NCBI GenBank assembly: GCA_002104905.1 | Contig: MCFE01000574.1 | Coordinates: 1 to 56,767 of the forward strand | Direction: 5' to 3' | Origin: Basidiobolus meristosporus CBS 931.73 | Lineage: Eukaryota > Fungi > Basidiobolomycota | Length of the DNA stretch: 56,767 bases | Shown: positions 1 to 56,767 of the stretch, one piece after another | How the letters are laid out: the number at the start of each line of letters is the position of its first letter | How positions within the stretch are numbered: the first letter of the stretch is position 1 | The notes under the pieces: model-generated | What the model was told of the DNA's origin: nothing | Databases searched by the model: none | Seen by the model: only the letters and a program-made list of their open reading frames with translations | Position numbers and translations under genes: made by a program

Positions 1-2397
1 AGCGGTACTTGTACTTTCGAGTGCGGTAACCCGAATAGTTTGAATTACTGTGGGGCTGATAATTGCAGTCTTCAAATTTTTTTCTTTGATTGTGGTGAGG
101 ATGGTCGTAGGAGTTAACGTTATGGTACTCTCTTCATCAGTTAGGGTTATTATTGATGTCACAATTGGAGTTATTGTTGAAGTATTCGGATCTGGAACCA
201 TTGTGGTTTCAAGAATAGTCGTTGGCGCTTCCGTTACAACACTTTCCTGACCTGTTATTGTTTGTTCTATGGTTGTGATAGGACTCAAAGTTGAGGTATT
301 TGGATTTGGAACTATTGTGGTTGCAAACACTGTTGTAGGCGCTTCAGTCACAACGTTTTCCTGACCGGTCATTGTTTGCTCTACGGTAGTGACCGGAATC
401 AAAGTTGAAGTATTTGGATTTGGAACTATGGTGGTTGCAAACACAGTTGTCGGCACTTCTGTTACAACGCTTTCCTGACCGGTCATTGTTTGTTCTACGG
501 TAATTACAGGAATCGATGTTGAGGTGTTTGGATTGGGAACTATTGTGGTTGCAAACACTGTTGTCGGCGCTTCAATTACCACACTTTCTTGAGCTGTCAT
601 TGTTTGTTCCACGGTAATTATAGGAATCGATGTTGAGGTGTTTGGATTGGGAACTACTGTGGTTGCAAACACTGTTGTCGGCGCTTCAATTACCACACTT
701 TCTTGAGCTGTCATTGTTTGTTCCACGGTAGTGACAGGAATCGATGTTGAGGTGTTTGGATTGGGAACTACTGTGGTTGCAAACACTGTTGTCGGCGCTT
801 CAATTACCACACTTTCTTGAGCTGTCATTGTTTGTTCTACGGTAGTGACAGGAATCGATGTTGAGGTGTTTGGATTGGGAACTATTGTGGTTGCAAACAC
901 TGTTGTCGGCGCTTCAATTACTACGCTTTCTTGAGCTGTCATTGTTTGTTCTACGGTAATTACAGGAATCGATGTTGAGGTGTTTGGATTGGGAACTACT
1001 GTGGTTGCAAACACTGTTGTCGGCGCGTCAATTACAACACTTTCTTGAGCTGTCATTGTTTGTTCCACGGTAGTGACAGGAATCGATGTTGAGGTATTTG
1101 GATTTGGAACTATTGTGGTTGCAAACACTGTAGTCGGCGCTTCTGTTACAACGCTTTCCTGATCTGTCATTGTTTGTTCAACGGTAATTACAGGAATCAA
1201 TGTTGAAGTATTCGGATTTGGAACTACTGCGGTTTCAAATAAAGTTGTCGGCGCTTCTGTTACGACACTTTCCTGGCCTGTTATTGTTTGTTCCACGGTA
1301 ATTACAGGAATCAATGTTGAGGTATTCGGATTTGGAACTATTGTGGTTGCAAACACTGTCGTCGGCGCCTCAGTTACAACGCTTTCCGGACCTGTCATTG
1401 TTTGTTCTGCGGTAGTGACAGGAATCAAAGTTGAAGTATTTGGGTTTGGAACAATTGGGGTTGTAGACGCAGTCGCCGGCGCTTCAGTAACAACGCTGCT
1501 CTGTACAATACTGGATGGTGTATTCGGTGCAGGCATGTTGCAAGCATTCGAAGATGTATATCCTGTGTAGCCGCAGACTTTGTTGCTAGGGCAACATGAT
1601 AAATGAGGATTTTGATAGCTACCGGTTGGGCAAACGAAGGTGTATGGACTGTCATCGGATTCGCAGTAGTATCCACCGTAATTGCTATTACAAGCGGTCA
1701 AAGCGTTTTGGTACACGCTTTCGGGAAGGTACCCACACCCTTCTCTTACATCATCTTTTTTAATATTGCACCCGTTACTTGATAGTGAGACGCCCACATG
1801 GCCACATACATATCCGCTATCACAGCATTCTGTAGTAACGCTTGTAGTTACGGAATTCCAAACTAATCTGAATGGGCTATAAGCCGAAGGGCAGTAGACA
1901 CCTGAACCAATCGGGTTTAAATCCGAATAAGCGGTTTGTAATTCCTCTTTCGTAGGTTGTTCTGAACAATCTTTCTTGCTGGATCCGGAACCTGAGGTCG
2001 GCTCCCAGTATTGTTGGCATGGCTCAGGTAGGTTATCAACATTTACGCCTGGATTGCCATTCGTATCACACGGAGTGGTATCCCAAAGTCCTACTTCTAA
2101 GGTCGAGTATGTATTTGAGGAGCAACATGTCAGTTGGGCTGGATTATCTCCATCACATTCATAATAGTAGACAGCGTTTGCTACAGGAACCCAATAGTTA
2201 GAAGCGCCGGGATTGAGATCGCTGTTGGCACATTGCTTATTGGCAATTTCTTGCGATGTTTCCATGGAAAAAAATGATGCGCTATCTGCAGCTCTATCAT
2301 CGTTGATTACCGGTTGCGCATTCACGCATGGTGCACTGTTGGCTGCAAGCGCCAGCACAAGCGCTGAAAATCTTAGAAATGATTTCGTCAAAATCAT
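1..2397 (-). CDS. Secreted or cell-surface protein with signal peptide, Cys-rich head and mucin-like Thr-rich repeat stalk (3'-partial, >=799 aa)
   Basis: Manual minus-strand translation from the ATG at 2397 (MILTKSFLRFSALVLALAANSAPCVNAQPV...) stays open to position 1. It is missing from the ORF track because it has no stop in the window. The head is homologous to the 296-aa ORFs, then it continues ...NACNMPAPNTPSSIVQSSVVTEAP into the repeats and ends ...TIRVTALESTSTA at the edge. Confidence 0.9.
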   Translation of the reverse strand, partial: MILTKSFLRFSALVLALAANSAPCVNAQPVINDDRAADSASFFSMETSQEIANKQCANSDLNPGASNYWVPVANAVYYYECDGDNPAQLTCCSSNTYSTLEVGLWDTTPCDTNGNPGVNVDNLPEPCQQYWEPTSGSGSSKKDCSEQPTKEELQTAYSDLNPIGSGVYCPSAYSPFRLVWNSVTTSVTTECCDSGYVCGHVGVSLSSNGCNIKKDDVREGCGYLPESVYQNALTACNSNYGGYYCESDDSPYTFVCPTGSYQNPHLSCCPSNKVCGYTGYTSSNACNMPAPNTPSSIVQSSVVTEAPATASTTPIVPNPNTSTLIPVTTAEQTMTGPESVVTEAPTTVFATTIVPNPNTSTLIPVITVEQTITGQESVVTEAPTTLFETAVVPNPNTSTLIPVITVEQTMTDQESVVTEAPTTVFATTIVPNPNTSTSIPVTTVEQTMTAQESVVIDAPTTVFATTVVPNPNTSTSIPVITVEQTMTAQESVVIEAPTTVFATTIVPNPNTSTSIPVTTVEQTMTAQESVVIEAPTTVFATTVVPNPNTSTSIPVTTVEQTMTAQESVVIEAPTTVFATTVVPNPNTSTSIPIITVEQTMTAQESVVIEAPTTVFATTIVPNPNTSTSIPVITVEQTMTGQESVVTEVPTTVFATTIVPNPNTSTLIPVTTVEQTMTGQENVVTEAPTTVFATTIVPNPNTSTLSPITTIEQTITGQESVVTEAPTTILETTMVPDPNTSTITPIVTSIITLTDEESTITLTPTTILTTIKEKNLKTAIISPTVIQTIRVTALESTSTA
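175..1500 (-). repeat. Coding tandem repeat, 114 bp (38 aa) x ~11.5
   Basis: Equivalent positions fall at 248, 362, 476, 590, 704, 818, 932, 1046, 1160, 1274 and 1388. The unit is ~ESVVTEAPTTVFATTIVPNPNTSTLIPVITVEQTMTGQ. Central units are nearly identical and edge units are diverged. Confidence 0.95.
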
Positions 2398-5300
2398 CGC
2401 TTGCAATAGATGTCTCGGGGCACTTCATTCATTTATATATTACATGCAACATCGAATTTGGACTATCTTTTGGCCTGCGATATCTTTTCAGATAACCCTT
2501 TGATGGTCTTGCTGTAGTTGATTGACTGAATTTCTGGTTTGCAGGGTATCTTTTCTCGATATGTATCTATTTGTCTCGATTAGAATCACCGATAAGTACC
2601 ACAAAATGTCGGTCGAAAATAAAATTTTAAACCTAATTGTTTCAACAGACACTCATTGCAGATACCAACCGTAGCGGTTGCAATGCCATCAATATTTTGG
2701 ATCAGGCAATATCTCAATGCTCGATCCTTGTTACTTGACCTTGGTAAGCGCACATACTGATTCTGGATTCAATCACTTGACAAAAGTAATGGCCGATTGG
2801 CTGCCATTCGGGATAATCAATGCGCGCTGTATGCTGAATGCTCATAGGTGGAGCATTTCGTGAAAACTGGTTGTGAATGCTACTACAATTATCACTGCGT
2901 GTGAGATATGTGCGATGGAACTACTTGTCCAGCGGAACATTTGTCAACCTGGATGTATCGATTTCGAGTTATGCTCTCAAAGCTTAGCGCTCCAAAGGCC
3001 AGAAATACATATGAGGATAGCAGTTACCGGGACCTACTTCATTTCTTCCAGGTGGTCTGTTTGTAGATGGATTTCAAGAATACTAGTCGCGCATCGTGCA
3101 TTGACAAGATGATTATGAATCAATTAACAAAAAGGAGCTCACCACACTAGGGAATTAAAGAAACCTGTAACCCGATTGGTAGCTACTCGCAACCCCCCCT
3201 TCGGTAGAACCTTCGATCGTGACGTCCCTATTGTATAATCTAGATTCTTTGGTGCTATTTTTAGTAATGCCAATATTGGCTATTGATTATCACTTACATA
3301 TATGGAAGTATGTCTACAAAAAAATCAAGAACGTTGATCACGAAGACCGAGTAGCAGAATCTTCGCGCAGACTTAAGGGGAATATTCTGACTTGCTGCAT
3401 ATCGAAAACGATATCGAGATTGTACTTATTTCAACTGCTACGACACGGGCCAGATTTAACTTCGGATAAGTTTAAAGGGCTCAAATAACTCGTCAATATC
3501 CATATGAGTGAGTTTCTAGAATGTTGACCATGCAATCGGAACGTTGGCGGTAGATGTAAGCGGATACTCTATAGGCGGAGTATGGAATAAGAGTTTCGGA
3601 TTTCTCTTAGCAGAGCACAATTGAACATGCTGCTACATATCGAAAATAAGTTAATGTTGACAGATAGGCCTTTCTTCAGAAAAGGTACTTCCCTTGAAGA
3701 AGGAACCGATGTTATATGCTTGGTGAGTTCCACTTCAAACCCGGTTGTAAATGAACACCTCAGATACGTAATACAAGAACGGGAAAATTTACTTACGCTG
3801 GTGGAACTTACTCGATCTAAAGTAGGTCCATTGTGGAGGTTTGGTGGGCTTCTCTGAAATGTCACCAGATAATCCCTGATCCAATTAGAAGGGTCACAAA
3901 TTTTAGTTTTACTAGATCTATTTCCCTAATTAGTCCCGCATTAATTCACTTCAACTATAAATGGTTTTTATAGCGCTCATGCGAATCATCAGAAATGCTA
4001 ATTGAGTAAGGGGGTATGAGCGATGAGAATACCCAATAATTGAGATATTAGTCTTAGGAAGCTAACCCTACTTTCGGGATAATATTTGTGGCTTCTTGAG
4101 TCCACCAGATTGCTGATCTAGATTCACTTACTGCTGCGCTTACCTAGATTGTAAACCCGAGGATATCAGAGAAGCTAATTTAGTCATAATTGATATGTTC
4201 GATCTAATTATTCCGAAGGAGGTGGAGGGTCCCTAATCTTCTCAACATTTCTCAACAAGCAGTAGTACCCTAAGAGACGTAAAGGCTGCTCAACTGCTTG
4301 ATACCAATATTAAATGGTTGCACATAAAGCATTACGGTATACCCCTTTGCTACACTGTGTATACTCAGTATTAGCATTACCGCTGTTGAGAGTGACCGAT
4401 GTCACAACTTTACTTGTAAGTGAATACCTAGAATATCTGATACTAATTGATTTGACGTCAAGACTCGGCTGGTGAGAAGGGCCCAAAATATCAGCCACCT
4501 TGAGGATATTGATTTTGCCAACATGTCGATGGCAAGCTCTAGTGATTACACGATAAATCCATAGCATCTCTTTGTAGAATAGGGATTAAAGAGGTTTCTA
4601 ATCTATTTCTACACAGACCTTACCCGAGCCTTCCTCTATACGATACACCATATCATGCAACAAATCTAGGTTGATCAAGCTCCATCATGATTCCTCAAGT
4701 GACCCTATGAAGAATAATCCCAAACAGCGCAACTTGATCAAATATATTCATGTACCTCATCGAATATCAATATTGATCAAGTTACATTCCAAAATCAGCT
4801 TGAATTACAAACCATACACATGCTGGGTATGAAAATAAAAATTTGGATAACCAGCGATGAGTGGCACTATTACCACTACTATTGAAGACTGATTACAACG
4901 TTTTCCAGAATTTTGAGATCGCTTATTGCGCTGTAGACAACTACCGGTGTTGGCCCGACTATTCCAATTGTAGATTCCATTTTCGCTGACCATTCCAAAC
5001 ATATTTATGAACCGGGATAATCGCGTGCAGTACACGTATTTGCATTCATCATGCCTAGAGTAAACGCGTTCGGAATGGATGTGACACTGGTGGCAAAACA
5101 TGGGACACCAGTTATTGGTGGCAAGAACAAGTTAACATCACATGAATCGGGATGCACATTTAACATGGTCAGTTTTCATACATCTGGATAGGCCCGATTC
5201 CAATATATGTATTAGATCCCGTATTCAGTGCAATAATGCTTCAAAGATGTGATGCGACTCTTCATCTACTGCAAAAGATGATTCCAGCACTACAACAAAT

Positions 5301-6840
5301 GTGATATTTTCTATCTCGTATGCTGATTGTAAGAATCCAAACTTGTGCGCATATTGGGTTGCCTTTTCTACATGTGTGATGCGACTATGTCTAGGAACAC
5401 TTAGACGTGTATAGATTCTGACAGGAAATGCTGCTCCACTCTGACAACGCGTCTATCTCCTCACCGTATTTGTCTATGACGTTGATCAAGTCGGTGCTAG
5501 TCCAGCCTGATTAGGCCATGATCACGTAAAGCATATTGATTTTTCCAAGTGATTTCTTCAATTCCAAAATTCATTGGAATTCAGATAAACGATAGTTGCT
5601 ACAACGGAATCCTTCTTGGGTTATTCTATCTAACTACCAATTTAGTCCTGCATATCTAATGGATATTACATATTAGATGCAGGATACGCTAGCCAAATTA
5701 GTGAAATATAGAATGTTCTATTCCAATACTTCTGGATTCTTCGAGGTGGAAATATTTTGTGAAATAACGATCGATAGAATCGCCCATTTATGGTGATGCC
5801 ATTTAGAGTTATAGATAAGTTATTAACTAGGGAGTTGGCATGGACTACTAAATGCTCCTTAATACAGCTCTCTGACTACATCTATTACTGGAGTCGTCAC
5901 CATTTTTGATCTCCGCCATGCACAGTGAATAGGCCATGACATCGATTCTCTGCATAAACACCATCGGTCTCAATTGAGCTGTTATTCTTGTAGCCAACCT
6001 TTCAGGTAGATGCAGCCAAAACGAAAGTTTATATTCCCAGTGGAACCCACAGAAATGGTTGCGCTAACGCAAACATAGTAGTAGCATTTTTCAACTATCT
6101 TATCGAAAACTTTATAAAGCCAATGTACTTATTCCCATTGGCTCAAAAGATAATATGGTGTTTGCGCTGTCGGTCTCTCGGCAAGCGGAGCTTCCTGTTC
6201 ATGAATAGGGGATTAATTTCCGAATGTTGCAACAAGATTGTATCCATAAAAACACAGTCCTGAAACTCCGGATCATTACACCACAAATATTCCGAAATTT
6301 AGCAGCGTGTGATCCATTATCATTGCGTAACCTTCTAAGCAAGTATGAATGGCAATCACGATAATTGTCAAATCGATTTTGAGTAGTATACCTGACCACC
6401 AACAAAAGGGGGTTTCGGTTCAACTTAACAGAGAAGCCGTAGCCACTGTTCCCTATGAAAAGATTCAAACTTGGATTTTTCACTTTTACTTGACGGTATT
6501 CAGCTGGCATTTAGCCGGGATTCAGCCGGTCAATTTCATCAAAATTTTCAAATAATTTTAACTCACGGAAGATTGTTCTGGTTGCCACCAGAGTCGGTAT
6601 TAGGGTTTATGCGACACTGGCCCTTCCATAAATCCACATGCCCTCAAAGTAGCTGTAACCCCAAATGTTGAAAGTTGTAGCTTTAAGGAAACTTGGATCT
6701 CATATGGTATTTTGCTGGCATTCTGCTGGCCTTCATCAAATATTTTTCGTAGCGAGATTGTAATTTTTAAATATGTTTGAAGGGAAGGATCAATAAAAGA
6801 CAAAGTACGCAAACAAGAAGATAGTTCTTGCGGAGTGAAG
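2398..6840. repeat. Diverged copy of the array spacer unit
   Basis: Shares collinear blocks with the spacers between the 296-aa genes, e.g. gaatttctggtttgcagggtatc, ttactagatc...cctaattagtcccg, gtttctaatct, aaaacatgggac and gcctgattaggccatgatcacg. Confidence 0.85.
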
Positions 6841-6854
6841 AAACTCTTCAAGGG

Positions 6855-7075
6855 CAGAAGAGGGAAAGTCACCAGTTGGTAAAATATGTGTTCAAACTAA
6901 GTATTACCTATATATTCACTAAGTAAAGAAGCCAACTAAAGTTATCAAAATTTCTAAACTATATCATCACGCTGATATCCTTTTTCAAGACAAGTAGAAA
7001 TCAAGATCTGTGTTCTTTAGAAAAGAGAAATCTGAGGGGTAGAGGGGGAATCATGAATTTTAAGTGACATCTGTG
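6855..7075 (-). mobile_element. Old 3'-end fragment of a non-LTR retrotransposon (family B-like)
   Basis: gagggaaagtcaccagttggtaaa...taaagaagccaa matches the 3' end at 52791-52870 (ggagggaaagtcaccaagttggtgaaa...taaagaagccaa). Confidence 0.55.
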
Positions 7076-7077
7076 TT

Positions 7078-8178
7078 TGTTGTGAGATTTTGTGAGGTAT
7101 TGGAAGTGATTGGGAGAACTAGTAGATTATTTGGTTTTCACTTGATCATTTATTGATTTCAAAAGTGGAATTTATACTTTTACAAAGTCTTTGCAAAGAA
7201 CTTGTAGAATGTCATCAGGTAGATTTCAAGAATATGTGTGCAAAGTCTGGGGTCTTTTGGACAGTCTTGAGAAAAGTCATATTCTGGGTACCTGATAAAT
7301 TAGTAAAAATATTCCATGTAAGTCCCAACAAGACATTGGGTCATGGAATAATTGAAGTTTACCATGTAGAATCAGAGTGACTAATGTAGATACTCCGGTG
7401 TAAAATTACAATTCACAACAGTATATGTATGTTTAAGCAGATATCAGCAGTTCCTTATAAATACCTGGAAATCTGCTCAATTGTTGAAAAATGATCCGGA
7501 CCATAGGTCTGATTATGTTAGCTGAGAGCTCCCACTGCATATGAAATATCTGGTTGGGTTCCATGCATGATATACTTCAGGCTACAACCATAGACTCAAA
7601 TGGATACTCTTGACTTTCAGATGAGACTAAGTGCTTCTGATTTGGTTGATTTTTGACCATGTTAAGGTTTGTCTCCACTGGGGTTGCTGCTGGTTTGCAG
7701 TCTTCCATCTGGTACCTCTTGAGTATATCTTGGACTTACTCAGACTGACTCAGAGTAATGGTCTGTCCACTTCTGTCCACAGTAATTGATACTCCCAAGC
7801 AGTAACTAGTTTTCTTAGATTGGACATTTTGAACTCCGCAGATAAACAGGATTTGGTTTCTTCAAGTGTCTTCTGGTTGTTGATGGCTATATGAGATTGT
7901 CTACATCTATAGCTAATAGAACTGAGCTTGTTCACTCTGGCCTATAATAGATACACAAGTCAGCTGTACTTCTTTGTAAAATCATAGATTCCAAAAATGC
8001 ATATATCTTGCAATTCCATGCTCTTTGCAATTGTTTCAGGCCATATATTGACTTTTTGAGTTTGCAAACTAAATAGGGGCTATCTGTGTCACTGTGTCCA
8101 TCTGGCTGGTCCATATACACATTCTCATTGAGTTTTTCATTCAGAAATACAGCATTCACATTCATTTGATGTGAATAC
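7078..8178 (-). mobile_element. Degenerate Ty1/copia fragment (LTR 7078-7420 plus RT remnant)
   Basis: The LTR has TGTTGTGA...TCACAACA termini and resembles the reverse complement of the 8179 LTR. ORFs 7932-8165 (NENVYMDQPDG...KKSIYGLKQ) and 7750-7935 are copia RT pieces. Confidence 0.85.
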
Positions 8179-8527
8179 TATTGTAAAAATTTGTAATTCC
8201 ACCTAAATATTCACCTAACTTAGTCACTTAGATCATTACCCTCAAATCCTAGAGAATACTGACCAAATTCCTTGTTGGGATTTACTAAGAATATTTTCAC
8301 CAAAATACCAGGTACCCAGAACATGAAAATTCTCAAAGTTGTTCAAACAGCCCCAAACTTTGCACACATGTTCTTGGGACCTTCCTTAACCTATTCTACG
8401 TGTTTGTAATGCCAGGACCAGGTAAAAGTATAAATACTACTTTTACATTCAATAAATCATTAAGTGAAAACCACATAAACTACTTGTTCTCCCAATCACT
8501 TCCAATATCTCCAAGACTCTTACAACA
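8179..8527 (+). repeat. Copia 5' LTR (349 bp)
   Basis: Termini T(a/g)TTGTAA...TTACAACA. Repeated at 12512-13598 (interrupted) and as the reverse complement at 44021-44370. Confidence 0.92.
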
Positions 8528-8540
8528 GTTTATGAGCCCC
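8528..8540 (+). other. Copia primer-binding site
   Basis: GTTTATGAGCCC lies immediately after the LTR and resembles the GGTTATG(A/G)GCCC site of copia elements primed by an internal tRNA-iMet fragment. Confidence 0.65.
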
Positions 8541-11500
8541 AAGCTGTCACTCTCTGCAATGTCTACTACTGCTATTACTAGAATTTTTTGCTCTGCTGAA
8601 AAGTTGGATGGATCTAACTACCAAGTGTGGAAGGTGAAGATGGAGATACCGCTACAAGAAAGAGGCCTTTGGGATATTGTCATGGGAGAAGACTGCCCTC
8701 CTAAAAACGTGGGAGAGGAAGTCTTAAAGTACCAGAAGAAAGAGCAAAGTGCCTTTAACTGCATTTGCCTTAATGTCAAGGACAAATTGCTAATTCAATG
8801 CTCAAGAGCAAAAACGGCAAAGAACGCCTGAAAAGCATTAGAAGACACCTACCACTCATGTTCAGCTGCTAAGAAAATGTATCTGAGACAAAAATTCTTT
8901 ACTACAAAGATGCAGCCAGGAGAAGAAATGAAAAATCTAATTAACAGAATTACCCTGGTGGTAGATGAGATGAAATCTGTGGGTGTACCAACTACTGATG
9001 AGGATGTGATAGTTACCATCCTGAATAGCCTGACAGACAAGTTACAGGGCCTTGTATCAGCCCTAGAGTCCAGAACTGAAGATTTGACCTTAAATTACGT
9101 ATTTGGAAGGCTCCTAGATGAAGAATTAAGAAAATCAAGCACCAATAAGAAGGAAGAAGAAAATGCCTTAATAAGCAATGATAGCTAACAAAGGAGGTAC
9201 CCAAGACCCTACAAAGGCAACAGCAACCTGTTTTGCAACTACTGCAAAAGGAAAGGACACACATCAGGATGGTGTCTCAAAAAGAGAGATTATCAGCAAA
9301 AGAGGACTGAATATGGAAATGCTGCAACAACTGAAGATAGACTATTCATATCTGCACTAAATATGACCACAAACAAGGATTCTCAGATGTGGTATATTGA
9401 CTCTGGAGCTTCTCAACACTTTACACACCAAAAAAACTTTTTACCCAATATCAAGAAATTCCAATTAAGAAGGTTTTCATGGGTGACAATAGAACACTTG
9501 ATGCAGTGGGAGAAGGAACTATCCAAGTAAACCTAAGAAGCAGTGAAGGAAGCCATACACTGACCTTTAAAGAAGTACTCTATGTACCAGAAATAGCCAA
9601 GAACCTACTCTCCGTAAGCAAGGCCACAGCAGAAGGACTCAGTTTCAGTTTTGACAATTCTGGATGCAGGATCACTGATCAAAATGGTGCCCATATTCCC
9701 TTGGGCATCAGAGATCAGAATCTATACAAGTTGACTTATATTCCATCATATCTGGATGCCAATATAAGTTACTTAAATGAAGAAACACCAATGCTTTGGC
9801 ACAGGAGATTTGGACACATCAATTTTGATTATTTGCGCAAAATGATCAAAGATCAGCTGATTTCTGGAGTGATAACTGATCCCCCAGCTAGTTTAGAGCA
9901 CTGTGAAGCCTGCATATATGGGAAACCAGCCAGACAACCATTTAAGAGCTCTGGGTTAATCAAAACTAAGAAAAAATTAGATCTAATTCACTCAGATCTG
10001 TGTGGACCCATGCAAAATTTATCCTTAGGCGGGATGAAGTATTTAATCACTTTTATTGATGATTATACAAGATACACATGGGTCTACTTCATGGAGAGAA
10101 AGGAAGAAGCTCTGTCTAAGTGCAGGGAGTTTAAAGCCATGGTTGAGAGAGAAACTGGTGGAAAAATCAAGAAAATACGCTCTGACAATGGTGGAGAATA
10201 TACCTCAAACTCTTCATCCACTTCTGCAAAATTCATGGGATAAAGCAAGAGACTACTGTACCATACTCCCCGCAGCAAAATGGAGTAGCAGAACAAGCTA
10301 ACAGATCAATAATTGATATGGCAAGATCTATGATCCATGATCAAAAATTATCCTATGATTTTTGGGCGGAATCAGTTGCCACTGCGGTATACCTTAAAAT
10401 AGGAGTTATAACAGAATACTTTGTGCTTATACTCCATTTGAAGCCTGGCATGAATACAGACCAAGTGCAGAACATCTAAGAATACTTGGGTGTACAGCAT
10501 ATGCCAAAAAACTGGCCCAAAATCAGTCAAAATTTGAGCCAAAAAGTGTAAAATGCATATTTTTGGGCTACTGCAATGAGAGTAAGGCATACAGACTCTA
10601 CAATACCAAAGCAAAGAAGCTGATCAAGTCCAGGGATGTGTTGTTTGATGAAAATTCAAAATTTTCACAAAAAATGACATCAGATGATGACAAAAATTTG
10701 ATCTCAAGTCCACCAATTGTCAGGATTGAATTTGAGCAAAACAGTGAAAATTTTTTCACTCAAGAGGACTCTACAACCATGGTTCAGCCAGAATCAGTGC
10801 CCAGGAATATCCCAGAAGTGATCATTCCAGTACCAAATGCCCAGAGATCCAATTGGACAAGAAATAGTCTAAGTTACTATATCAATGAAGGTACAAACTT
10901 AGTCTATGCCTATTCAGTCCATATTGATGAACCCCAGACTGTAAAAGAGGCCCTAAATAGCCCTCAGACAAAGTTTTGGAGATCTGCAATGACTGAGGAA
11001 TATCAGGCCCTAATAGAAAATCAAACTTGAGATTTAGTCAAATTACCAATCAACCAAAAATCAATTGGATGCAGATGGGTCTTCAAGACATAATACAAGG
11101 CTGATGGTACAATTGAAAGATACAAAGCAAAACTTGTAGCCAAAGAATACTCTCAAACAAAAGGACTTGACTATACTGAGACCTTTGCACCGGTAGCCAA
11201 GTTTAATTCCATCAGATTAATATTGGCTATTGCAGCCAAATATAAGTTTTTTATTCATCAAATGGATGTAAAAACTGCATTTTTGAATGGAGAACTTGAT
11301 GAGGACATGTATATAGACCAGCCTGATGGGTTTGTTGACCAAGATAACCCCCATTTGGTCTGTAAGCCTGAAAGGTCACTACATGGTCTCAAACAATCAC
11401 CAAGAGCCTGGAATTGCAAGATAGATTCTTATTTGGAATCTTTGAGTTTCAAAAGAAGTAATGCTGACTAGAGTATATACTATAAGCCAGATAGAGCAAA

Positions 11501-12728
11501 TCCAGTCCTATTAGCTCTATATGTGGATGATCCTATTATAGCTGCCAATAACCTAGAAACATTGGAAGAGACTAAATCCAGCCTTTCTAAGGAGTTCAAG
11601 ATGTCCAATCTAGGAGGACTTAGTTACTACTTAGGGATTAAGTTCTCCATAGACAGAAGTACCCAGACTATCACCCTAAGCCAATCCAAGTATATTCAGG
11701 ATATACTAAAGAAGTACCAAATGGAAGACTGTAAACTGGCAGCTACCCCAAGGGAGACAAACCTCAACTTGGTCAAATCTCAATCAAATCAAGAGAGCTT
11801 GGTGCCATCTGAAAGCCCTGACTTTCCTTATCAATCTATAACCGGCAGTCTGATGTATATCATGCTTGGAACACGTCCAGATATCTTGCATTCAGTGGGA
11901 GTTGTCAGCCAACATAATCAGAACTATGGATCTGATCATATTGCAGCAGTTAAGCAGATTTTTAGATACCTAAAAGGAACTGCTGATATCTGCTTAAGAT
12001 ACACTTATAAGGACTCAGAACAGAATCTTGCGGGATAATCTGATGCTGACTGGGGACAAAATTTGGAAGACAGAAGATCCACCACAGGATGCACCTTTCT
12101 TTACTGTGAAGGAGCAATTTCATGGAATTCAAGAAAGCAACCAACCGTAGCACTATCCACCACAGAGGCAGAGTATATGGCCATCTGTGAAGCTACAAAA
12201 GAAGCAATGTGGTTAAGAAAGCTCTTTACAGATTTAGGCCTATGTCACAAAACGCCTATAACTTTATTTCAAGATAATCAAGGATGTATGCAATTAGGTA
12301 GAAATCCAACTTTTCATGCTAGAACTAAGCTCATAGATATTAGACATCATTTCATATGTGAAGCTATAGAGAATAACTTAGTTAGCTTAGTCTACTGTCC
12401 TACAGATGAAATGATTGCAGACATATTTACCAAACCATTAGCTAGAGACAAGTTTGAATATCTTAGGTCAAAATTAGGACTAGTCAGTATGAACATTTAG
12501 CTGAGTGGGAGTGTTGTAAGAATTTGTAATTCCACCTAAATATTTACCTAACTTAGTCACTTAGATCATTACCCTCAAATCCTAGAGAATACGGACCAAA
12601 TTCCTTGTTGGGATTTACTTAGAATATTTTCACCAAAATACCATATACCCAGAACATGAAAATTCTCAAAGTTGTCCAAACAGCCCCAAACTTTGCACAC
12701 ATGTTCTTGGGACCTTCCTTAACCTATT

Positions 12729-13463
12729 AGACTTGTTCCATCGGATAGTGCCACATTGAGCCATGAGTGCCAAATGATGCCCTAGTGTGCCAGAGAGGCC
12801 AAGTGAGCCTCTACCTGGCCACAGAGTGTGAAACATAGCTCCACATCTTCATGCAAAGCAGCCCCTGTGTTTCACCCATTGCGCAGGAGAAAATCCATTT
12901 TTTGACCTTTTTTTTTGGATCAATGTTGTGCAGGATGTGTTAGAGCAAAAGCAGATTGAAGATATGCATCTGGTACTCAATACCCATGGCACTCTGAATC
13001 TAGCTCCTGTAGCTTGTATCATGTCACAAAAATGAATGGCACTATCTTGGTCCACTGGTACTATCTGGCACTATAAGTGCTTTGTATAGATCTTACTTTA
13101 GGGCTAATATTTAAATATAGTGCCAGATAATACCAGTGGACCAAGATAATGCCATTCATTTTTGTGACATGATACAAGCTACAGGAGCTGGATTCAGAGT
13201 GCCATGGGTATTGGGTACCAGATGCATATCTTCCGTTCTGCTGTGCTCTTTCACATCCTGAGCTACATTGGTCCACAAAAAAAGGTCAAAAAATGGATTT
13301 TCTCCTGCGCAATGGGTGAAACACAAAGGGCTGCTTTACATGAAGATGCAGAGCTATGTTTCACACTCTGTGGCCAAGTATAGGCTCACTTGACCTCTCT
13401 GGCACACTATGGCATCATTTGGCACTCATGGCTCAATGTGGCACTATCCAACGAAACAAGTCT
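12729..13463. mobile_element. Non-autonomous foldback/MITE-like element with ~347-bp inverted arms, a 40-bp loop and a 3-bp ATT duplication
   Basis: Starts AGACTTGTT and ends AACAAGTCT. The arms are reverse complements up to ctggcactata/tatagtgccag. It interrupts the copia 3' LTR at aacct-ATT-ctac, with ATT on both sides. Confidence 0.88.
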
Positions 13464-13609
13464 ATTCTACGTGTTTGTAATGTCAAGACCAGGTAAAAGT
13501 ATAAATACTACTTTTACACTCAATAAATCATTAAGTGAAAGCCACATAATCTACTTGTTCTCCATATCACTTCTAATATCTCCAAGAATCTTACAACAAA
13601 TCCAAGATG

Positions 13610-14140
13610 CCTTAATGTGAAGGATAGATTGGTAATTCTATGTTTAAGAGCCCTACTGCTGAGATTGCATGGAATGTATTCCAAGACACCTATCAAGCAA
13701 GTTCTGCTAATGAAATGTTGTATTCAAGAAAAATATTCCTCACAGTATTGATGCTCCAAAGAGAAGCTGTGAAAAGCTTCATTCATAAGGTCACAATGCT
13801 GGTGGATGAGCTGAAATCAGTTAGGGTGGAAGTTACTGCTGAAGATATGATAGCCATACTCCTCAATAGCCTGACAGACAGGTTTTCAAGCCTAGTACAG
13901 ATCCTGAAGTCCAGATTTGTATTGACACTTAATGATGAGAGCAGAAGGCTACTGCATGAAGGATCACAAGTATTACCATCAAATAAGAAAATAAAAGATT
14001 TTGCCTTAATAAGCAAAGTTGGACACCAAAGAAGGTATTCAAAGCATTCAAAGAAAGGAACAACTACACAGATGAGAACTGCAAAAAGAAAGGTCATTTG
14101 TTCAGGAGTGGCTTTTATAGCAACCCTATCAAAAAGCTGA
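13610..14140 (+). pseudogene. Copia gag remnant (second, diverged element)
   Basis: ORF 13640-14140 (TAEIAWNVFQDTY...MLVDELKSVRVEVTAEDMIAILLNSL) aligns with the gag at 8780-9130. Confidence 0.8.
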
Positions 14141-15854
14141 GTGATGATCCAGTCAAAAGGCCATAACATGATCTACATTATGTGAGGGAGGGATTATAAT
14201 CCTGCAGGAAGCTCAAATATATTCTGTAGAACAAATTCCACCCAATTTGTGGTGAAAAACTTGGCTAAATTTTGAGTATCTATTGCCCCTGAAGCACTGA
14301 TTTATTGGCTTTCATTCATTTTGCTCACCTCCAGATTCTGCACTCTCATTAATCCCTCACTATTATGGTATGCTCATTGGCTTATTCCTTGTCAGACTTG
14401 AATTGATTCTTAATATCATCCTGTATAGACTGATACCTAATATTAACCATCATTTCATGCCTTTGCCCAACCTCCTACTGCATTGGTAGCTCCATCAAAA
14501 CCTACCCCTGAAGAGGTGTATCTGGCTCAGTGTCTTTCTTCCAACAACTTGGAGGTGTCTCAATGTCCTTGTGCCTGCTGTTTCTCACTTCTTCCCATAC
14601 ATCCTGGTGTAGTGGCAACTGGCTACCCTTAAGTAGTACTAAGACTATTTCCTCCATTTATTGTTGACAATATTTGTAGACATTTTCTTTAGCATTTCTG
14701 CAAAGAAGTGTTGTGCATCAACATTGAAAACTTAGCCAATTTACACTCTGTGAGAAAATCTAGTACCCTAACTGATATTCCCTAACCCAAACATAACCAA
14801 TCCCTGTTATAGTTTATTTTATCACTTCCCAAAATCTATTTTTAGCTGTCACCTGATCAAATTTCAAGTGGTCATTATGTCCTCAACTGATCTGCTAAGC
14901 CTTTCCAAAGGATTAGTCATCTGAGATCCATCCAACCACTTAGTAGTTGCCAAGACATCAGCTGATTAATGATGCAATTTTTTATTAATCTTATGCATCT
15001 ATCAACACCCCAACAAATTTCAATTAGTCCAGTCTCTTGGGGCTTACTAGTTAAACTTGATCAGAAGAATATAAATAAAGATTACTGAGCCTTTAGGTTA
15101 AGTGTGTGTCTCAACACAGTTAAGATTATGCCTCAGCAAAATTAAGAATTTGACAATTCTGTTCTAGTTTCCACCCAAGCCTAGCATATCTAGCATTCCC
15201 CAGAACACCAAGCCTAGCCTGTATTGCAAACCAACTCTGTTGCCTTTATAGCCCAACTCAACTATTTACAAAACCAGTATTGGACCAGAACCTCTCTGCT
15301 AGTACCTATGTCACCCTTAGCAATTCTTAGACTCTGTGCTTAGTTGTCACCTAGGTTCAGTTGACTCATTCCAGAGTTTTATTACACTTTTCTCTTGGAT
15401 ATATCATCTTTTTTGTTGAATTCCATTACATTCAACTGCTTTACAATATGTCCACAGCAGCAAGCAATCCAAATCTCTCCATGTTAGAAGAAGCCTGCAG
15501 AATTCAGGAAGAACAAACTGAACAGCCTGAAAACATCACGCATCAAAGATACACTTTGATGCTTAAGCATTCAAAGCTTGCCAAGACAAGATCTGACAAT
15601 CATTGTGGAGATAAACTTCTTGAAGTTTTTTCTGGTTACCAAGATGAAATTGAAATTGTCAAAGAAGCACTGGAGAATGTTGCAATTGTAAATGACAGCA
15701 TTGAAAATCCACCAAGCCTTGCTTTGCATCAGCCACCAAGAAGTCATGCCTTTGGATCCTCCAGATCTGCATCTCCCTCCAGACCTGCCCTGGTGGTTGT
15801 CCCACAATCCTTGCCTCTTTATGCTGAAGGAGCTAATGCCATAAAGAATCCTAC

Positions 15855-16037
15855 TGAGTCTCTTTACAAGCTTGGTCATTTCTTAGCTGCACACCAGCTA
15901 GAGCTCAACACCAATTGAGTCTCTTTACAAGCTTGGTCATTTCTTAGCTGCACACCAGCTAGAACCCAACAACAATTGAGTCTCTTTACAAGCTTGGTTA
16001 TTTCTTAGCTGCACACCAGCTAGAACCCAACACCAAT
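15855..16037 (+). repeat. 61-bp tandem triplication inside gypsy gag
   Basis: tgagtctctttacaagcttggt(c/t)atttcttagctgcacaccagctaga... starts at 15855, 15916 and 15977. The corresponding sequence is single-copy in gypsy copy 2. Confidence 0.92.
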
Positions 16038-16750
16038 TGGGCTAGACTTCTGCCTCTCTGTCTCACCATGCAAGGTGCTGACTGGGTTGAAGTGAACATT
16101 CCTTCCAATAGTACATGGAAAGTTGCCCAGAACTGCTTTTGCAGCCATTTTGAAGATCCCCTCAAGAAAGCGCATCTAAGCTGTGACTTATGGAAAACTA
16201 AAATGCAAAAAGGTGAATCTGTGCAACACTTCTGTGATAGATTCCAAAGACAAATGAGATTAGCTGGAGTTAGTGATGATAATCCATTGCTTACTGCTCA
16301 TTTTCTTTCAAACTTTTCACACCAGCTACAGAGCAATATTGCTATTGTCAAAGCATGCAACCCTGCACGTACCTATGACCAGATCTCAGGGATATGTACA
16401 CTGGCAATCACCTTGACTGCAGCTGTTAGCCAGACTTCAGGCAACTCAACCCAAGATCCCACAACAGCCAGAAAAGGGACCAGTCATTTGACCAAGAAAC
16501 AGTAAACCGCTACCAAGCACTGTGAGCTTCATGGAAAATGCTATCATTCTACCAGTAAATGCAAAGGCATCACCAAGCAGTCAAACAAGTCAGGAAACAC
16601 CTCAGAAAAGCAGCAAAACACCAAAACTGATAATCCATATGCTGATGACAAGTGCTTTAAATGTAGAAAGATGGGACATAGATCACATGCCTGCCATGAG
16701 TAGAACTCTGCACCATTGGCAAAGATTACCCAGATCCTACATGAAACTTC

Positions 16751-17100
16751 TGTTGTAATTATTGAATTGTCACCTAAATATTCATGCTAACTTAGTCACA
16801 TAGATCTTATTCTGTGATTAGCATTCTGTCCTGACTAGATTTCTTGTCGGGATTTACTTAGAATATTTTCACCAAATTGTCAGGTACCCAGATTATTATT
16901 TTTCTCAAAGTCGTCCAAAAGACCCCAAACTTTGCACACATATTCTTGGGACCTTCCTTAACAAACTCTACACGTTTGTTTTCTTCTACTTTATCAAAAG
17001 TATAAATACCATACTTTTGATCAATAAATCTACAAGTGAATAACATGTAAATCTTCTAGTTCTCCACATCACTTCCAATACTCCTCAGAATATTGCAACA
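16751..17100 (+). mobile_element. Copia-type solo LTR inserted in gypsy copy 1
   Basis: 350 bp with TGTTGTAA...TTGCAACA termini, similar to the 8179 LTR, and a perfect 5-bp target-site duplication ACTTC (16746-50 and 17101-05). Confidence 0.92.
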
Positions 17101-19916
17101 ACTTCAACCAATGAAATGTCAGGGTATGAGGAAGCATATGAAGAGCTTACAGTTCCAGATTATCACAACCTCTTTGAAATTCTGGCTAAAATTGCAACTT
17201 TTCAAGAAAAAAGCAACCAATTGGGCAGCCAAAAGCTATAGAGGTGCCACTCAAGCCCAATGGCCAATCATATGTAGCATTGCTGAATACTGGATCATCC
17301 CACTCTATTGTATCACCTAATGTAGTCAAAGAACTCAATTTGGAAATAGAAAAGTGACCAGGAAAATTCATATTTGCAGCTAAGGACCTCTCAACCCCAA
17401 AAATTGATATCACCAACTCAATCAGCATTCTTTGTGGTTCAATCACTATAATCCATCAAATGGAAGTTATTGACATTCCAGATGGACCTCAGGTAGTCAT
17501 TGGTCTAAACACCATAACCAAACCTGGCTTTCACATTGGTGGACTACCAGTTTCATAACCTGAAGTCACTAAGTCTCAGTTGCCCATAATAGATCAGATT
17601 CCAGAGATTATCTCTCCCCATCCAGAAGCAGAGGAGTCAACCCCAACTTTTTAAGCATATTCTTAATCAATCAAATTGAATATTCAGCCAGCCATTGAAA
17701 GAAACCAAGCCATCTCCAGCAACAGTTTTGGCACTATTCCAGAATCCATTGTTACACTAGAAGCCCCACCTGGTGAGTCAACCTGGAGGAGCCAATACCC
17801 TATTCCACATTCTAGTCAACACTTGGTTGGTGAAATAGTCCAAAAGTGGGCTGACAATGGAATTATCACTCAAGCTCCTGTCAATACAACATTCAACAGC
17901 CCTTTAATGCTTGCATCTAAGAATGATGCTGATGAAAATCCAATTCTGAAGAGACCCAGTTTGGATCCTGGACCTCTAAACAAACTTCTCCAAGATGATA
18001 AATTTCTAAATCCAAGAATCCAGGGTATCTTTTCCTCACTATCAGGTGCAATAGTATTCTTCAAATTGGACTTGAAGGATGCATATCACCAATTCCAGAT
18101 CCATCCTGATCATCAGCATAAGTCTGCCTTTACTTGGAGTAATATTCAATGGATGTTGCAGGGAGCTCCATTTGGCCTAAAGGCGCTTACCAGCAAGTTC
18201 CAGAGAGTTATGACTATAAGACTCAAGAATGCACCATATGCCTTAGTATTTGTTGATGATGTCATATATTTTCCACAAGCTGTGATGATCATGCAGCTCA
18301 TGTCATTGATGTAATCAATAGACTGACAGCTGCTGAACTGATTCTTAATGCTGAAAAGTGCAGCTTTGCTTGCCTAAAAATCAATCTACTTGGATTCATA
18401 GTCACACCAGATGGCCACCAACGTGACCCTTTCAAACTGGTCAATATTCCTAAATGGCCAAAACCTACAAGCGCTATGCAACTCCAACATTATCTTGGAG
18501 TATTCAACTATTTCAGGGAACACATTCCTCTCATGCCCTCTCTGAGTGCCCCTTTGGATGCGTTACGCCATAGTCCTGATCTTCCCTCAGCCTGGAACAA
18601 TGCTCATGACTAAGCATTTGAGTCACTCTGCCAATTGCTCCCACAAGCACCCCCACCATTCTACCAAGACCTTTGTTGTTGCTACAGATGCATCTAATGT
18701 TGGGTTAGGGGCTGTCCTATTCCAGGATGAGAACCAGAATCCACCTCACTGGATCTCTTTTCAAGCCAGATCCCTACAACCTGCTGAGAGAAACTACTCT
18801 ACCACCAAGAAGGAGCTACTTGCCATAGTCTTTGCCTTGAAAAAGTTTCATCAGTACTTATGGGGTAGCCCTTTTACTTTGTAAACCAACCACCAAGCCC
18901 TTGTCTATATCCATAGTCAAAAGACCCTGACTCCAATGCTTACCAACTGGCTTGATACTCTACTCAATTATGAATATAACATTATTTATTGCCTAGGAAT
19001 CCTCAACATCTGGACTGTCCACCTTTCAAGACTTTTCCCAACTTCACCTTGGGAGGGACATGTGATTACTGATATAATCAGTAAGCTAACTACAACTTCC
19101 AAAATAATCCCACAACTGGATTCAGCAACCTGGAAAATCCCATATGCTTATGAAAGGAAAACATTAATACAGAGGAGTCATTCACTTGGCTACTTTGGAG
19201 CTGACACACTGATGAAGGAGCTACAATCTGATGAATATCACCAGCAGAATATCAAAGCTGACTGCTTAGAATTTGTGAAGTCTTGCAGTGAATGTCAACT
19301 GTACAATATAATATGTGCCAGAATAGCGCCATTGATCACTGTCTGATCACTCCATATCATCCCTAAGCTAATGGACTTGCTGAAAGACATGCTCAGACCT
19401 CAGTGAACATCATCAGTTAATCCATCAAAGGTATCAAGAAGAATTGGGACAAGTACATTTCCACCATACAGTATGCTACCAGCACCAAAATTGTTGCTCT
19501 ACATGGATCATTGCCATTTTCTTTGATGTTTAGGAGAAGATAACCACTTTGGGGACTACCAGAATACAGAGTTAGCAAGTTAGAATACAGACAAGATAAA
19601 GAACCGGCCTGAGCATCTCACCAATATTGTCTACCCTGTTATCAGTACCAGAAGTAAGGCCTTACAGCAAAAGATGACTTCATCCAACGCCTCAAGACAC
19701 AGGAACAGCAGCTTCCCAGATGGGTCATATGTCATGACACTAGACCCAATCCAACAATCTAAACTTGACCCCAAATATGAAGGCCCATTCAAAGTTGTCA
19801 GAAGTACCACTGGAGGATATTATGTACTTCAGGACATTACTGGAGCACTGCTACCCAAGAACTTTCCACCTTCTTCACTCAAGCTTATATCTCAAGACCC
19901 AGTTACTTCTGAATCC

Positions 19917-20063
19917 TATTAAGTTGAAGCTATTGTTGACCATGATGGAGATGAACCAAATTGCCTTTATTCAGTCAGGTGGAAAGGTTATGATGCCAAA
20001 CACAACACCTGGGAACCTTACACCAACTTTGATGATGTTGCCATCATTGATCAGTACTGGAGC
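19917..20063 (+). other. Chromodomain-coding segment of the gypsy integrase
   Basis: Translates as Y*VEAIVDHDGDEPNCLYSVRWKGYDAKHNTWEPYTNFDDVAIIDQYW, with the chromodomain Y..E.I, VRWKGY and TWEP motifs. Confidence 0.88.
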
Positions 20064-23000
20064 TGCAGGGGAACCCAGAAGGTATCAGAAAACTCCTCTC
20101 CTGGAAGGAGGTGATGTTATGCATCAGCATCTAAAACTTAGCCAGTTTCACTCCATTAAAAAATCTTGTACTCTAACTGATTTTCACTAACCCAAACATA
20201 ACTAATCCCTTTTATAGTTTAATTGATTACTTCTCAGAATCTATTTTTAGCTGTCACCTGATCAAATTTCAAGTGGTCATTATGTCCTCAACTGATCTGC
20301 TAAGCCTTTCCAAAAGATTAGTCATCTGAGATCCATCCAACCTCTTAGTAGTTGCCAAGACATCAGCTGATTAATGATGCAATTTTTCATTAATCTTATG
20401 CACCTATCAACACCCCAACAGATTTCAATTAGTCCAGTCTCTTGGTTTTTACTAACTCAAATGGATCAAAAAAATATAAATAAAGATTACTGAGCCTTTT
20501 GGTCTATTGTGTGTCTCAACAAATTAAGAATGTGCCTCAGCAAAATTAAGAATTCCACAATTCCATTGTAGTTTCCACCCAAGCCTAGCATATGTGGCAT
20601 TCCCAAGAACACCAAGCCTAGCCTGTTTAGCAAACCAACTCTGTTGCCTTTATAGCCCAACTCAACTATATAAAAAACCAGTATTAGACCAGAACTTCTC
20701 TGCTAATATTTCTATCACCCTTAACAATTCAAAGATTCTGCGCTTGGTTGTCACTTGGGTTCAGTTAGCTCATTCAGCAGTTTTATTACACTTCTGATAT
20801 AACAAGGAGCCTCTTGAGTGCTTTGTTGTACCCTAACTCCTGACAAAATTCCAATGTGGACATTGCAACAAACCTGTGTCTTAGAAACCATGATGCTTTG
20901 CTGTATGGTAGGATCTCTACCATATATACCACTGGAGAGGCTGTAGTAAACTCATACTCATTCTCCATGGATTCTTCATAGTTTTCTGCCTCTTATAGCT
21001 TTTAATGTTCTTGTGATATTTTTTAAATAGTCCAATGCCAGCCCAAGACCAACTGTTGTGCTTCCAGGCTCCTATGATACTCATCTACTGAGATGTTGGA
21101 TGTAGGTCAGTACTTGACCCTATCACAAAGCTGTTTGAGTTATTTCTTTACATCAATGATACTTATCTCTCTATATTGAATAGGGATTGCTCTACACTCA
21201 GTGTCCACTCATCCTGCCTCACTCTGGCTTCCTGAGTACCTTAGACTATTGCATCTAGCCAATCAGGCTTTCCATTGATGTGCTCTATCACTCCATCATT
21301 ACATCCTGCCAACTGATTCTTAATGACATAGGGCTGTGTCATTTGGAACAGAAAAGTGACATTGTATGTGTATGGTGTGGTTACTGCATCTTCATTTGCT
21401 TCCATATTATGGTTTTCTTGTTCCTGTGCAGACCTCCTCCCTTGTGGACCTCCCTTTGAGCCTGATTGGTGGGTATCAACAATAACACAATGTACATCAT
21501 CAGCATTGCTTATTCTGGTCCTAAAGGTTTTCACTGGACTGAACACCAAAGCATGCTGCTGACCAACTGGATTGTGGCTTGTGCTTGTTATGGCACTTTT
21601 CTGGGGATGTGCAGGCTTTGCAGATTCATTTGGCAGCATTTAAATGGAAATGAGTCAAACCAAATGGAATAGTATGACATTTGATTTGGTTGGAGATGCA
21701 ACAAGTTTATATATACTGCTTACAGTGGCATAAAATAAATACATCTTACTTTTAGAAAGTAGTAATGTCTCATATATGAGACTCTCTAAGACATGCAGGA
21801 TATCCAATAGAAAATGATATATTAGTGCTATAATGCTGATCACTGATTGATTTCCCCTCATGGACAAAGCTGCTCTTATGAAATGGTGCAAACAAGGAGA
21901 AACAGCACCATGCAACTATGTAACAAGCTTCTCAGTCAAGAAGCACAAAAACAGCACAGAATGTACTTCAAAAAATATGGCTGCTGTGTTGGCACACATT
22001 TACCAACTAAAAATTCCACAACAAAAGAACTTTCAATGGCATTTAGGCAGTCACTTGGCAATCTCTCAATGGTACATGACTCCACTCTTGCCTTTTCTGC
22101 AACTAAGTGGAGAGGGTATAATAAGTTATGTAGTCCTCCTCAAAGTCCCAAGGGGGAGTTACCTTGAAGTACTACTGACAAAGAGGACTTACAAATGGAC
22201 TGTAAGCCTATCTTGGAGAGCAAAAATACCCAGCACAAGGCTGGCAAAAACCCAGAATATGAAATGTCAGAAATTTTGATGGATATTCTGCATAGCCAAG
22301 TAAGCCCACTGATCCAGTCACTGCCACAAGAAGAGATGCTTGGCTTGAGAAGTGGTGTATCTCTACCAGTGTTGGTAACAGGAGTTTTGGGAACGTACTG
22401 CTGATACTTGTCAATCTCATACCACAATGTAAGATGCACCTACCTTGTATAGGTGACAAAGAGTAATGCTGCAGGCCACTTATTACCCAGAGCTAGTACT
22501 GATACTATCATGTATCAATAGCTGTATGGCATTCTCACCAATGTTCAGCTTGCAAGAAGACAGCAACTAATGGCAGCAACCATTGATCAAATTAAGAGTA
22601 TATTGCAGTAATACCCTGTCTAAAGATGCTGATGCAATCAAATCAATACCATCATGCTAAACAGTACACCATCAATTTGAGCCAACCAAAGAATTCAAGG
22701 CTATATATGATGGAGAGTGTTACATAGAGCTGAGGAGTAGGAGTACGTGCTTGTTTTAAGGTATTATGGACCATGCTTTGCCCTGGCACTTGTTGAATTC
22801 TCATTGGGCAAGTGCATTGACAGTAAATCTTGCTGACCACTGATTCTCAGCAATTTGAATTTGCCACCAATGTTACAATATCAGAGCAGAAATCTAATGG
22901 TAGTATCACTGATATCTGGTCCAAAATTACCATCCTACTCTCCAGAGAGATACTAGTGAATGGCCATCAAGTTAAAAGCACATATTGTACACTGCATTGG

Positions 23001-23757
23001 GAACACACCAACAATTGTTGACATTGTTGGATTTTCTGGGTGAAATGGATGGTATTACTGTCAAATTTGTCAGACACAGGGGATGTACTCCACCATATTT
23101 ACACACTATGGCATAAGGCACCTTTGGGTTGGTGTTGGAGTAATTTTTGAGGAATGAAAGTCACTAGTTGATCAAATCTTGACTTAAACTAAGTAGCAAC
23201 TAGTTGCTAATTAAATCAGAGAAGTCAACAAGCTCATATTCTGTTTTAAGACAAATATGAGTCTAAATTGGTTCCAGTTCCTCAGTAGCTTGAGAGCTGA
23301 GTTATATTCACACAACTTGTGAGCATACTCATCATCAAAGTCAATTGGTTCTTAGTAAATATTCTATTCAAATGTATAAAGTTTTGACAAAAATTATTTG
23401 CTACAACCCAAGTATCCCATAACTACAGAATAATATGTTGGTGATGATCCAAAGATTTGGATTGCTACATTAAGGAGATTTGAAGGAATATAAATAACGC
23501 TTCTGTCCAGAGAGTTGCAGAAATGTTTCCTGTGGGATACCATCATAGAGCAAGAATTCCTCATGTATTAACCTGTATTACCAGCTTGGCCATAATGCTC
23601 AACAAATGTGATCAAGTATTGCAGGAGAGCAAGCTGGTGTGCTGTTTTGCAAACAGATTGTGTGTATTTCTTCATTAACCAGAAAGTACAAGTTGAGACA
23701 ATCTTAGAGTTCTTTATTTTGAAGTATCACTACAACTCATAAAATTTCTGGTTTTAT

Positions 23758-23806
23758 CTAATTTTCACTACTGGAAGTTGTATTTGTTACTACTGGTGAA
23801 AATCAT
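23758..23806 (-). pseudogene. Family copy with the head deleted (ATG and terminal codons only)
   Basis: The minus strand reads tattaactATGATTTTCACC joined directly to AGTAGTAACAAATACAACTTCCAGTAGTGAAAATTAG. The upstream and downstream flanks match those of the intact copies. About 840 bp of the 891-bp CDS are missing. Confidence 0.85.
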
Positions 23807-25254
23807 AGTTAATAGTAGAGATTCCTGGGCATTTCATTTATAAACTAGATGCAACACCGCATCAGGACAATCTTTTGGCCTTTGAAATCGTTTCAGATAA
23901 CCCTGTGACCGCTGGTGATCGACTAAATTTCTGGCTAATGAGAATATCCCAATAGCTGAAATGTTGGTCTTGGAAAGCTAACCCTACTTTCTGTACAATA
24001 TATGGCGCTTCTTGAGTCCACTAGATTGTTGATTTGGAGAACCAACCATTCGATCAACCTGCTTCTCCATAGGCTTGGTGCTATTGGCAGACTATGTTTG
24101 TAAACCTTGAGATCTTATTGATCTGGATATATTTACTGCGACGCTTACTTAGATTGTATACTTGAAGAAGTTAATTAAGCCTCACTAATAAGTTCAGCCT
24201 ATCTTTGCTGAAGGAAGCGGAGGGTCTCCAATTTTTTCAACAGGCAGTTTTATCTAGAAGATTAGTCTCCATGAGGCACCTATAGCAAGCTCTGGTGGTT
24301 ACAGGATAATCGTCGCCATTGAAGAAGTTTCTAAATTGATTTTGCTCAGAACTTACCAGAACATGTTTTTTCCGTAAGCCACGTCCCTGCTGTTAAGAAT
24401 CTAGGTCGACTAAGCTTCATCATATGAAAATAATGATATTCCCAATACTATTCATCGAATATCTATATGGATAAAGCTACATTGCGTGTGGTATTGATAC
24501 TGTTGGCAAAACATGGGACAAAGCCGTTACTGGTGACCAGAACATACTAATAAGATTTAACAAGTGTGACAAATGTCAGTATAAATCGGGAAACACATCA
24601 AGCAACTAAGAATACACTACACATATTTGATTCTTATATTTTTGTGATTGTGATGATGCTATGCAAATATTGCTTATCTACTGCCATTAAACATACTTGT
24701 ATTGATATTGAATGTTGCTTTATCCTTGTGGCGAATGTTATTATATCTCAATTTCCAGGCCTGCAAGCACCCAAATGGCTGGAACATTGTATTCTAGCTG
24801 GATGATTTGGAACTGTTTAGATTATATTGTAATAGACAAACCATAACATTGGTCGTCCTTCCCAGGATAATGGGATATTCGAATACCTCGATGAATGTGA
24901 GTAGTATCGCGATACTGCATTGTTGTCGTCCTTTGCTTGTTTGACAGATTAGTTTCCACGCATATGGGTAGGCCTCATTCCAGGACAAGTATAAGATCCC
25001 ATATTCTATGCCGCATTGTTTTCTTGACTTGCTACAACTCTTCATTTGCTGTAATAGATGATTCCAGCACCACAATCAAGGTGGCATCTTCTCGCTTGTA
25101 TACAATTTGTAAATATCCATAATTACGCGCATTCCTCTATACAATACATTGGTTTGTCTTTCCTCAACGAACAGTTGGACCTGTATAAGTTCTGAGACAA
25201 GATGCTGCTCTACTCTGGCAACGCATCTATATCCTGGTCGTTATTGTACCCTCT

Positions 25255-25487
25255 TTATCTGTGACCGTTATTATTAATATCAAAATTGGAGTCGACGTCG
25301 ATGTAATCGAATTTAATGCTGTTATGATTCTAGGAATCATCATTGGCGGTTCCGTTATAAAACCTTTCGGACCACTGATAGTTTCTTACACAGTAATGAT
25401 GGAATCAATGTTGAGGTAGGAACATTTCTTATTTCTAGAATACTTTATTTTGGAGTATCACTACTACTGATATGATTTCTGGTATTT
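25255..25487 (-). pseudogene. Decayed stalk-coding relic downstream of the head-only stop (also after copies 3-6)
   Basis: GTTCCTACCTCAACATTGATTCC matches the repeat sequence GTTCCAAATCCGAATACCTCAACATTGATTCC. ACTCCAATTTTGATATTAATAATAACGGTCACAGATAAAGAGGGTACAATAACG matches the long gene's ACTCCAATTGTGACATCAATAATAACCCTAACTGATGAAGAGAGTACCATAACG. Confidence 0.8.
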
Positions 25488-26378
25488 TTAGTTTACACTA
25501 CTGGAAGTGGTATTCGCTACCAGCATGTTGCAAGCATTCGAAGTTGTATATCCCGAGTGGCCGCAGACTTTGTTGCTAGGACAACACGACAGATGAGGAT
25601 TAAGATAGTCACCAGTTGGGCAAACAAAGGTGTATGGACTGTCTTCGGATTCGCAGTAGTATCCACCGTAATTGCTATTACAAGCGTTCAAAGCGTTTTG
25701 GTACACGCTTTCGGGAAAGTCCCCACACCCTTCTCTAACATCCTCTTTTTTTACGTTGCACCCATTGCTTGTTAGTGAGATGCCCACATGGCCGCATACA
25801 TCTCCACTGTCACAACATTCGGTGTCAACGCTTGAAGTTGCGGAATTGCAAACTAATTTGAAGGGGCTATATGCCGAAGGGCAGTAGACACCACCACTGC
25901 CAATAGCGTTGCAGATGCTTACAGCGCTCTGAAACTCCTCTTGCGAAGGTTTTGCTGAGCAATCTTTCTTGCTGGATCCTGAACTTGAGGTCGGCTCCCA
26001 GTATTGTTGGCATAGCTCAGGTATGTTATCAACATTTACGCCTGGATTGCCATTCATATCACACGGAGTGGAATCCCAAAGTCCCACTTCCAAGTTGGTG
26101 TATGTATTTGGGGGGCAACATGTCAGTTGGGCCGGACTTGCTCCATCACATTCGTAATAGTAGACGCCGTTTGTTTCAGGCACCCAGAAGTTGGTAGCGC
26201 CGGCATTGAGATAGCTGTTGCGACATTTCTCATTGGCAACTTCTTGGGATGTTGCCATCGAGAAAAATGCAGCTCTGTCACCGTTGAATGTAGGGTGCGC
26301 ATTTGCGAGTAGTTCACTGCTGGTTGTAAGTGCTAGCACAAGTGCCGACAATCTCATAAAAGAATCGGTGAACATCAT
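25488..26378 (-). CDS. Secreted Cys-rich protein, 296 aa (head-only copy 2)
   Basis: Intact ORF with a hydrophobic N-terminus (RLSALVLALTTS...ANA), 22 Cys and two aligned 8-Cys modules. Confidence 0.92.
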   Translation of the reverse strand: MMFTDSFMRLSALVLALTTSSELLANAHPTFNGDRAAFFSMATSQEVANEKCRNSYLNAGATNFWVPETNGVYYYECDGASPAQLTCCPPNTYTNLEVGLWDSTPCDMNGNPGVNVDNIPELCQQYWEPTSSSGSSKKDCSAKPSQEEFQSAVSICNAIGSGGVYCPSAYSPFKLVCNSATSSVDTECCDSGDVCGHVGISLTSNGCNVKKEDVREGCGDFPESVYQNALNACNSNYGGYYCESEDSPYTFVCPTGDYLNPHLSCCPSNKVCGHSGYTTSNACNMLVANTTSSSVN

Positions 26379-29277
26379 AGTTAATAATAGATATTCCCGA
26401 GCATTTCATTCATTTATAAACTAGATGCAACACCGCATCAGGACAATCTTCTGGCCTTCGATATCTTTGCCGATAACCCTGTGACCGCTGTTGATTGACT
26501 AAATTTCTGGTTTGCAGGGTATCTTTTCTTGATTTGTATCTCGATGTATCCGATTGGAATGTATCTTTTGGTGATATATGTCTAGATTCAATGACTGGGC
26601 ACAAGTAATGGCCGATTGGCAGCCATTCGGGATAATCAGTGCGCGCTGTAAGCTGGTAAGTTTAGCCACCCGGGACAAGTCAATACGCTTTGCAAGCTGA
26701 AAGTTGAGCCACCCTGAAAACGCAACGGGCTTTGTGGGCTGATAAGTGGAGCCGCCCGGGTGAACTAATTGTGAATGATGGTAAAAAAATCTCAAAGAGT
26801 GGCATATTGACGGTATTCATACTGCTTCCCTAATGAGCTCAGTATTGAAAACGAGATCCTAATTGGGCTTCAAACCCAGTTGCAAATAAATACTTCAAAT
26901 AAGTTACTAAGGACCAGTAAATATTCTTATGCAGGTAAAACCTGCTCGATCTAAATAGCAGTGCTATGGAGTTTTGGTGGGCTAATCTGAACTGTCCCCG
27001 GACTATCGCTGAACCAATTCGAAGGGTTACCAATTTCAGTGTTACTAGATCCATATTCCTAATTAGTCCCGTAATTAATGCACTCCAGCTATAAAGGGAT
27101 GTTATGGCGCTCAAGCGAATCATCAGTAATGCTAATTGGGATGTTAGTATTAGGAAGTAAACCCTACTTTCTGTTCTATGCTTGTGGCTTCTTGAGGCCG
27201 CTTGAATGTCGATCTGAAAATCCAACCATTGGATCAATCCGCTTCTCGAAGGGCTTGGTGCTATTGGCCGACTATATTAGTAAGCCTTGGGATTTAATTG
27301 ATATGGATACACTTACGGCCGCGCTCATCCAGATTGTAAACCCGGAGAAGTTGATTATGCCTTTATCAATAAGAAGTCCAGGGTTTTTTCCGAAGGAGAG
27401 GGGTCCCAAATTTTCCCAACAAGCAGTATTTCCCAGAATATTGGCCGCAATGAAGCTCCTTTAGCAACCACTAGAATTTACAGGATAATCATAGACTTTG
27501 AAGAAGTTTCTAATCTAAATTTGTTCAGAACTTACCCGAACATACCGTTTCCATAAGCCACATCCCTGCTGTTAAAGACCTAGGTCGACCAAGCTCCATC
27601 ACACCAAGAATAATGAACTTTCTCAATACTATTCATCGAATATCTAAATTGATAAAGCTACATCGCGGGTGGTATTGGTACTGTTTGCTAAACATGTATC
27701 AAAGTCGTTACTGCGAATCAGAACAAGAGAATAGGATTAAAAACTGTGACAAATGTCAGTAAGAAATGGGAAACACATTTAGCGAGAAATCACTACACAT
27801 ATTCAATTCTAATATTTTTGTGATCGTAATTATGCCATGCGACTATTGATTATGTACTGCTATGAATATAAATAGATATTAAATGTTGCCTTGCCCTCGT
27901 AGTGAATGTTATCATACCTCAATATCCAGACATGCAAGCACCCAGATGGCTGGAACATTATATTCTTGCTGGTTGTTGTAGAAATGTATAGATAATATTG
28001 TAATATACGAACCATATCATTGGTCGTCCTACCGAGGCTAATGAGAAATTCGAAAACCTAGATGAATGTAAGTTATGTTGTCACGATACTGGCACTTTTG
28101 TCATCCTCTATTTAAATGACTAATCAGTTTCCGTGCCTCTGGATAGGCCCCATTAAAGTGTAAGTATTAGATCCCGTATTCGGTACCATAGTGTTTCGCA
28201 TAATGTATAAGATGATTTCAGCACTACAGCCTATGAGATATTTTCTCTCTCGTATACTATACGTGAATATATAAAATTGCGCGCGTTCCTCTATGCCATA
28301 GATTGGTTTGTCTTTCCTACATATGCGATGCGACTACGACTTATTAATCCTGAATTTATTCTTCCAAATGATTACTTGAGTTCCAAAATCCTTTATAAGT
28401 CGGATAAATTGTTTGTTGCTACAGCGGAGTCCTTCTTGGGTTATCCTATAGAATTACCTCTTTAGTCCTACGTAATACTTACAAGATGAACCATGCGCTA
28501 TCCAATTAGTAAAAAATAGAATATTCCATTTCAATATTTCTGGATTCATCGAGTTGTAAATAATTTGCGAGAAAACGATCGCTAGAATCACCTAATTGTG
28601 GAAACTCCATTAAGGGCTCAAGTTGTTATCAGTGAGTTGGCATGGACCATTAAATACTCCCTAATACAGCTCTCGGATTACATATGCTAATAGGGTCGTC
28701 ACCAATCCTGATCTCCACCGTGCAGAGTGGGTAGATCATGGAGTAAAATTCACTACACACATACCATCCACATCAACTCAGCCTTTCAGCGATTTATCCA
28801 AAGCGAAAGAACTATCAAGTTTGGCATTATCTGCACTGAAGTAAATTTCATGTCGACTAATCCAAAATGAATGTTTACGCCCCCAATGGGACATATAGTG
28901 ACGACTGTACTGACACAAATATGGAAGTATTTCTTAACTATCGTATGGGAAACATAATTGCCTATAAATTTACATCACTAGGTTTTAGGCAACGGTGACC
29001 TGACTGATAGACTGACCATAACAGTATGTGGTTAGTGTACTCACTTTATCTGTGATGCTTAATATTAATGCCGAAATTGGTTAGAATTATATGTAATCGA
29101 ATTTAGCGCTATAATCTTGATAAGGATTGTCATAGGGATTTCTTAGTAAAACCTTTCTGACCACTTATAGCTCATTACATAGCAATGATGCACTCAATGT
29201 TAAGGTAGGAGCTGTTGTTATAGTAAGAACCCTTTATTGTGGAGTCTCACTACGGCTCGTTAAATCTGTGGTATTTT

Positions 29278-30168
29278 CTAATTAACAACACTTGAAGTTG
29301 TATTCGTTACCAGCATGTTGCAAGCATTCGAAGTTGTATATCCCGAGTGGCCGCAGACTTTGTTGCTAGGACAACACGACAGATGAGGATTTAGATAGTC
29401 ACCAGTTGGGCAAACAAAGGTGTATGGACTGTCTTCGGATTCGCAGTAGTATCCACCGTAATTGCTATTACAAGCGTTCAAAGCGTTTTGGTACACGCTT
29501 TCGGGAAAGTCCCCACACCCTTCTCTAACATCCTCTTTTTTTACGTTGCACCCATTGCTTGTTAATGAGATGCCCACATGGCCGCATACATTTCCACTGT
29601 CACAACATTCGGTGTCAACGCTTGAAGTTGCGGAATTGCAAACTAATTTGAAGGGGCTATATGCCGAAGGGCAGTAGACACCACCACTGCCAATAGCGTT
29701 GCAGATGCTTACAGCGCTCTGAAACTCCTCTTGCGAAGGCTTTGCTGAGCAATCTTTCTTGCTGGATCCTGAACTTGAGGTCGGCTCCCAGTATTGTTGG
29801 CATAGCTCAGGTATGTTATCAACATTTACGCCTGGATTGCCATTCATATCACACGGAGTGGAATCCCAAAGTCCCACTTCCAAGTTGGTGTATGTATTTG
29901 GGGGGCAACATGTCAGTTGGGCCGGACTTGCTCCATCACATTCGTAATAGTAGACGCCGTTTGTTTCAGGCACCCAGAAGTTGGTAGCGCCGGCATTGAG
30001 ATAGCTGTTGCGACATTTCTCATTGGCAACTTCTTGGGATGTTGCCATCGAGAAAAATGCAGCTCTGTCACCGTTGAATGTAGGGTGCGCATTTGCGAGT
30101 AGTTCACTGCTGGTTGTAAGTGCTAGCACAAGTGCCGACAATCTCATAAAAGAATCGGTGAGCATCAT
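29278..30168 (-). CDS. Secreted Cys-rich protein, 296 aa (copy 3)
   Basis: Intact ORF that differs from copy 2 at only a few residues. Confidence 0.92.
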   Translation of the reverse strand: MMLTDSFMRLSALVLALTTSSELLANAHPTFNGDRAAFFSMATSQEVANEKCRNSYLNAGATNFWVPETNGVYYYECDGASPAQLTCCPPNTYTNLEVGLWDSTPCDMNGNPGVNVDNIPELCQQYWEPTSSSGSSKKDCSAKPSQEEFQSAVSICNAIGSGGVYCPSAYSPFKLVCNSATSSVDTECCDSGNVCGHVGISLTSNGCNVKKEDVREGCGDFPESVYQNALNACNSNYGGYYCESEDSPYTFVCPTGDYLNPHLSCCPSNKVCGHSGYTTSNACNMLVTNTTSSVVN

Positions 30169-30469
30169 AGTTAATAGTAGATATATCCAGGCATTTCATT
30201 CAATTATATACTAGATACAACATCGCATCAGGACAATCTTTTGGCCTTCGATATCTTTGCGGATAGCCCTGTGACCGCTGTTGATTGACTAAATTTCTGG
30301 TTTGCAGGGTATCTTTTCTTGATTTGTATCTCGATGTATCCGATTGGAATGTGTCTGTTCTTGATATATATCTAGATACATCCGATTGGAATGTATCTTT
30401 TGGTGATATATATCTAGATTCAATAAGCGGGCACAAGTAATGGCCGATTGGCAGCCATTCGGGAAAATC

Positions 30470-30600
30470 AGTGCGCGCTGTAAGCTGATAAGCTGAGCCA
30501 CCCGGGAGAATCAATGCTCTTTGCAAGCAGGATAGTTGAGCTACTCCGGAGAAGCAATGCGCTTTGTGAACTGATAAGTGCAGCCACCCGGGAGAACTAG
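30470..30600. promoter_or_regulatory. Upstream ~42-bp imperfect repeat cluster with GATAAG motifs (also ~26640-26765, 34447-34530, 38690-38770, 42855-42975)
   Basis: gcgct..g..(a/g)ctgataag..gagccacccggga occurs 2-3 times about 300-430 bp upstream of each short gene, next to CCAATCG boxes. The regulatory role is inferred. Confidence 0.5.
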
Positions 30601-33252
30601 TTGTGAACGACAGTGCAACAATCTCAAACTGGGGATATATACGGTATTCGTACTGCTTCCCGAAAGAACTCATTATTGATAACGAGGTTCTAATTGGGCT
30701 TGAAACCCGGTTGCTAATGGATACCTCAAATATGTTACCAGGGACCGGTAAATATTCTTATGCAGGTAAAACCTGCTGGGTCTAAAATAGCAGTGCTATG
30801 GAGTTTTGGTGGGCTAATCTGAACTGTCCGCGGGCAGTCGCTAAACCAATTAGAAGGGTCACCAATTTCAGTGTTACTAGATCCATATTCCTAATTAGTC
30901 CCGTAATTAATGCACTCCAGCTTTAAATGGTTGTTATGGCGCTCAAGCGAATCACCAGTAATGCTTATTGAGAACGGGGGTATAGTCGCGATGAGAATGA
31001 CCCAATAATTGAGATATTAGTCTTAGGTATCTAACCCTGCTTCCTGTGCTATGTTTATGGCTTCTTGAGGCCACGAGAAAGTTGTTCTGAAAAATCTACT
31101 ATTTGATCACTCAACTTCTGGAAGGGCTTGGTATGTTTGGTCGACTATATTTGGAAAACTTAAGATTTAATTGATATGGATATACTAACTGCCGCACGTA
31201 CCTAGATGGTAAACCCGGAGAAGTTAATTAAGCCTTTATTGATACATTTCGGCGATTTTTTCCGAAGGAGGAGGGTCCGCAATTTTCCCAGCAAGTAGCA
31301 TTACTTAGGTCGTTGGTCATCAAGAAGCACTTATAGCAAGCACTAGTGATTACATGATAATTACCGGCATCGATGAAGTTTCGCATCTAATTTTGATCAG
31401 AACCCACCTGAACATGCCTTTTCCATAAGCCACGTCCCTACTGTTAAGAATCTAGGCCGACCAAGCTCCATCAAATGAAAAATAATGAGATTTCTCAATA
31501 GTTTTCATTGAATACCGATATGCATAAAGCTGCATTGCGGGTGGTATTGAAATTGTTTGCAAAACATGGGACGAAGTCGTTACTGATGATCAGAACAAGC
31601 TGATAGAAATAAAATCTGTGATAAATGCTAGTATGAATCCGGCATGACATTTAGCAAGTAAGAATTTACTACACATATTTGATTCGTATATTTTTGTGAT
31701 CGTGATTCTGCCATGCAACTATTGATTATGTACTGCAATGAGTATACTTGTAATAATATTAAATGTTGCATCGCCCTCTTGGTGAATGTTATTATACCTC
31801 AATTTCCAGGCCTGCAAGCACCCAGATGGCTGAAATATTGTATTCTTGCTAGCTCTTTCAAAAATGTATACATAAAATTGTATTTTACGAACAATATCAT
31901 AGGTCGTCCATCCGAGGCCAGTGAGAAATTCGAAAATTAGATGAATACATGCAATGTCATCACGATACGGACACTTTTGTCGGCCTCTACCTGCTACACT
32001 AATCGGTCTCTATACATTTGGGTAGGCATCATTACAGTACAAGTTTTACATCAGGTATTCGGTGTCATAATGCTTTATCTACTGTAAAAAATGATTAAGG
32101 CTCGTCGTACTTGTCTATGACGTTCATCAAATCCATGCTAGTCGAGCCTGATTAGGCCACGATCACGTATAACATATTTGTTCTTGCAAATGATTTTTTA
32201 AGATTAGCGGCAGTTGCTACAACGTAATCCTTCTTGAGTTACCCAATCTAATTACCACTTTGTTGCTACGTAGCAAATGGATAATGCTTACAAGATGCAC
32301 CATGCTCCAGCCAAATAAGTAAAATATAGAATATTCTATTCCAATGATTCTGGATTCATTGAGGTGTAAATATTTTGTGAGAAAACGATCGTTGGAATCG
32401 CCCATTTGTGGATATGCCATTTAGAGCTATTGATAAATTATTAACTAGTAAGTTGGCATGGACCACTTTATACTCCCTAATACAGCTCTCGGATTACATA
32501 TACCATGGAATCGTCACCACAATTGATCTCCGCCATGTACAGTGGGTAGAGCATGGCGTCAATTCTCTACACACATAACATCAACCTCAGCTTAGCCTTT
32601 CAGCGATTTGTTCGAAGCGATTGCACTATTAAGTTGAACATTATCTACACCGGAGTTAACTACAAGTCGATTAAGCCATAATAAATGTTTACATACCCAA
32701 TGCAACAAACAGTGGTGACTGTACTGACAAAAACACGGTAGTATTTCTTAACTATCGAATAGGAAACTCTTTTGCCTATAAATGTATGATTTTTGTAAGT
32801 GAATGCGATTGCCGTTGTTTGAGTCGCCATATCAGAGTCTGCCATGTCATGCCCACAGATACTGGAATAAAAATTGCCACTGCTAACGTTGGGACAGCAA
32901 TCCCGATTACGGGATTCAAGGACAGGATTCAATAACAGTACATGTTTCACTAATAGTTTAGGTAACGGTAACCTGACTGATAAACTGATCATAACAGTAT
33001 GCGATTAGCGTACTCACTTTATCTGTGATGGTCAATATTACTGTCGAAATTGGATTTGGCGATGATGTAATCACATTTAGTACTGTTATCTTTGTAAAAA
33101 TTGTTATATGCGGATCAGTTGCACAACCTGTCTGACCACTTATTATTCATTACATAGCAATGATGCACTCAATGTTAAGGTAGGAACTGTTGTTATAGTA
33201 AGAACCCTTTATTGTGGAGTCTCACTACGGCTCGTTAAATCTGTGGTATTTT

Positions 33253-34143
33253 CTAATTAACAACACTGGAAGTTGTATTCGTTACCAGCATGTTGCAAGC
33301 ATTCGAAGTTGTATATCCCGAGTGGCCGCAGACTTTGTTGCTTGGACAACACGACAGATGAGGATTAAGATAGTCACCAGTTGGGCAAACAAAGGTGTAT
33401 GGACTGTCTTCGGATTCGCAGTAGTATCCACCGTAATTGCTATTACAAGCGTTCAAAGCGTTTTGGTACACGCTTTCGGGAAAGTCCCCACACCCTTCTC
33501 TAACATCCTCTTTTTTTACGTTGCACCCATTGCTTGTTAATGAGATGCCCACATGGCCGCATACATTTCCACTGTCACAACATTCGGTGTCAACGCTTGA
33601 AGTTGCGGAATTGCAAACTAATTTGAAGGGGCTATATGCCGAAGGGCAGTAGACACCACCACTGCCAATAGCGTTGCAGATGCTTACAGCGCTCTGAAAC
33701 TCCTCTTGCGAAGGCTTTGCTGAGCAATCTTTCTTGCTGGATCCTGAACTTGAGGTCGGCTCCCAGTATTGTTGGCATAGCTCAGGTATGTTATCAACAT
33801 TTACGCCTGGATTGCCATTCATATCACACGGAGTGGAATCCCAAAGTCCCACTTCCAAGTTGGTGTATGTATTTGGGGGGCAACATGTCAGTTGGGCCGG
33901 ACTTGCTCCATCACATTCGTAATAGTAGACGCCGTTTGTTTCAGGCACCCAGAAGTTGGTAGCGCCGGCATTGAGATAGCTGTTGCGACATTTCTCATTG
34001 GCAACTTCTTGGGATGTTGCCATCGAGAAAAATGCAGCTCTGTCACCGTTGAATGTAGGGTGCGCATTTGCGAGTAGTTCACTGCTGGTTGTAAGTGCTA
34101 GCACAAGTGCCGACAATCTCATAAAAGAATCGGTGAACATCAT
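33253..34143 (-). CDS. Secreted Cys-rich protein, 296 aa (copy 4)
   Basis: Intact ORF, near-identical to copy 3. Confidence 0.92.
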   Translation of the reverse strand: MMFTDSFMRLSALVLALTTSSELLANAHPTFNGDRAAFFSMATSQEVANEKCRNSYLNAGATNFWVPETNGVYYYECDGASPAQLTCCPPNTYTNLEVGLWDSTPCDMNGNPGVNVDNIPELCQQYWEPTSSSGSSKKDCSAKPSQEEFQSAVSICNAIGSGGVYCPSAYSPFKLVCNSATSSVDTECCDSGNVCGHVGISLTSNGCNVKKEDVREGCGDFPESVYQNALNACNSNYGGYYCESEDSPYTFVCPTGDYLNPHLSCCPSNKVCGHSGYTTSNACNMLVTNTTSSVVN

Positions 34144-37100
34144 ATTTAATAATAGATATTTCCAAGCATTTCATTCATTTATAAACTAGATACAACATCG
34201 CATCAGGACAATCTTTTGGCCTTCGATATCTTTGCGGATAGCCCTATGACCGCTGTTGATTGACTAAATTTCTGGTTTGCAGGGTATCTTTTCTTGATTT
34301 GTATCTCGATGTATCCGATTGGAATGTGTCTGTTCTTGATATATATCTAGATGCATCCGATTGGAATTCATCTTTTGGTGATATATATCTAGATTCAATA
34401 AGTGGGCACAAGTAATGGCCGATTGGCAGCCATTCGGGAAAATCAGTGCGCGCTGTAAGCTGATAAGCTGAGCCACCCGGGAGAATCAATGCGCTTGGTG
34501 GGCTGATAAGTGGAGCCACCCGGGAGAACTAGTTGTGAACGACAGTGCAACAATCTCAAAAATGTGGGATATATACGGTATTCGTACTGCTTCCCGAAAG
34601 AACTCATTATTGAAAACGAGATCCTAATTGGGCTTCAAACCCAGTTGCAAATAAATACTTCAAATATGTTACCAAGGACCAGTAAATATTCTTACGCAGG
34701 TAAAGTCGCTAAACCAATTAGAAGGGTCACCAATTTCAGTGTTACTAGATCCATATTCCTAATTAGTCCCGTAATTAATACACTCCAGCTATAAAGGGAT
34801 GTTATGACGCTCAAGCGAATCATCAGTAATGCTAATTGAGGTGTTAGTCTTAAGAAGCTAGCCCAATAATCTATATAATAAATGTGGCTTCCTAAGTTCA
34901 CTAGATTGGTGATCTGAAACAACTACCGTTCGATCACTCCGCTTCTAGAAGGGTTTGGTGCAATCGACTGACTATATTTGTAAACCTCAGCATATTACTT
35001 ACCTGGATACACTTACTACCGCGTTTACGTAGATTGAAAGCCCGAAGAAATCGATTTAGCCTTCATTAATAGTTTTGAGCGATTTTTGCCACAGGATGCA
35101 GATGGTCCCCAATTTTTTGACAGGTAATAATACCTAGAATACTGTTCGCCATGAAGATCTTTTGTAAGGTCTAGTGAATGATTGATAATTACCGGCATTG
35201 AAGAAGTTTCTAATCTCATTTTACTCAGAGCATACCCGTACATACGTTTTCCATAAGCCACATCCCTGCTGTTAACGTTCCAGGCCGACCAAGCTCCATC
35301 ATATGAAGAATAGTGAGCTTTCTCAAAAAAATTCATCGAATAGCTATATTGATAAAGTTGTATTGTGGGTGGTACGAATATTGTTTATAAAACATGGGAC
35401 AAAGCCGTTACTGGTGATCAGAACATGCTAATATGATTAAACGAGCGTAATAAATGCCAGTATGAATCCGGAATGACATTTAGCCTGTAAGAAATTACTA
35501 CACCTACTTGATTCTTATATTTTTGTGATCGTATTATGTCTTGCAACTAATAATATTTTGTGATCATGATTATGCCATGCAAATATCGATGATCTACTAC
35601 TATGAACATACTTGTATTAATATTAAATGTTGCGTTATACTCGTAGTGAGTGTTGTTAAACCTGAATTTTTAGGCCTGCAAGCACTCGAATGACTGCTAC
35701 ATTGTATTCTTGCTAATTTTTTTAGCAATGTATAGATTACTTTGTAATAGACGATCTATACCATTGGTTGTCCTGCAGAGGCAAATGAGAAATTCAAATA
35801 CCGAGATGAATGTGAGTAATTTTGTCACGATACTGATACGTTTGTAGACTTGTTTGACTAATCAGTTTCTATACATTTGGATAGGTCCCATTCTAGTACA
35901 AGTGTTAGATTCCGAATTCTGTGCAATAATGTTTCATAAATGCGATACGACTCTTCATATATTGTAATAGAGGAATCCAGCACTACAACCTATGAGATAT
36001 TTTCTCTCGCGTATACAGTTTTTTAAAATTCATAATCGCGCGCGTTCCTATATACAATATATTATTTGCCGTTCCTACACATGTGATGCGACTATGTTAA
36101 CGAACACTTCGACGTTAATAAATTCTGAGTGGCGGTACCGCTACACTCCGACAAGGCGTCTATCTCAGCTTGTACATGTCTATGACGTTGAACAAGTCGA
36201 TGCCAGTCGAGCCTGATTAGGCCATGATCACGCAAAAACATTTATTTTTCCAAATGATCTCCTCAAATGCTAAATTCATTGGAATTCAATCATTCTTTTC
36301 AGTTACCTATCTAATTACCACTTTGTTGCTACGTAGCAAATGGATAATGCTTACAAGATGCACCATGCTCCAGCCAAATAAGTAAAATATAGAATATTCT
36401 ATTCCAATGATTCTGGATTCATTGAGGTGTAAATATTTCGTGAGAAAACGATCGTTGGAATCGCCCATTTGTGGATATGCCATTGAGAGCTATAGGTAAG
36501 TTATTAACTAGGGATTTGGCATGGGCCACTATATACTCCCTAATACAGCCCTCGGATTGCATATACAAATGAAGTCGTTGTCAATTTTGATCTCCACCAT
36601 GCACTGTGGATAGATTATGGCATCAATTCTCTGCACACACACCATCGATCTGAACTTAGCCTTTCAGCGATCTATCTGAAGCTATTCAGCTATTACGTGT
36701 TGCATTATCCGCACCGGGGAAACTTTCAGGTCGATTCAGCCAAATTAAAAGCTTACATTCTCAATGGAACACATAGTGATGACTGTATCGACAAAAACAA
36801 GGCAGCATTTCTCAATTATCACATTGAAAACTTCATAGCCTATAAACGTATGGTTTTTGTAACCCTGAAATTCGCCAGTTGGGAGAAATTTGATTCAATT
36901 AGAGCATTAGCGAACTAATTACTTAAATAAAGAAACCAGTAAGCTCGTATCCGTTTTTTAAGCCAAATATGAACCCAAGTTCTTCTGTGGGTCTTCAGCA
37001 AAATCATATTCATGCAACATGAAGAGCGGCGGCCATTACTCTACACTTTGGCAATTTTACACTCGTTGCGATTGCTGTTGTTTGAATTACCACTACCAGC

Positions 37101-37494
37101 ATTGCCCATATCATGCTTACTGATACTGGAACAAGCATTACCACTGCTAATGTCGGGAGAGTGATCGCGATAAGTGGAATCAATAAGAAGGCTCAATGAA
37201 AGTACTTTTTTCACTATATGCTTAGGTAATAAAGACTTGACTCATAGACTAATCGCAACATGATGAGCATAACTGTAATGGTTATTATTGAGGTCAAAAT
37301 TGGGGTTGACGTAGAGATAATCGAATTCAGTACTCTTTTGATTGTAAGAATTGGCGGTTCTGTTACATAACTTTCTGACCACTTACCATTGGTTGCACAG
37401 TAATGATGTAATCAATGTTGAGGTAGGAACAGTTCTTATTTCTAGAATACTTTATTTTGGAGTATCACTACTACTGATATGATTTCTGGTATTT

Positions 37495-38385
37495 TTAGTT
37501 TACACTACTGGAAGTGGTATTCGCTACCAGCATGTTGCAAGCATTCGAAGTTGTATATCCCGAGTGGCCGCAGACTTTGTTGCTTGGACAACACGACAGA
37601 TGAGGATTAAGATAGTCACCAGTTGGGCAAACAAAGGTGTATGGACTGTCTTCGGATTCGCAGTAGTATCCACCGTAATTGCTATTACAAGCGTTCAAAG
37701 CGTTTTGGTACACGCTTTCGGGAAAGTCCCCACACCCTTCTCTAACATCCTCTTTTTTCACATTGCACCCATTGCTTGTTAGTGAGATGCCCACATGGCC
37801 GCATACATTTCCACTATCACAACATTCGGTGTCAACGCTTGAAGTTTCGGAATTGCAAACTAATTTGAAGGGGCTATATGCCGAAGGGCAGTAGACACCA
37901 CCACTGCCAATAGCGTTGCAGATGCTTACAGCGCTCTGAAACTCCTCTTGCGAAGGCTTTGCTGAGCAATCTTTCTTGCTGGATCCTGAACTTGAGGTCG
38001 GCTCCCAGTATTGTTGGCATAGCTCAGGTATGTTATCAACATTTACGCCTGGATTGCCATTCATATCACACGGAGTGGAATCCCAAAGTCCCACTTCCAA
38101 GTTGGTGTATGTATTTGGGGGGCAACATGTCAGTTGGGCCGGACTTGCTCCATCACATTCGTAATAGTAGACGCCGTTTGTTTCAGGCACCCAGAAGTTG
38201 GTAGCGCCGGCATTGAGATAGCTGTTGCGACATTTCTCATTGGCAACTTCTTGGGATGTTGCCATCGAGAAAAATGCAGCTCTGTCACCGTTGAATGTAG
38301 GGTGCGCATTTGCGAGTAGTTCACTGCTGGTTGTAAGTGCTAGCACAAGTGCCGACAATCTCATAAAAGAATCGGTGAGCATCAT
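37495..38385 (-). CDS. Secreted Cys-rich protein, 296 aa (copy 5)
   Basis: Intact ORF with the same C-terminus as copy 2 (VANTTSSSVN). Confidence 0.92.
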   Translation of the reverse strand: MMLTDSFMRLSALVLALTTSSELLANAHPTFNGDRAAFFSMATSQEVANEKCRNSYLNAGATNFWVPETNGVYYYECDGASPAQLTCCPPNTYTNLEVGLWDSTPCDMNGNPGVNVDNIPELCQQYWEPTSSSGSSKKDCSAKPSQEEFQSAVSICNAIGSGGVYCPSAYSPFKLVCNSETSSVDTECCDSGNVCGHVGISLTSNGCNVKKEDVREGCGDFPESVYQNALNACNSNYGGYYCESEDSPYTFVCPTGDYLNPHLSCCPSNKVCGHSGYTTSNACNMLVANTTSSSVN

Positions 38386-41300
38386 AGTTAATAATAGATA
38401 TATCCAGGCATTTCATTCATCTATATACTAGATACAACATCGCATCAGGACAATCTTTTGGCCTTCGATATCTTTGTGGATAGCCCTGTGACCGCTGTTG
38501 ATTGACTAAATTTCTGGTTTGCAGGGTATCTTTTCTTGATTTGTATCTCGATGTATCCGATTGGAATGTGTCTGTTCTTGATATATATCTAGATGCATCC
38601 GATTGGAATGTATCTTTTGGTGATATATATCTAGATTCAATAAGTGGGCACAAGTAATGGCCGATTGGCAGCCATTCGGGAAAATCAGTGCGCGCTGTAA
38701 GCTGATAAGCTGAGCCACCCGGGAGAATCAATGCGTGTTGTAAGCTGATCAGTAGAGCCACCCGGGAGATCTAGTTGTGATGAATTGTACAATCTCAAAA
38801 ATGTGGGATATATACGGTATTCATATAACTTCCTTAATGAATTGCATGTTGAATATGAGATCCTAATTCGACTTCAACCCTGGTTGAAAATAGATACCTC
38901 AATTAAATCACAATGGGCGGGAAATTATTTTTATTCTGGTAAAACTTGCTCAACATAAAATAGCTCCGCTATGGGGTTTTGTAGGAATTATCTGAATTGT
39001 ATCCAGCTCATGGCTGATCCAATCAAAAGGGTTACCAATTTCTGTTTTACTAGATCCATATTCCTAATTGGTCCCATAATCATGCACTCCTACTATAAAT
39101 GGTTGCAATGGCGCTCAAGCGAATCATCAGTGATGCTAATAGAATAAAGGGGATATTCGAGATTGGAATGTACCAATATTCGAAATGTTGGTCTCGTGAA
39201 GCCAACCCTACTTTCCGTCAATGATTGTGGCTTCTTGAGTCCAGGATATTTTTGATCTGGAGAACCAACCATTCGATCACTCCGCCTCTAGAATGACTTG
39301 TTGCTATTGGCCGGCTATATTTGTAAACCTTAAGATCTAATTAATCTAGATACATATACTACCGCGCTTACCTAAATTGTAAACCCGGAGAGGTTAATTA
39401 AGCCTTATTAATAAGATCGGTCTGTGCGTTGAAGGAGGCGGAGGGTCCCCGATTTCTTCAACAAGTAGTATTACCTAGAATATTAGTCACTATGAAGTTC
39501 TTATATCAAGCTCTAGTGGTTTCAGGATAATCATGAGCATTGAAGAAGTTTCTAATCTAATTTTGCTCAGAACTTCTCAAAACATGCCTTTTCCATAAGC
39601 CACAACCCTGCTTAAAAGATCTAGGCCAACCAAGCTCCATCATATGAAGAATAGTGAGCTTTCTCAATAATATTCATCGAATTTCTATATTGATAAAGCT
39701 ACATTACGGGTGATATGAATACTGTTTGCAAAATATGGGACAAAGCCGTTACTGGTGATCAGAACATGCCAATATGATTAAAAAAGCGAAACAAATGTCA
39801 GTATGAATCCGGAAAGACATTTAGCCAGTAAGAAATTACTTCACACACTAGATTTTTATATTTCGTGATCATGATTATGTCATGCAACTATTGATGATCT
39901 ACTTCTATTAACATACTTTCGTTCATGTTAAATGTTGCGTTATACATATAAATTCTGAGAGGCGATGCCCCTCCACTCCGACAATGCGTCCATCTCTTCG
40001 TCGTGCTTGCCTTTGGCGATTATCGTGTCGGAGCTAGTCGAACCTGATTAGGCCATAATCACGTAAAGGACATTAATTTCACAAACGATCTCCTCAATTG
40101 CTAAATCCATTGAAATTCAGATACATTGTAGTTACTCCTACGGGTTCATTTTTGAGTTATCCTATTTAATTGCCACTTTGTTCCTACGTGTGGACTACTA
40201 AATACTCTCTCATATAGCTCCCGGATGACATATGCAAGTGAAGTCGTTGTCAATTTTGATCTCCAACATGCACTGTGGATAGATTATGGTATCAAATCTC
40301 TGCACACACACCATCGATCTGAGCTTAGCCTTTCAGCGATCTATCTGAAGCTATTCAGCTATTACGTGTTGCATTATCCGCACCGGGGAAACTTTTAGAT
40401 CGATTCTGCCAAAATAAAAGCTTACATTCTCAATGGAACACATAGTGATGACTTTATCGACAAAATATGGCAGCATTTCTAAAATATCATATTGGAAACT
40501 TCATAGCCTATAAACGTATGGTTTTCGTAAGTGCAGGTCTTAATTGCTGCTAGAGTTGTTGCTTTGATTACACCAGGGTTTGAGCTACACAAACCTCGAA
40601 GCATGCTTGAGAATTAATGTCAAACAAAGTCGGATATTATCATATGCACCTTGGCCATACTAGATTATTGCTCAGCATTACCAAGATCATTATTTAATCA
40701 CTGAATCGTATAACTGTACTCAATTGTCCACATTATGGTTAAGCTTTCGATACAAATTAGGCGCCTGTTTCTAATTACCCAAAAGATTATATGGTGTTTG
40801 CTCCATCCGTCCCTCGGCAAAATGAGCTTCCCGTTGAACAATTACCAACAAAAGAGATCCTGATTTCACCACTAACAAAAGAGCCATAGCCACCTCTGCA
40901 ATTTCTTAACTAGAAGGGAAGGAGTATGGAACGGCAGATATATAAAGTGAAGATCCTTCTCCAGTAGTAAAGAAACTCTTCAGGGACATCAGAGGGAGAT
41001 AAAAGGAAGGGAAACTCACCAGTTGGCAAACTTTTGATTCTAACTGAATGATATCAAACTGCCTCATAAAATAAAGAAGCCAGCAAGTCCATACCCTGTC
41101 TCAAGGCAAATATAAATACAGGGTCTTCTGTAGCTCTTCAGCAGAATCAAATTCATGCAACTTAAAAAGTGGCGGCTGTTACACTAAATATTGGCAATGT
41201 TACACTCGTTGCGATAGCCATTGTTTGAGTTACCACTGCCAGAGTCACCCATGTCATGCTTACTGATACTGGAATGATCATTACCATTGCTAATGTCGGA

Positions 41301-41657
41301 AGAGTGATCATGATTAGTGAATTCAATGCTAAGGCTCAATGAGAGTACTGGTTTCACTAATGGTTTAAGTAACAGTGATCGCGACTGAGATTAATCAGAA
41401 CATTTTTAGGTTAGTGTACTCATTTCATCTGTGACAGTTGTTATCAATATCGAAATTGGAGTCGACGTCGATGGAATCATATTTAATGCTATTGTGATTG
41501 TACGAATTATCATTAACGGTTCCGTTGCATAACTTTCTGACCACTTTGAGTTTCTTACACAGTAATGCTGTAATCAATGCTGATGTAGGAACAGTTGTTA
41601 TTTCAAGAATACTTTATTTTGGAGTCTCGTTACAACTCGTAGTGTCAGCGTTATTTT

Positions 41658-42548
41658 CTAATTTACAATACTGGAGGTTGTATCCGATACAAGCATATTG
41701 CAAACATTCGAGGCTGTATATCCCGAGTGGCCGCAGACTTTGTTGCTAGGACAACACGACAGATGAGGATTTAGATAGTCACCAGTTGGGCAAACAAAGG
41801 TGTATGGACTGTCTTCGGATTCGCAGTAGTATCCACCGTAATTGCTATTACAAGCGTTCAAAGCGTTTTGGTACACGCTTTCGGGAAAGTCCCCACACCC
41901 TTCTCTAACATCCTCTTTTTTTACGTTGCACCCATTGCTTGTTAGTGAGATGCCCACATGGCCGCATACATCTCCACTATCACAACATTCGGTGTCAACG
42001 CTTGAAGTTGCGGAATTGCAAACTAATTTGAAGGGGCTATATGCCGAAGGGCAGTAGACACCACCACTGCCCATGTCGTTGCAGATGCTTAGAGCACTTT
42101 GTAATTCCTCTTGCGAAGGTTTTGCTGAACAACCTTTCTTGCTGGATCTTGGACTTGAGGTCGGCTCCCAGTATTGTTGGCATAGCTCAGGTATGTTATC
42201 AACATTTACGCCTGGATTGCCATTCATATCACACGGAGTGGAATCCCAAAGTCCCACTTCCAAGTTGGTGTATGTATTTGAGGAGCAACATGTCAGTTGG
42301 GCTGGACTTGCTCCATCACATTCGTAATAGTAGACGCCGTTTGTTACAGGAACCCAGTAGTTAGATGCGCCGGCATTGAGATAGCTATTGAGGCATTGCT
42401 CATTGGCAACTTTTTGCGATGTTTCCATGGAAAAAAATGCAGCTCTATCGTAGTTGACCGTAGGGTGCGCATTTGCGCGTGGTGCACTGCTGGTTGTAAG
42501 TGCTAGCACAAGTGCTGACAATCTCATAAAAGAATTGGTAAACATCAT
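41658..42548 (-). CDS. Secreted Cys-rich protein, 296 aa (copy 6, mosaic)
   Basis: Intact ORF. The N-terminal part is diverged and partly like the long gene (FFSMETSQ, GASNYWVPV, CCSSNTY), while the C-terminal half matches copies 2-5. Confidence 0.92.
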   Translation of the reverse strand: MMFTNSFMRLSALVLALTTSSAPRANAHPTVNYDRAAFFSMETSQKVANEQCLNSYLNAGASNYWVPVTNGVYYYECDGASPAQLTCCSSNTYTNLEVGLWDSTPCDMNGNPGVNVDNIPELCQQYWEPTSSPRSSKKGCSAKPSQEELQSALSICNDMGSGGVYCPSAYSPFKLVCNSATSSVDTECCDSGDVCGHVGISLTSNGCNVKKEDVREGCGDFPESVYQNALNACNSNYGGYYCESEDSPYTFVCPTGDYLNPHLSCCPSNKVCGHSGYTASNVCNMLVSDTTSSIVN

Positions 42549-43512
42549 AGTTAATAGTAGATATTCCTGGGCATTTTATTCATTTATAAACTAGATGCAA
42601 CATCGTATCAGGACAATCTTTTGGCCTTCGATATCTTTGCGGATAGCCCTGTGACCGCTGTTGATTGACTAAATTTCTGGTTTGCAGGGTATCTTTTCTT
42701 GATTTGTATCTCAATGTATCCGATTGGAATGTGTCTGTTCTTGATATAAATCTAGATGCATCTGATTAGAATGTATCTTTTGGGGATATATGTCTAGATT
42801 CAATAATTGGGCACAAGTAAAGGCCGATTGACAGCAATTCGAGAGAATCAGTGCGCGCTGTAAGCTGATAAGCTGAGCCACCCGGGAAAATCCATGCTCT
42901 TTGTAAACAGGATAGTTGAGCCACTCCGTAGAAGCAATGCGCTTTGTGGGCTGATAAGTTGAGCCACCCGGGAGAACTAGTTGTGAACGACAGTGCAACA
43001 ATCTCAAACTGGGGACATATACGGTATTCGTACTGCTTCCCGAAGGAACTCATTATTGAAAACGAGGTCGTAATTCGGCTTCAAACCCGGTTGCTAATAA
43101 ATACCTCAAATAAGTTACCAAGGACCAGTAAATATTCTTATGCAGGTAAAATCGCTAAACCAACTAGAAGGGTCACCAATTTCAGTGTTACTAGATCCAT
43201 ATTCCTAATTAGTCCCGTAATTAATGCACTCCAGCTATAAAGGGATATTATGGCGCTCAAGCAAATCACCAGTAATGCTTATTGAGAACGGGGCTATAGT
43301 CGCGATGGGAATGACCTAATAGTTAAGATGTTGGTCATAGGAAGCTAACCCGTTATTTGTATAATGCTTATGGCTTAACGCATCCTCCTGATTGTTGATC
43401 TGAAAAGCCAAACATTTTATTACTCCGCTTCTTGAGAGATATGGATAAACCATCTGCCTCGTTTACCTAGATTGTAAACCATGTGTAGCTAATTAAGCCT
43501 TAATCAAAAAAT

Positions 43513-44020
43513 GGGTTAGAGGGGAGACAGTCACCAACAGGTGAAATCTTTATTTCAGTTGAAACAAAGAAGCCAGCGCTACTGCTGTAGCTTGGATACA
43601 AGAGTGTGTAGCTGAGGGGAATTTGTAGGTAAGTTAATAAGAAGTGATGATAGTTCTTCAGTGCTCAAGACACTGTTCAGTGGGAAGGGGGGTAGCAAGA
43701 GAGGTAATTTGTAGGTAAGTTAACAAGGAGAGATGATAGCTCTTCAGTGCTCAAGACACTGTTCAGTGGGAAGGGGGGTAGCAAGAGAGGTAAGAATGAT
43801 TTGTGAACAACATAAATAAATGGAAGATGATATGGATTAATATTCATCATAAAGTGAGTGTGCTACTTCAGATATTGCTGCCAAAGGTCTGTCAAGTGCT
43901 TCAGGTAGGCCAGCTTGGGCTTTTCTGACTGCAGAATATAATGAGCAAACTTCTAGACATCTGGATCTCCAAGTATAGTTCTCCAGCAGGAGCCAGGTGT
44001 AGCATGGTGAGTGCTCTTCC
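43513..44020 (-). mobile_element. 5'-truncated non-LTR retrotransposon, family A (3' ~500 bp with an internal duplication)
   Basis: Starts gggttagaggggagacagtcaccaacaggtgaaatc and is homologous to 46727-47140. It has a duplicated segment at ~43700-43790 and is followed by a copia LTR. Confidence 0.88.
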
Positions 44021-46098
44021 TGTTGTAAGAGTCTTGGAGATATTGGAAGTGATTGGGTGGACAAGTCGATTATGTGGTTTTCACTTAATGATATATTGAA
44101 TGTAAAAGTAGTATTTATACTTTTACATGGCCTTGGCATAACAAACACGTAGAATAGACTTAGAAAGGTCCCAAGAACATGTGTGCAAAGTTTGGGGCTG
44201 TTTAGACAACTTTGAGAATTCTGATGATTTGGGTACCTGATATTTTGGTGAAGATATTCCAAGTAAATCCTGACATTGACTTTGGTCACTATTCACTAAG
44301 ATTGGGTAGGAAATGATCTAGGTGACTAAGTTAGGTGAATGCTTAGGTGGAATTACAAGTTTTTACAACACTCCCACTCAACTAAATGTTCATACTGACC
44401 AGTCCTAATTTTGACCTAAGATATTCAAAGCTGTCCCTAGCTAATGGTTTGGTAAATATGTCTGCAGTCATTTCATCAGTAGGACAGTCAACTAATTTAA
44501 GTAAGTTATTCACTAAAGCTTCACATATGAAATGATGTCTAATACCTATGTGCTTAGTTCTGGCATGAAAAGTTGGATTTCTACCTAATTGTACACATGC
44601 TACATTATCTTGAAATAGAGTAATAGGCGTTTTTTGACATAAGCCTAAGTCTTGAAAAAGCTTCTTTAGCCTCATGGCTTCTTTTGTAGCCTCACAGGCT
44701 GCCATATACTCTGCTTCTGTGGTGGAAAGAGCTATGGTAGGTTGTTTTCTAGAATTCCATGAAATTGCTCCTTTACAGTAAAGAAAGGTGTATTGTGTGG
44801 TGGATCTTCTGTCTTCTAAACTTTGTCCCCAAATAGCATCAGTATATCCCACAAGATCCTGTTTGGAATCCTTATAGGTGTACCTTAAGGAGATATCAGC
44901 AGTTCCTTTTAGGTATCTAAATATCTGCTTAACTGTTGCAATATGATCAGATCCATAGATCTGATTATGCTGACTGACAACTCCCACTGAATGCAAGATA
45001 TCTGGACGTGTTCTGAGCATGATACACATCAGACTGCTGGCCATGGATTGATAAGGAAAGTCTGGGCTTTTAGATGGCACCAAGCTCTCCTGAATTAGGT
45101 TACGTTTTGACCAAGTTGTGGTTTGTCTCTGTTGAGGTAGCTGCCGGTTTACAGTCTTCCATTTTGTACTTCTTTAGTATATCTCAAATATACTTGGACT
45201 GGCTTAAGGTGATAGTCTGGGTACTTCTTTCTATGGAGAACTCTATATTTAAGTAGTAACTGAGTTTGCCTAGATTGGACATCTTGAACTCCTTGGATTG
45301 GCTGGTTTTAGTTTCTTCCAATGTTCATAGGTTATTGGCGGCTAAAATAAGATCATCCACATATAGAGCTAATAAAACTGGATTTGCTCTATCTGGCTTA
45401 TAGTATATACTGTAGTCATCATTACTCCTTTTGAAGCTCAAAGATTCCAAATAAGAATCTATTTTGCAATTCCAGGCTCTTGGTGATTGATTGAGTCCAT
45501 ATAGAGATTATTTAAGCTTGCAGACCAAATGGGGGTTATTTTGCTCAACAAACCCATCAGGCTGGTCCATATACACATCCTCATCAGGTTTTCCATTCAA
45601 AAATGCAGCTTTTACATCCATTTGATGTATAAAAAACTTATATTTGGCTATAATAGCCAATATTAATCTGTTGGGATTAAACTTGGCTAACAGTGCAAAG
45701 GTTTCAGTTTAGGCAAGTCCGTTTGTTTCGGAGTATCCTTTGGCTACTAGTCTTTCTTTGTATCTTTCAGTTGTACCATCAGCCTTGTATTTTGTCTTAA
45801 AGAACCATCTGCATCCAATTGATTTTTGGTTGATTTGTAATTTGACTAAGCCCTAAGTTTGATTTTCTATTGGGGCCTTATATTCCTCAGTCATTGCAGA
45901 TCTCCAAAACTTTGTCTGAGGGCTATTTAGGGCCTCTTTCACAGTCTGAGGCTCACCAATATGGACTGAATAGGCATAGACTAAGTTTGTATCCTCATTG
46001 ATATAGTAATTAGGGCTATTTCTTGTCCAATTTGATCTCCGGGCATTTGATATTGAAATGATTACTTCTGGGATATTCCTGGGCACTGATTCTGGCTG
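44021..46098 (-). mobile_element. Truncated Ty1/copia element (3' LTR 44021-44370, PPT, RNase H, RT), same family as 8179-13598
   Basis: ORF 44382-45083 (RNase H, ALSTTEAEY...FTKPLARD) and ORF 45853-46122 closely match copy 1. The sequence stops abruptly at QPESV. Confidence 0.93.
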
Positions 46099-46780
46099 GG
46101 TTATGGGGGAGACAGTAACCAACAGGTGAAATCTTTATTTCAGTTGAAACAAAGAAGCCAGCACTACTGTTGTAGCTTTGATACAAGAGTGTGTAGCTGA
46201 GGGGAATTTGTAGGTAAGTTAATAAGAAGTGATGATAGTTCTTCAGTGCTCAAGACACTGTTCAGTGGGAAGGGGGTAGCAAGAGAGATAAGAATAACTT
46301 GTGCACAACATTAATGAGGGGAATGTGATAAGGATTGATATTCATCATAAAGGGAGTGTGCTGCTGCAGATATTGCTGCCAAAGGTCTGTCAAGTACTTC
46401 AGGTAGACCAGCTTGGGTTTTTCTGACTGCAGAATATAATGAGCAAACTTCTTGACTTCAGGATCTCCCAGTATAGCTCTCCAGCAGGAGCCAGGTGTAG
46501 TGTGGTGTGTTCTTAGGGTTAGGGGTTAGGGGGGAGACAGTCACCAACAGGTGAAATCTTTATTTCAGCTGAAACAAAGAAGCCAGCGCTACTGTTGTAG
46601 CTTTCATACAAGAGTGTGTAGCTGAGGGGAATTTGTAGATAAGTTAATAAGAAGTGATGATAGTTCTTCAGTGCTCAAGACACTGTTCAGTTAGGGGGGA
46701 GACAGTCACCAACAGGGTTAGGGGGGAGACAGTCACCAACTGGTGAAATCTTTATTTCAGTTGAAACAAAGAAGCCAGTG
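46099..46780 (-). mobile_element. Stack of 5'-truncated family-A LINE 3' ends separated by TTAG(n) tracts
   Basis: Units start at 46110, 46534, 46700 and 46727. They are preceded respectively by GGTTATGGGGG, TTAGGGTTAGGGGTTAGGGGG, TTAGGGGGG and GTTAGGGGGG. Confidence 0.9.
46513..46533 (+). repeat. Telomere-like tract TTAGGG-TTAGGGG-TTAGGGGG
   Basis: Read directly between a truncated LINE copy (...gtgtgttc) and the 3' end of the next copy. Confidence 0.85.
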
Positions 46781-48030
46781 CTACTGTTGTAGCTTTGATA
46801 CAAGAGTGTGTAGCTGAGGGGAATTTGCAGGTAAGTTAATAAGAAGTGATGATAGTTCTTCAGTGCTCAAGACACTGTTGAGTGGGAAGGGGGGTAGCAA
46901 GAGAGGTAAGAATGACTTGTGAACAACATTAATGAGGGGAATGTGATAAGGATTGATATTCATCATAAAGGGAGTGTGCTGCTGCAGATATTGCTGCCAA
47001 AGGTCTGTCAAGTACTTCAGGTAGGCCAGCTTGGGTTTTTCTGACTGCAAAATAAATTCAGCAAACTTCTTGACTTCAGGATCTCCAAGTATAGTTCTCC
47101 AGCAGGAGCCAGGTGTTGTGTGGTGTGTTCTCTTCCAGGCCTTAATCAGTGGGTTGGTGCAGTTGTGAAGTCTGAGGTATAATCTGGTTCTAAGGTAGAG
47201 AAGTCTGATCTTATAGGGCATAAACCCAAAAGCACCAAGAATAGCATGTCTGTAGGGGCATTCAGGCAAATGAGGCACCAAGGAGGTAATGCACCATACT
47301 GCAAACTTGTCAAGCTTAGTGCAGTCTCTAGAAGTAAGAGAGAGAAGTGGTAAGCCAAATTCCAGGACAGGGAAGACAAACTGCTTGAGTAGAAGGAGGC
47401 AGCTGGGAGCTGAAGTTGTAGGAGGAGTAACAGCCAGTAGCTGGTGGAGTGCCTGTCTTGCCAGGATAATTCTCTTCTTCAGGTGTGCTCCAGAGTCTAG
47501 TCCAGTAGGAAGGAAAGGAAAGCCAAGATATGTAGCAGAAACCTGAGCAGGTAGAGTGAAGTTCTTCAAGTTGATGGGAGAGCCCAAAGATACTGTCTTT
47601 GCAATGGAAAGCTGGAGATTGTTCTTCTGCAGATACTGGTGGATGGTCTGGGAGTCTTGTTGCACATTGGAGGAGGATATTCTGATGTCATCAGCAAAGA
47701 GAGTAACCAGGCAGTCAGCTGAGAGTCTTGGGAAATCATTCAGGAAGATGGCAAACAGTATAGGACCAAGCACAGAGCCTTGAACCACTCCATTAGGAAC
47801 TGAGAACACAGCTGATTGCTCACTTGGGTGCAGAATTCTTGCTTGTTGATCCAGAAACAAAGACCTGACAAGGAGGGTGAGAGAGGTACTGGAGAAGCAT
47901 TGCAACTTGGACCAAAGCAGATTTCTGTCAACTGAATCAAAGGCCTTAGTAATATCAAACAGAACAGAGGGATACTTGCACTGGAGAGAGTGATCTTGGC
48001 TAAGTATGACTGCATATTCCAAGGAGAGGC
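46781..48030 (-). CDS. Non-LTR reverse transcriptase, C-terminal part (family A), cut at its 5' side by a gypsy LTR
   Basis: Open frame containing FDITKAFDSV, GVVQGSVLGP, LFADD and YLGFPF. The track's N-terminal MLMHN lies in LTR sequence. Confidence 0.9.
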
Positions 48031-51000
48031 TGTTGTGCATCAACATTTAAAACTTAGCCAATTTTACTCCGTTTGAAAATCTAGTACCCTAACTGATTTT
48101 CCCTAACCCAAACATAACAAATCCCAGTTACAGTTTATTTTATCCCACCTCAGAATCTATTTTTAGCTATCACACCTGGTCTATTTTCAAATGGTCATTA
48201 CGGTATCAACCTATCTGCCAAGCCTTCCCAGGTGATTAGTCATCTGAGAACTATCCAACCACGGTGCAGTTGCCAAGACATCAGTTGATTGATGATGAAA
48301 TTTTCATTTATCTTATGCACCTATGAACACCCAAATTTATCTCAATCAATCCAGTCTCTTGGCGCTTACTAAGTCAACTTGATCAGAAAAGTATAAATAA
48401 AGTTTACTGAACCTTTTGGTTTAGTGTGTGTCTCAACAAAATTAAGATTCTGTCTCAGCAAAAATAAGAATCCAACAATTCCGTTCTAGTTTCTATCCAA
48501 GCCTAGTATATCTAGTACTCCAAAGAACACCAAGCATAGCCTGCCTAGCAAACAAATATCATTGCCTTTATAGCCAACCCAGCTATATCCAAGACCAATA
48601 TTAGATCAGAATCTTTCTGCTAATATTTCCACCACTCTCTGACAATTCTAAGATTCTGCACTTAATTGTCCCTTTGGTTCAGTTAAACCATTCAAGAGTT
48701 TTAATACACTTTCTCTTGGATACAACATTTTTTTTGTTGAATTCCATTACATTCAGCCAATTAGAAGATGTCCTCAGCAGCAAGCAATCCAAACCTTTCC
48801 ATGTTGGAAGAGGCCAGAAGAAATCAGGAAGAACTTACTGAACAGCTTGAAAACATCATGCTTGAAAGAAATACCATGATGCTTGAGCACTCAAAGCTTG
48901 CCAAAACAAGATCTGATAATCACTGTAGAGATGAACTCCTTGAAGTTATATCCGGTTACTAAGATGAAATTGGAATAATTAAGGAAGCACTGGAGAATAT
49001 TGCCATAGTAATTGACAGCATTGAAAATCCGCCAAGCCTTGCTCTGCATCAGCCACCAAGAAGTCATGCCTTTGAGTCCTCCAGATCTACATCTCCTTCT
49101 AGACCTGCCCCGGTGGTTGTCCCAAGATCCTTGCCTGCTTATGCTGAAGGCACCAATGCCATCAAGAATCCAACTGAGTTTTTTTACAAGTTTAGTCACG
49201 TCTTAGCTGCACACCAGCTAGACCCTGACACCAACTGGGCTAGACTCCTGCCTCTCTGTCTCACAATGCAAGATGATGACTGGGTTGAAGTGAACATTCC
49301 TTCCAATAGTACGTGGAAAATTGCCCAAAACCTCTTTTGCAGCCATTTTGAAGATCCTCTCAAGAAAGCACATCTGAACTGCGACTTATGGAAAACTAAA
49401 ATGCAAAAAGGTGAATCTGTGCAACACTTCTGTGATAGATTCCAAAGACAAATGAGATTAGCCGGAGTTAGTGATGATAATCCATTGCTTACTGCTCATT
49501 TTCTTTCAAACTTTTCACACCAGCTACAGAGCAATATTGCTATTGTCAAAGCATGTAACCCTGCACGTACCTATGACCAGATCTCAGAGATATGTACACT
49601 GGCAATCACCTTGACTGCAGCTGTTAGCCAGACTTCAGGCAACTCAACCCAATATCCCACAACAGCCGGAAAAGAGACCAGTCATGTGACCAAGAAGCAA
49701 TCAACCGCTACCAAGCACTGTGAGCTTCATGGAAAATGCTATCATACTACCAGTGAATGCAAAGGCATCACCAAGCAGTCAAACAAGTCAGGAAACACCG
49801 CAGAAAAGCAGCAAAACACCAAAACTGATAATCCATATGCTGATGACAAGTGCTTTAAATGTGGAAATATGGGACATAGATCACCTGCCTGTCCTGAGAA
49901 GAACTCCACACCATCAGCCAAAATTACCCAGATCCTTGATGATCATTCAGCCAATGATACAACAAGGTATGAAGAAGCATATAAAGAACTTACAGTTCAA
50001 GATTATCACAACCTCTTTGAGTTTCCGGCTAAAATTGCAACTGTTCAAGAAAAGAAGCAACCAATCACCCAGCTCAAAGCCATAGAAGTGCCACTCACCC
50101 TCAATGGCCAATCATATGTAGCACTACTGGATACTGGATCATCCAACTCTATTGTATCACCCAATGTAGTCAGAGAACTCAATTTGGAGATAGAAAAACG
50201 TCCAGGAAAAATCATTCTTGCAGCTAAGGATCTCTCAGCCCCAAGAATTGGCATTACCAACCCAATCAACATACATTGTGGCTCAGTAACCATAATCCAT
50301 CAGATGGAAGTGATTGACATACCAGATGGACCTCAGGTAGTCATTGGTCTGGACACCTTCAGCAAACTTGGCTTTCACATAGGCGGACTACCAGTTTCCT
50401 ATCCAGGAATCACTAAATCTCAGCCACTCATAATGGATCAAATCCCAGAGATTATCTCATCCCAACCAGAAGAAGAAGAGTTAACCCCAACTTTTCAAGA
50501 ATATTCTCAATCAGTCAAATTGGATATTCAGCCGGCCATAGAGAGAAATCAGGCCATTCCAAGGAACAGCTTCTGCACCATCCCAGAATCCATTGTTACA
50601 CTAGAGACCCCACCTGGTGAGTCAACATGGAGGAGGCAATACCCAATTCCGCATTCATGTCAACACTTAGTTGATGAGATAGTCCAAAAATGGGCTGACA
50701 ATGGAATTATCACTCAAGCCCCTGTCAACACAACATTCAACAGCCCTTTGACGCTTGCACCAAAGAAAGATGCTGATGGAAATCTAACCTTGAAGAGACC
50801 CTTTTTGGACCCCAGACCTCTGAACAAGCTTCTCCAAGATGACAAGTTTCCAATTCCAAGAATCCAAGATATCTTTTCCGCACTATCAGGAGCAAAAGTA
50901 TTCTCCAAGTTGGACTTGAAGGATGCATATCACCGATTCCAGATCCATCCTGATCACCAGCATAAGACTGCCTTAACTTGGAATAATATGCAATGGATGT

Positions 51001-52583
51001 TTCAGGGAGCTCCCTTTGGCCTAAAGACACTTACCAGCAAGTTTCAGAGAGTCATGACTATAATACTCAAGAATGCACCATACGCATTGGTATTTGTTGA
51101 TGATGTCATCATATTTTCCACTAACTGAGATGATCATGCAGCCCATGTCACTGATGTAATCAACAGACTGACAACTGCTGGACTGATTCTCAATGCTGAA
51201 AAGTGCAGTTTTGCCCCCTCAAAATCAATCTACTTGGATTTATAGTCACACCAGCTGGCCACCAAGTTAGATCCTTTCAAACTGGTCAATATCCCAGAAT
51301 GGCCAAAACCCACTAGCGCCAAGCAACTTCAACATTATCTTGGAGTATTCAACTATTTCAGGGAACACATACCACTCATGTCCTCATTGAGTGCCCCTTT
51401 AGATGCATTACGCCATAGCCCTGATCTCACCTCAGCCTGGAACAAGACTCATGACCAAGCCTTTGAGTCACTCTGCCAACTGCTTCCACAAGCACCCACC
51501 TTATCCTACCCAGACTTTACTAAGCCCTTTGTTGTTGCTACGGATGCATCTAATGTTGGGTTAGGGGCAGTCCTCTATCAAGATGAAGACCAAAATCCGC
51601 CTCACTGGCTCTCTTTCCAAGCCAGGTCCCTACAACCTGCTGAGAGAAACTACTCTGCTACCAAGAAGGAGCTACTTGCCATAGTCTTTGCCTTGAAGAA
51701 GTTTCATCAGTATCTATGGGGTAATCCTTTTACCTTGTACACTGACCACCAAGCCCTTGTCTATATCCACACTCAGAAGACTCTGACTCCAATGCTTACC
51801 AACTGGCTTGATACTCTACTTGATTATGAATATACAGTTATTCATCGCCCAGGAATTCTCAACATCCTTCCTGACCACCTGTCAAGACTTTTTCCAACTT
51901 CACCTTGGGAGGGACATGTGATTACTGATGTAATCAGTAAACTCTCTACAACTTCCAAAATAATTCCTCAACTGGATTCAGCAACTTGGAAAATCCCACC
52001 TGAAGAACAAAGGAAAACATTGATACAGAGGAGTCATTTACTTGGCCACTTTGGAGCTGACACACTTATGAAGAAGCTACACTCTGATGGATATCACTGG
52101 CCAAATATCAAAGTTGACTGCTTAGAATTTGTCAAGTCGTGCAGAGAATGTCAACTTTATAATATCAGCCGCCATGGATTTCATCCTTTGAGCCCCATCC
52201 ATGCAAGCCTTCCTATGGATCATATTGCAATTGATCTAGCTGGACCTTTCACCACTAGTGATGATGGTAATCACTACCTCTTTGTCATTGTGGATGTCTG
52301 CACACGTTTTGTCTACCTCAAAGCTATTCCAGACAAGTATGCTGCCACTATTGCACAAGAACTATTCAAGCTCTTCTGCCTTTTTGGATTCCCTAAGGTC
52401 ATTCAATTGGATAATGGAACAGAATTTGTGAATCACGTGATCAAAGCCTTTGCAGAATAGCGCCATTGATCACCGTCTGATCACTCCATATCATCCAAAG
52501 CTATGGACTGCTGAAGACATGTTCAGACTCAGTGAACATCATCAGAATCTATCAAAGGTATCAAGAGAATTGGACAAGTACAT
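48031..52583 (+). mobile_element. Ty3/gypsy chromovirus copy 2: 5' LTR (48031-48727) plus gag-pol, truncated in integrase
   Basis: Gag starts at 48768, has an in-frame TAA at 48960 and continues into ORF 49113-51128 (CFKCGNMGHRSPAC knuckle, LLDTGS protease, RT FVDD). ORF 51378-52460 covers RNase H, the GHFG zinc finger, IAIDLAGP and DNGTEF. It diverges from copy 1 after gacaagtacat and has no 3' LTR. Confidence 0.93.
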
Positions 52584-52625
52584 CGACTGTACAATAGACT
52601 GTTCTGTGGATAGTGCCAATAGTGC

Positions 52626-52785
52626 TAGGGGGAGACAGTCACCAACAGTGAAATCTTTATTTCAATTGAAACAAAGAGCAGCGCTACTGTTGTAGCTTTG
52701 ATACAAGAGTGTGTAGCTGAGGAATTTGTAGTAGTTAATAAGAAGTGATGATAGTTTCAGTGCTCAAGACACTGTTCAGTGGGAG
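52626..52785 (-). mobile_element. Short family-A LINE 3' end
   Basis: taggggg-agacagtcaccaac... is homologous to 46727-46880, with several 1-nt deletions. Confidence 0.85.
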
Positions 52786-52876
52786 GGGTAGGGGGAGGGA
52801 AAGTCACCAAGTTGGTGAAATCTTTATTTGAGTTAAGAACTAATCTAAGTACAAATAAAGAAGCCAATTAAGAGGT

Positions 52877-55731
52877 CTAGAACCTCTCTAATAAGTAATC
52901 TAATCTATGTTTTGTTTCATCTCTAATGTTTGTTTCAATAAAGTAAAGCTCATCAGGGGTAAATATAAAATTCAGGGGTTTTGGGGGAAGTACAAATTGT
53001 AGATGTTTCTGATCAATATAATCCAAGACTGGAACCCAGCCTGGGATTAGGTGTAGTAGGAAAGGTGTGTGGACTTGTAAGTAGCTCTGCCACATAGATC
53101 TTAGATGGTCCTGAGCCAGTAGTCTTGGTTTCTCAGCTTTTTGAAGTTTTGAAGCAAGCTCTGTTACTACAGCAGAGCCAACCAGGGTGTGCCAGCAAGA
53201 AGATTTCAGGGAGGAGTTAGATTGAAGCCATTAGTTTGATGGAGGGGTTATGTGATTTCTGAAGTTTGACTAGGAAGGAAGCCCGGAGATAGATCATTCG
53301 GATTTGGTATGGGTAGAACCCAAAGGCTCCATTAGTTGCATGGATATAGGGAGATACTGGAAGATAAGGTACCAAGGATCTGATACACTGATGGAGAAAT
53401 TTATCCAGGCGGTGAAGTTCTCTGGAGGTTAGGGGTATAATGTGGAGACCAAATTCAAGTACCGGCAGCACATACTGCTTCAGAAGTATAGGGATCTTTT
53501 GAATTGGAGTGTCTGGAGTGACTACTACCAGAAGCTTTTTGAGAGCCTGTTGGGCAAGACGGATCCTATTATTCAGGTGGAGCTTTGAGTCAATCCCATG
53601 TTGACAAAACGGCAGACCTAGATATATTGCAGTTTGTTGTGGCAGAATGCTAGTGTTCTGTATAGTTGTAGTGCATCCAATTGGGACTGTCTTGGAAATT
53701 GAGAGTGAGAGGTTGTTGGCAGCCAAGTACTTCTCAATGATGGCAGTGTCTGCTATGGGATTAGGAGTAGCAATCTTGATATCATCCGCATAGAGAGTTA
53801 GTAGTGGATAGGGAGAGTCTGGTGAGGGGCCTTTTGGAAATAAAGGAAAGTCATGTAGGAATATCACAAATAGTAAGGGACCTAGTACAGATCCTTGGAC
53901 TACTCCATTTGGAACCTCATAAGTCTCTGATGTGACAACTTGGATGCAAAATTTTGGCTGAGTTCTCACAAAATAGAGAACGTACAAGAAGGGTCATTGG
54001 TAGTGTGGTAACTGCTAATAGCTTTCTCCAAAGCAGAGCTCTGTCCACAGAGTCAAAGGCTTTAGTAATGTCAAACAGAATGGTTGGCAATGAGAATTGA
54101 AGTGAATGATCATGGCTTAGCACTACAGCCATATCCAAGGAGAGTTTGGGCAAGAAGCCAAACTGAGAAGGATGGAATGGATATAGTTGAGATTGCAAGG
54201 ATCTTGCTATCATAAGCTCAAAGATTTTCCGGCAGGTTGGTAGGAGTGAAACTGGCCGGTAAGAACCTGGGAGTGAGTGTTTCCCCTTCCCTTTGTATAA
54301 GGGTATTACATTTGCCTGTGACCAGGCCTTTGGGGTAGTCAATTGTTGGGCACAGATAGAGTAGAATGGGAGAAGTAAGTGACTCATTTTGGAGTAGCAC
54401 ACCTGGAGTAGATCGTAGGTAATCAAGTCATGTCCAGGTGCAGTATTTGCAGGAAGCTTCTTTAAAATTTTCTCCAGAAGCTTTGCTGAAACCACAATTG
54501 GAGATGTTGGACTGGTAGATATGTTACCAGTATGGTAGAAAGGAGGAGTGGGATGCATCGGTTGAATCAAAGAATATAGGGGCCAGTTTGTCTGGTGATG
54601 GTATACTCCTTGCTTGGGGTCTCATGGCTTTGTATACTCTTGATATGGACCTTGTGGTGGCATTCATATTTACTAAGGGCAAGGTATCCATGATATGAGC
54701 CCATAATCTAGTATGCTCAGTGATCTGTAGTGACTTGGAGTAGGAGATTGCGCTTTCCAGGAGGTTCTGTGTTTTTGGGTTAGGGAAACATAGGTAGCTG
54801 GAATTTAAGGCAGAAATGATGGATTTCCATTTAAGTTGGTTTGCAGATGGCTTTTGGTAGGACTTGGTGGGCAGGGCCAGACAGCCAGTGATTATGATGA
54901 AATGCTGGTAAAATAGCCATAATGCATTTATATCATCACAAATCCATGCAGGTAAGCTGGGAAATGCATATTCTGTAAGCAAGGATAGGTAGTTGGCAAA
55001 GTCCTGTGTCCTGTGATACTGAAGCTTTGGCTGGCAGGATTGTAAACGGCTGAAGAAGGGTGCCAATTGGTAGGGTTTTTCTGGCAGAAATGATAATGTG
55101 TATTGGCTTGTGATCAGATTTCTCTAGTGAACCACAGCTGATATCCTCTGGAATGCTTGTAACCTGGTGGATGTACTGTAAGGCAGCTGGAGTAGCTGTT
55201 ACCCAGTCAACACAACGTTGAGCTTGCTGAGTGTTTACAGTGACCAGATGGTTTTGTCGGAGGAACTTTGTAAAGTGCTCCTCTCGGGTTCTAAGTCTGG
55301 ATGAAATAGTGGTGATATTTTCAGGGTGGGGAATATTTATATCTCCCACTACCATACAAGGGATTGATGAGCTGTTGAATGAATTCTGATGTGGCCAAGA
55401 AAATTGCCAGTGTTATGGAGTTAGACAGAGATGGAGGGAGATAGATAATAATGGCTACTATAGTTGGAAGTGTTAGAGCATAGCAGTAATACTCATAGAT
55501 GATGGATACATTTGCTGAGGGTGCAAGCTTAGAAGATGAAAGAGCAACAAGTGCCATTGAGTGAGCTGGAAATTTTGGGTGAGCAGATGAATATGCATTC
55601 AGTCTAGAGGGAAGTTTTGGCAACTTAACATCAATTAGTAGGAGCAAGGAATATTCCTTTTTCAGTAAGTTTTCTAATTCAGCTACAGTTGGAGTGATGG
55701 AGTTGCAATTGAGTAAGAGTATGTTCTGTAG
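52877..55731 (-). pseudogene. LINE ORF2 (apurinic-type endonuclease plus reverse transcriptase), disrupted
   Basis: Overlapping ORFs 55321-55647, 54936-55355, 54524-55066, 53917-54570, 53217-53987 and 52877-53095 carry the APE and RT motifs in the expected order. Confidence 0.88.
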
Positions 55732-56767
55732 TCAGGCAGACTCTGAGGTTGCCTGTTCCTGCTGAAACTCTTGCACTGCCCTTTGTAAATTTCCAGAATT
55801 ATTCCACAACTCTTCAAATGGAGCTTGCGTAATGTCTTTCAGGATTCTAATTGCTTCCTCTTTCAAGAAGTAGGCCACATCATAGGTTGGAGCCTGTTTC
55901 TTAATGGCAGCAAAGAAAGCCATAATTGCCATGTGAGCTGGGGGCTTGTTGAATATTCCTGGCTCAGTGTCCATTGACTCTGGTGGAATGATTGTGAATT
56001 TGGTAGGCACCCAGTTTAGATTTTTTGCCAGATACTTAGTCAATGCAGTGGAGAAGTTTCTGTCTACAATCATTTCTAGGATCTTTCCTCTTCTCCAAGC
56101 TAGGTTAACAATTTTTGAAGTGTCAATATTTAGAGAGCGGAATGTATGTCTGATGTTTGATATAGTAGTCCATGGAACATTGGCAAAGTATAGCAAGGAC
56201 CAATTCTGGAGCTGAGGTAAGTTTGCTGGAGGCTTATAGGTAGACTTCCTGGCAGGTTGTGTGGTAGGCTTTAGTGTTTCCAAGTTAGCAAGTTGTGGTT
56301 GAGACTTTTTGGAATTACGTATGACTTTGGAAAGAATTCTGCCAGCAACTGTGTCAGGAATGTTAGTACTCATTGCTGGTGCAGGGCCTGGCTCCTGGTA
56401 CTGCTTTTGTAGAATACTTGAGTATGTCTCTTTTTGTTTTCCTTTATCCAATGTGCTATGCCTTGGAATGGGATTTTGGGGAATAGAGAATTCAGGTATC
56501 AACTCTGGGGTCTGGTGATTGTCCAACATTGTTGCTTGAGCTTCCAGCTTTTCCTCTAAGATTTGAACTCTCTGCTTAAGCTCATCATTTGATGCTATAA
56601 GTGTTGCATTGTTTGGAGCCAGGTCAGGTGTTGAGTTATGAAGGCAGGTTGAGCAGCGTTCTAACTCCTTGGTTTGGTCATCCAACTTTTCTTCTAAGGT
56701 TTGAACCCTCAATTTGAGTGCACCATTTGAGGTTAGAAGCTCCAAGTTATCAGCCTGCAACTTCTTT
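55732..56767 (-). CDS. LINE ORF1 (coiled-coil N-terminus; probably 5'-partial)
   Basis: A frame of >=342 aa directly upstream of ORF2. It contains a duplicated heptad segment (LLTSNGALKLRVQTLEEKLD / LIASNDELKQRVQILEEKLE). The track start is not an ATG and the frame reaches the window edge. Confidence 0.75.
   Translation of the reverse strand, partial: KKLQADNLELLTSNGALKLRVQTLEEKLDDQTKELERCSTCLHNSTPDLAPNNATLIASNDELKQRVQILEEKLEAQATMLDNHQTPELIPEFSIPQNPIPRHSTLDKGKQKETYSSILQKQYQEPGPAPAMSTNIPDTVAGRILSKVIRNSKKSQPQLANLETLKPTTQPARKSTYKPPANLPQLQNWSLLYFANVPWTTISNIRHTFRSLNIDTSKIVNLAWRRGKILEMIVDRNFSTALTKYLAKNLNWVPTKFTIIPPESMDTEPGIFNKPPAHMAIMAFFAAIKKQAPTYDVAYFLKEEAIRILKDITQAPFEELWNNSGNLQRAVQEFQQEQATSESA

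Follow-up and report, generated by a model that had tools for sequence, protein, structure and literature searches.

Most proteins with CBM14 modules bind chitin, and they come chiefly from animals; to our knowledge, the Avr4 effectors of plant pathogens are the only fungal CBM14 proteins that have been studied. Nor do we know of an adhesin family in which soluble, head-only paralogs have been amplified alongside the adhesin. Among the solved CBM14 structures compared in PMC6128652, an extra N-terminal helix together with four disulfides is found in the Avr4 proteins only, and a diverged Avr4 relative binds de-esterified pectin (PMC8104879). Here we describe a gene family of Basidiobolus meristosporus CBS 931.73 in which a Cys-rich head occurs once with a stalk and many times without it. 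The stretch of DNA analysed (the window) is the whole 56,767-bp scaffold MCFE01000574.1, with position 1 at the scaffold end.

One stalked gene and an array of head-only genes

Five intact minus-strand ORFs of 296 aa are spaced at about 4 kb (3790, 3975, 4242 and 4163 nt) and share 93-99.6% DNA identity with zero indels (Table 1). Three further 296-aa copies (d1, d2 and d3) were found on a second scaffold, MCFE01000019.1, which is collinear with the window, and across all eight short copies the 891-nt coding region is indel-free; in the deposited annotation these are single-exon genes of 891 nt. A sixth short-type unit of the window, copy 0, lies in a stretch that is also collinear with the second scaffold, and has kept its promoter, the ATG and five codons, which run straight into the last ~11 codons, followed by the TAG and the beginning of the relic described below.

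The long paralog has the same type of signal peptide as the short copies, and its head DNA is 83-85% identical to theirs. In the stalk, TRF identifies about 11.6 clean 114-nt units (175-1494, 89% matches) besides degenerate ones, and units 2-11 form an internally expanded tandem array. Thr makes up 26% of the stalk, Val 14% and Pro 10%. The stalk has 12 N-X-S/T sequons, and its coding frame is the sole open one, the other five frames holding 10-57 stops. The exact long ORF is absent from the protein collection searched, a search with the 799-aa ORF found no homolog of 440-1400 aa, and on MCFE01000019.1 the third copy has no counterpart of the long gene within 10 kb downstream. Upstream of the long gene, three patches (2405-2586, 3733-4004 and 5535-5927) are homologous to the intergenic DNA of the array, which shows the long gene to be the last unit of the short-gene array. 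A TATA-containing promoter block, of which ~45 nt are invariant, is common to all nine genes (eight short and the long one); in the long gene the TATA-like element lies about 30-45 nt upstream of the ATG. A preliminary description of the window had reported the head once fused to a long Thr-rich stalk and five times, with the same signal peptide, ending at one shared stop codon position ahead of a decayed stalk relic. Both observations are confirmed, and the head-plus-stalk layout is real.

Table 1. Coordinates of the features of the family and its surroundings in the window
Feature	Position	Strand	Remarks
Long paralog, partial	1..2397	-	799 codons from ATG 2397, no stop, runs off scaffold end
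Long gene, mucin-like stalk	1-1500	-	Thr/Val/Pro-rich 38-aa (114-nt) repeats, at least 13 units
Long gene, Cys-rich three-module head	about 1501-2316	-	
Long gene, signal peptide	about 2317-2397	-	
Long gene, promoter-proximal block	2398..2590	-	homologous to blocks upstream of short genes
Unit of the long gene, upstream DNA	2405..5927	-	three patches matching array intergenic DNA
LTR retrotransposon insertions	8181..20793	.	between long gene and short-gene array
Copia-type gag/integrase/RT ORFs	9479-14140		
Gypsy-type element LTRs	about 14741-15040 and 20146-20445		
Copy 0 (sixth short-type unit)	about 23700..23934	-	coding region nearly all deleted
Stalk relic of copy 1	25238..25487	-	tblastn with the long protein continues across the stop
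Short copy 1	25488..26378	-	296 aa, stop TAA
Conserved promoter block, copy 1	26379..26590	-	
Stalk relic of copy 2	about 29028-29277	-	
Short copy 2	29278..30168	-	296 aa, stop TAG
Conserved promoter block, copy 2	30169-30377	-	
Stalk relic of copy 3	about 33003-33252	-	
Short copy 3	33253..34143	-	296 aa, stop TAG
Conserved promoter block, copy 3	34144-34350	-	
Stalk relic of copy 4	about 37245-37494	-	
Short copy 4	37495..38385	-	296 aa, stop TAA
Conserved promoter block, copy 4	38386-38600	-	
Stalk relic of copy 5	about 41408-41657	-	
Short copy 5	41658..42548	-	296 aa, stop TAG; most diverged
Conserved promoter block, copy 5	42549-42757	-	

LINE stacks adjoin both arrays at the ends of their scaffolds, and short TTAGGG-like tracts are present inside the stack of MCFE01000574.1. 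The setting of the arrays therefore looks subtelomeric, as the preliminary description had noted is often the case for fungal adhesins. Distinct intergenic DNA is covered at even depth by genomic contigs of the same organism, indicating that the copies are real. A contig joint (25479->29269) was considered as a copy-number variant and rejected; it may stem from copy d3, which has a copy-1-type flank and a TAG stop. In a sequence set from another organism (X3), pieces of the coding region only were seen, 94-100% identical.

The junction between head and stalk

In all nine short-type units the stop falls at the same codon and about two decayed stalk units follow it, with stops and frame changes that vary by copy. 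Of the two relic units, one resembles the first stalk unit of the long gene and one the 12th, which is degenerate. The relics give stalk-like peptide only once the frame has been corrected, which fits decayed coding DNA. A 2-nt indel distinguishes the junction in the short copies from that in the long gene. This could also be read in the opposite direction, with a head-only ancestor, an indel that opened the 3' flank in one copy and a stalk then built by tandem expansion. The indel being the only difference at the junction and the internal expansion of units 2-11 are both compatible with a derived stalk, and the B. ranarum relative described below ends at its contig edge and gives no outgroup information. 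However, two units of distinct kinds, first-unit-like and degenerate-12th-like, are already present in the flank of every short copy, and the need for frame correction is what decayed coding DNA would show. We therefore regard a derived stalk as rather improbable and prefer the loss of the stalk from the short copies.

Another possibility is that the short ORFs are first exons, spliced into downstream exons from a GT two codons 5' of the stop (GTAAAC or GTAAAT). This is very unlikely, because the site reads GTTAAT in copies 2 and 3, the 450 nt 3' of the stop hold several stops in each frame as well as indels that differ among copies, whereas the coding region is indel-free in eight copies, and the genes are annotated with a single exon.

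Gene conversion and selection

The flanks of the short copies pair by position across the two scaffolds (copy 1 with d3, 91-94% identical; copy 2 with d2, 82-92%; copy 3 with d1, 91%), and the flanks of copies in one array are 64-82% identical. The coding DNA, in contrast, groups by array, with 98.3-99.7% identity within and 93.5% between arrays. That flanks track position while coding regions track the array points to concerted evolution by gene conversion. Homogenisation with copies 1-4 has affected the 3' half of copy 5. Judging from these comparisons, gene conversion is active, and only among short copies that belong to the same array. No conversion tract joins the short copies to the long gene in 90-nt windows over the long head: identity to any short copy is at most 96.7% per window, the longest identical run is 42 nt, and the best-matching windows are the ones conserved in all copies. 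Copy 5 was considered as a patchwork with tracts from the long gene and this was rejected, since its long-like sites are mostly common to the copies on MCFE01000019.1 and are thus ancestral. The earlier proposal that the short copies may serve as sequence donors for the long gene thus finds no support, the conversion seen being confined to the short copies. Cassette-type surface variation, in which silent short copies would donate head sequence to an expressed long gene, is consistent with the activity of gene conversion and with the subtelomeric-looking setting, but we give it very little weight: the tracts stay within one array, the long-like sites of copy 5 are ancestral, and the short copies have conserved TATA promoters of their own and are under purifying selection.

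Between arrays, dN/dS for copy 1 and d1 is 0.12 at a dS of 0.23; for copies 1 and 5 of the window it is 0.26, and pN/pS among the stalk repeat units is 0.24. The low dN/dS, the low pN/pS of the stalk and the shared promoter block suggest that both forms, short and stalked, look functional. The long head evolves faster (dN/dS 0.37-0.45) and has lost two cysteines in module 2, so that it may be degenerating. The short copies derive from truncation and copy 0 is clearly dead, and the remainder could in principle be decaying remnants of stalked genes that are alike only through conversion. This is hardly credible, because the between-array dN/dS at such a dS is beyond what conversion within arrays can explain, and all eight ORFs are intact and indel-free with conserved promoters. 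The same evidence bears out the earlier view that the amplified head-only form looks functional. We have high confidence in the anatomy, the selection and the gene conversion as described.

Fold and family of the head

The head had been called unrecognised. Fold searches, and the name "Chitin-binding type-2 domain-containing protein" that UniProt gives to three of the paralogs, instead place it as a diverged CBM14/peritrophin-A-like triple module. Pfam PF01607 (CBM_14) did not match the whole proteins at E<=1 or the single modules at E<=10 (an insect control protein, P0011, gave E 7.9e-199), and a PDB sequence search at E<=10 returned chance matches only, with no relative and no Avr4. ESM Atlas gave nothing firm, with scores of 0.72 or below that are leads only. 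With phmmer, a true 14x CBM_14 insect mucin was matched at E 6.5e-4 for the whole library. In 1.84 billion representatives and 5.8 billion clusters, relatives were found in B. meristosporus and as one partial B. ranarum protein only. A bacterial protein of 1317 aa (P0010, E 7.7e-10) was rejected: it has no relevant Pfam domain and matches just the short repeated aromatic hairpin motif of module 1, a motif-level resemblance.

Residues 138-296 (modules 2 and 3) are modelled by AF2 with a pLDDT of 80, and module 1 poorly (pLDDT <50). In a fold search of 48,161 PDB representatives, run without the Foldseek prefilter, the top six are all CBM14 proteins (EHEP, PfAvr4, Der p 23, Blo t 12, CfAvr4 and the CBM14 of CHIT1), with low Z scores of 3.0-4.2. 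Re-examined Foldseek matches to the PDB agree, with CBM14 first. Among AFDB clusters, chitin-binding type-2 proteins, obstructors and intestinal mucins make up most of the best 30 matches (lowest E 1.6e-6), and the best Swiss-Prot matches by fold are cbd-1, CPG-2, PIF and peritrophins. As the structural scores are low in absolute terms, it is the enrichment of CBM14 proteins at the top ranks that carries the assignment.

Modules 2 and 3 are each predicted to have an N-terminal helix and four strands in a small beta-sandwich of the distorted, disulfide-stabilised kind known from solved CBM14 structures, with 8 Cys including a CC doublet; the extra helix and the 8 Cys per module are of the Avr4 type. 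Module 1 has 6 Cys at another spacing and is tied to modules 2 and 3 solely via hhalign (E 4e-4). The six-Cys consensus spacing of CBM14 was found in none of the three modules, and the core around the Y-Y-C and C-P motifs is the only part that aligns with CBM14 (hhalign E 0.004). On the models, a CBM14-like fold of the head modules is likely.

A proposed history and role

The whole explanation that we lean towards is that of a Basidiobolus-restricted, CBM14-like family in an array homogenised by conversion, whose short product is a chitin-shielding lectin. The family would comprise secreted disulfide-rich proteins with a mature part of three diverged CBM14 modules. In the ancestral gene the head was probably followed by a Thr/Pro-rich mucin-like stalk, a layout that survives in a single copy where the old array ends. 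A 2-nt indel and a stop at the head-stalk junction would have given rise to a soluble head-only form, which is now found in all the remaining units, namely five intact copies and the deleted copy 0 in the window and three copies on MCFE01000019.1. Conversion, which reaches over the coding region and some 250 nt of flank to either side, holds the short genes near-identical in each array, and the truncation may have spread in the same way; the short genes stay coding under purifying selection. The locus is an unusually clean record of concerted evolution, with two collinear arrays in which flank orthology is set against coding identity, and it may record a domain-loss allele fixed across a tandem family.

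The short protein might be a multivalent soluble lectin, produced at high dosage, which would coat chitin or cross-link it, both the ligand and the benefit of dosage being presumed. Basidiobolus cycles through insects and herptile guts (those of insect-eating amphibians and reptiles), in surroundings rich in chitin and chitinases. The most likely target would be the fungus's own wall, shielded against chitinases in the guts of insectivores, and the stalked paralog, if it is indeed tethered, would be a counterpart of the short protein held at the surface or in the matrix. The shielding role by itself is quite possible, and we propose it tentatively. A CBM14 fold with another ligand, such as a glycan, a polyphenol or a host-gut molecule, would make the amplified protein a decoy or scavenger and not a wall shield. 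The best structure match, EHEP, with three peritrophin-A domains, was solved with tannic acid, a diverged member of the Avr4 family binds de-esterified pectin (PMC8104879), and as Pfam CBM_14 misses the modules the binding residues need not be conserved. Chitin is nevertheless the usual ligand of CBM14, the fungal wall is chitinous in surroundings rich in chitin and chitinases, and the modules keep the aromatic-rich core motif; we consider a non-chitin ligand unlikely.

Going beyond the chitin-shielding lectin that we propose, we speculate that the short genes do in animal guts what Avr4 does in plants, encoding a dosage-amplified, trivalent soluble lectin that would cloak wall chitin from gastric and gut chitinases, and that the head-only state spread by conversion through formerly stalked surface-mucin genes, with one stalked copy escaping. 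This full version is doubtful; if true, concerted evolution would have turned an entire family of tethered proteins into soluble ones. If the head is CBM14-like, the idea of chitin shielding would extend to an animal-associated zygomycete, by way of a genus-restricted and Pfam-invisible family of three modules.

Comparison with known systems

The components, namely CBM14 modules, a mucin stalk, tandem amplification and gene conversion, are all already familiar. The Flo, Als and Epa adhesins have the same order of parts as the long gene (signal peptide, binding head, Ser/Thr-rich tandem-repeat stalk, here 13 units of 38 aa with 26% Thr) and lie, as the Basidiobolus arrays seem to, in subtelomeric regions rich in repeats, where arrayed paralogs recombine with one another, but their heads are PA14 or Ig-like, whereas the Basidiobolus head is CBM14-like and has no Pfam match. 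Insect intestinal mucins and proteins of the peritrophic matrix resemble the long gene in combining CBM14-like modules with Thr/Pro-rich repeats that are probably O-glycosylated, and an intestinal mucin 3 and the 14x CBM_14 mucin are among the matches of the family; however, insect mucins interleave CBM14 and mucin segments, whereas the long gene has one head and then one stalk.

The short proteins share their plan with the obstructor/CPAP3 proteins and peritrophins of arthropods, which consist of a signal peptide and three tandem CBM14 modules only in about 230-300 aa, and obstructor-E and peritrophins are among the fold-search matches of the head. These are animal proteins with the six-Cys consensus and are Pfam CBM_14-positive, in contrast to the Basidiobolus modules, which have 8 Cys (module 1: 6) and are Pfam-negative. 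EHEP of Aplysia kurodai (PDB 8in3/8in6) is likewise soluble with three peritrophin-A-type domains and is the best match of solved structure, but it is a mollusc digestive-fluid protein, solved with tannic acid bound, and has no sequence similarity to the Basidiobolus protein.

The Avr4 proteins of Cladosporium fulvum and Pseudocercospora fuligena are, like the Basidiobolus proteins, secreted and fungal, and their CBM14 fold, with an extra helix and four disulfides per module, is the one predicted for the Basidiobolus modules 2 and 3. VIA alignments of the Basidiobolus modules with them span 63-65 residues of the 75-79-residue chains, helix included. The role shown for Avr4, the shielding of wall chitin from chitinases, is the one that we propose by analogy. 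Avr4 has one module and comes from a plant-pathogenic Dothideomycete, whereas the Basidiobolus protein has three, without detectable sequence similarity to it, and belongs to an animal-gut zygomycete. Unlike Avr4, its genes are tandemly amplified and one paralog carries a mucin stalk, and its chitin binding is putative.

Organization of the head-only genes

The preliminary description had one stalked gene together with five head-only copies that end at a single codon before a decayed stalk, and this arrangement is confirmed by the ORFs, the indel junction and the tblastn matches to the stalk relics. The window is itself one complete scaffold (56,767 bp) of Basidiobolus meristosporus CBS 931.73. 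The five short genes are spaced 3.8-4.2 kb apart, and the deposited record annotates short genes as single 891-nt exons. In all short genes the stop lies at the identical codon, where a 2-nt indel sets them apart from the long gene, and 3' of every stop the tblastn match reads through into a relic of about two stalk units, interrupted by stops and frame changes in a pattern that differs from copy to copy. Splicing past the stop seems unlikely from this sequence: the candidate donor near the stop is GTTAAT in two copies, and in the DNA beyond every frame is interrupted by stops and the indels are copy-specific. Copy 0 is a sixth copy of the short type with an internal deletion, and three further 296-aa copies (d1-d3) are found near the end of a second scaffold, MCFE01000019.1. 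The copies are not duplicates created by assembly, since the diverged intergenic DNA is covered evenly by genomic contigs from the sequenced strain. A 157-aa ORF beside copy 2 has no Pfam match, and no ORF of at least 150 aa occurs at this place in the other units; it is probably spurious.

Features of the array and neighbouring elements in the window
Feature	Position	Strand	Description
Long gene	ATG 2397 to window position 1		Open for 799 codons, runs to scaffold end
Stalk repeats (TRF)	175-1494		11.6 clean copies of a 38-aa (114-nt) repeat; degenerate units on to scaffold end
Upstream patches	2405-2586, 3733-4004, 5535-5927		Match array intergenic DNA
Gypsy-type LTR element	14707-20793		Between array and long gene
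Copy 0	~23700-23934		Promoter, ATG and five codons fused to last ~11 codons; TAG at same codon; start of relic
Short copy 1	25488-26378	minus	ORF exactly 296 aa, stop TAA
Short copy 2	29278-30168	minus	ORF exactly 296 aa, stop TAG
157-aa ORF	30200-30673	minus	Begins with ATG; overlaps copy 2 promoter region
Short copy 3	33253-34143	minus	ORF exactly 296 aa, stop TAG
Short copy 4	37495-38385	minus	ORF exactly 296 aa, stop TAA
Short copy 5	41658-42548	minus	ORF exactly 296 aa, stop TAG
Non-LTR element stack	43513-56767		RT-bearing; upstream bound of array
TTAGGG-like short tracts	e.g. ~46510-46535, 46690-46725		At element junctions in the stack
Gypsy-type relative	48031-52460		86-91% identical to the LTR element; within the LINE stack

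The long stalked gene

The ORF of the long gene is absent from the annotation. Its signal peptide is of the same kind as that of the short genes (hydrophobic core, A-x-A ahead of the cleavage point), and its head is 83-85% identical to theirs at the DNA level. Since three patches of the DNA upstream of it are homologous to array intergenic DNA, the long gene is the terminal member of the same array, separated from the rest by Copia- and gypsy-type LTR retrotransposons. The long head lacks two Cys of module 2 that are kept in the short genes, leaving a Cys count that is still even, and in comparison with the short genes shows a dN/dS of 0.37-0.45, evolving faster than they do. Among the stalk repeat units pS is 0.30 and pN 0.074 (ratio 0.24), and the stalk has one open frame against 10-57 stops in each of the other five, which indicates that it has been kept as protein.

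Selection and regulation

Between the two arrays the short genes have a dS of 0.23 and a dN of 0.027 (dN/dS 0.12; 0.26 for copy 1 against copy 5), with no indel in the 891-nt coding region across the eight short copies. All nine genes have in common a conserved stretch of about 170 nt ahead of the ATG, with a TATA-like element in it, and one block of some 45 nt does not vary at all, not even in the long gene, whose coding DNA is only 83% identical. This conservation points to shared regulation under selection, and we infer that the genes are expressed. Compared with window 24400-30399, sequencing run X3, from the same study under another organism label, contains coding-region pieces at 94-100% identity and no intergenic DNA; it is a transcriptome or else represents a related strain that has conserved the gene alone.

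Concerted evolution of the two arrays

Whole units of the window have collinear counterparts on the second scaffold. Flanking DNA, taken 400-1400 nt from the genes, pairs the copies by position, while coding DNA groups them by array.

Identity between copies in flanking and coding DNA
Pair	Flanking (%)	Coding (%)
c1-d3 (same position)	91.0 / 93.8	about 93.5
c2-d2 (same position)	81.7 / 91.8	about 93.5
c3-d1 (same position)	90.8 / 90.7	about 93.5
Within an array	64-82	c1-c4 98.3-99.6; d1-d3 99.0-99.7

Because selection cannot homogenise synonymous sites, we attribute the array-wise coding identity to gene conversion, which by these comparisons is limited to the coding region and roughly 250 nt on each side and has acted in each array separately, after the two segments diverged. 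Only the 3' half of copy 5 is homogenised: identity to copy 1 is 96.1% there against 91.5% over the 5' half, and several 90-nt windows reach 100%. The 'long-like' sites of copy 5 are for the most part also present in d1 and are therefore ancestral. As conversion is active, the common stop codon is no proof that one truncated copy was amplified; the truncation could instead have spread by conversion through pre-existing units. The idea that the short copies serve as cassette donors for the long gene finds no support here, since the long head shares with any short copy an identical stretch of at most 42 nt and the windows of highest long/short similarity are those conserved in all copies.

Scaffold ends and mobile elements

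At the scaffold ends both arrays lie against stacks of non-LTR retrotransposons, and the stack in the window contains short TTAGGG-like tracts; a subtelomeric setting is plausible. The same RT-bearing element forms the upstream bound of both, on the second scaffold at L003 (a piece of that scaffold) 1-6750. The second-scaffold array breaks off at the equivalent of window ~35400, so nothing in it corresponds to copies 4 and 5; the pattern resembles what truncation of the two chromosome ends at separate points would leave. Downstream of its third copy there is also an LTR related to the gypsy-type element of the window. Window 23123-34526 is collinear with MCFE01000019.1 (L001-L003) at ~90-92%, intergenic DNA and copy 0 included. 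Rather than alleles, the two scaffolds seem to be duplicated segments that have since diverged, or homeologous chromosome ends.

Identity and predicted fold of the head

Neither the whole protein nor its single modules matched Pfam, and the head matched no PDB sequence. The family is very small: an exhaustive HMMER search of 1.84 billion representatives returned only its own cluster, one Basidiobolus ranarum protein (partial, 190 aa, 35% identity) and two marginal matches. One of the two, at E 6.5e-4 (whole library), is an insect mucin that contains 14 genuine CBM_14 domains. The mature protein can be read as three modules. Modules 2 and 3 can be aligned with each other and have eight invariant Cys; module 1 has six and shows a weak relationship to these two (hhalign E 4e-4). 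In an AlphaFold2 model of residues 138-296 (pLDDT 80), modules 2 and 3 each have a helix at the N terminus and then four short strands; module 1 is modelled poorly. The top 30 AFDB clusters are mostly chitin-binding type-2, obstructor, intestinal-mucin and chondroitin-proteoglycan-2 proteins (best E 1.6e-6), and fold matches among Swiss-Prot models are cbd-1, CPG-2, PIF and peritrophin-1/-48. In a VIA search of 48,161 PDB representatives, which is independent of Foldseek, ranks 1-6 are all CBM14: EHEP, PfAvr4, Der p 23, Blo t 12, CfAvr4 and the CBM14 of CHIT1. The Z-scores are only 3.0-4.2 and the domain is small, so the case for CBM14 rests on rank enrichment and not on scores. In a published comparison of solved CBM14 structures, the fungal Avr4 proteins alone combine a further N-terminal helix with four disulfides (PMC6128652), and the head modules are predicted here to have the same features. 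The head is thus probably a diverged, Avr4-like triple CBM14. It had been described as unrecognised, which these concordant fold matches contradict, as does the label "Chitin-binding type-2 domain-containing protein" that paralogs already carry in UniProt.

A short aromatic hairpin motif of module 1 (window 25968-26246) matches one repeated at least five times in P0010, a bacterial-looking surface protein of 1317 aa (E 7.7e-10, whole library). The likeness could reflect a genuine remote relationship, or a sugar-binding hairpin may have converged by chance.

Proposed function and relation to known systems

The product of the short genes would be a trivalent lectin, secreted and disulfide-knotted, to which many co-regulated genes contribute, and the stalked copy would display this head from a glycosylated spacer, either at the surface or within a matrix. 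The proposed pairing of a tethered form with an amplified soluble form agrees with the anatomy and with the signs of selection. If Avr4 (PMC6128652) and the three-CBM14 obstructor/CPAP3 proteins are taken as analogues, chitin is the most likely ligand of the lectin. We regard a different ligand as less likely. Insectivorous vertebrates secrete gastric chitinases. Basidiobolus species are described as insect-dispersed fungi of the herptile gut (PMC9391592). For these two reasons we prefer, tentatively, a role in shielding wall chitin.

A literature search combining CBM14 with Basidiobolus or Entomophthoromycotina found no paper. CBM14 modules, mucin stalks, tandem amplification and gene conversion are already known, and the proteins were deposited with a chitin-binding label. 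What is new is the recognition of a Pfam-invisible, Avr4-like, three-module CBM14 family restricted to Basidiobolus, the pairing of head-only and stalked forms, and the clean view of concerted evolution afforded by two arrays. The long gene, as far as its sequence reaches, is laid out like an intestinal mucin or adhesin.

Follow-up and report, generated by a model that had tools for sequence, protein, structure and literature searches.

A tandem array of genes for Cys-rich secreted proteins in Basidiobolus meristosporus probably evolves in concert through short-tract gene conversion

Globin genes and the duplicated ribosomal-protein genes of yeast are classical cases of interlocus gene conversion. 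The theory of such conversion between duplicates has been reviewed together with examples (PMC3924837); in one of these, exon 5 of the primate opsin genes, a peak of divergence lies within the converted region and marks residues of known function. In the tandem KRTAP1 genes of mammals, the coding regions are in concerted evolution and the flanks diverge normally; the authors of the study rule out purifying selection, codon adaptation and reverse transcription as causes, and arrive at short-tract conversion combined with selection (Zhou et al., bioRxiv 10.1101/282418). We found no paper in the literature that joins Basidiobolus with gene conversion for genes of the kind described here.

The window analysed, 56.8 kb long, is an entire PacBio contig of Basidiobolus meristosporus CBS 931.73. 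On its minus strand lies an array of five intronless genes, each encoding 296 aa, and its left end is occupied by a diverged "long" relative. The four central genes, c1 to c4, occupy positions 25488..26378, 29278..30168, 33253..34143 and 37495..38385 (all minus strand). The fifth, c5 (41658..42548, minus strand), is a mosaic copy at the edge of the array and, like the long gene c0 (1..2397, minus strand, with its head at 1501-2397), lies beyond the coordinates of the first-pass annotation. Homologous spacers, to which no strand is assigned, separate the copies (26379..29277 between c1 and c2, then 30169-33252, 34144-37494 and 38386-41657), and no listed ORF occurs in them at equivalent positions in all units. 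A relic unit from which most of the CDS has been deleted lies at 23680..23950 (minus strand), and LTR-type ORFs with reverse-transcriptase domains, together with gag, protease and integrase domains, flank the array on both sides. This locus resembles KRTAP1: the genes are tandem, lack introns and encode Cys-rich proteins that are structural or secreted, the coding region is homogenised and the flanks radiate.

From its signal peptide and its three CBM14-like modules rich in Cys, the product is probably a secreted chitin-binding protein. The exact c1 protein is present in NCBI under B. meristosporus CBS 931.73. Pfam returned no family at E <= 10 for c1 or c0, leaving PF01607 (CBM_14) unmatched, and a Foldseek search with the structure model, in which pLDDT reached 70-86 only over residues 140-288, gave no match at E <= 0.001. 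The top six rows of VIA-align were all CBM14 proteins, at a Z of only 3.1-4.1, and in phmmer residues 239-281 matched an insect protein that carries 14 CBM14 domains (E 6.5e-4). Predicted modules 2 and 3 align to Cladosporium fulvum Avr4, to Aplysia EHEP (the best structural match of the model), to the CBM14 of human chitotriosidase and to Der p 23; unlike these CBM14 (peritrophin-A) proteins, each of the two modules has eight Cys and a leading helix. UniRef names the paralogues 'Chitin-binding type-2 domain-containing protein'. Relatives were found in Basidiobolus only, the other one being a 35%-identical B. ranarum fragment.

The first-pass annotation had described coding heads that are almost identical, synonymous sites included, and spacers that are strongly diverged. 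Both descriptions proved accurate: any two of c1-c4 are separated by 4-15 differences in 891 nt and by 1-4 residues (the variable ones being F/L3, A/E180, D/N193, A/T288 and S/V294, as listed in that annotation), and their spacers differ by 22-26% plus indels. We computed p-distances among c1-c4 by segment, in gene orientation and relative to the ATG. From 0.22-0.26 in -1500..-800, they fell to 0.105-0.25 in -800..-301 (where c4 is the outlier, at 0.23-0.25 from the other copies) and to 0.010-0.052 in -300..-51, rose to 0.05-0.15 in -50..+9, and dropped again to 0-0.002 in +10..+477 (0-1 of 468 nt differing) and 0.006-0.020 in +478..+834 (2-7 of 357 nt). In +835..+980 they were 0.014 within {c1,c4} and within {c2,c3} and 0.19-0.21 between these pairs, and in +981..+1150 they reached 0.23-0.34. 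Over whole spacers, K2P was 0.19-0.25, with many indels (71-187 gapped columns). This segment-wise profile confirmed a near-identical block between diverged flanks: c1-c4 share a homogenised block of ~1.15 kb, from about -300 to +834, and the rest of their ~4-kb units is 20-30% diverged. Patches common to subsets of copies extend to about -800 and +980, and c2 and c3 have a common tract of 1.5 kb (-352..+1185) with 96.2% identity.

The block does not coincide with the gene. Its coding core, CDS nt 10-834, corresponds to 25545..26369 in c1, 29335-30159 in c2, 33310-34134 in c3 and 37552-38376 in c4 (minus strand), so that the first 9 nt and the last ~30-55 nt of the CDS fall outside. The assertion that the sequence just before the ATG differs held for about 50 nt and failed for -300..-51 (26429..26678 in c1, minus strand), where identity among c1-c4 is 95-99%. 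This promoter-proximal block contains 42-nt tandem repeats, of which c1 is one unit short. The stretch -170..-60 is conserved in c0 too. The last codons do differ, as had been claimed, and ~30 nt at the end of the CDS go with the diverged flank rather than with the identical block.

Two segments bracket the core, and both exist as two old haplotypes. The island -50..+9 (26370..26428 in c1, 30160-30218 in c2, 34135-34193 in c3 and 38377-38435 in c4, minus strand) covers a TATA-like box, a short leader and codon 3, and occurs as haplotype X in {c1,c3} and Y in {c2,c4}; its divergence exceeds that of the core with p 1e-8 for c1-c2 (Fisher test). The 3' end block +835..+980, which runs from the last codons through the stop into ~90 nt of 3' flank, is of type A in c1 (25399..25544) and c4 (37406-37551) and of type B in c2 (29189-29334) and c3 (33164-33309; all minus strand), with 98.6% identity within types and about 80% between them. 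The four genes thus display all four combinations of ends: X-A (c1), Y-B (c2), X-B (c3) and Y-A (c4). As in opsin exon 5, a short divergent island is flanked by homogenised sequence and consists of shared haplotypes rather than private mutations, but here it comprises a TATA-like box, a leader and codon 3, without a known functional difference. Compared with KRTAP1, the Basidiobolus block enters the promoter by about 300 nt, contains this island and ends 30-55 nt before the stop, and the evidence comes from one genome, with no species phylogeny.

Synonymous divergence among c1-c4 is very low, with dS of 0.011-0.033 over nt 1-858 and 0-0.010 over nt 1-477. The comparison of dS with spacer divergence had been set beforehand as the test that could refute conversion; CDS dS turned out to be 10-20 times below the spacer K2P, and no refutation resulted. 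Given a spacer-like p of 0.22, the probability of <=6 synonymous differences in 184 synonymous sites is about 4e-13. The edge copy and the long gene provide internal controls. In c5, CDS nt 1-477 show 41-42 differences from c1-c4 and a dS of 0.21-0.23, with states that mostly match c0, whereas nt 478-834 (41715-42071 in the window) are of the array type, with 2-6 differences, and over nt 478-858 dS drops to 0.064-0.092; from nt 835 to 891 the divergence returns. c5 has been converted in its 3' half only. The head of c0 is 74% identical to the array genes in protein and 82% in nucleotides (dS 0.30-0.38, dN/dS about 0.4), and runs on into 36-aa Thr/Val/Pro-rich repeats that continue past the beginning of the contig. 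The DNA flanking c0 shares homology with the array spacers (70-79% identity) and is as distant from them as these are from each other, whereas CDS divergence differs 10-30-fold. This gene, ~20 kb from the array across an interval with retrotransposon-derived ORFs, escaped conversion altogether and serves as an unconverted control. Since dS in the 5' half of c5 and in c0 roughly matches spacer divergence, synonymous sites are free to change and purifying selection on them is excluded, in agreement with the earlier contention that purifying selection alone would not suffice.

The distribution of variants points to exchange between copies. All three bipartitions of c1-c4 are found within 891 nt: site 7 and the island support {c1,c3|c2,c4}, sites 604 and 862-891 support {c1,c4|c2,c3}, and site 801 supports {c1,c2|c3,c4}. 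At sites 429, 570 and 777 a different single copy keeps the c5/c0 state each time, so that derived variants occupy different three-of-four subsets of copies. The outlier also switches by segment, from c4 in -800..-301, where c5 falls inside the group, to c5 in +10..+477. A Sawyer-type permutation on 171 polymorphic sites, a simplified stand-in for GENECONV/RDP, gave p = 0.0005 for c2-c4, c3-c4 and c2-c5, and p = 0.003-0.0085 for c1-c2, c1-c3, c1-c5 and c2-c3. The incompatible site patterns, the segment-wise incongruence and the permutation test show exchange between copies directly. The gene conversion proposed in the first-pass annotation is supported, but its focus on the CDS was too narrow, as the 250 promoter-proximal nt are also homogenised and the CDS ends are excluded. 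Changes fixed in c1-c4 comprise 15 W->S and 4 S->W (19 sites only), against 8:8 in c5, and GC3 is 0.397 in c0, 0.434 in c5 and 0.465 in c1-c4; this W->S excess and GC3 rise, a small sample, are in the direction predicted by GC-biased conversion, a pattern that may support our reading and is not required by it.

A second array, of three genes (ORY06119-21), is present elsewhere in the genome. Protein differences number 1-2 aa inside it, 1-4 aa inside c1-c4 and 16-19 aa between the arrays, a comparison made at the protein level only and between two arrays of one genome. The C-terminal half of c5 groups with c1-c4 against this second array, and its N-terminal half falls outside both.

We conclude, with a probability of roughly 0.85, that c1-c4 are in concerted evolution via repeated short-tract interlocus gene conversion. 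On this reading the family is an old tandem one, with a non-coding divergence between units of about 0.25 substitutions per site, and its central members c1-c4 have been homogenised through repeated, short-tract, non-reciprocal copying. The protein and the core promoter would be under purifying selection, which may preserve enough uninterrupted identity for recombination and so let tracts persist there; tracts may stop where unconstrained DNA is too diverged for heteroduplex formation. Such identity feedback would concentrate homogenisation on the gene, and selection for a uniform, high-dose product may contribute. As in the classical cases, recurrent tracts hold paralogue divergence low and create chimeric haplotypes, and the process ends when substitutions or transposon insertions disrupt pairing, so that separated copies, here c0, escape. 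The mechanism is no different from those cases; here it acts on an array of five copies in an early-diverging fungus (Zoopagomycota). Identity feedback alone leaves the divergent island inside the block unexplained, and interlocus conversion does not explain why the relic has lost exactly CDS nt ~14-856.

In the relic, promoter, ATG and CDS nt 1-12/13 remain and are fused directly to nt ~857-891 and the 3' flank; the part that it lacks matches the homogenised core of c1-c4. Because this deletion coincides with the core, and because the core is bracketed by two-haplotype ends, we entertain, as a doubtful idea, that the core is a discrete cassette with ends set by something other than gradual flank divergence. 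A still less likely explanation is that several old units once carried the relic-type deletion and had their core (nt ~14-856) restored or replaced in c1-c4 by gap repair from one intact donor. This would be a special case of gene conversion rather than ongoing exchange among all copies, with young cores, old flanks and boundaries set by the deletion junctions. It would account for the relic and for the bounds of the near-identical segment, at which the 5' haplotype sites end (nt 7) and the 3' ones begin (nt 862), a match between relic and core with a chance, roughly estimated, of about 1e-3. However, a single relic is seen, the promoter block -300..-51, beyond the island, is homogenised too, and the partial tract of c5 starts at nt ~478, away from the junction; moreover, core SNPs are mosaic (429, 570, 604, 777, 801), so that exchange among copies is required anyway.

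The remaining alternatives appear weaker. Reverse-transcribed mRNA of one copy might recombine with the genomic copies and homogenise only transcribed sequence, as the intronless gene, the ORFs with reverse-transcriptase domains on both sides of the array and the position of the main block inside the probable transcript could suggest. We consider this very improbable: -300..-51, upstream of the TATA-like box, is probably untranscribed and yet 95-99% identical, the 3' UTR and last codons, which any poly(A)-primed cDNA carries, are not common to all copies, and subset-shared patches reach -800. Consensus errors do occur in near-identical repeats, and pooling reads of different copies during consensus calling would make these falsely alike, but the genome was sequenced with PacBio (PMC7466969), and because the ~1.15-kb block has unique spacers, diverged by 20-30%, on either side, reads of a few kb are anchored. 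Copy-specific SNPs also survive, as does a 42-nt indel particular to one copy, neither c5 nor the second array has lost its own variants, and every ORF is intact; collapse of the copies through consensus polishing is, by this argument, highly unlikely. The least probable explanation dispenses with exchange, invoking either a recent duplication of whole units whose spacers then decayed unusually fast, or synonymous sites held by purifying selection through codon bias or RNA structure. Nothing specific favours it; the CDS is constrained at the protein level (dN/dS about 0.4 against c0). A spacer ts/tv of about 1.1 speaks against mutational bias or RIP-like acceleration, the spacers of c0 are as distant as those of the array are mutually despite the 10-30-fold difference in CDS divergence, synonymous sites do change in c5 and c0, and incompatible site patterns require recombination.

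Concerted evolution by interlocus conversion, our preferred reading, is a well-known phenomenon (e.g., KRTAP1, globins), and the understanding of gene conversion is unchanged by this locus. This 57-kb contig carries its own controls, as the edge copy is converted in one half, the long gene has escaped and the relic is deleted. It is a compact case of concerted evolution, of teaching grade, and we found no other reported for Basidiobolus protein-coding genes. It also warns that dating families or estimating duplication rates from CDS divergence will lead to bad underestimates in this repeat-rich genome, the age obtained here being 10-20 times too young. If the core were a cassette, one protein would be kept while distinct regulatory ends of each copy were preserved by selection or by the recombination mechanism, which would imply either regulatory subfunctionalisation under a shared coding cassette that conversion maintains, or recurrent gap repair from deleted copies. 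As a lineage-restricted secreted family that is uniform and multi-copy in a gut-associated fungus, these proteins are a reasonable candidate for a high-dose chitin-coating function.

The window is one whole contig of 56,767 nt, and its array consists of five intronless 296-amino-acid ORFs on the minus strand, c1 (25488-26378), c2 (29278-30168), c3 (33253-34143), c4 (37495-38385) and the edge copy c5 (41658-42548), spaced 3.8-4.2 kb apart. Their proteins exactly match NCBI entries, and the B. meristosporus CBS 931.73 genome was obtained by PacBio sequencing (PMC7466969). Pairs among c1-c4, numbered copies 2-5 in the first-pass annotation, differ at 4-15 of 891 nucleotides and at 1-4 residues, the same ones that the first-pass annotation had listed, and the diverged spacers that it described were also recovered (whole-spacer K2P 0.19-0.25, with many indels). 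The spacer ts/tv of about 1.1 rules out RIP-like or otherwise biased decay, and the nearly star-like spacer distances rule out a two-unit periodicity. The spacers give no support for a second gene, since the ORF list contains no ORF at equivalent positions across all units.

We computed segment p-distances among c1-c4 in gene orientation (positions counted from the ATG) and ran sliding windows as well. Divergence was 0.22-0.26 at -1500..-800, 0.105-0.25 at -800..-301, only 0.010-0.052 at -300..-51, 0.05-0.15 at -50..+9, 0-0.002 at +10..+477 and 0.006-0.020 at +478..+834. At +835..+980 it was 0.014 within {c1,c4} and within {c2,c3} and 0.19-0.21 between these pairs, followed by 0.23-0.34 at +981..+1150. 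The block homogeneous in all copies measures ~1.15 kb. The divergence previously noted just before the ATG is therefore real for ~50 nt only, the next 250 nt upstream being 95-99% identical, and the near-identity of the CDS holds for most of its length, its final ~30 nt forming part of the diverged flank. Each promoter also carries two sets of tandem repeats, with 2.3-2.8 copies each, ~140 to 430 nt 5' of the ATG: 42-nt units (30309-30419, 34286-34394, 38526-38636 and 42689-42799) and 43-nt units (30487-30596, 34428-34528, 38670-38769 and 42852-42973). The c1 promoter has one 42-nt unit fewer than the other copies. These repeats may be arrays of regulatory sites.

Exchange between copies left direct traces. 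Informative sites within the 891 nt support all three bipartitions of c1-c4: {c1,c3|c2,c4} at site 7, {c1,c4|c2,c3} at sites 604 and 862-891, and {c1,c2|c3,c4} at site 801. At sites 429, 570 and 777, the state found in c5 and in c0, a diverged long relative near the left end of the window, occurs in one copy, a different one each time, so derived variants have reached three of the four copies in varying combinations. The outlier also shifts by segment, being c4 in -800..-301, where c5 falls inside the group, and c5 in +10..+477. In a Sawyer-type permutation test on 171 polymorphic sites, the pairs c2-c4, c3-c4 and c2-c5 each reached p = 0.0005, and four further pairs had p values of 0.003-0.0085. 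The edge copy c5 is a mosaic, with the c0 state at 32 of the 58 sites departing from the c1-c4 majority. The more homogenised the copy, the higher its GC3 (c0 0.397, c5 0.434, c1-c4 0.465), and weak-to-strong changes fixed in c1-c4 outnumber strong-to-weak ones 15 to 4, compared with 8:8 in c5; both trends fit GC-biased conversion, in a small sample.

Purifying selection alone had been considered insufficient to explain the near-identity of the coding sequences, and silent sites bear this out. Among c1-c4, dS (Nei-Gojobori) was 0.011-0.033 over nt 1-858 and 0-0.010 over nt 1-477, against the spacer K2P of 0.19-0.25, a comparison that leaves conversion standing; if silent sites had diverged like the spacers, the probability of at most 6 differences among the 184 synonymous sites would be about 4e-13. 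Two internal controls are available. The 5' half of c5 differs from c1-c4 with a dS of 0.21-0.23, roughly equal to spacer divergence and dropping to 0.064-0.092 over nt 478-858, and c0 shows a dS of 0.30-0.38 with every array copy, matching its 70-79% identical flanks. Because the c5 5' half and c0 diverge, constraint on silent sites cannot account for the identity of c1-c4, and the same two controls contradict a recent duplication of these copies.

The transfers among the tandem copies were repeated, short and non-reciprocal, with tracts ranging from <150 nt (the 3' end types) up to 1.5 kb. The longest, between c2 and c3, covers -352..+1185 and is 96.2% identical; a megablast self-comparison at >= 95% gave only two merged HSPs. 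Unequal crossing-over of whole units cannot have been the homogenising force, because the spacers remain 20-30% apart. Conversion mediated by cDNA does not fit either, since the -300..-51 block was homogenised although it is probably untranscribed, and the 3' UTR is not common to all copies. It is unlikely that consensus polishing collapsed the copies: the 1.15-kb block is flanked by unique spacers, the assembly was built from long reads, and copy-specific SNPs and a 42-nt indel have been kept. Gene conversion focused on the CDS, as initially proposed, is thus well supported as regards exchange, but its target has to be redrawn to include the 250 nt at -300..-51 and to leave out the final ~30 nt of coding sequence.

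For such conversion among tandem copies, purifying selection on the protein and the core promoter might preserve the uninterrupted identity needed for recombination (dN/dS is about 0.4 between the array genes and c0, and -170..-60 of the promoter is conserved in c0 as well). The unconstrained spacer would already have diverged beyond this identity requirement, so that homogenisation would concentrate on the gene; this corresponds to the standard model, for which PMC3924837 is a review. A selective advantage of a uniform, multi-copy product may add to homogenisation. The half-converted state of c5 fits this model, and the escape of c0 is consistent with pairing disrupted by distance and intervening inserted DNA.

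A relic unit (23680-23950, minus strand) lies directly 3' of c1. In it the promoter, the ATG and CDS nt 1-12/13 remain and pass without a gap into CDS nt ~857-891, followed by the 3' flank. What it lacks, CDS nt ~14-856, is the segment near-identical in c1-c4, whose limits are marked by haplotype sites nt 7 and nt 862. Each of the regions on either side has two haplotypes, and all four combinations are present among c1-c4. This match between deletion and homogenised segment may be due to chance (roughly 1e-3), may arise because no tract that involves a deleted copy can pass the junction, or may reflect cores filled in from one donor.

The long gene c0 (1-2397, minus strand) begins with a three-module head as in the array (1501-2397; protein 74% identical to the array genes) followed by at least 13 tandem 36-amino-acid, Thr/Val/Pro-rich, mucin-like repeats extending past the start of the contig. 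Since this head continues into the repeats, the array genes amount to 'head-only' forms of a long, mucin-like gene. Upstream, c0 has a flank that shares 70-79% identity with the homologous array spacers, and a relic of the c0 tail (130-180 nt, 70% identical) occurs 3' of c1, c4 and c5; c0 thus belongs to this tandem family as an old member. Apart from this relic, nothing of the long-gene tail was found in the array. Module 2 of c0 lacks two cysteines of the array genes (Cys156 and Cys177, c1 numbering), possibly one disulfide pair. The gap of ~20 kb between c0 and the array contains ORFs with copia-type gag, integrase and reverse-transcriptase domains.

Retroelement-domain ORFs lie on both sides of the array (8400-20190 and 44000-56767), including a copia-type gag and integrase, a gypsy-type gag-protease-RT-RNaseH-integrase set and further RT ORFs. 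The copies of a ~690-nt repeat at 14709-15389, 20105-20793 and 48021-48711 are 82-89% identical. A search of the whole window found no run of three TTAGGG units; short TTAGGG-like scraps are present at 46513-46535 and 46690-46725, between repeated ~90-nt element ends, and do not establish a subtelomeric context. A tandem duplication of the same ~86-nt unit lies at 43620-43793.

By inspection, the array protein has a signal peptide, probably cleaved after ANA (residue 27), and 22 cysteines in three modules. Pfam scans of c1, c5 and c0 yielded no matches at E <= 0.01 or E <= 10, a phmmer search of PDB sequences gave chance matches only, and Foldseek against the PDB returned none at E <= 0.001. 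A word-based protein search retrieved the gene's own 90% cluster alone. An exhaustive search added Basidiobolus relatives, including a B. ranarum fragment; it also linked the protein weakly (E 6.5e-4) to an insect protein that carries 14 CBM_14 domains, and a Ruminococcus fn3-domain protein aligned in short stretches only. In UniRef the paralogues carry the label chitin-binding type-2. The AlphaFold model is confident for residues 140-288 only, and its best structural matches, all weak (Z 3.1-4.1), are CBM14 proteins (EHEP, the chitotriosidase CBM14, Avr4 and Der p 23). The array protein is read as a divergent, CBM14-like secreted protein that probably binds chitin.

A second array, with at least three 296-amino-acid paralogues (ORY06119, ORY06120 and ORY06121), is located on another contig (245,994 nt) of this genome. 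Its proteins are 1-2 residues apart internally and 16-19 residues from c1-c4. The C-terminal part of c5 groups with c1-c4 against this second array and its N-terminal half lies outside both. The second array could represent a paralogous or homeologous locus, or else a diverged haplotype.

We found no report of such conversion in the Basidiobolus literature. Tandem families in which the coding region is homogenised while the flanks diverge normally are already known; the closest published parallel that we found is mammalian KRTAP1 (bioRxiv 10.1101/282418), and the general theory and further examples of gene conversion between duplicates are covered in PMC3924837. The c1-c4 array of B. meristosporus is a well-supported further case of this concerted-evolution pattern.

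Follow-up and report, generated by a model that had tools for sequence, protein, structure and literature searches.

Stacked LINE 3' ends with telomere-repeat tails at a contig end of Basidiobolus meristosporus, a candidate chromosome-end capping system

What process leaves a series of LINEs in a single orientation, each joined through its 3' end to telomere-like sequence and several of them to genes or retrotransposons that stop short? This question is raised by the right end of contig MCFE01000574.1 of Basidiobolus meristosporus CBS 931.73 (assembly GCA_002104905.1), the whole of which (56,767 nucleotides; hereafter the window) was analysed. A preliminary description of this DNA had proposed that the region from 43.5 kb onwards records successive breaks of a chromosome end, each capped by a retrotransposon. 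Here we describe the anatomy of the region, its counterparts in the genome and the element of which it is composed, and weigh this proposal against three alternatives.

Anatomy of the LINE pile and of the DNA that it interrupts

Reading of the individual junctions bore out seven LINE 3' ends, all on the (-) strand. On the (+) strand the order is upstream DNA, telomere-like units and then GGGGGGAGACAGTCACCAACAGGTGAAATCTTTATTT, the reverse complement of the LINE 3' end. The tracts are GGTTAGAGGGG at 43513 (J1), GGTTATGGGGG at 46099, TTAGGGTTAGGGGTTAGGGGGG at 46513, TTAGGGGGG at 46691, GGTTAGGGGGG at 46716/7, TAGGGGG at 52626 and GGGGTAGGGGGAGGGAAAGTCACC at 52786, the last belonging to a second family, LINE-B. 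The right end of the contig is a one-way pile of LINEs in which each tail is a scrap of telomere repeat and not poly(A). Of the TTAG(3-6)-like tract first described before each 3' end, at least three Gs in every case are the LINE's own terminal C-run, so that the tract truly added amounts to 0–3 units. The 'GGTAG' at 52786 is internal LINE-A sequence, and that junction may therefore be without any telomere unit.

The six inner elements belong to LINE-A and, like LINE-B, lie on the (-) strand. Copy 1 (43513..44020), a 508-bp 3' part with tail GGTTAGAGGGG, contains a duplication of 86 bp. At 6.7 % divergence from the young consensus it is the oldest copy of the stack, and it is broken by the 3' LTR of a copia element. 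Copy 2 (46099..46512; 414 bp, tail GGTTATGGGGG, 2.9 % diverged) sits on the cut copia and is followed by copy 3 (46513..46690; 178 bp, three-unit tail, 1.9 % diverged). Copy 4 (46691..46716) is a 26-nt stub, made up of no more than the tail and the opening bases of the 3' tag, and is re-capped directly by the tail of copy 5 (46717..48030). This 1.3-kb copy, 1.0 % diverged, retains the C-terminal half of ORF2 including part of the reverse transcriptase (RT; Pfam RVT_1, E 4e-18) and is broken by a gypsy 5' LTR at 48031. Copy 6 (52626..52785; 160 bp, tail TAGGGGG, indel-rich) sits on the cut gypsy. LINE-B (52786..56767) then runs, frameshifted, from its 3' tag to the contig end, with an RT at 53217-54570, an APE-like piece at 54936-55355 and a coiled-coil ORF1-like ORF at 55732-56760; it shares ~68 % nucleotide identity with LINE-A in the RT region.

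Comparison with sister copies confirmed that three tails adjoin cut DNA, namely a gene-array spacer, a copia cut in mid-pol and a gypsy cut in mid-integrase. The array is tandem, with a period of 4.1-4.2 kb, and its truncated last unit (41011..43512, (-) strand; 296-aa ORF at 41658-42548, (-) strand) loses its match to the sister units at ~43505-43512, in the spacer, while the units at 36867-39292, 32804-34840 and 28975-31239 run on past this point. The array's five 296-aa ORFs had no Pfam or Atlas relative. The copia fragment (44021..46098, (-) strand) comprises a complete 3' LTR (44021-44368; end ...CAACA at 44021) and the RT/RNase H side of pol, including RVT_2; its LTR end, ...CTCTTACAACA, adjoins LINE-A sequence. 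It is 88.6 % identical to an intact copy at 10785-12737, which goes on as AACCATGG where the fragment is cut at 46098 and its 5' half goes missing. Loose ends of read unitigs at 46098 likewise show other copia copies running into AACCATGG. The gypsy (48031..52625, (+) strand) has a 5' LTR at ~48031-48727, gag-PR-RT at 49113-51128 and RNase H-integrase at 51378-52460 (Pfam), and is colinear with a full copy at 14709-20793 up to ~19460. It is cut at 52625, just past a partial rve match (profile positions 4-87 of 102, ending at 52460), and lacks the remaining integrase and the 3' LTR; loose unitig ends at 48030 show other copies going on as LINE-A. Copia, gypsy and array were all sought to the right of their cuts and none was found, in line with the earlier claim that the interrupted flanks do not resume, and the window contained neither a target-site duplication nor a resumed flank. 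Since the copia and the gypsy have complete termini inside earlier LINE copies, each would have integrated first and lost its distal half later. Elsewhere in the genome, a gypsy is cut at L003:850, and L016:1428 is capped where its paralogue, L003:4530, goes on. The pile in the window looks like a record of repeated tip loss and re-capping of one chromosome end.

Genome-wide placement, age order and read support

A 36-mer taken from the end of LINE-A was found at 865 places in the genome (790 forward, 75 reverse) versus none for the reversed control, more than chance would give. The preliminary description predicted enrichment at contig ends with uniform polarity, as opposed to dispersed copies, and this is what we found among the best 99 LINE-A ORF2 matches: 97 lie near contig ends with the 5' end pointing outward, 88 of them a few kb from a right contig end and nine, reversed, within 11 kb of a left end. 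The two exceptions (C613, C781) are reversed and away from contig ends. The telomere repeat is TTAGGG, related to the tracts as anticipated, and arrays of it (190-240 bp, ~35 units) terminate C1, C2, C21 and C22, immediately beyond such stacks and 0.2-2.7 kb past the last LINE tag. A search for TERT returned a Telomerase_RBD match above the cut-off at C935:173109-173423. Telomerase-type arrays still cap chromosome ends beyond the LINE stacks; MCFE01000574.1 itself has no terminal TTAGGG array, which counts against the end-capping explanation.

Within the window, substitution divergence from the young consensus falls outward, from 6.7 % in copy 1 through 2.9 % in copy 2 and 1.9 % in copy 3 to 1.0 % in copy 5 (Fisher p = 0.014 for copy 1 versus 2, 0.008 for 2 versus 5 and 2e-9 for 1 versus 5); copy 6 falls outside this gradient (2.6 %, n=154, indel-rich). 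Together with the LTR elements nested in earlier LINE copies, this gradient supports the proposed succession of cut-and-cap events with the distal side to the right. Cut ends could also be mimicked, without terminal loss, by interior LINE insertions with large target-site deletions or by ectopic recombination or gene conversion between subtelomeres. L1 is known for insertions that delete target sequence, the subtelomeric paralogues L003 and L016 share 96 % identity, and the two reversed, non-terminal copies would fit such a history. Yet seven events of one orientation would have had to fall within 13 kb, with every 5' end followed by the next tail, and this explanation is at odds with the terminal, outward-pointing placement of 97/99 best ORF2 matches and with divergence that falls outward in copies 1, 2, 3 and 5; nor was any LINE copy seen with resumed flanks. 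We regard this explanation as quite improbable.

With at least 865 near-identical copies of LINE-A in the genome, it had also to be considered that a long-read assembly might join high-copy repeats into chimeras, the more so as indels abound in the final 4.5 kb of the contig and the read check, made on Logan contigs of one sample, covered J1 alone among the junctions. J1 is present in independent short-read unitigs of two runs, which bridge it with 0 differences at a single-copy depth of ~145-150, which speaks against a misassembly at this junction. Junctions of like types were also found as joints in reads, in 18 other loci and in other samples. An assembly artefact is accordingly a very remote prospect.

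The LINE-A element, its tails and how they may be primed

LINE-A is a young, high-copy LINE, family members being 0.1-0.7 % diverged with intact 922-aa ORF2 frames. The full element encodes a coiled-coil ORF1 and an ORF2 in which a nuclease of the APE fold is combined with an L1-like RT. Its ~110-nt 3' UTR closes with AAATAAAGATTTCACC-loop-GGTGA, a C-run and, as a rule, a single C-strand telomere unit (...C6 TAACCC). An A-run was found at 0/39 junctions examined. Such ...C6 TAACCC(TAA) 3' ends are common to several families in the genome and occur in other samples, and the LINE-A tag and tail also appear in relatives of 63 % amino-acid identity in five other public runs. The RT (RVT_1, E 2.5e-25) has human L1 ORF2p as its best solved homologue (E 1e-15), far ahead of R2. 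The N-terminal nuclease region gave a sub-threshold match to Pfam PF14529 (E 2e-4) and none to PDB sequences with phmmer; the APE fold was found through a structural search. Using an AlphaFold model (pLDDT 77.7, pTM 0.78), Foldseek returned ExoA, APE1, TRAS1 EN and L1 EN (E 1e-7, probability 1.0). The APE motifs N, Y, GD-N and SDH are intact, the fold is kept down to 48 % identity, and in LINE-A, P0001 and P0003 an Asp (LCLIDV) occupies the metal-binding Glu column. On the strength of this model the domain is assigned to the APE fold and predicted to be a nuclease. ORF1 of relatives gave weak coiled-coil-like matches and no zf-CCHC, and the C-terminal 284 aa of ORF2 had no Pfam match. Rfam returned no match, either for the window at gathering thresholds or, with E relaxed to as much as 1, for nine loci, which argues against a hammerhead or HDV-like ribozyme that would define the RNA 3' end.

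Tail length was tallied at 39 junctions from ~20 loci, a sample rather than the whole genome. Tracts of 0, 1, 2, 3, 4 and 5 units were counted at about 6, 20, 7, 2, 3 and 1 junctions, giving a mode of 1; the modal junction, N|GGGTTA followed by a G-run, was independent of the upstream sequence. Stubs of 10, 26 and 39 nt each directly precede a new tail, and in another sample a C8TAA tail sits directly on the 5' end of a full-length LINE. As these stubs were re-capped at once, the RT can evidently restart on a non-telomeric DNA 3' end. Four reconstructed cut sites had no common telomere-like motif, and the gypsy contains a perfect GGTTAGGGG that was not used as a junction. A candidate APE target motif, GC 2-3 nt upstream in the four cut sites, was inconsistent with ~25 other upstream sequences and was dropped as post hoc.

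Conservation of the APE fold and its motifs suggests that a nuclease step matters, and this step could be a nick in the telomeric G-strand. In such a case LINE-A would act by site-specific target-primed reverse transcription like TRAS/SART: APE would nick telomerase-made TTAGGG, including short telomeres newly seeded on breaks, and the RNA tail would pair with the nicked repeat, the short tracts reflecting a bias towards very short arrays or towards the array base. The structural match to TRAS1 EN, the TRAS-like polarity (sense strand continuous with the C-strand), the TERT RBD and terminal arrays, and the 13/39 junctions with tracts of 2-5 units all agree with this; these longer tracts could be remnants of telomerase-made repeats and are counted against priming on free ends. 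SART1, moreover, works with as few as three units (PMC7265360). It also needs at least that many (PMC7265360), whereas 26/39 tracts hold one unit or less. No tract exceeds 5 units, as against ~35 in terminal arrays, random insertion into which would give five units or fewer at p ~0.17 per junction. Direct capping of a full-length 5' end and of stubs no longer than 10-39 nt, the absence of poly(A), cut sites without a telomere-like motif and the unused internal GGTTAGGGG are further difficulties, and we consider nicking of telomerase-made repeats an unlikely, if serious, account.

We favour, at a probability of roughly 60 %, the reading that 43.5–56.8 kb represents the proximal portion of a stack which the telomere-specialised APE-type LINEs LINE-A and LINE-B built at a chromosome end, the RT being primed on eroded or broken termini alongside telomerase. 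New copies would arise at the very tip of the chromosome, where the terminal DNA 3'-OH would prime on the 3' end of LINE RNA ending in C6UAACCC; an eroded telomere or a broken end might supply this terminus, as might the preceding copy in the form of nascent cDNA. The cDNA would lengthen the G-strand outward, and telomerase would then add a ~200-bp TTAGGG cap. In the window, the oldest, leftmost step would have been truncation of the gene array and capping by copy 1. Copia would then have inserted into copy 1, the end been lost back into copia and copy 2 added as a cap, followed by copies 3, 4 and 5. In the youngest step, at the right, gypsy would have entered copy 5, the end been lost into gypsy, and copy 6 and then LINE-B added. 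The retrotransposon end-capping first proposed is supported in part: position, polarity, flanks, the short tails, the TTAGGG repeat, the TERT RBD, J1 and age order all agree with it, and the RNA 3' end and priming on a G-overhang are inferred. Priming on free ends would dispense with an APE nick, and capping might benefit the host.

Comparison with known telomeric retroelements and significance

LINE-A resembles TRAS1/SART1 of Bombyx mori (R1 clade; also Tribolium and aphids), APE-type telomere LINEs that coexist with telomerase-type repeats, and shares the polarity of TRAS. TRAS/SART have poly(A), a fixed nucleotide inside (TTAGG)n and repeats on both sides, none of which applies to LINE-A; LINE-A differs further in its 0-5-unit tail (mode 1), in three window and two other junctions on non-telomeric cut DNA, in a coiled-coil ORF1 without a CCHC match and in its fungal host. 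With Drosophila HeT-A/TART/TAHRE (Jockey clade) it shares head-to-tail tip arrays with 5' ends outward, variable 5' truncation and addition onto broken, non-telomeric ends ('healing'). An APE domain is likewise present in TART and TAHRE (review PMC5537684). Drosophila has no telomerase and its elements end in oligo(A), in contrast to the TERT RBD, TTAGGG caps and telomere-unit tail found here.

A reverse-complement telomeric 3' stretch is shared with the EN-deficient Penelope-like elements (PLEs) Athena and Coprina, whose short repeats of this kind are thought to anneal to G-overhangs; they are terminal, coexist with telomerase and, in the case of Coprina, are found in fungi, as related in PMC8557442, citing Gladyshev and Arkhipova 2007. 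In these elements the RT is of the PLE type, an endonuclease is lacking and a hammerhead ribozyme lies beside the tail, whereas LINE-A has a LINE-type RT closest to L1 ORF2p, an APE fold and no Rfam ribozyme. Among fungi, MoTeR (Pyricularia), FoTeR (Fusarium) and Cnl1 (Cryptococcus) are telomere-embedded, TTAGGG-flanked non-LTR elements at unstable ends (PMC12857005, PMC7367193), and FoTeR 3' ends carry 3-7 units (PMC12857005); LINE-A mostly has a single unit, together with a hairpin tag that is conserved. All three belong to the CRE/SLACS clade with a restriction-like endonuclease instead of an N-terminal APE fold. The Zepp element of Chlorella carries poly(A) and is self-nesting. It is listed, along with Tx1-1_ACar of the anole, among APE-type or L1-like LINEs that gather in telomeric regions (PMC10088271). 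Neither is reported to have a telomere-unit tail, unlike LINE-A. Finally, endonuclease-independent L1 insertion at dysfunctional telomeres, reportedly described by Morrish et al. in 2007, is said to be a laboratory phenomenon of repair-deficient cells. There too an APE-type LINE RT primes on a free chromosome 3' end, but L1 is not a dedicated family whose tail resembles telomere sequence.

Retrotransposons that have specialised on telomeres have been described in a small number of lineages (Drosophila HTT, Bombyx TRAS/SART, rotifer and fungal EN-deficient PLEs, and CRE-type MoTeR/FoTeR), and the literature on Basidiobolus telomeres and on APE-type telomeric LINEs in fungi yielded no description of a system like this one. 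LINE-A joins features kept apart in the literature searched, an insect-like APE-type LINE and a telomere-complementary tail as in endonuclease-free PLEs, along with telomerase coexistence, an early-diverging fungal host, very young intact copies and occupancy of a few hundred ends. Readable cut-and-cap scars in a culturable organism make two long-standing questions directly testable: whether LINE RTs can service free chromosome ends in nature, and how retrotransposon telomeres could evolve out of telomerase telomeres. More tentatively, and as a combined proposal that we would on balance bet against, Basidiobolus may maintain an active guild of APE-type LINEs with dependent SINE-like elements as a second end-repair pathway beside telomerase. 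Their RNA, resembling a telomerase template, would terminate with a single C-strand unit of the telomere, their RT would extend any exposed chromosome 3' end without needing the element's own nuclease, and eroded or broken tips would be routinely re-capped at a few hundred ends of very small chromosomes. If true, this would represent a state between telomerase-only and Drosophila-type retrotransposon telomeres.

Junctions and truncated sequences on contig C895

The window covers all of contig C895, in an assembly of 89,489,060 bp and 1,366 contigs, and inspection of its sequence recovered all seven LINE 3′ ends that the preliminary description had placed there. On the plus strand, each junction runs from upstream DNA through 0–3 TTAGGG-like units into GGGGGGAGACAGTCACCAACAGGTGAAATCTTTATTT, the reverse complement of the LINE end ...AAATAAAGATTTCACCTGTTGGTGACTGTCTCCCCCC, and the G tract at every junction includes bases from the LINE's own terminal C-run. 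The claim that a telomere-like tract precedes every end held except perhaps at 52786, where LINE-B begins; since the 'GGTAG' there is internal LINE-A sequence, this junction may be without a telomere unit.

Cut sites were defined by self-BLAST and breakpoint alignments, using a nest of LTR elements at 8181–20793 as intact references for the cut copia and gypsy copies. This nest comprises a copia with IN and RT (5′ LTR 8181–8528), a second copia gag (13640–14140) and a full gypsy with both LTRs (14709–20793). The three truncations reported earlier were confirmed. At 43.5 kb, the last 4.1–4.2-kb unit of the gene array ends within its spacer at ~43505–43512, while its sister units extend further; at 46.1 kb, a minus-strand copia ends at 46098, where the intact copy continues with AACCATGG; and at 52.6 kb, a plus-strand gypsy ends at 52625, shortly past a partial integrase-core (rve) Pfam match ending at 52460. 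As had also been described, the interrupted sequences do not resume: none of the three was found again to the right in the window. The 3′ LTR end of the copia is complete (...CAACA) and adjoins LINE-A sequence at 44020/44021, and the gypsy 5′ LTR begins at 48031 within another LINE-A copy. As both LTR ends sit in LINE-A, we conclude that these elements integrated normally into older LINE copies and lost their outer halves afterwards.

In a read check confined to the 43513 junction, short-read unitigs from two runs spanned it with 0 differences at single-copy depth (~145–150). Misassembly of the junctions is a poor fit to these reads, to the polarity of the LINEs and to the age gradient described below, and we consider it highly improbable. 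The last 4.5 kb of the window (52400–56767) is full of one-base deletions, as is the gypsy tail; LINE-A copy 6 (52626) carries 9 in 163 nt, and LINE-B is broken into at least 6 frames. These deletions probably reflect poor consensus by the contig end, not decay.

The gene array itself (25240–43512) consists of five tandem units of 4.1–4.2 kb that are 83–89% identical, with partial units at 1504–2586 and 3871–4119. Each unit contains internal 42/43-bp tandem repeats and one 296-aa ORF, for which no relative was found in Pfam or the ESM Atlas. A 114-bp tandem repeat (175–1494; 11.6 copies, 89% identity) occupies the left contig end.

Placement and polarity across the genome

Placement was based on the 99 best LINE-A ORF2 matches, plotted against contig rank; the contig index was read as the lexicographic order of size-ranked names, with which known lengths agree. 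Minus-strand matches (88 of the 99) follow the right contig end from 345-kb to 8-kb contigs, a further 9 are on the plus strand at most 11 kb from left contig ends, and 2 are exceptions. Enrichment at contig ends with uniform polarity was therefore observed for 97 of these 99 best matches. The exceptions, C613:96664–97911 and C781:57974–59221 (both plus strand), are reversed copies distant from contig ends, and the one on C781 lies 8 kb inward of a normally oriented copy, head to head. They could mark ends that have undergone fusion or inversion, or else insertions away from the ends.

Genome-wide counts of (TTAGGG)4 were 7,958 forward and 88 reverse, and those of the LINE-A tag, its 3′-end sequence, were 790 and 75, respectively. 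Nearly all contigs are oriented from interior to telomere, which is probably assembler behaviour rather than biology. Contig breaks at repeats are insufficient alone as an explanation, since the LINEs keep one orientation with respect to the contig end.

The telomere repeat is related to TTAG(n), as anticipated: TTAGGG arrays of 190–240 bp form the right ends of contigs C1, C2, C21 and C22, 0.2–2.7 kb outward of the last LINE-A tag. A search for TERT gave a Telomerase_RBD match above the Pfam cut-off in this genome. C895 stops within LINE-B, without a terminal array, and its assignment as distal to the right is based on the genome-wide polarity of LINE-A. Contigs C291 (~157 kb) and C1312 (~173 kb) carry outward-facing LINE-A at each end, which makes them candidate complete tiny chromosomes. 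The telomere match count implies ~200–330 terminal arrays in 89.5 Mb, a number that points to a very large set of small chromosomes or to copies left unmerged.

LINE-A proteins and relatives

The LINE-A 3′ 36-mer is present in at least 865 copies in the genome, and ORF2 has more than 99 matches at 97–98% amino-acid identity, about one third of them with an intact 922-aa open frame; young copies lie 0.1–0.7% from their own consensus. ORF2 contains RVT_1, with human L1 ORF2p as the nearest solved structure, and its N-terminal 236 aa are predicted to adopt an AP-endonuclease fold (pLDDT 77.7). Foldseek matched this nuclease model to ExoA, APE1, TRAS1 EN and L1 EN (E ~1e-7), and relatives down to 48% identity retain the N, Y, GD-N and SDH motifs. 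In the column that holds the metal-binding Glu of APE-type nucleases (QE/SE/TE), the whole LINE-A family, including the ORF2 relatives P0001 and P0003, has Asp (LCLIDV); the LINE-A N-terminus with this motif is at 3540–4248 (minus strand) of locus L011.

Relatives of 48–80% identity are present in other public assemblies, with a coiled-coil ORF1 of 437–500 aa upstream of ORF2. A 63%-identical element, found in five runs (ERR14127404, ERR14042393, ERR14042384, ERR14656578 and ERR14042375), shares the 3′ tag, has the tail C5TAACCC(TAA) and is stacked on further tagged elements. Related elements with the shared tag and a telomere-unit tail are at L021:440–530, L021:5440–5665 and L022:4972–5075. 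One tail among the five-run relatives, C8TAA, adjoins a full-length 5′ end beginning GCAAATTGTGAATTT.

Proposed addition of copies at chromosome ends

Across 39 junctions, the proximal tract comprised 0–5 units with a mode of 1 (0/1/2/3/4/5 units in ~6/20/7/2/3/1 junctions), while terminal arrays have ~35. The commonest junction, N|GGGTTA followed by a G-run irrespective of upstream sequence, would fit an RNA 3′ end of ...C6UAACCC. Stubs of 10, 26 and 39 nt each directly precede a new tail, and in another sample a tail stands directly on a full-length 5′ end, indicating that the RT is able to begin copying from a DNA 3′ end that is not telomeric. Loss of sequence mid-element or mid-array with a LINE tail joined directly at the cut is also recurrent: in addition to the three cases in the window, a gypsy is cut at L003:850 (contig C1), and L016:1428 (contig C1296) is capped at a point where the L003 paralogue extends further. 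No telomere-like motif shared by the reconstructed cut sites was found, and the gypsy contains a perfect GGTTAGGGG in its interior that was not used. An AT-rich subtelomeric repeat is common to C1 and C1296 (L003:3600–4530 and L016:277–1428). This repeat is preceded by two TTAGGG units and has no hairpin tag of the usual kind; its C1296 copy ends at a cut capped by LINE-A.

The farther out a copy lies, the less it differs from the young consensus: 6.7% in copy 1 (43513), 2.9% in copy 2 (46099), 1.9% in copy 3 (46513) and 1.0% in copy 5 (46717; Fisher p = 0.014 for copy 1 versus 2 and 0.008 for copy 2 versus 5); copy 6, at 2.6% over 154 indel-rich nt, is uninformative for this gradient. Together, the tract lengths, stubs, recurrent capped cuts and outward-falling divergence favour addition at the tip over insertion into standing arrays. 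The proposed record of successive break-and-cap events, distal to the right, is supported by the three cases in the window, this divergence and the genome-wide polarity. Recombination between subtelomeres, or LINE insertion in the interior accompanied by deletions, is improbable, as either fits poorly with the polarity, age gradient and reads. A TRAS/SART-like APE nick within very short telomerase-made tracts is a plausible but less probable alternative: it would agree with the conservation of the nuclease domain and with the 2–5 units counted in 13 of the 39 tracts, but SART1 requires at least 3 telomere units (PMC7265360), more than most of these tracts contain.

We favour, with a probability of about 0.6, terminal, 3′-OH-primed reverse transcription working beside telomerase, in which the LINE RNA would end in ...C6UAACCC and the DNA 3′-OH of the chromosome tip would prime its copying. 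Closest in behaviour are Drosophila HeT-A/TART/TAHRE, with polar terminal arrays and healing of broken ends, and EN-deficient Penelope-like elements; the latter are described as having 3′ reverse-complement telomeric repeats to anneal to G-overhangs (PMC8557442). Unlike Drosophila, the Basidiobolus system has telomerase, and in contrast to Penelope-like elements it has a LINE RT and a predicted APE fold, with no Rfam ribozyme match in the window at gathering thresholds or in nine loci at E up to 1. TRAS/SART-type APE telomeric LINEs are nearest in protein kind, whereas LINE-A has neither poly(A) nor a need for flanking arrays. In fungi, the telomeric elements on record to date, MoTeR, FoTeR and Cnl1, belong to the CRE clade with a restriction-like nuclease, and FoTeR 3′ ends carry 3–7 terminal units (PMC12857005). 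We found no published description of the Basidiobolus system in the literature on Basidiobolus telomeres or fungal APE-type telomeric LINEs. Both the priming mechanism and the suggested function as a healing system are plausible proposals, and the host might gain from such LINE capping.
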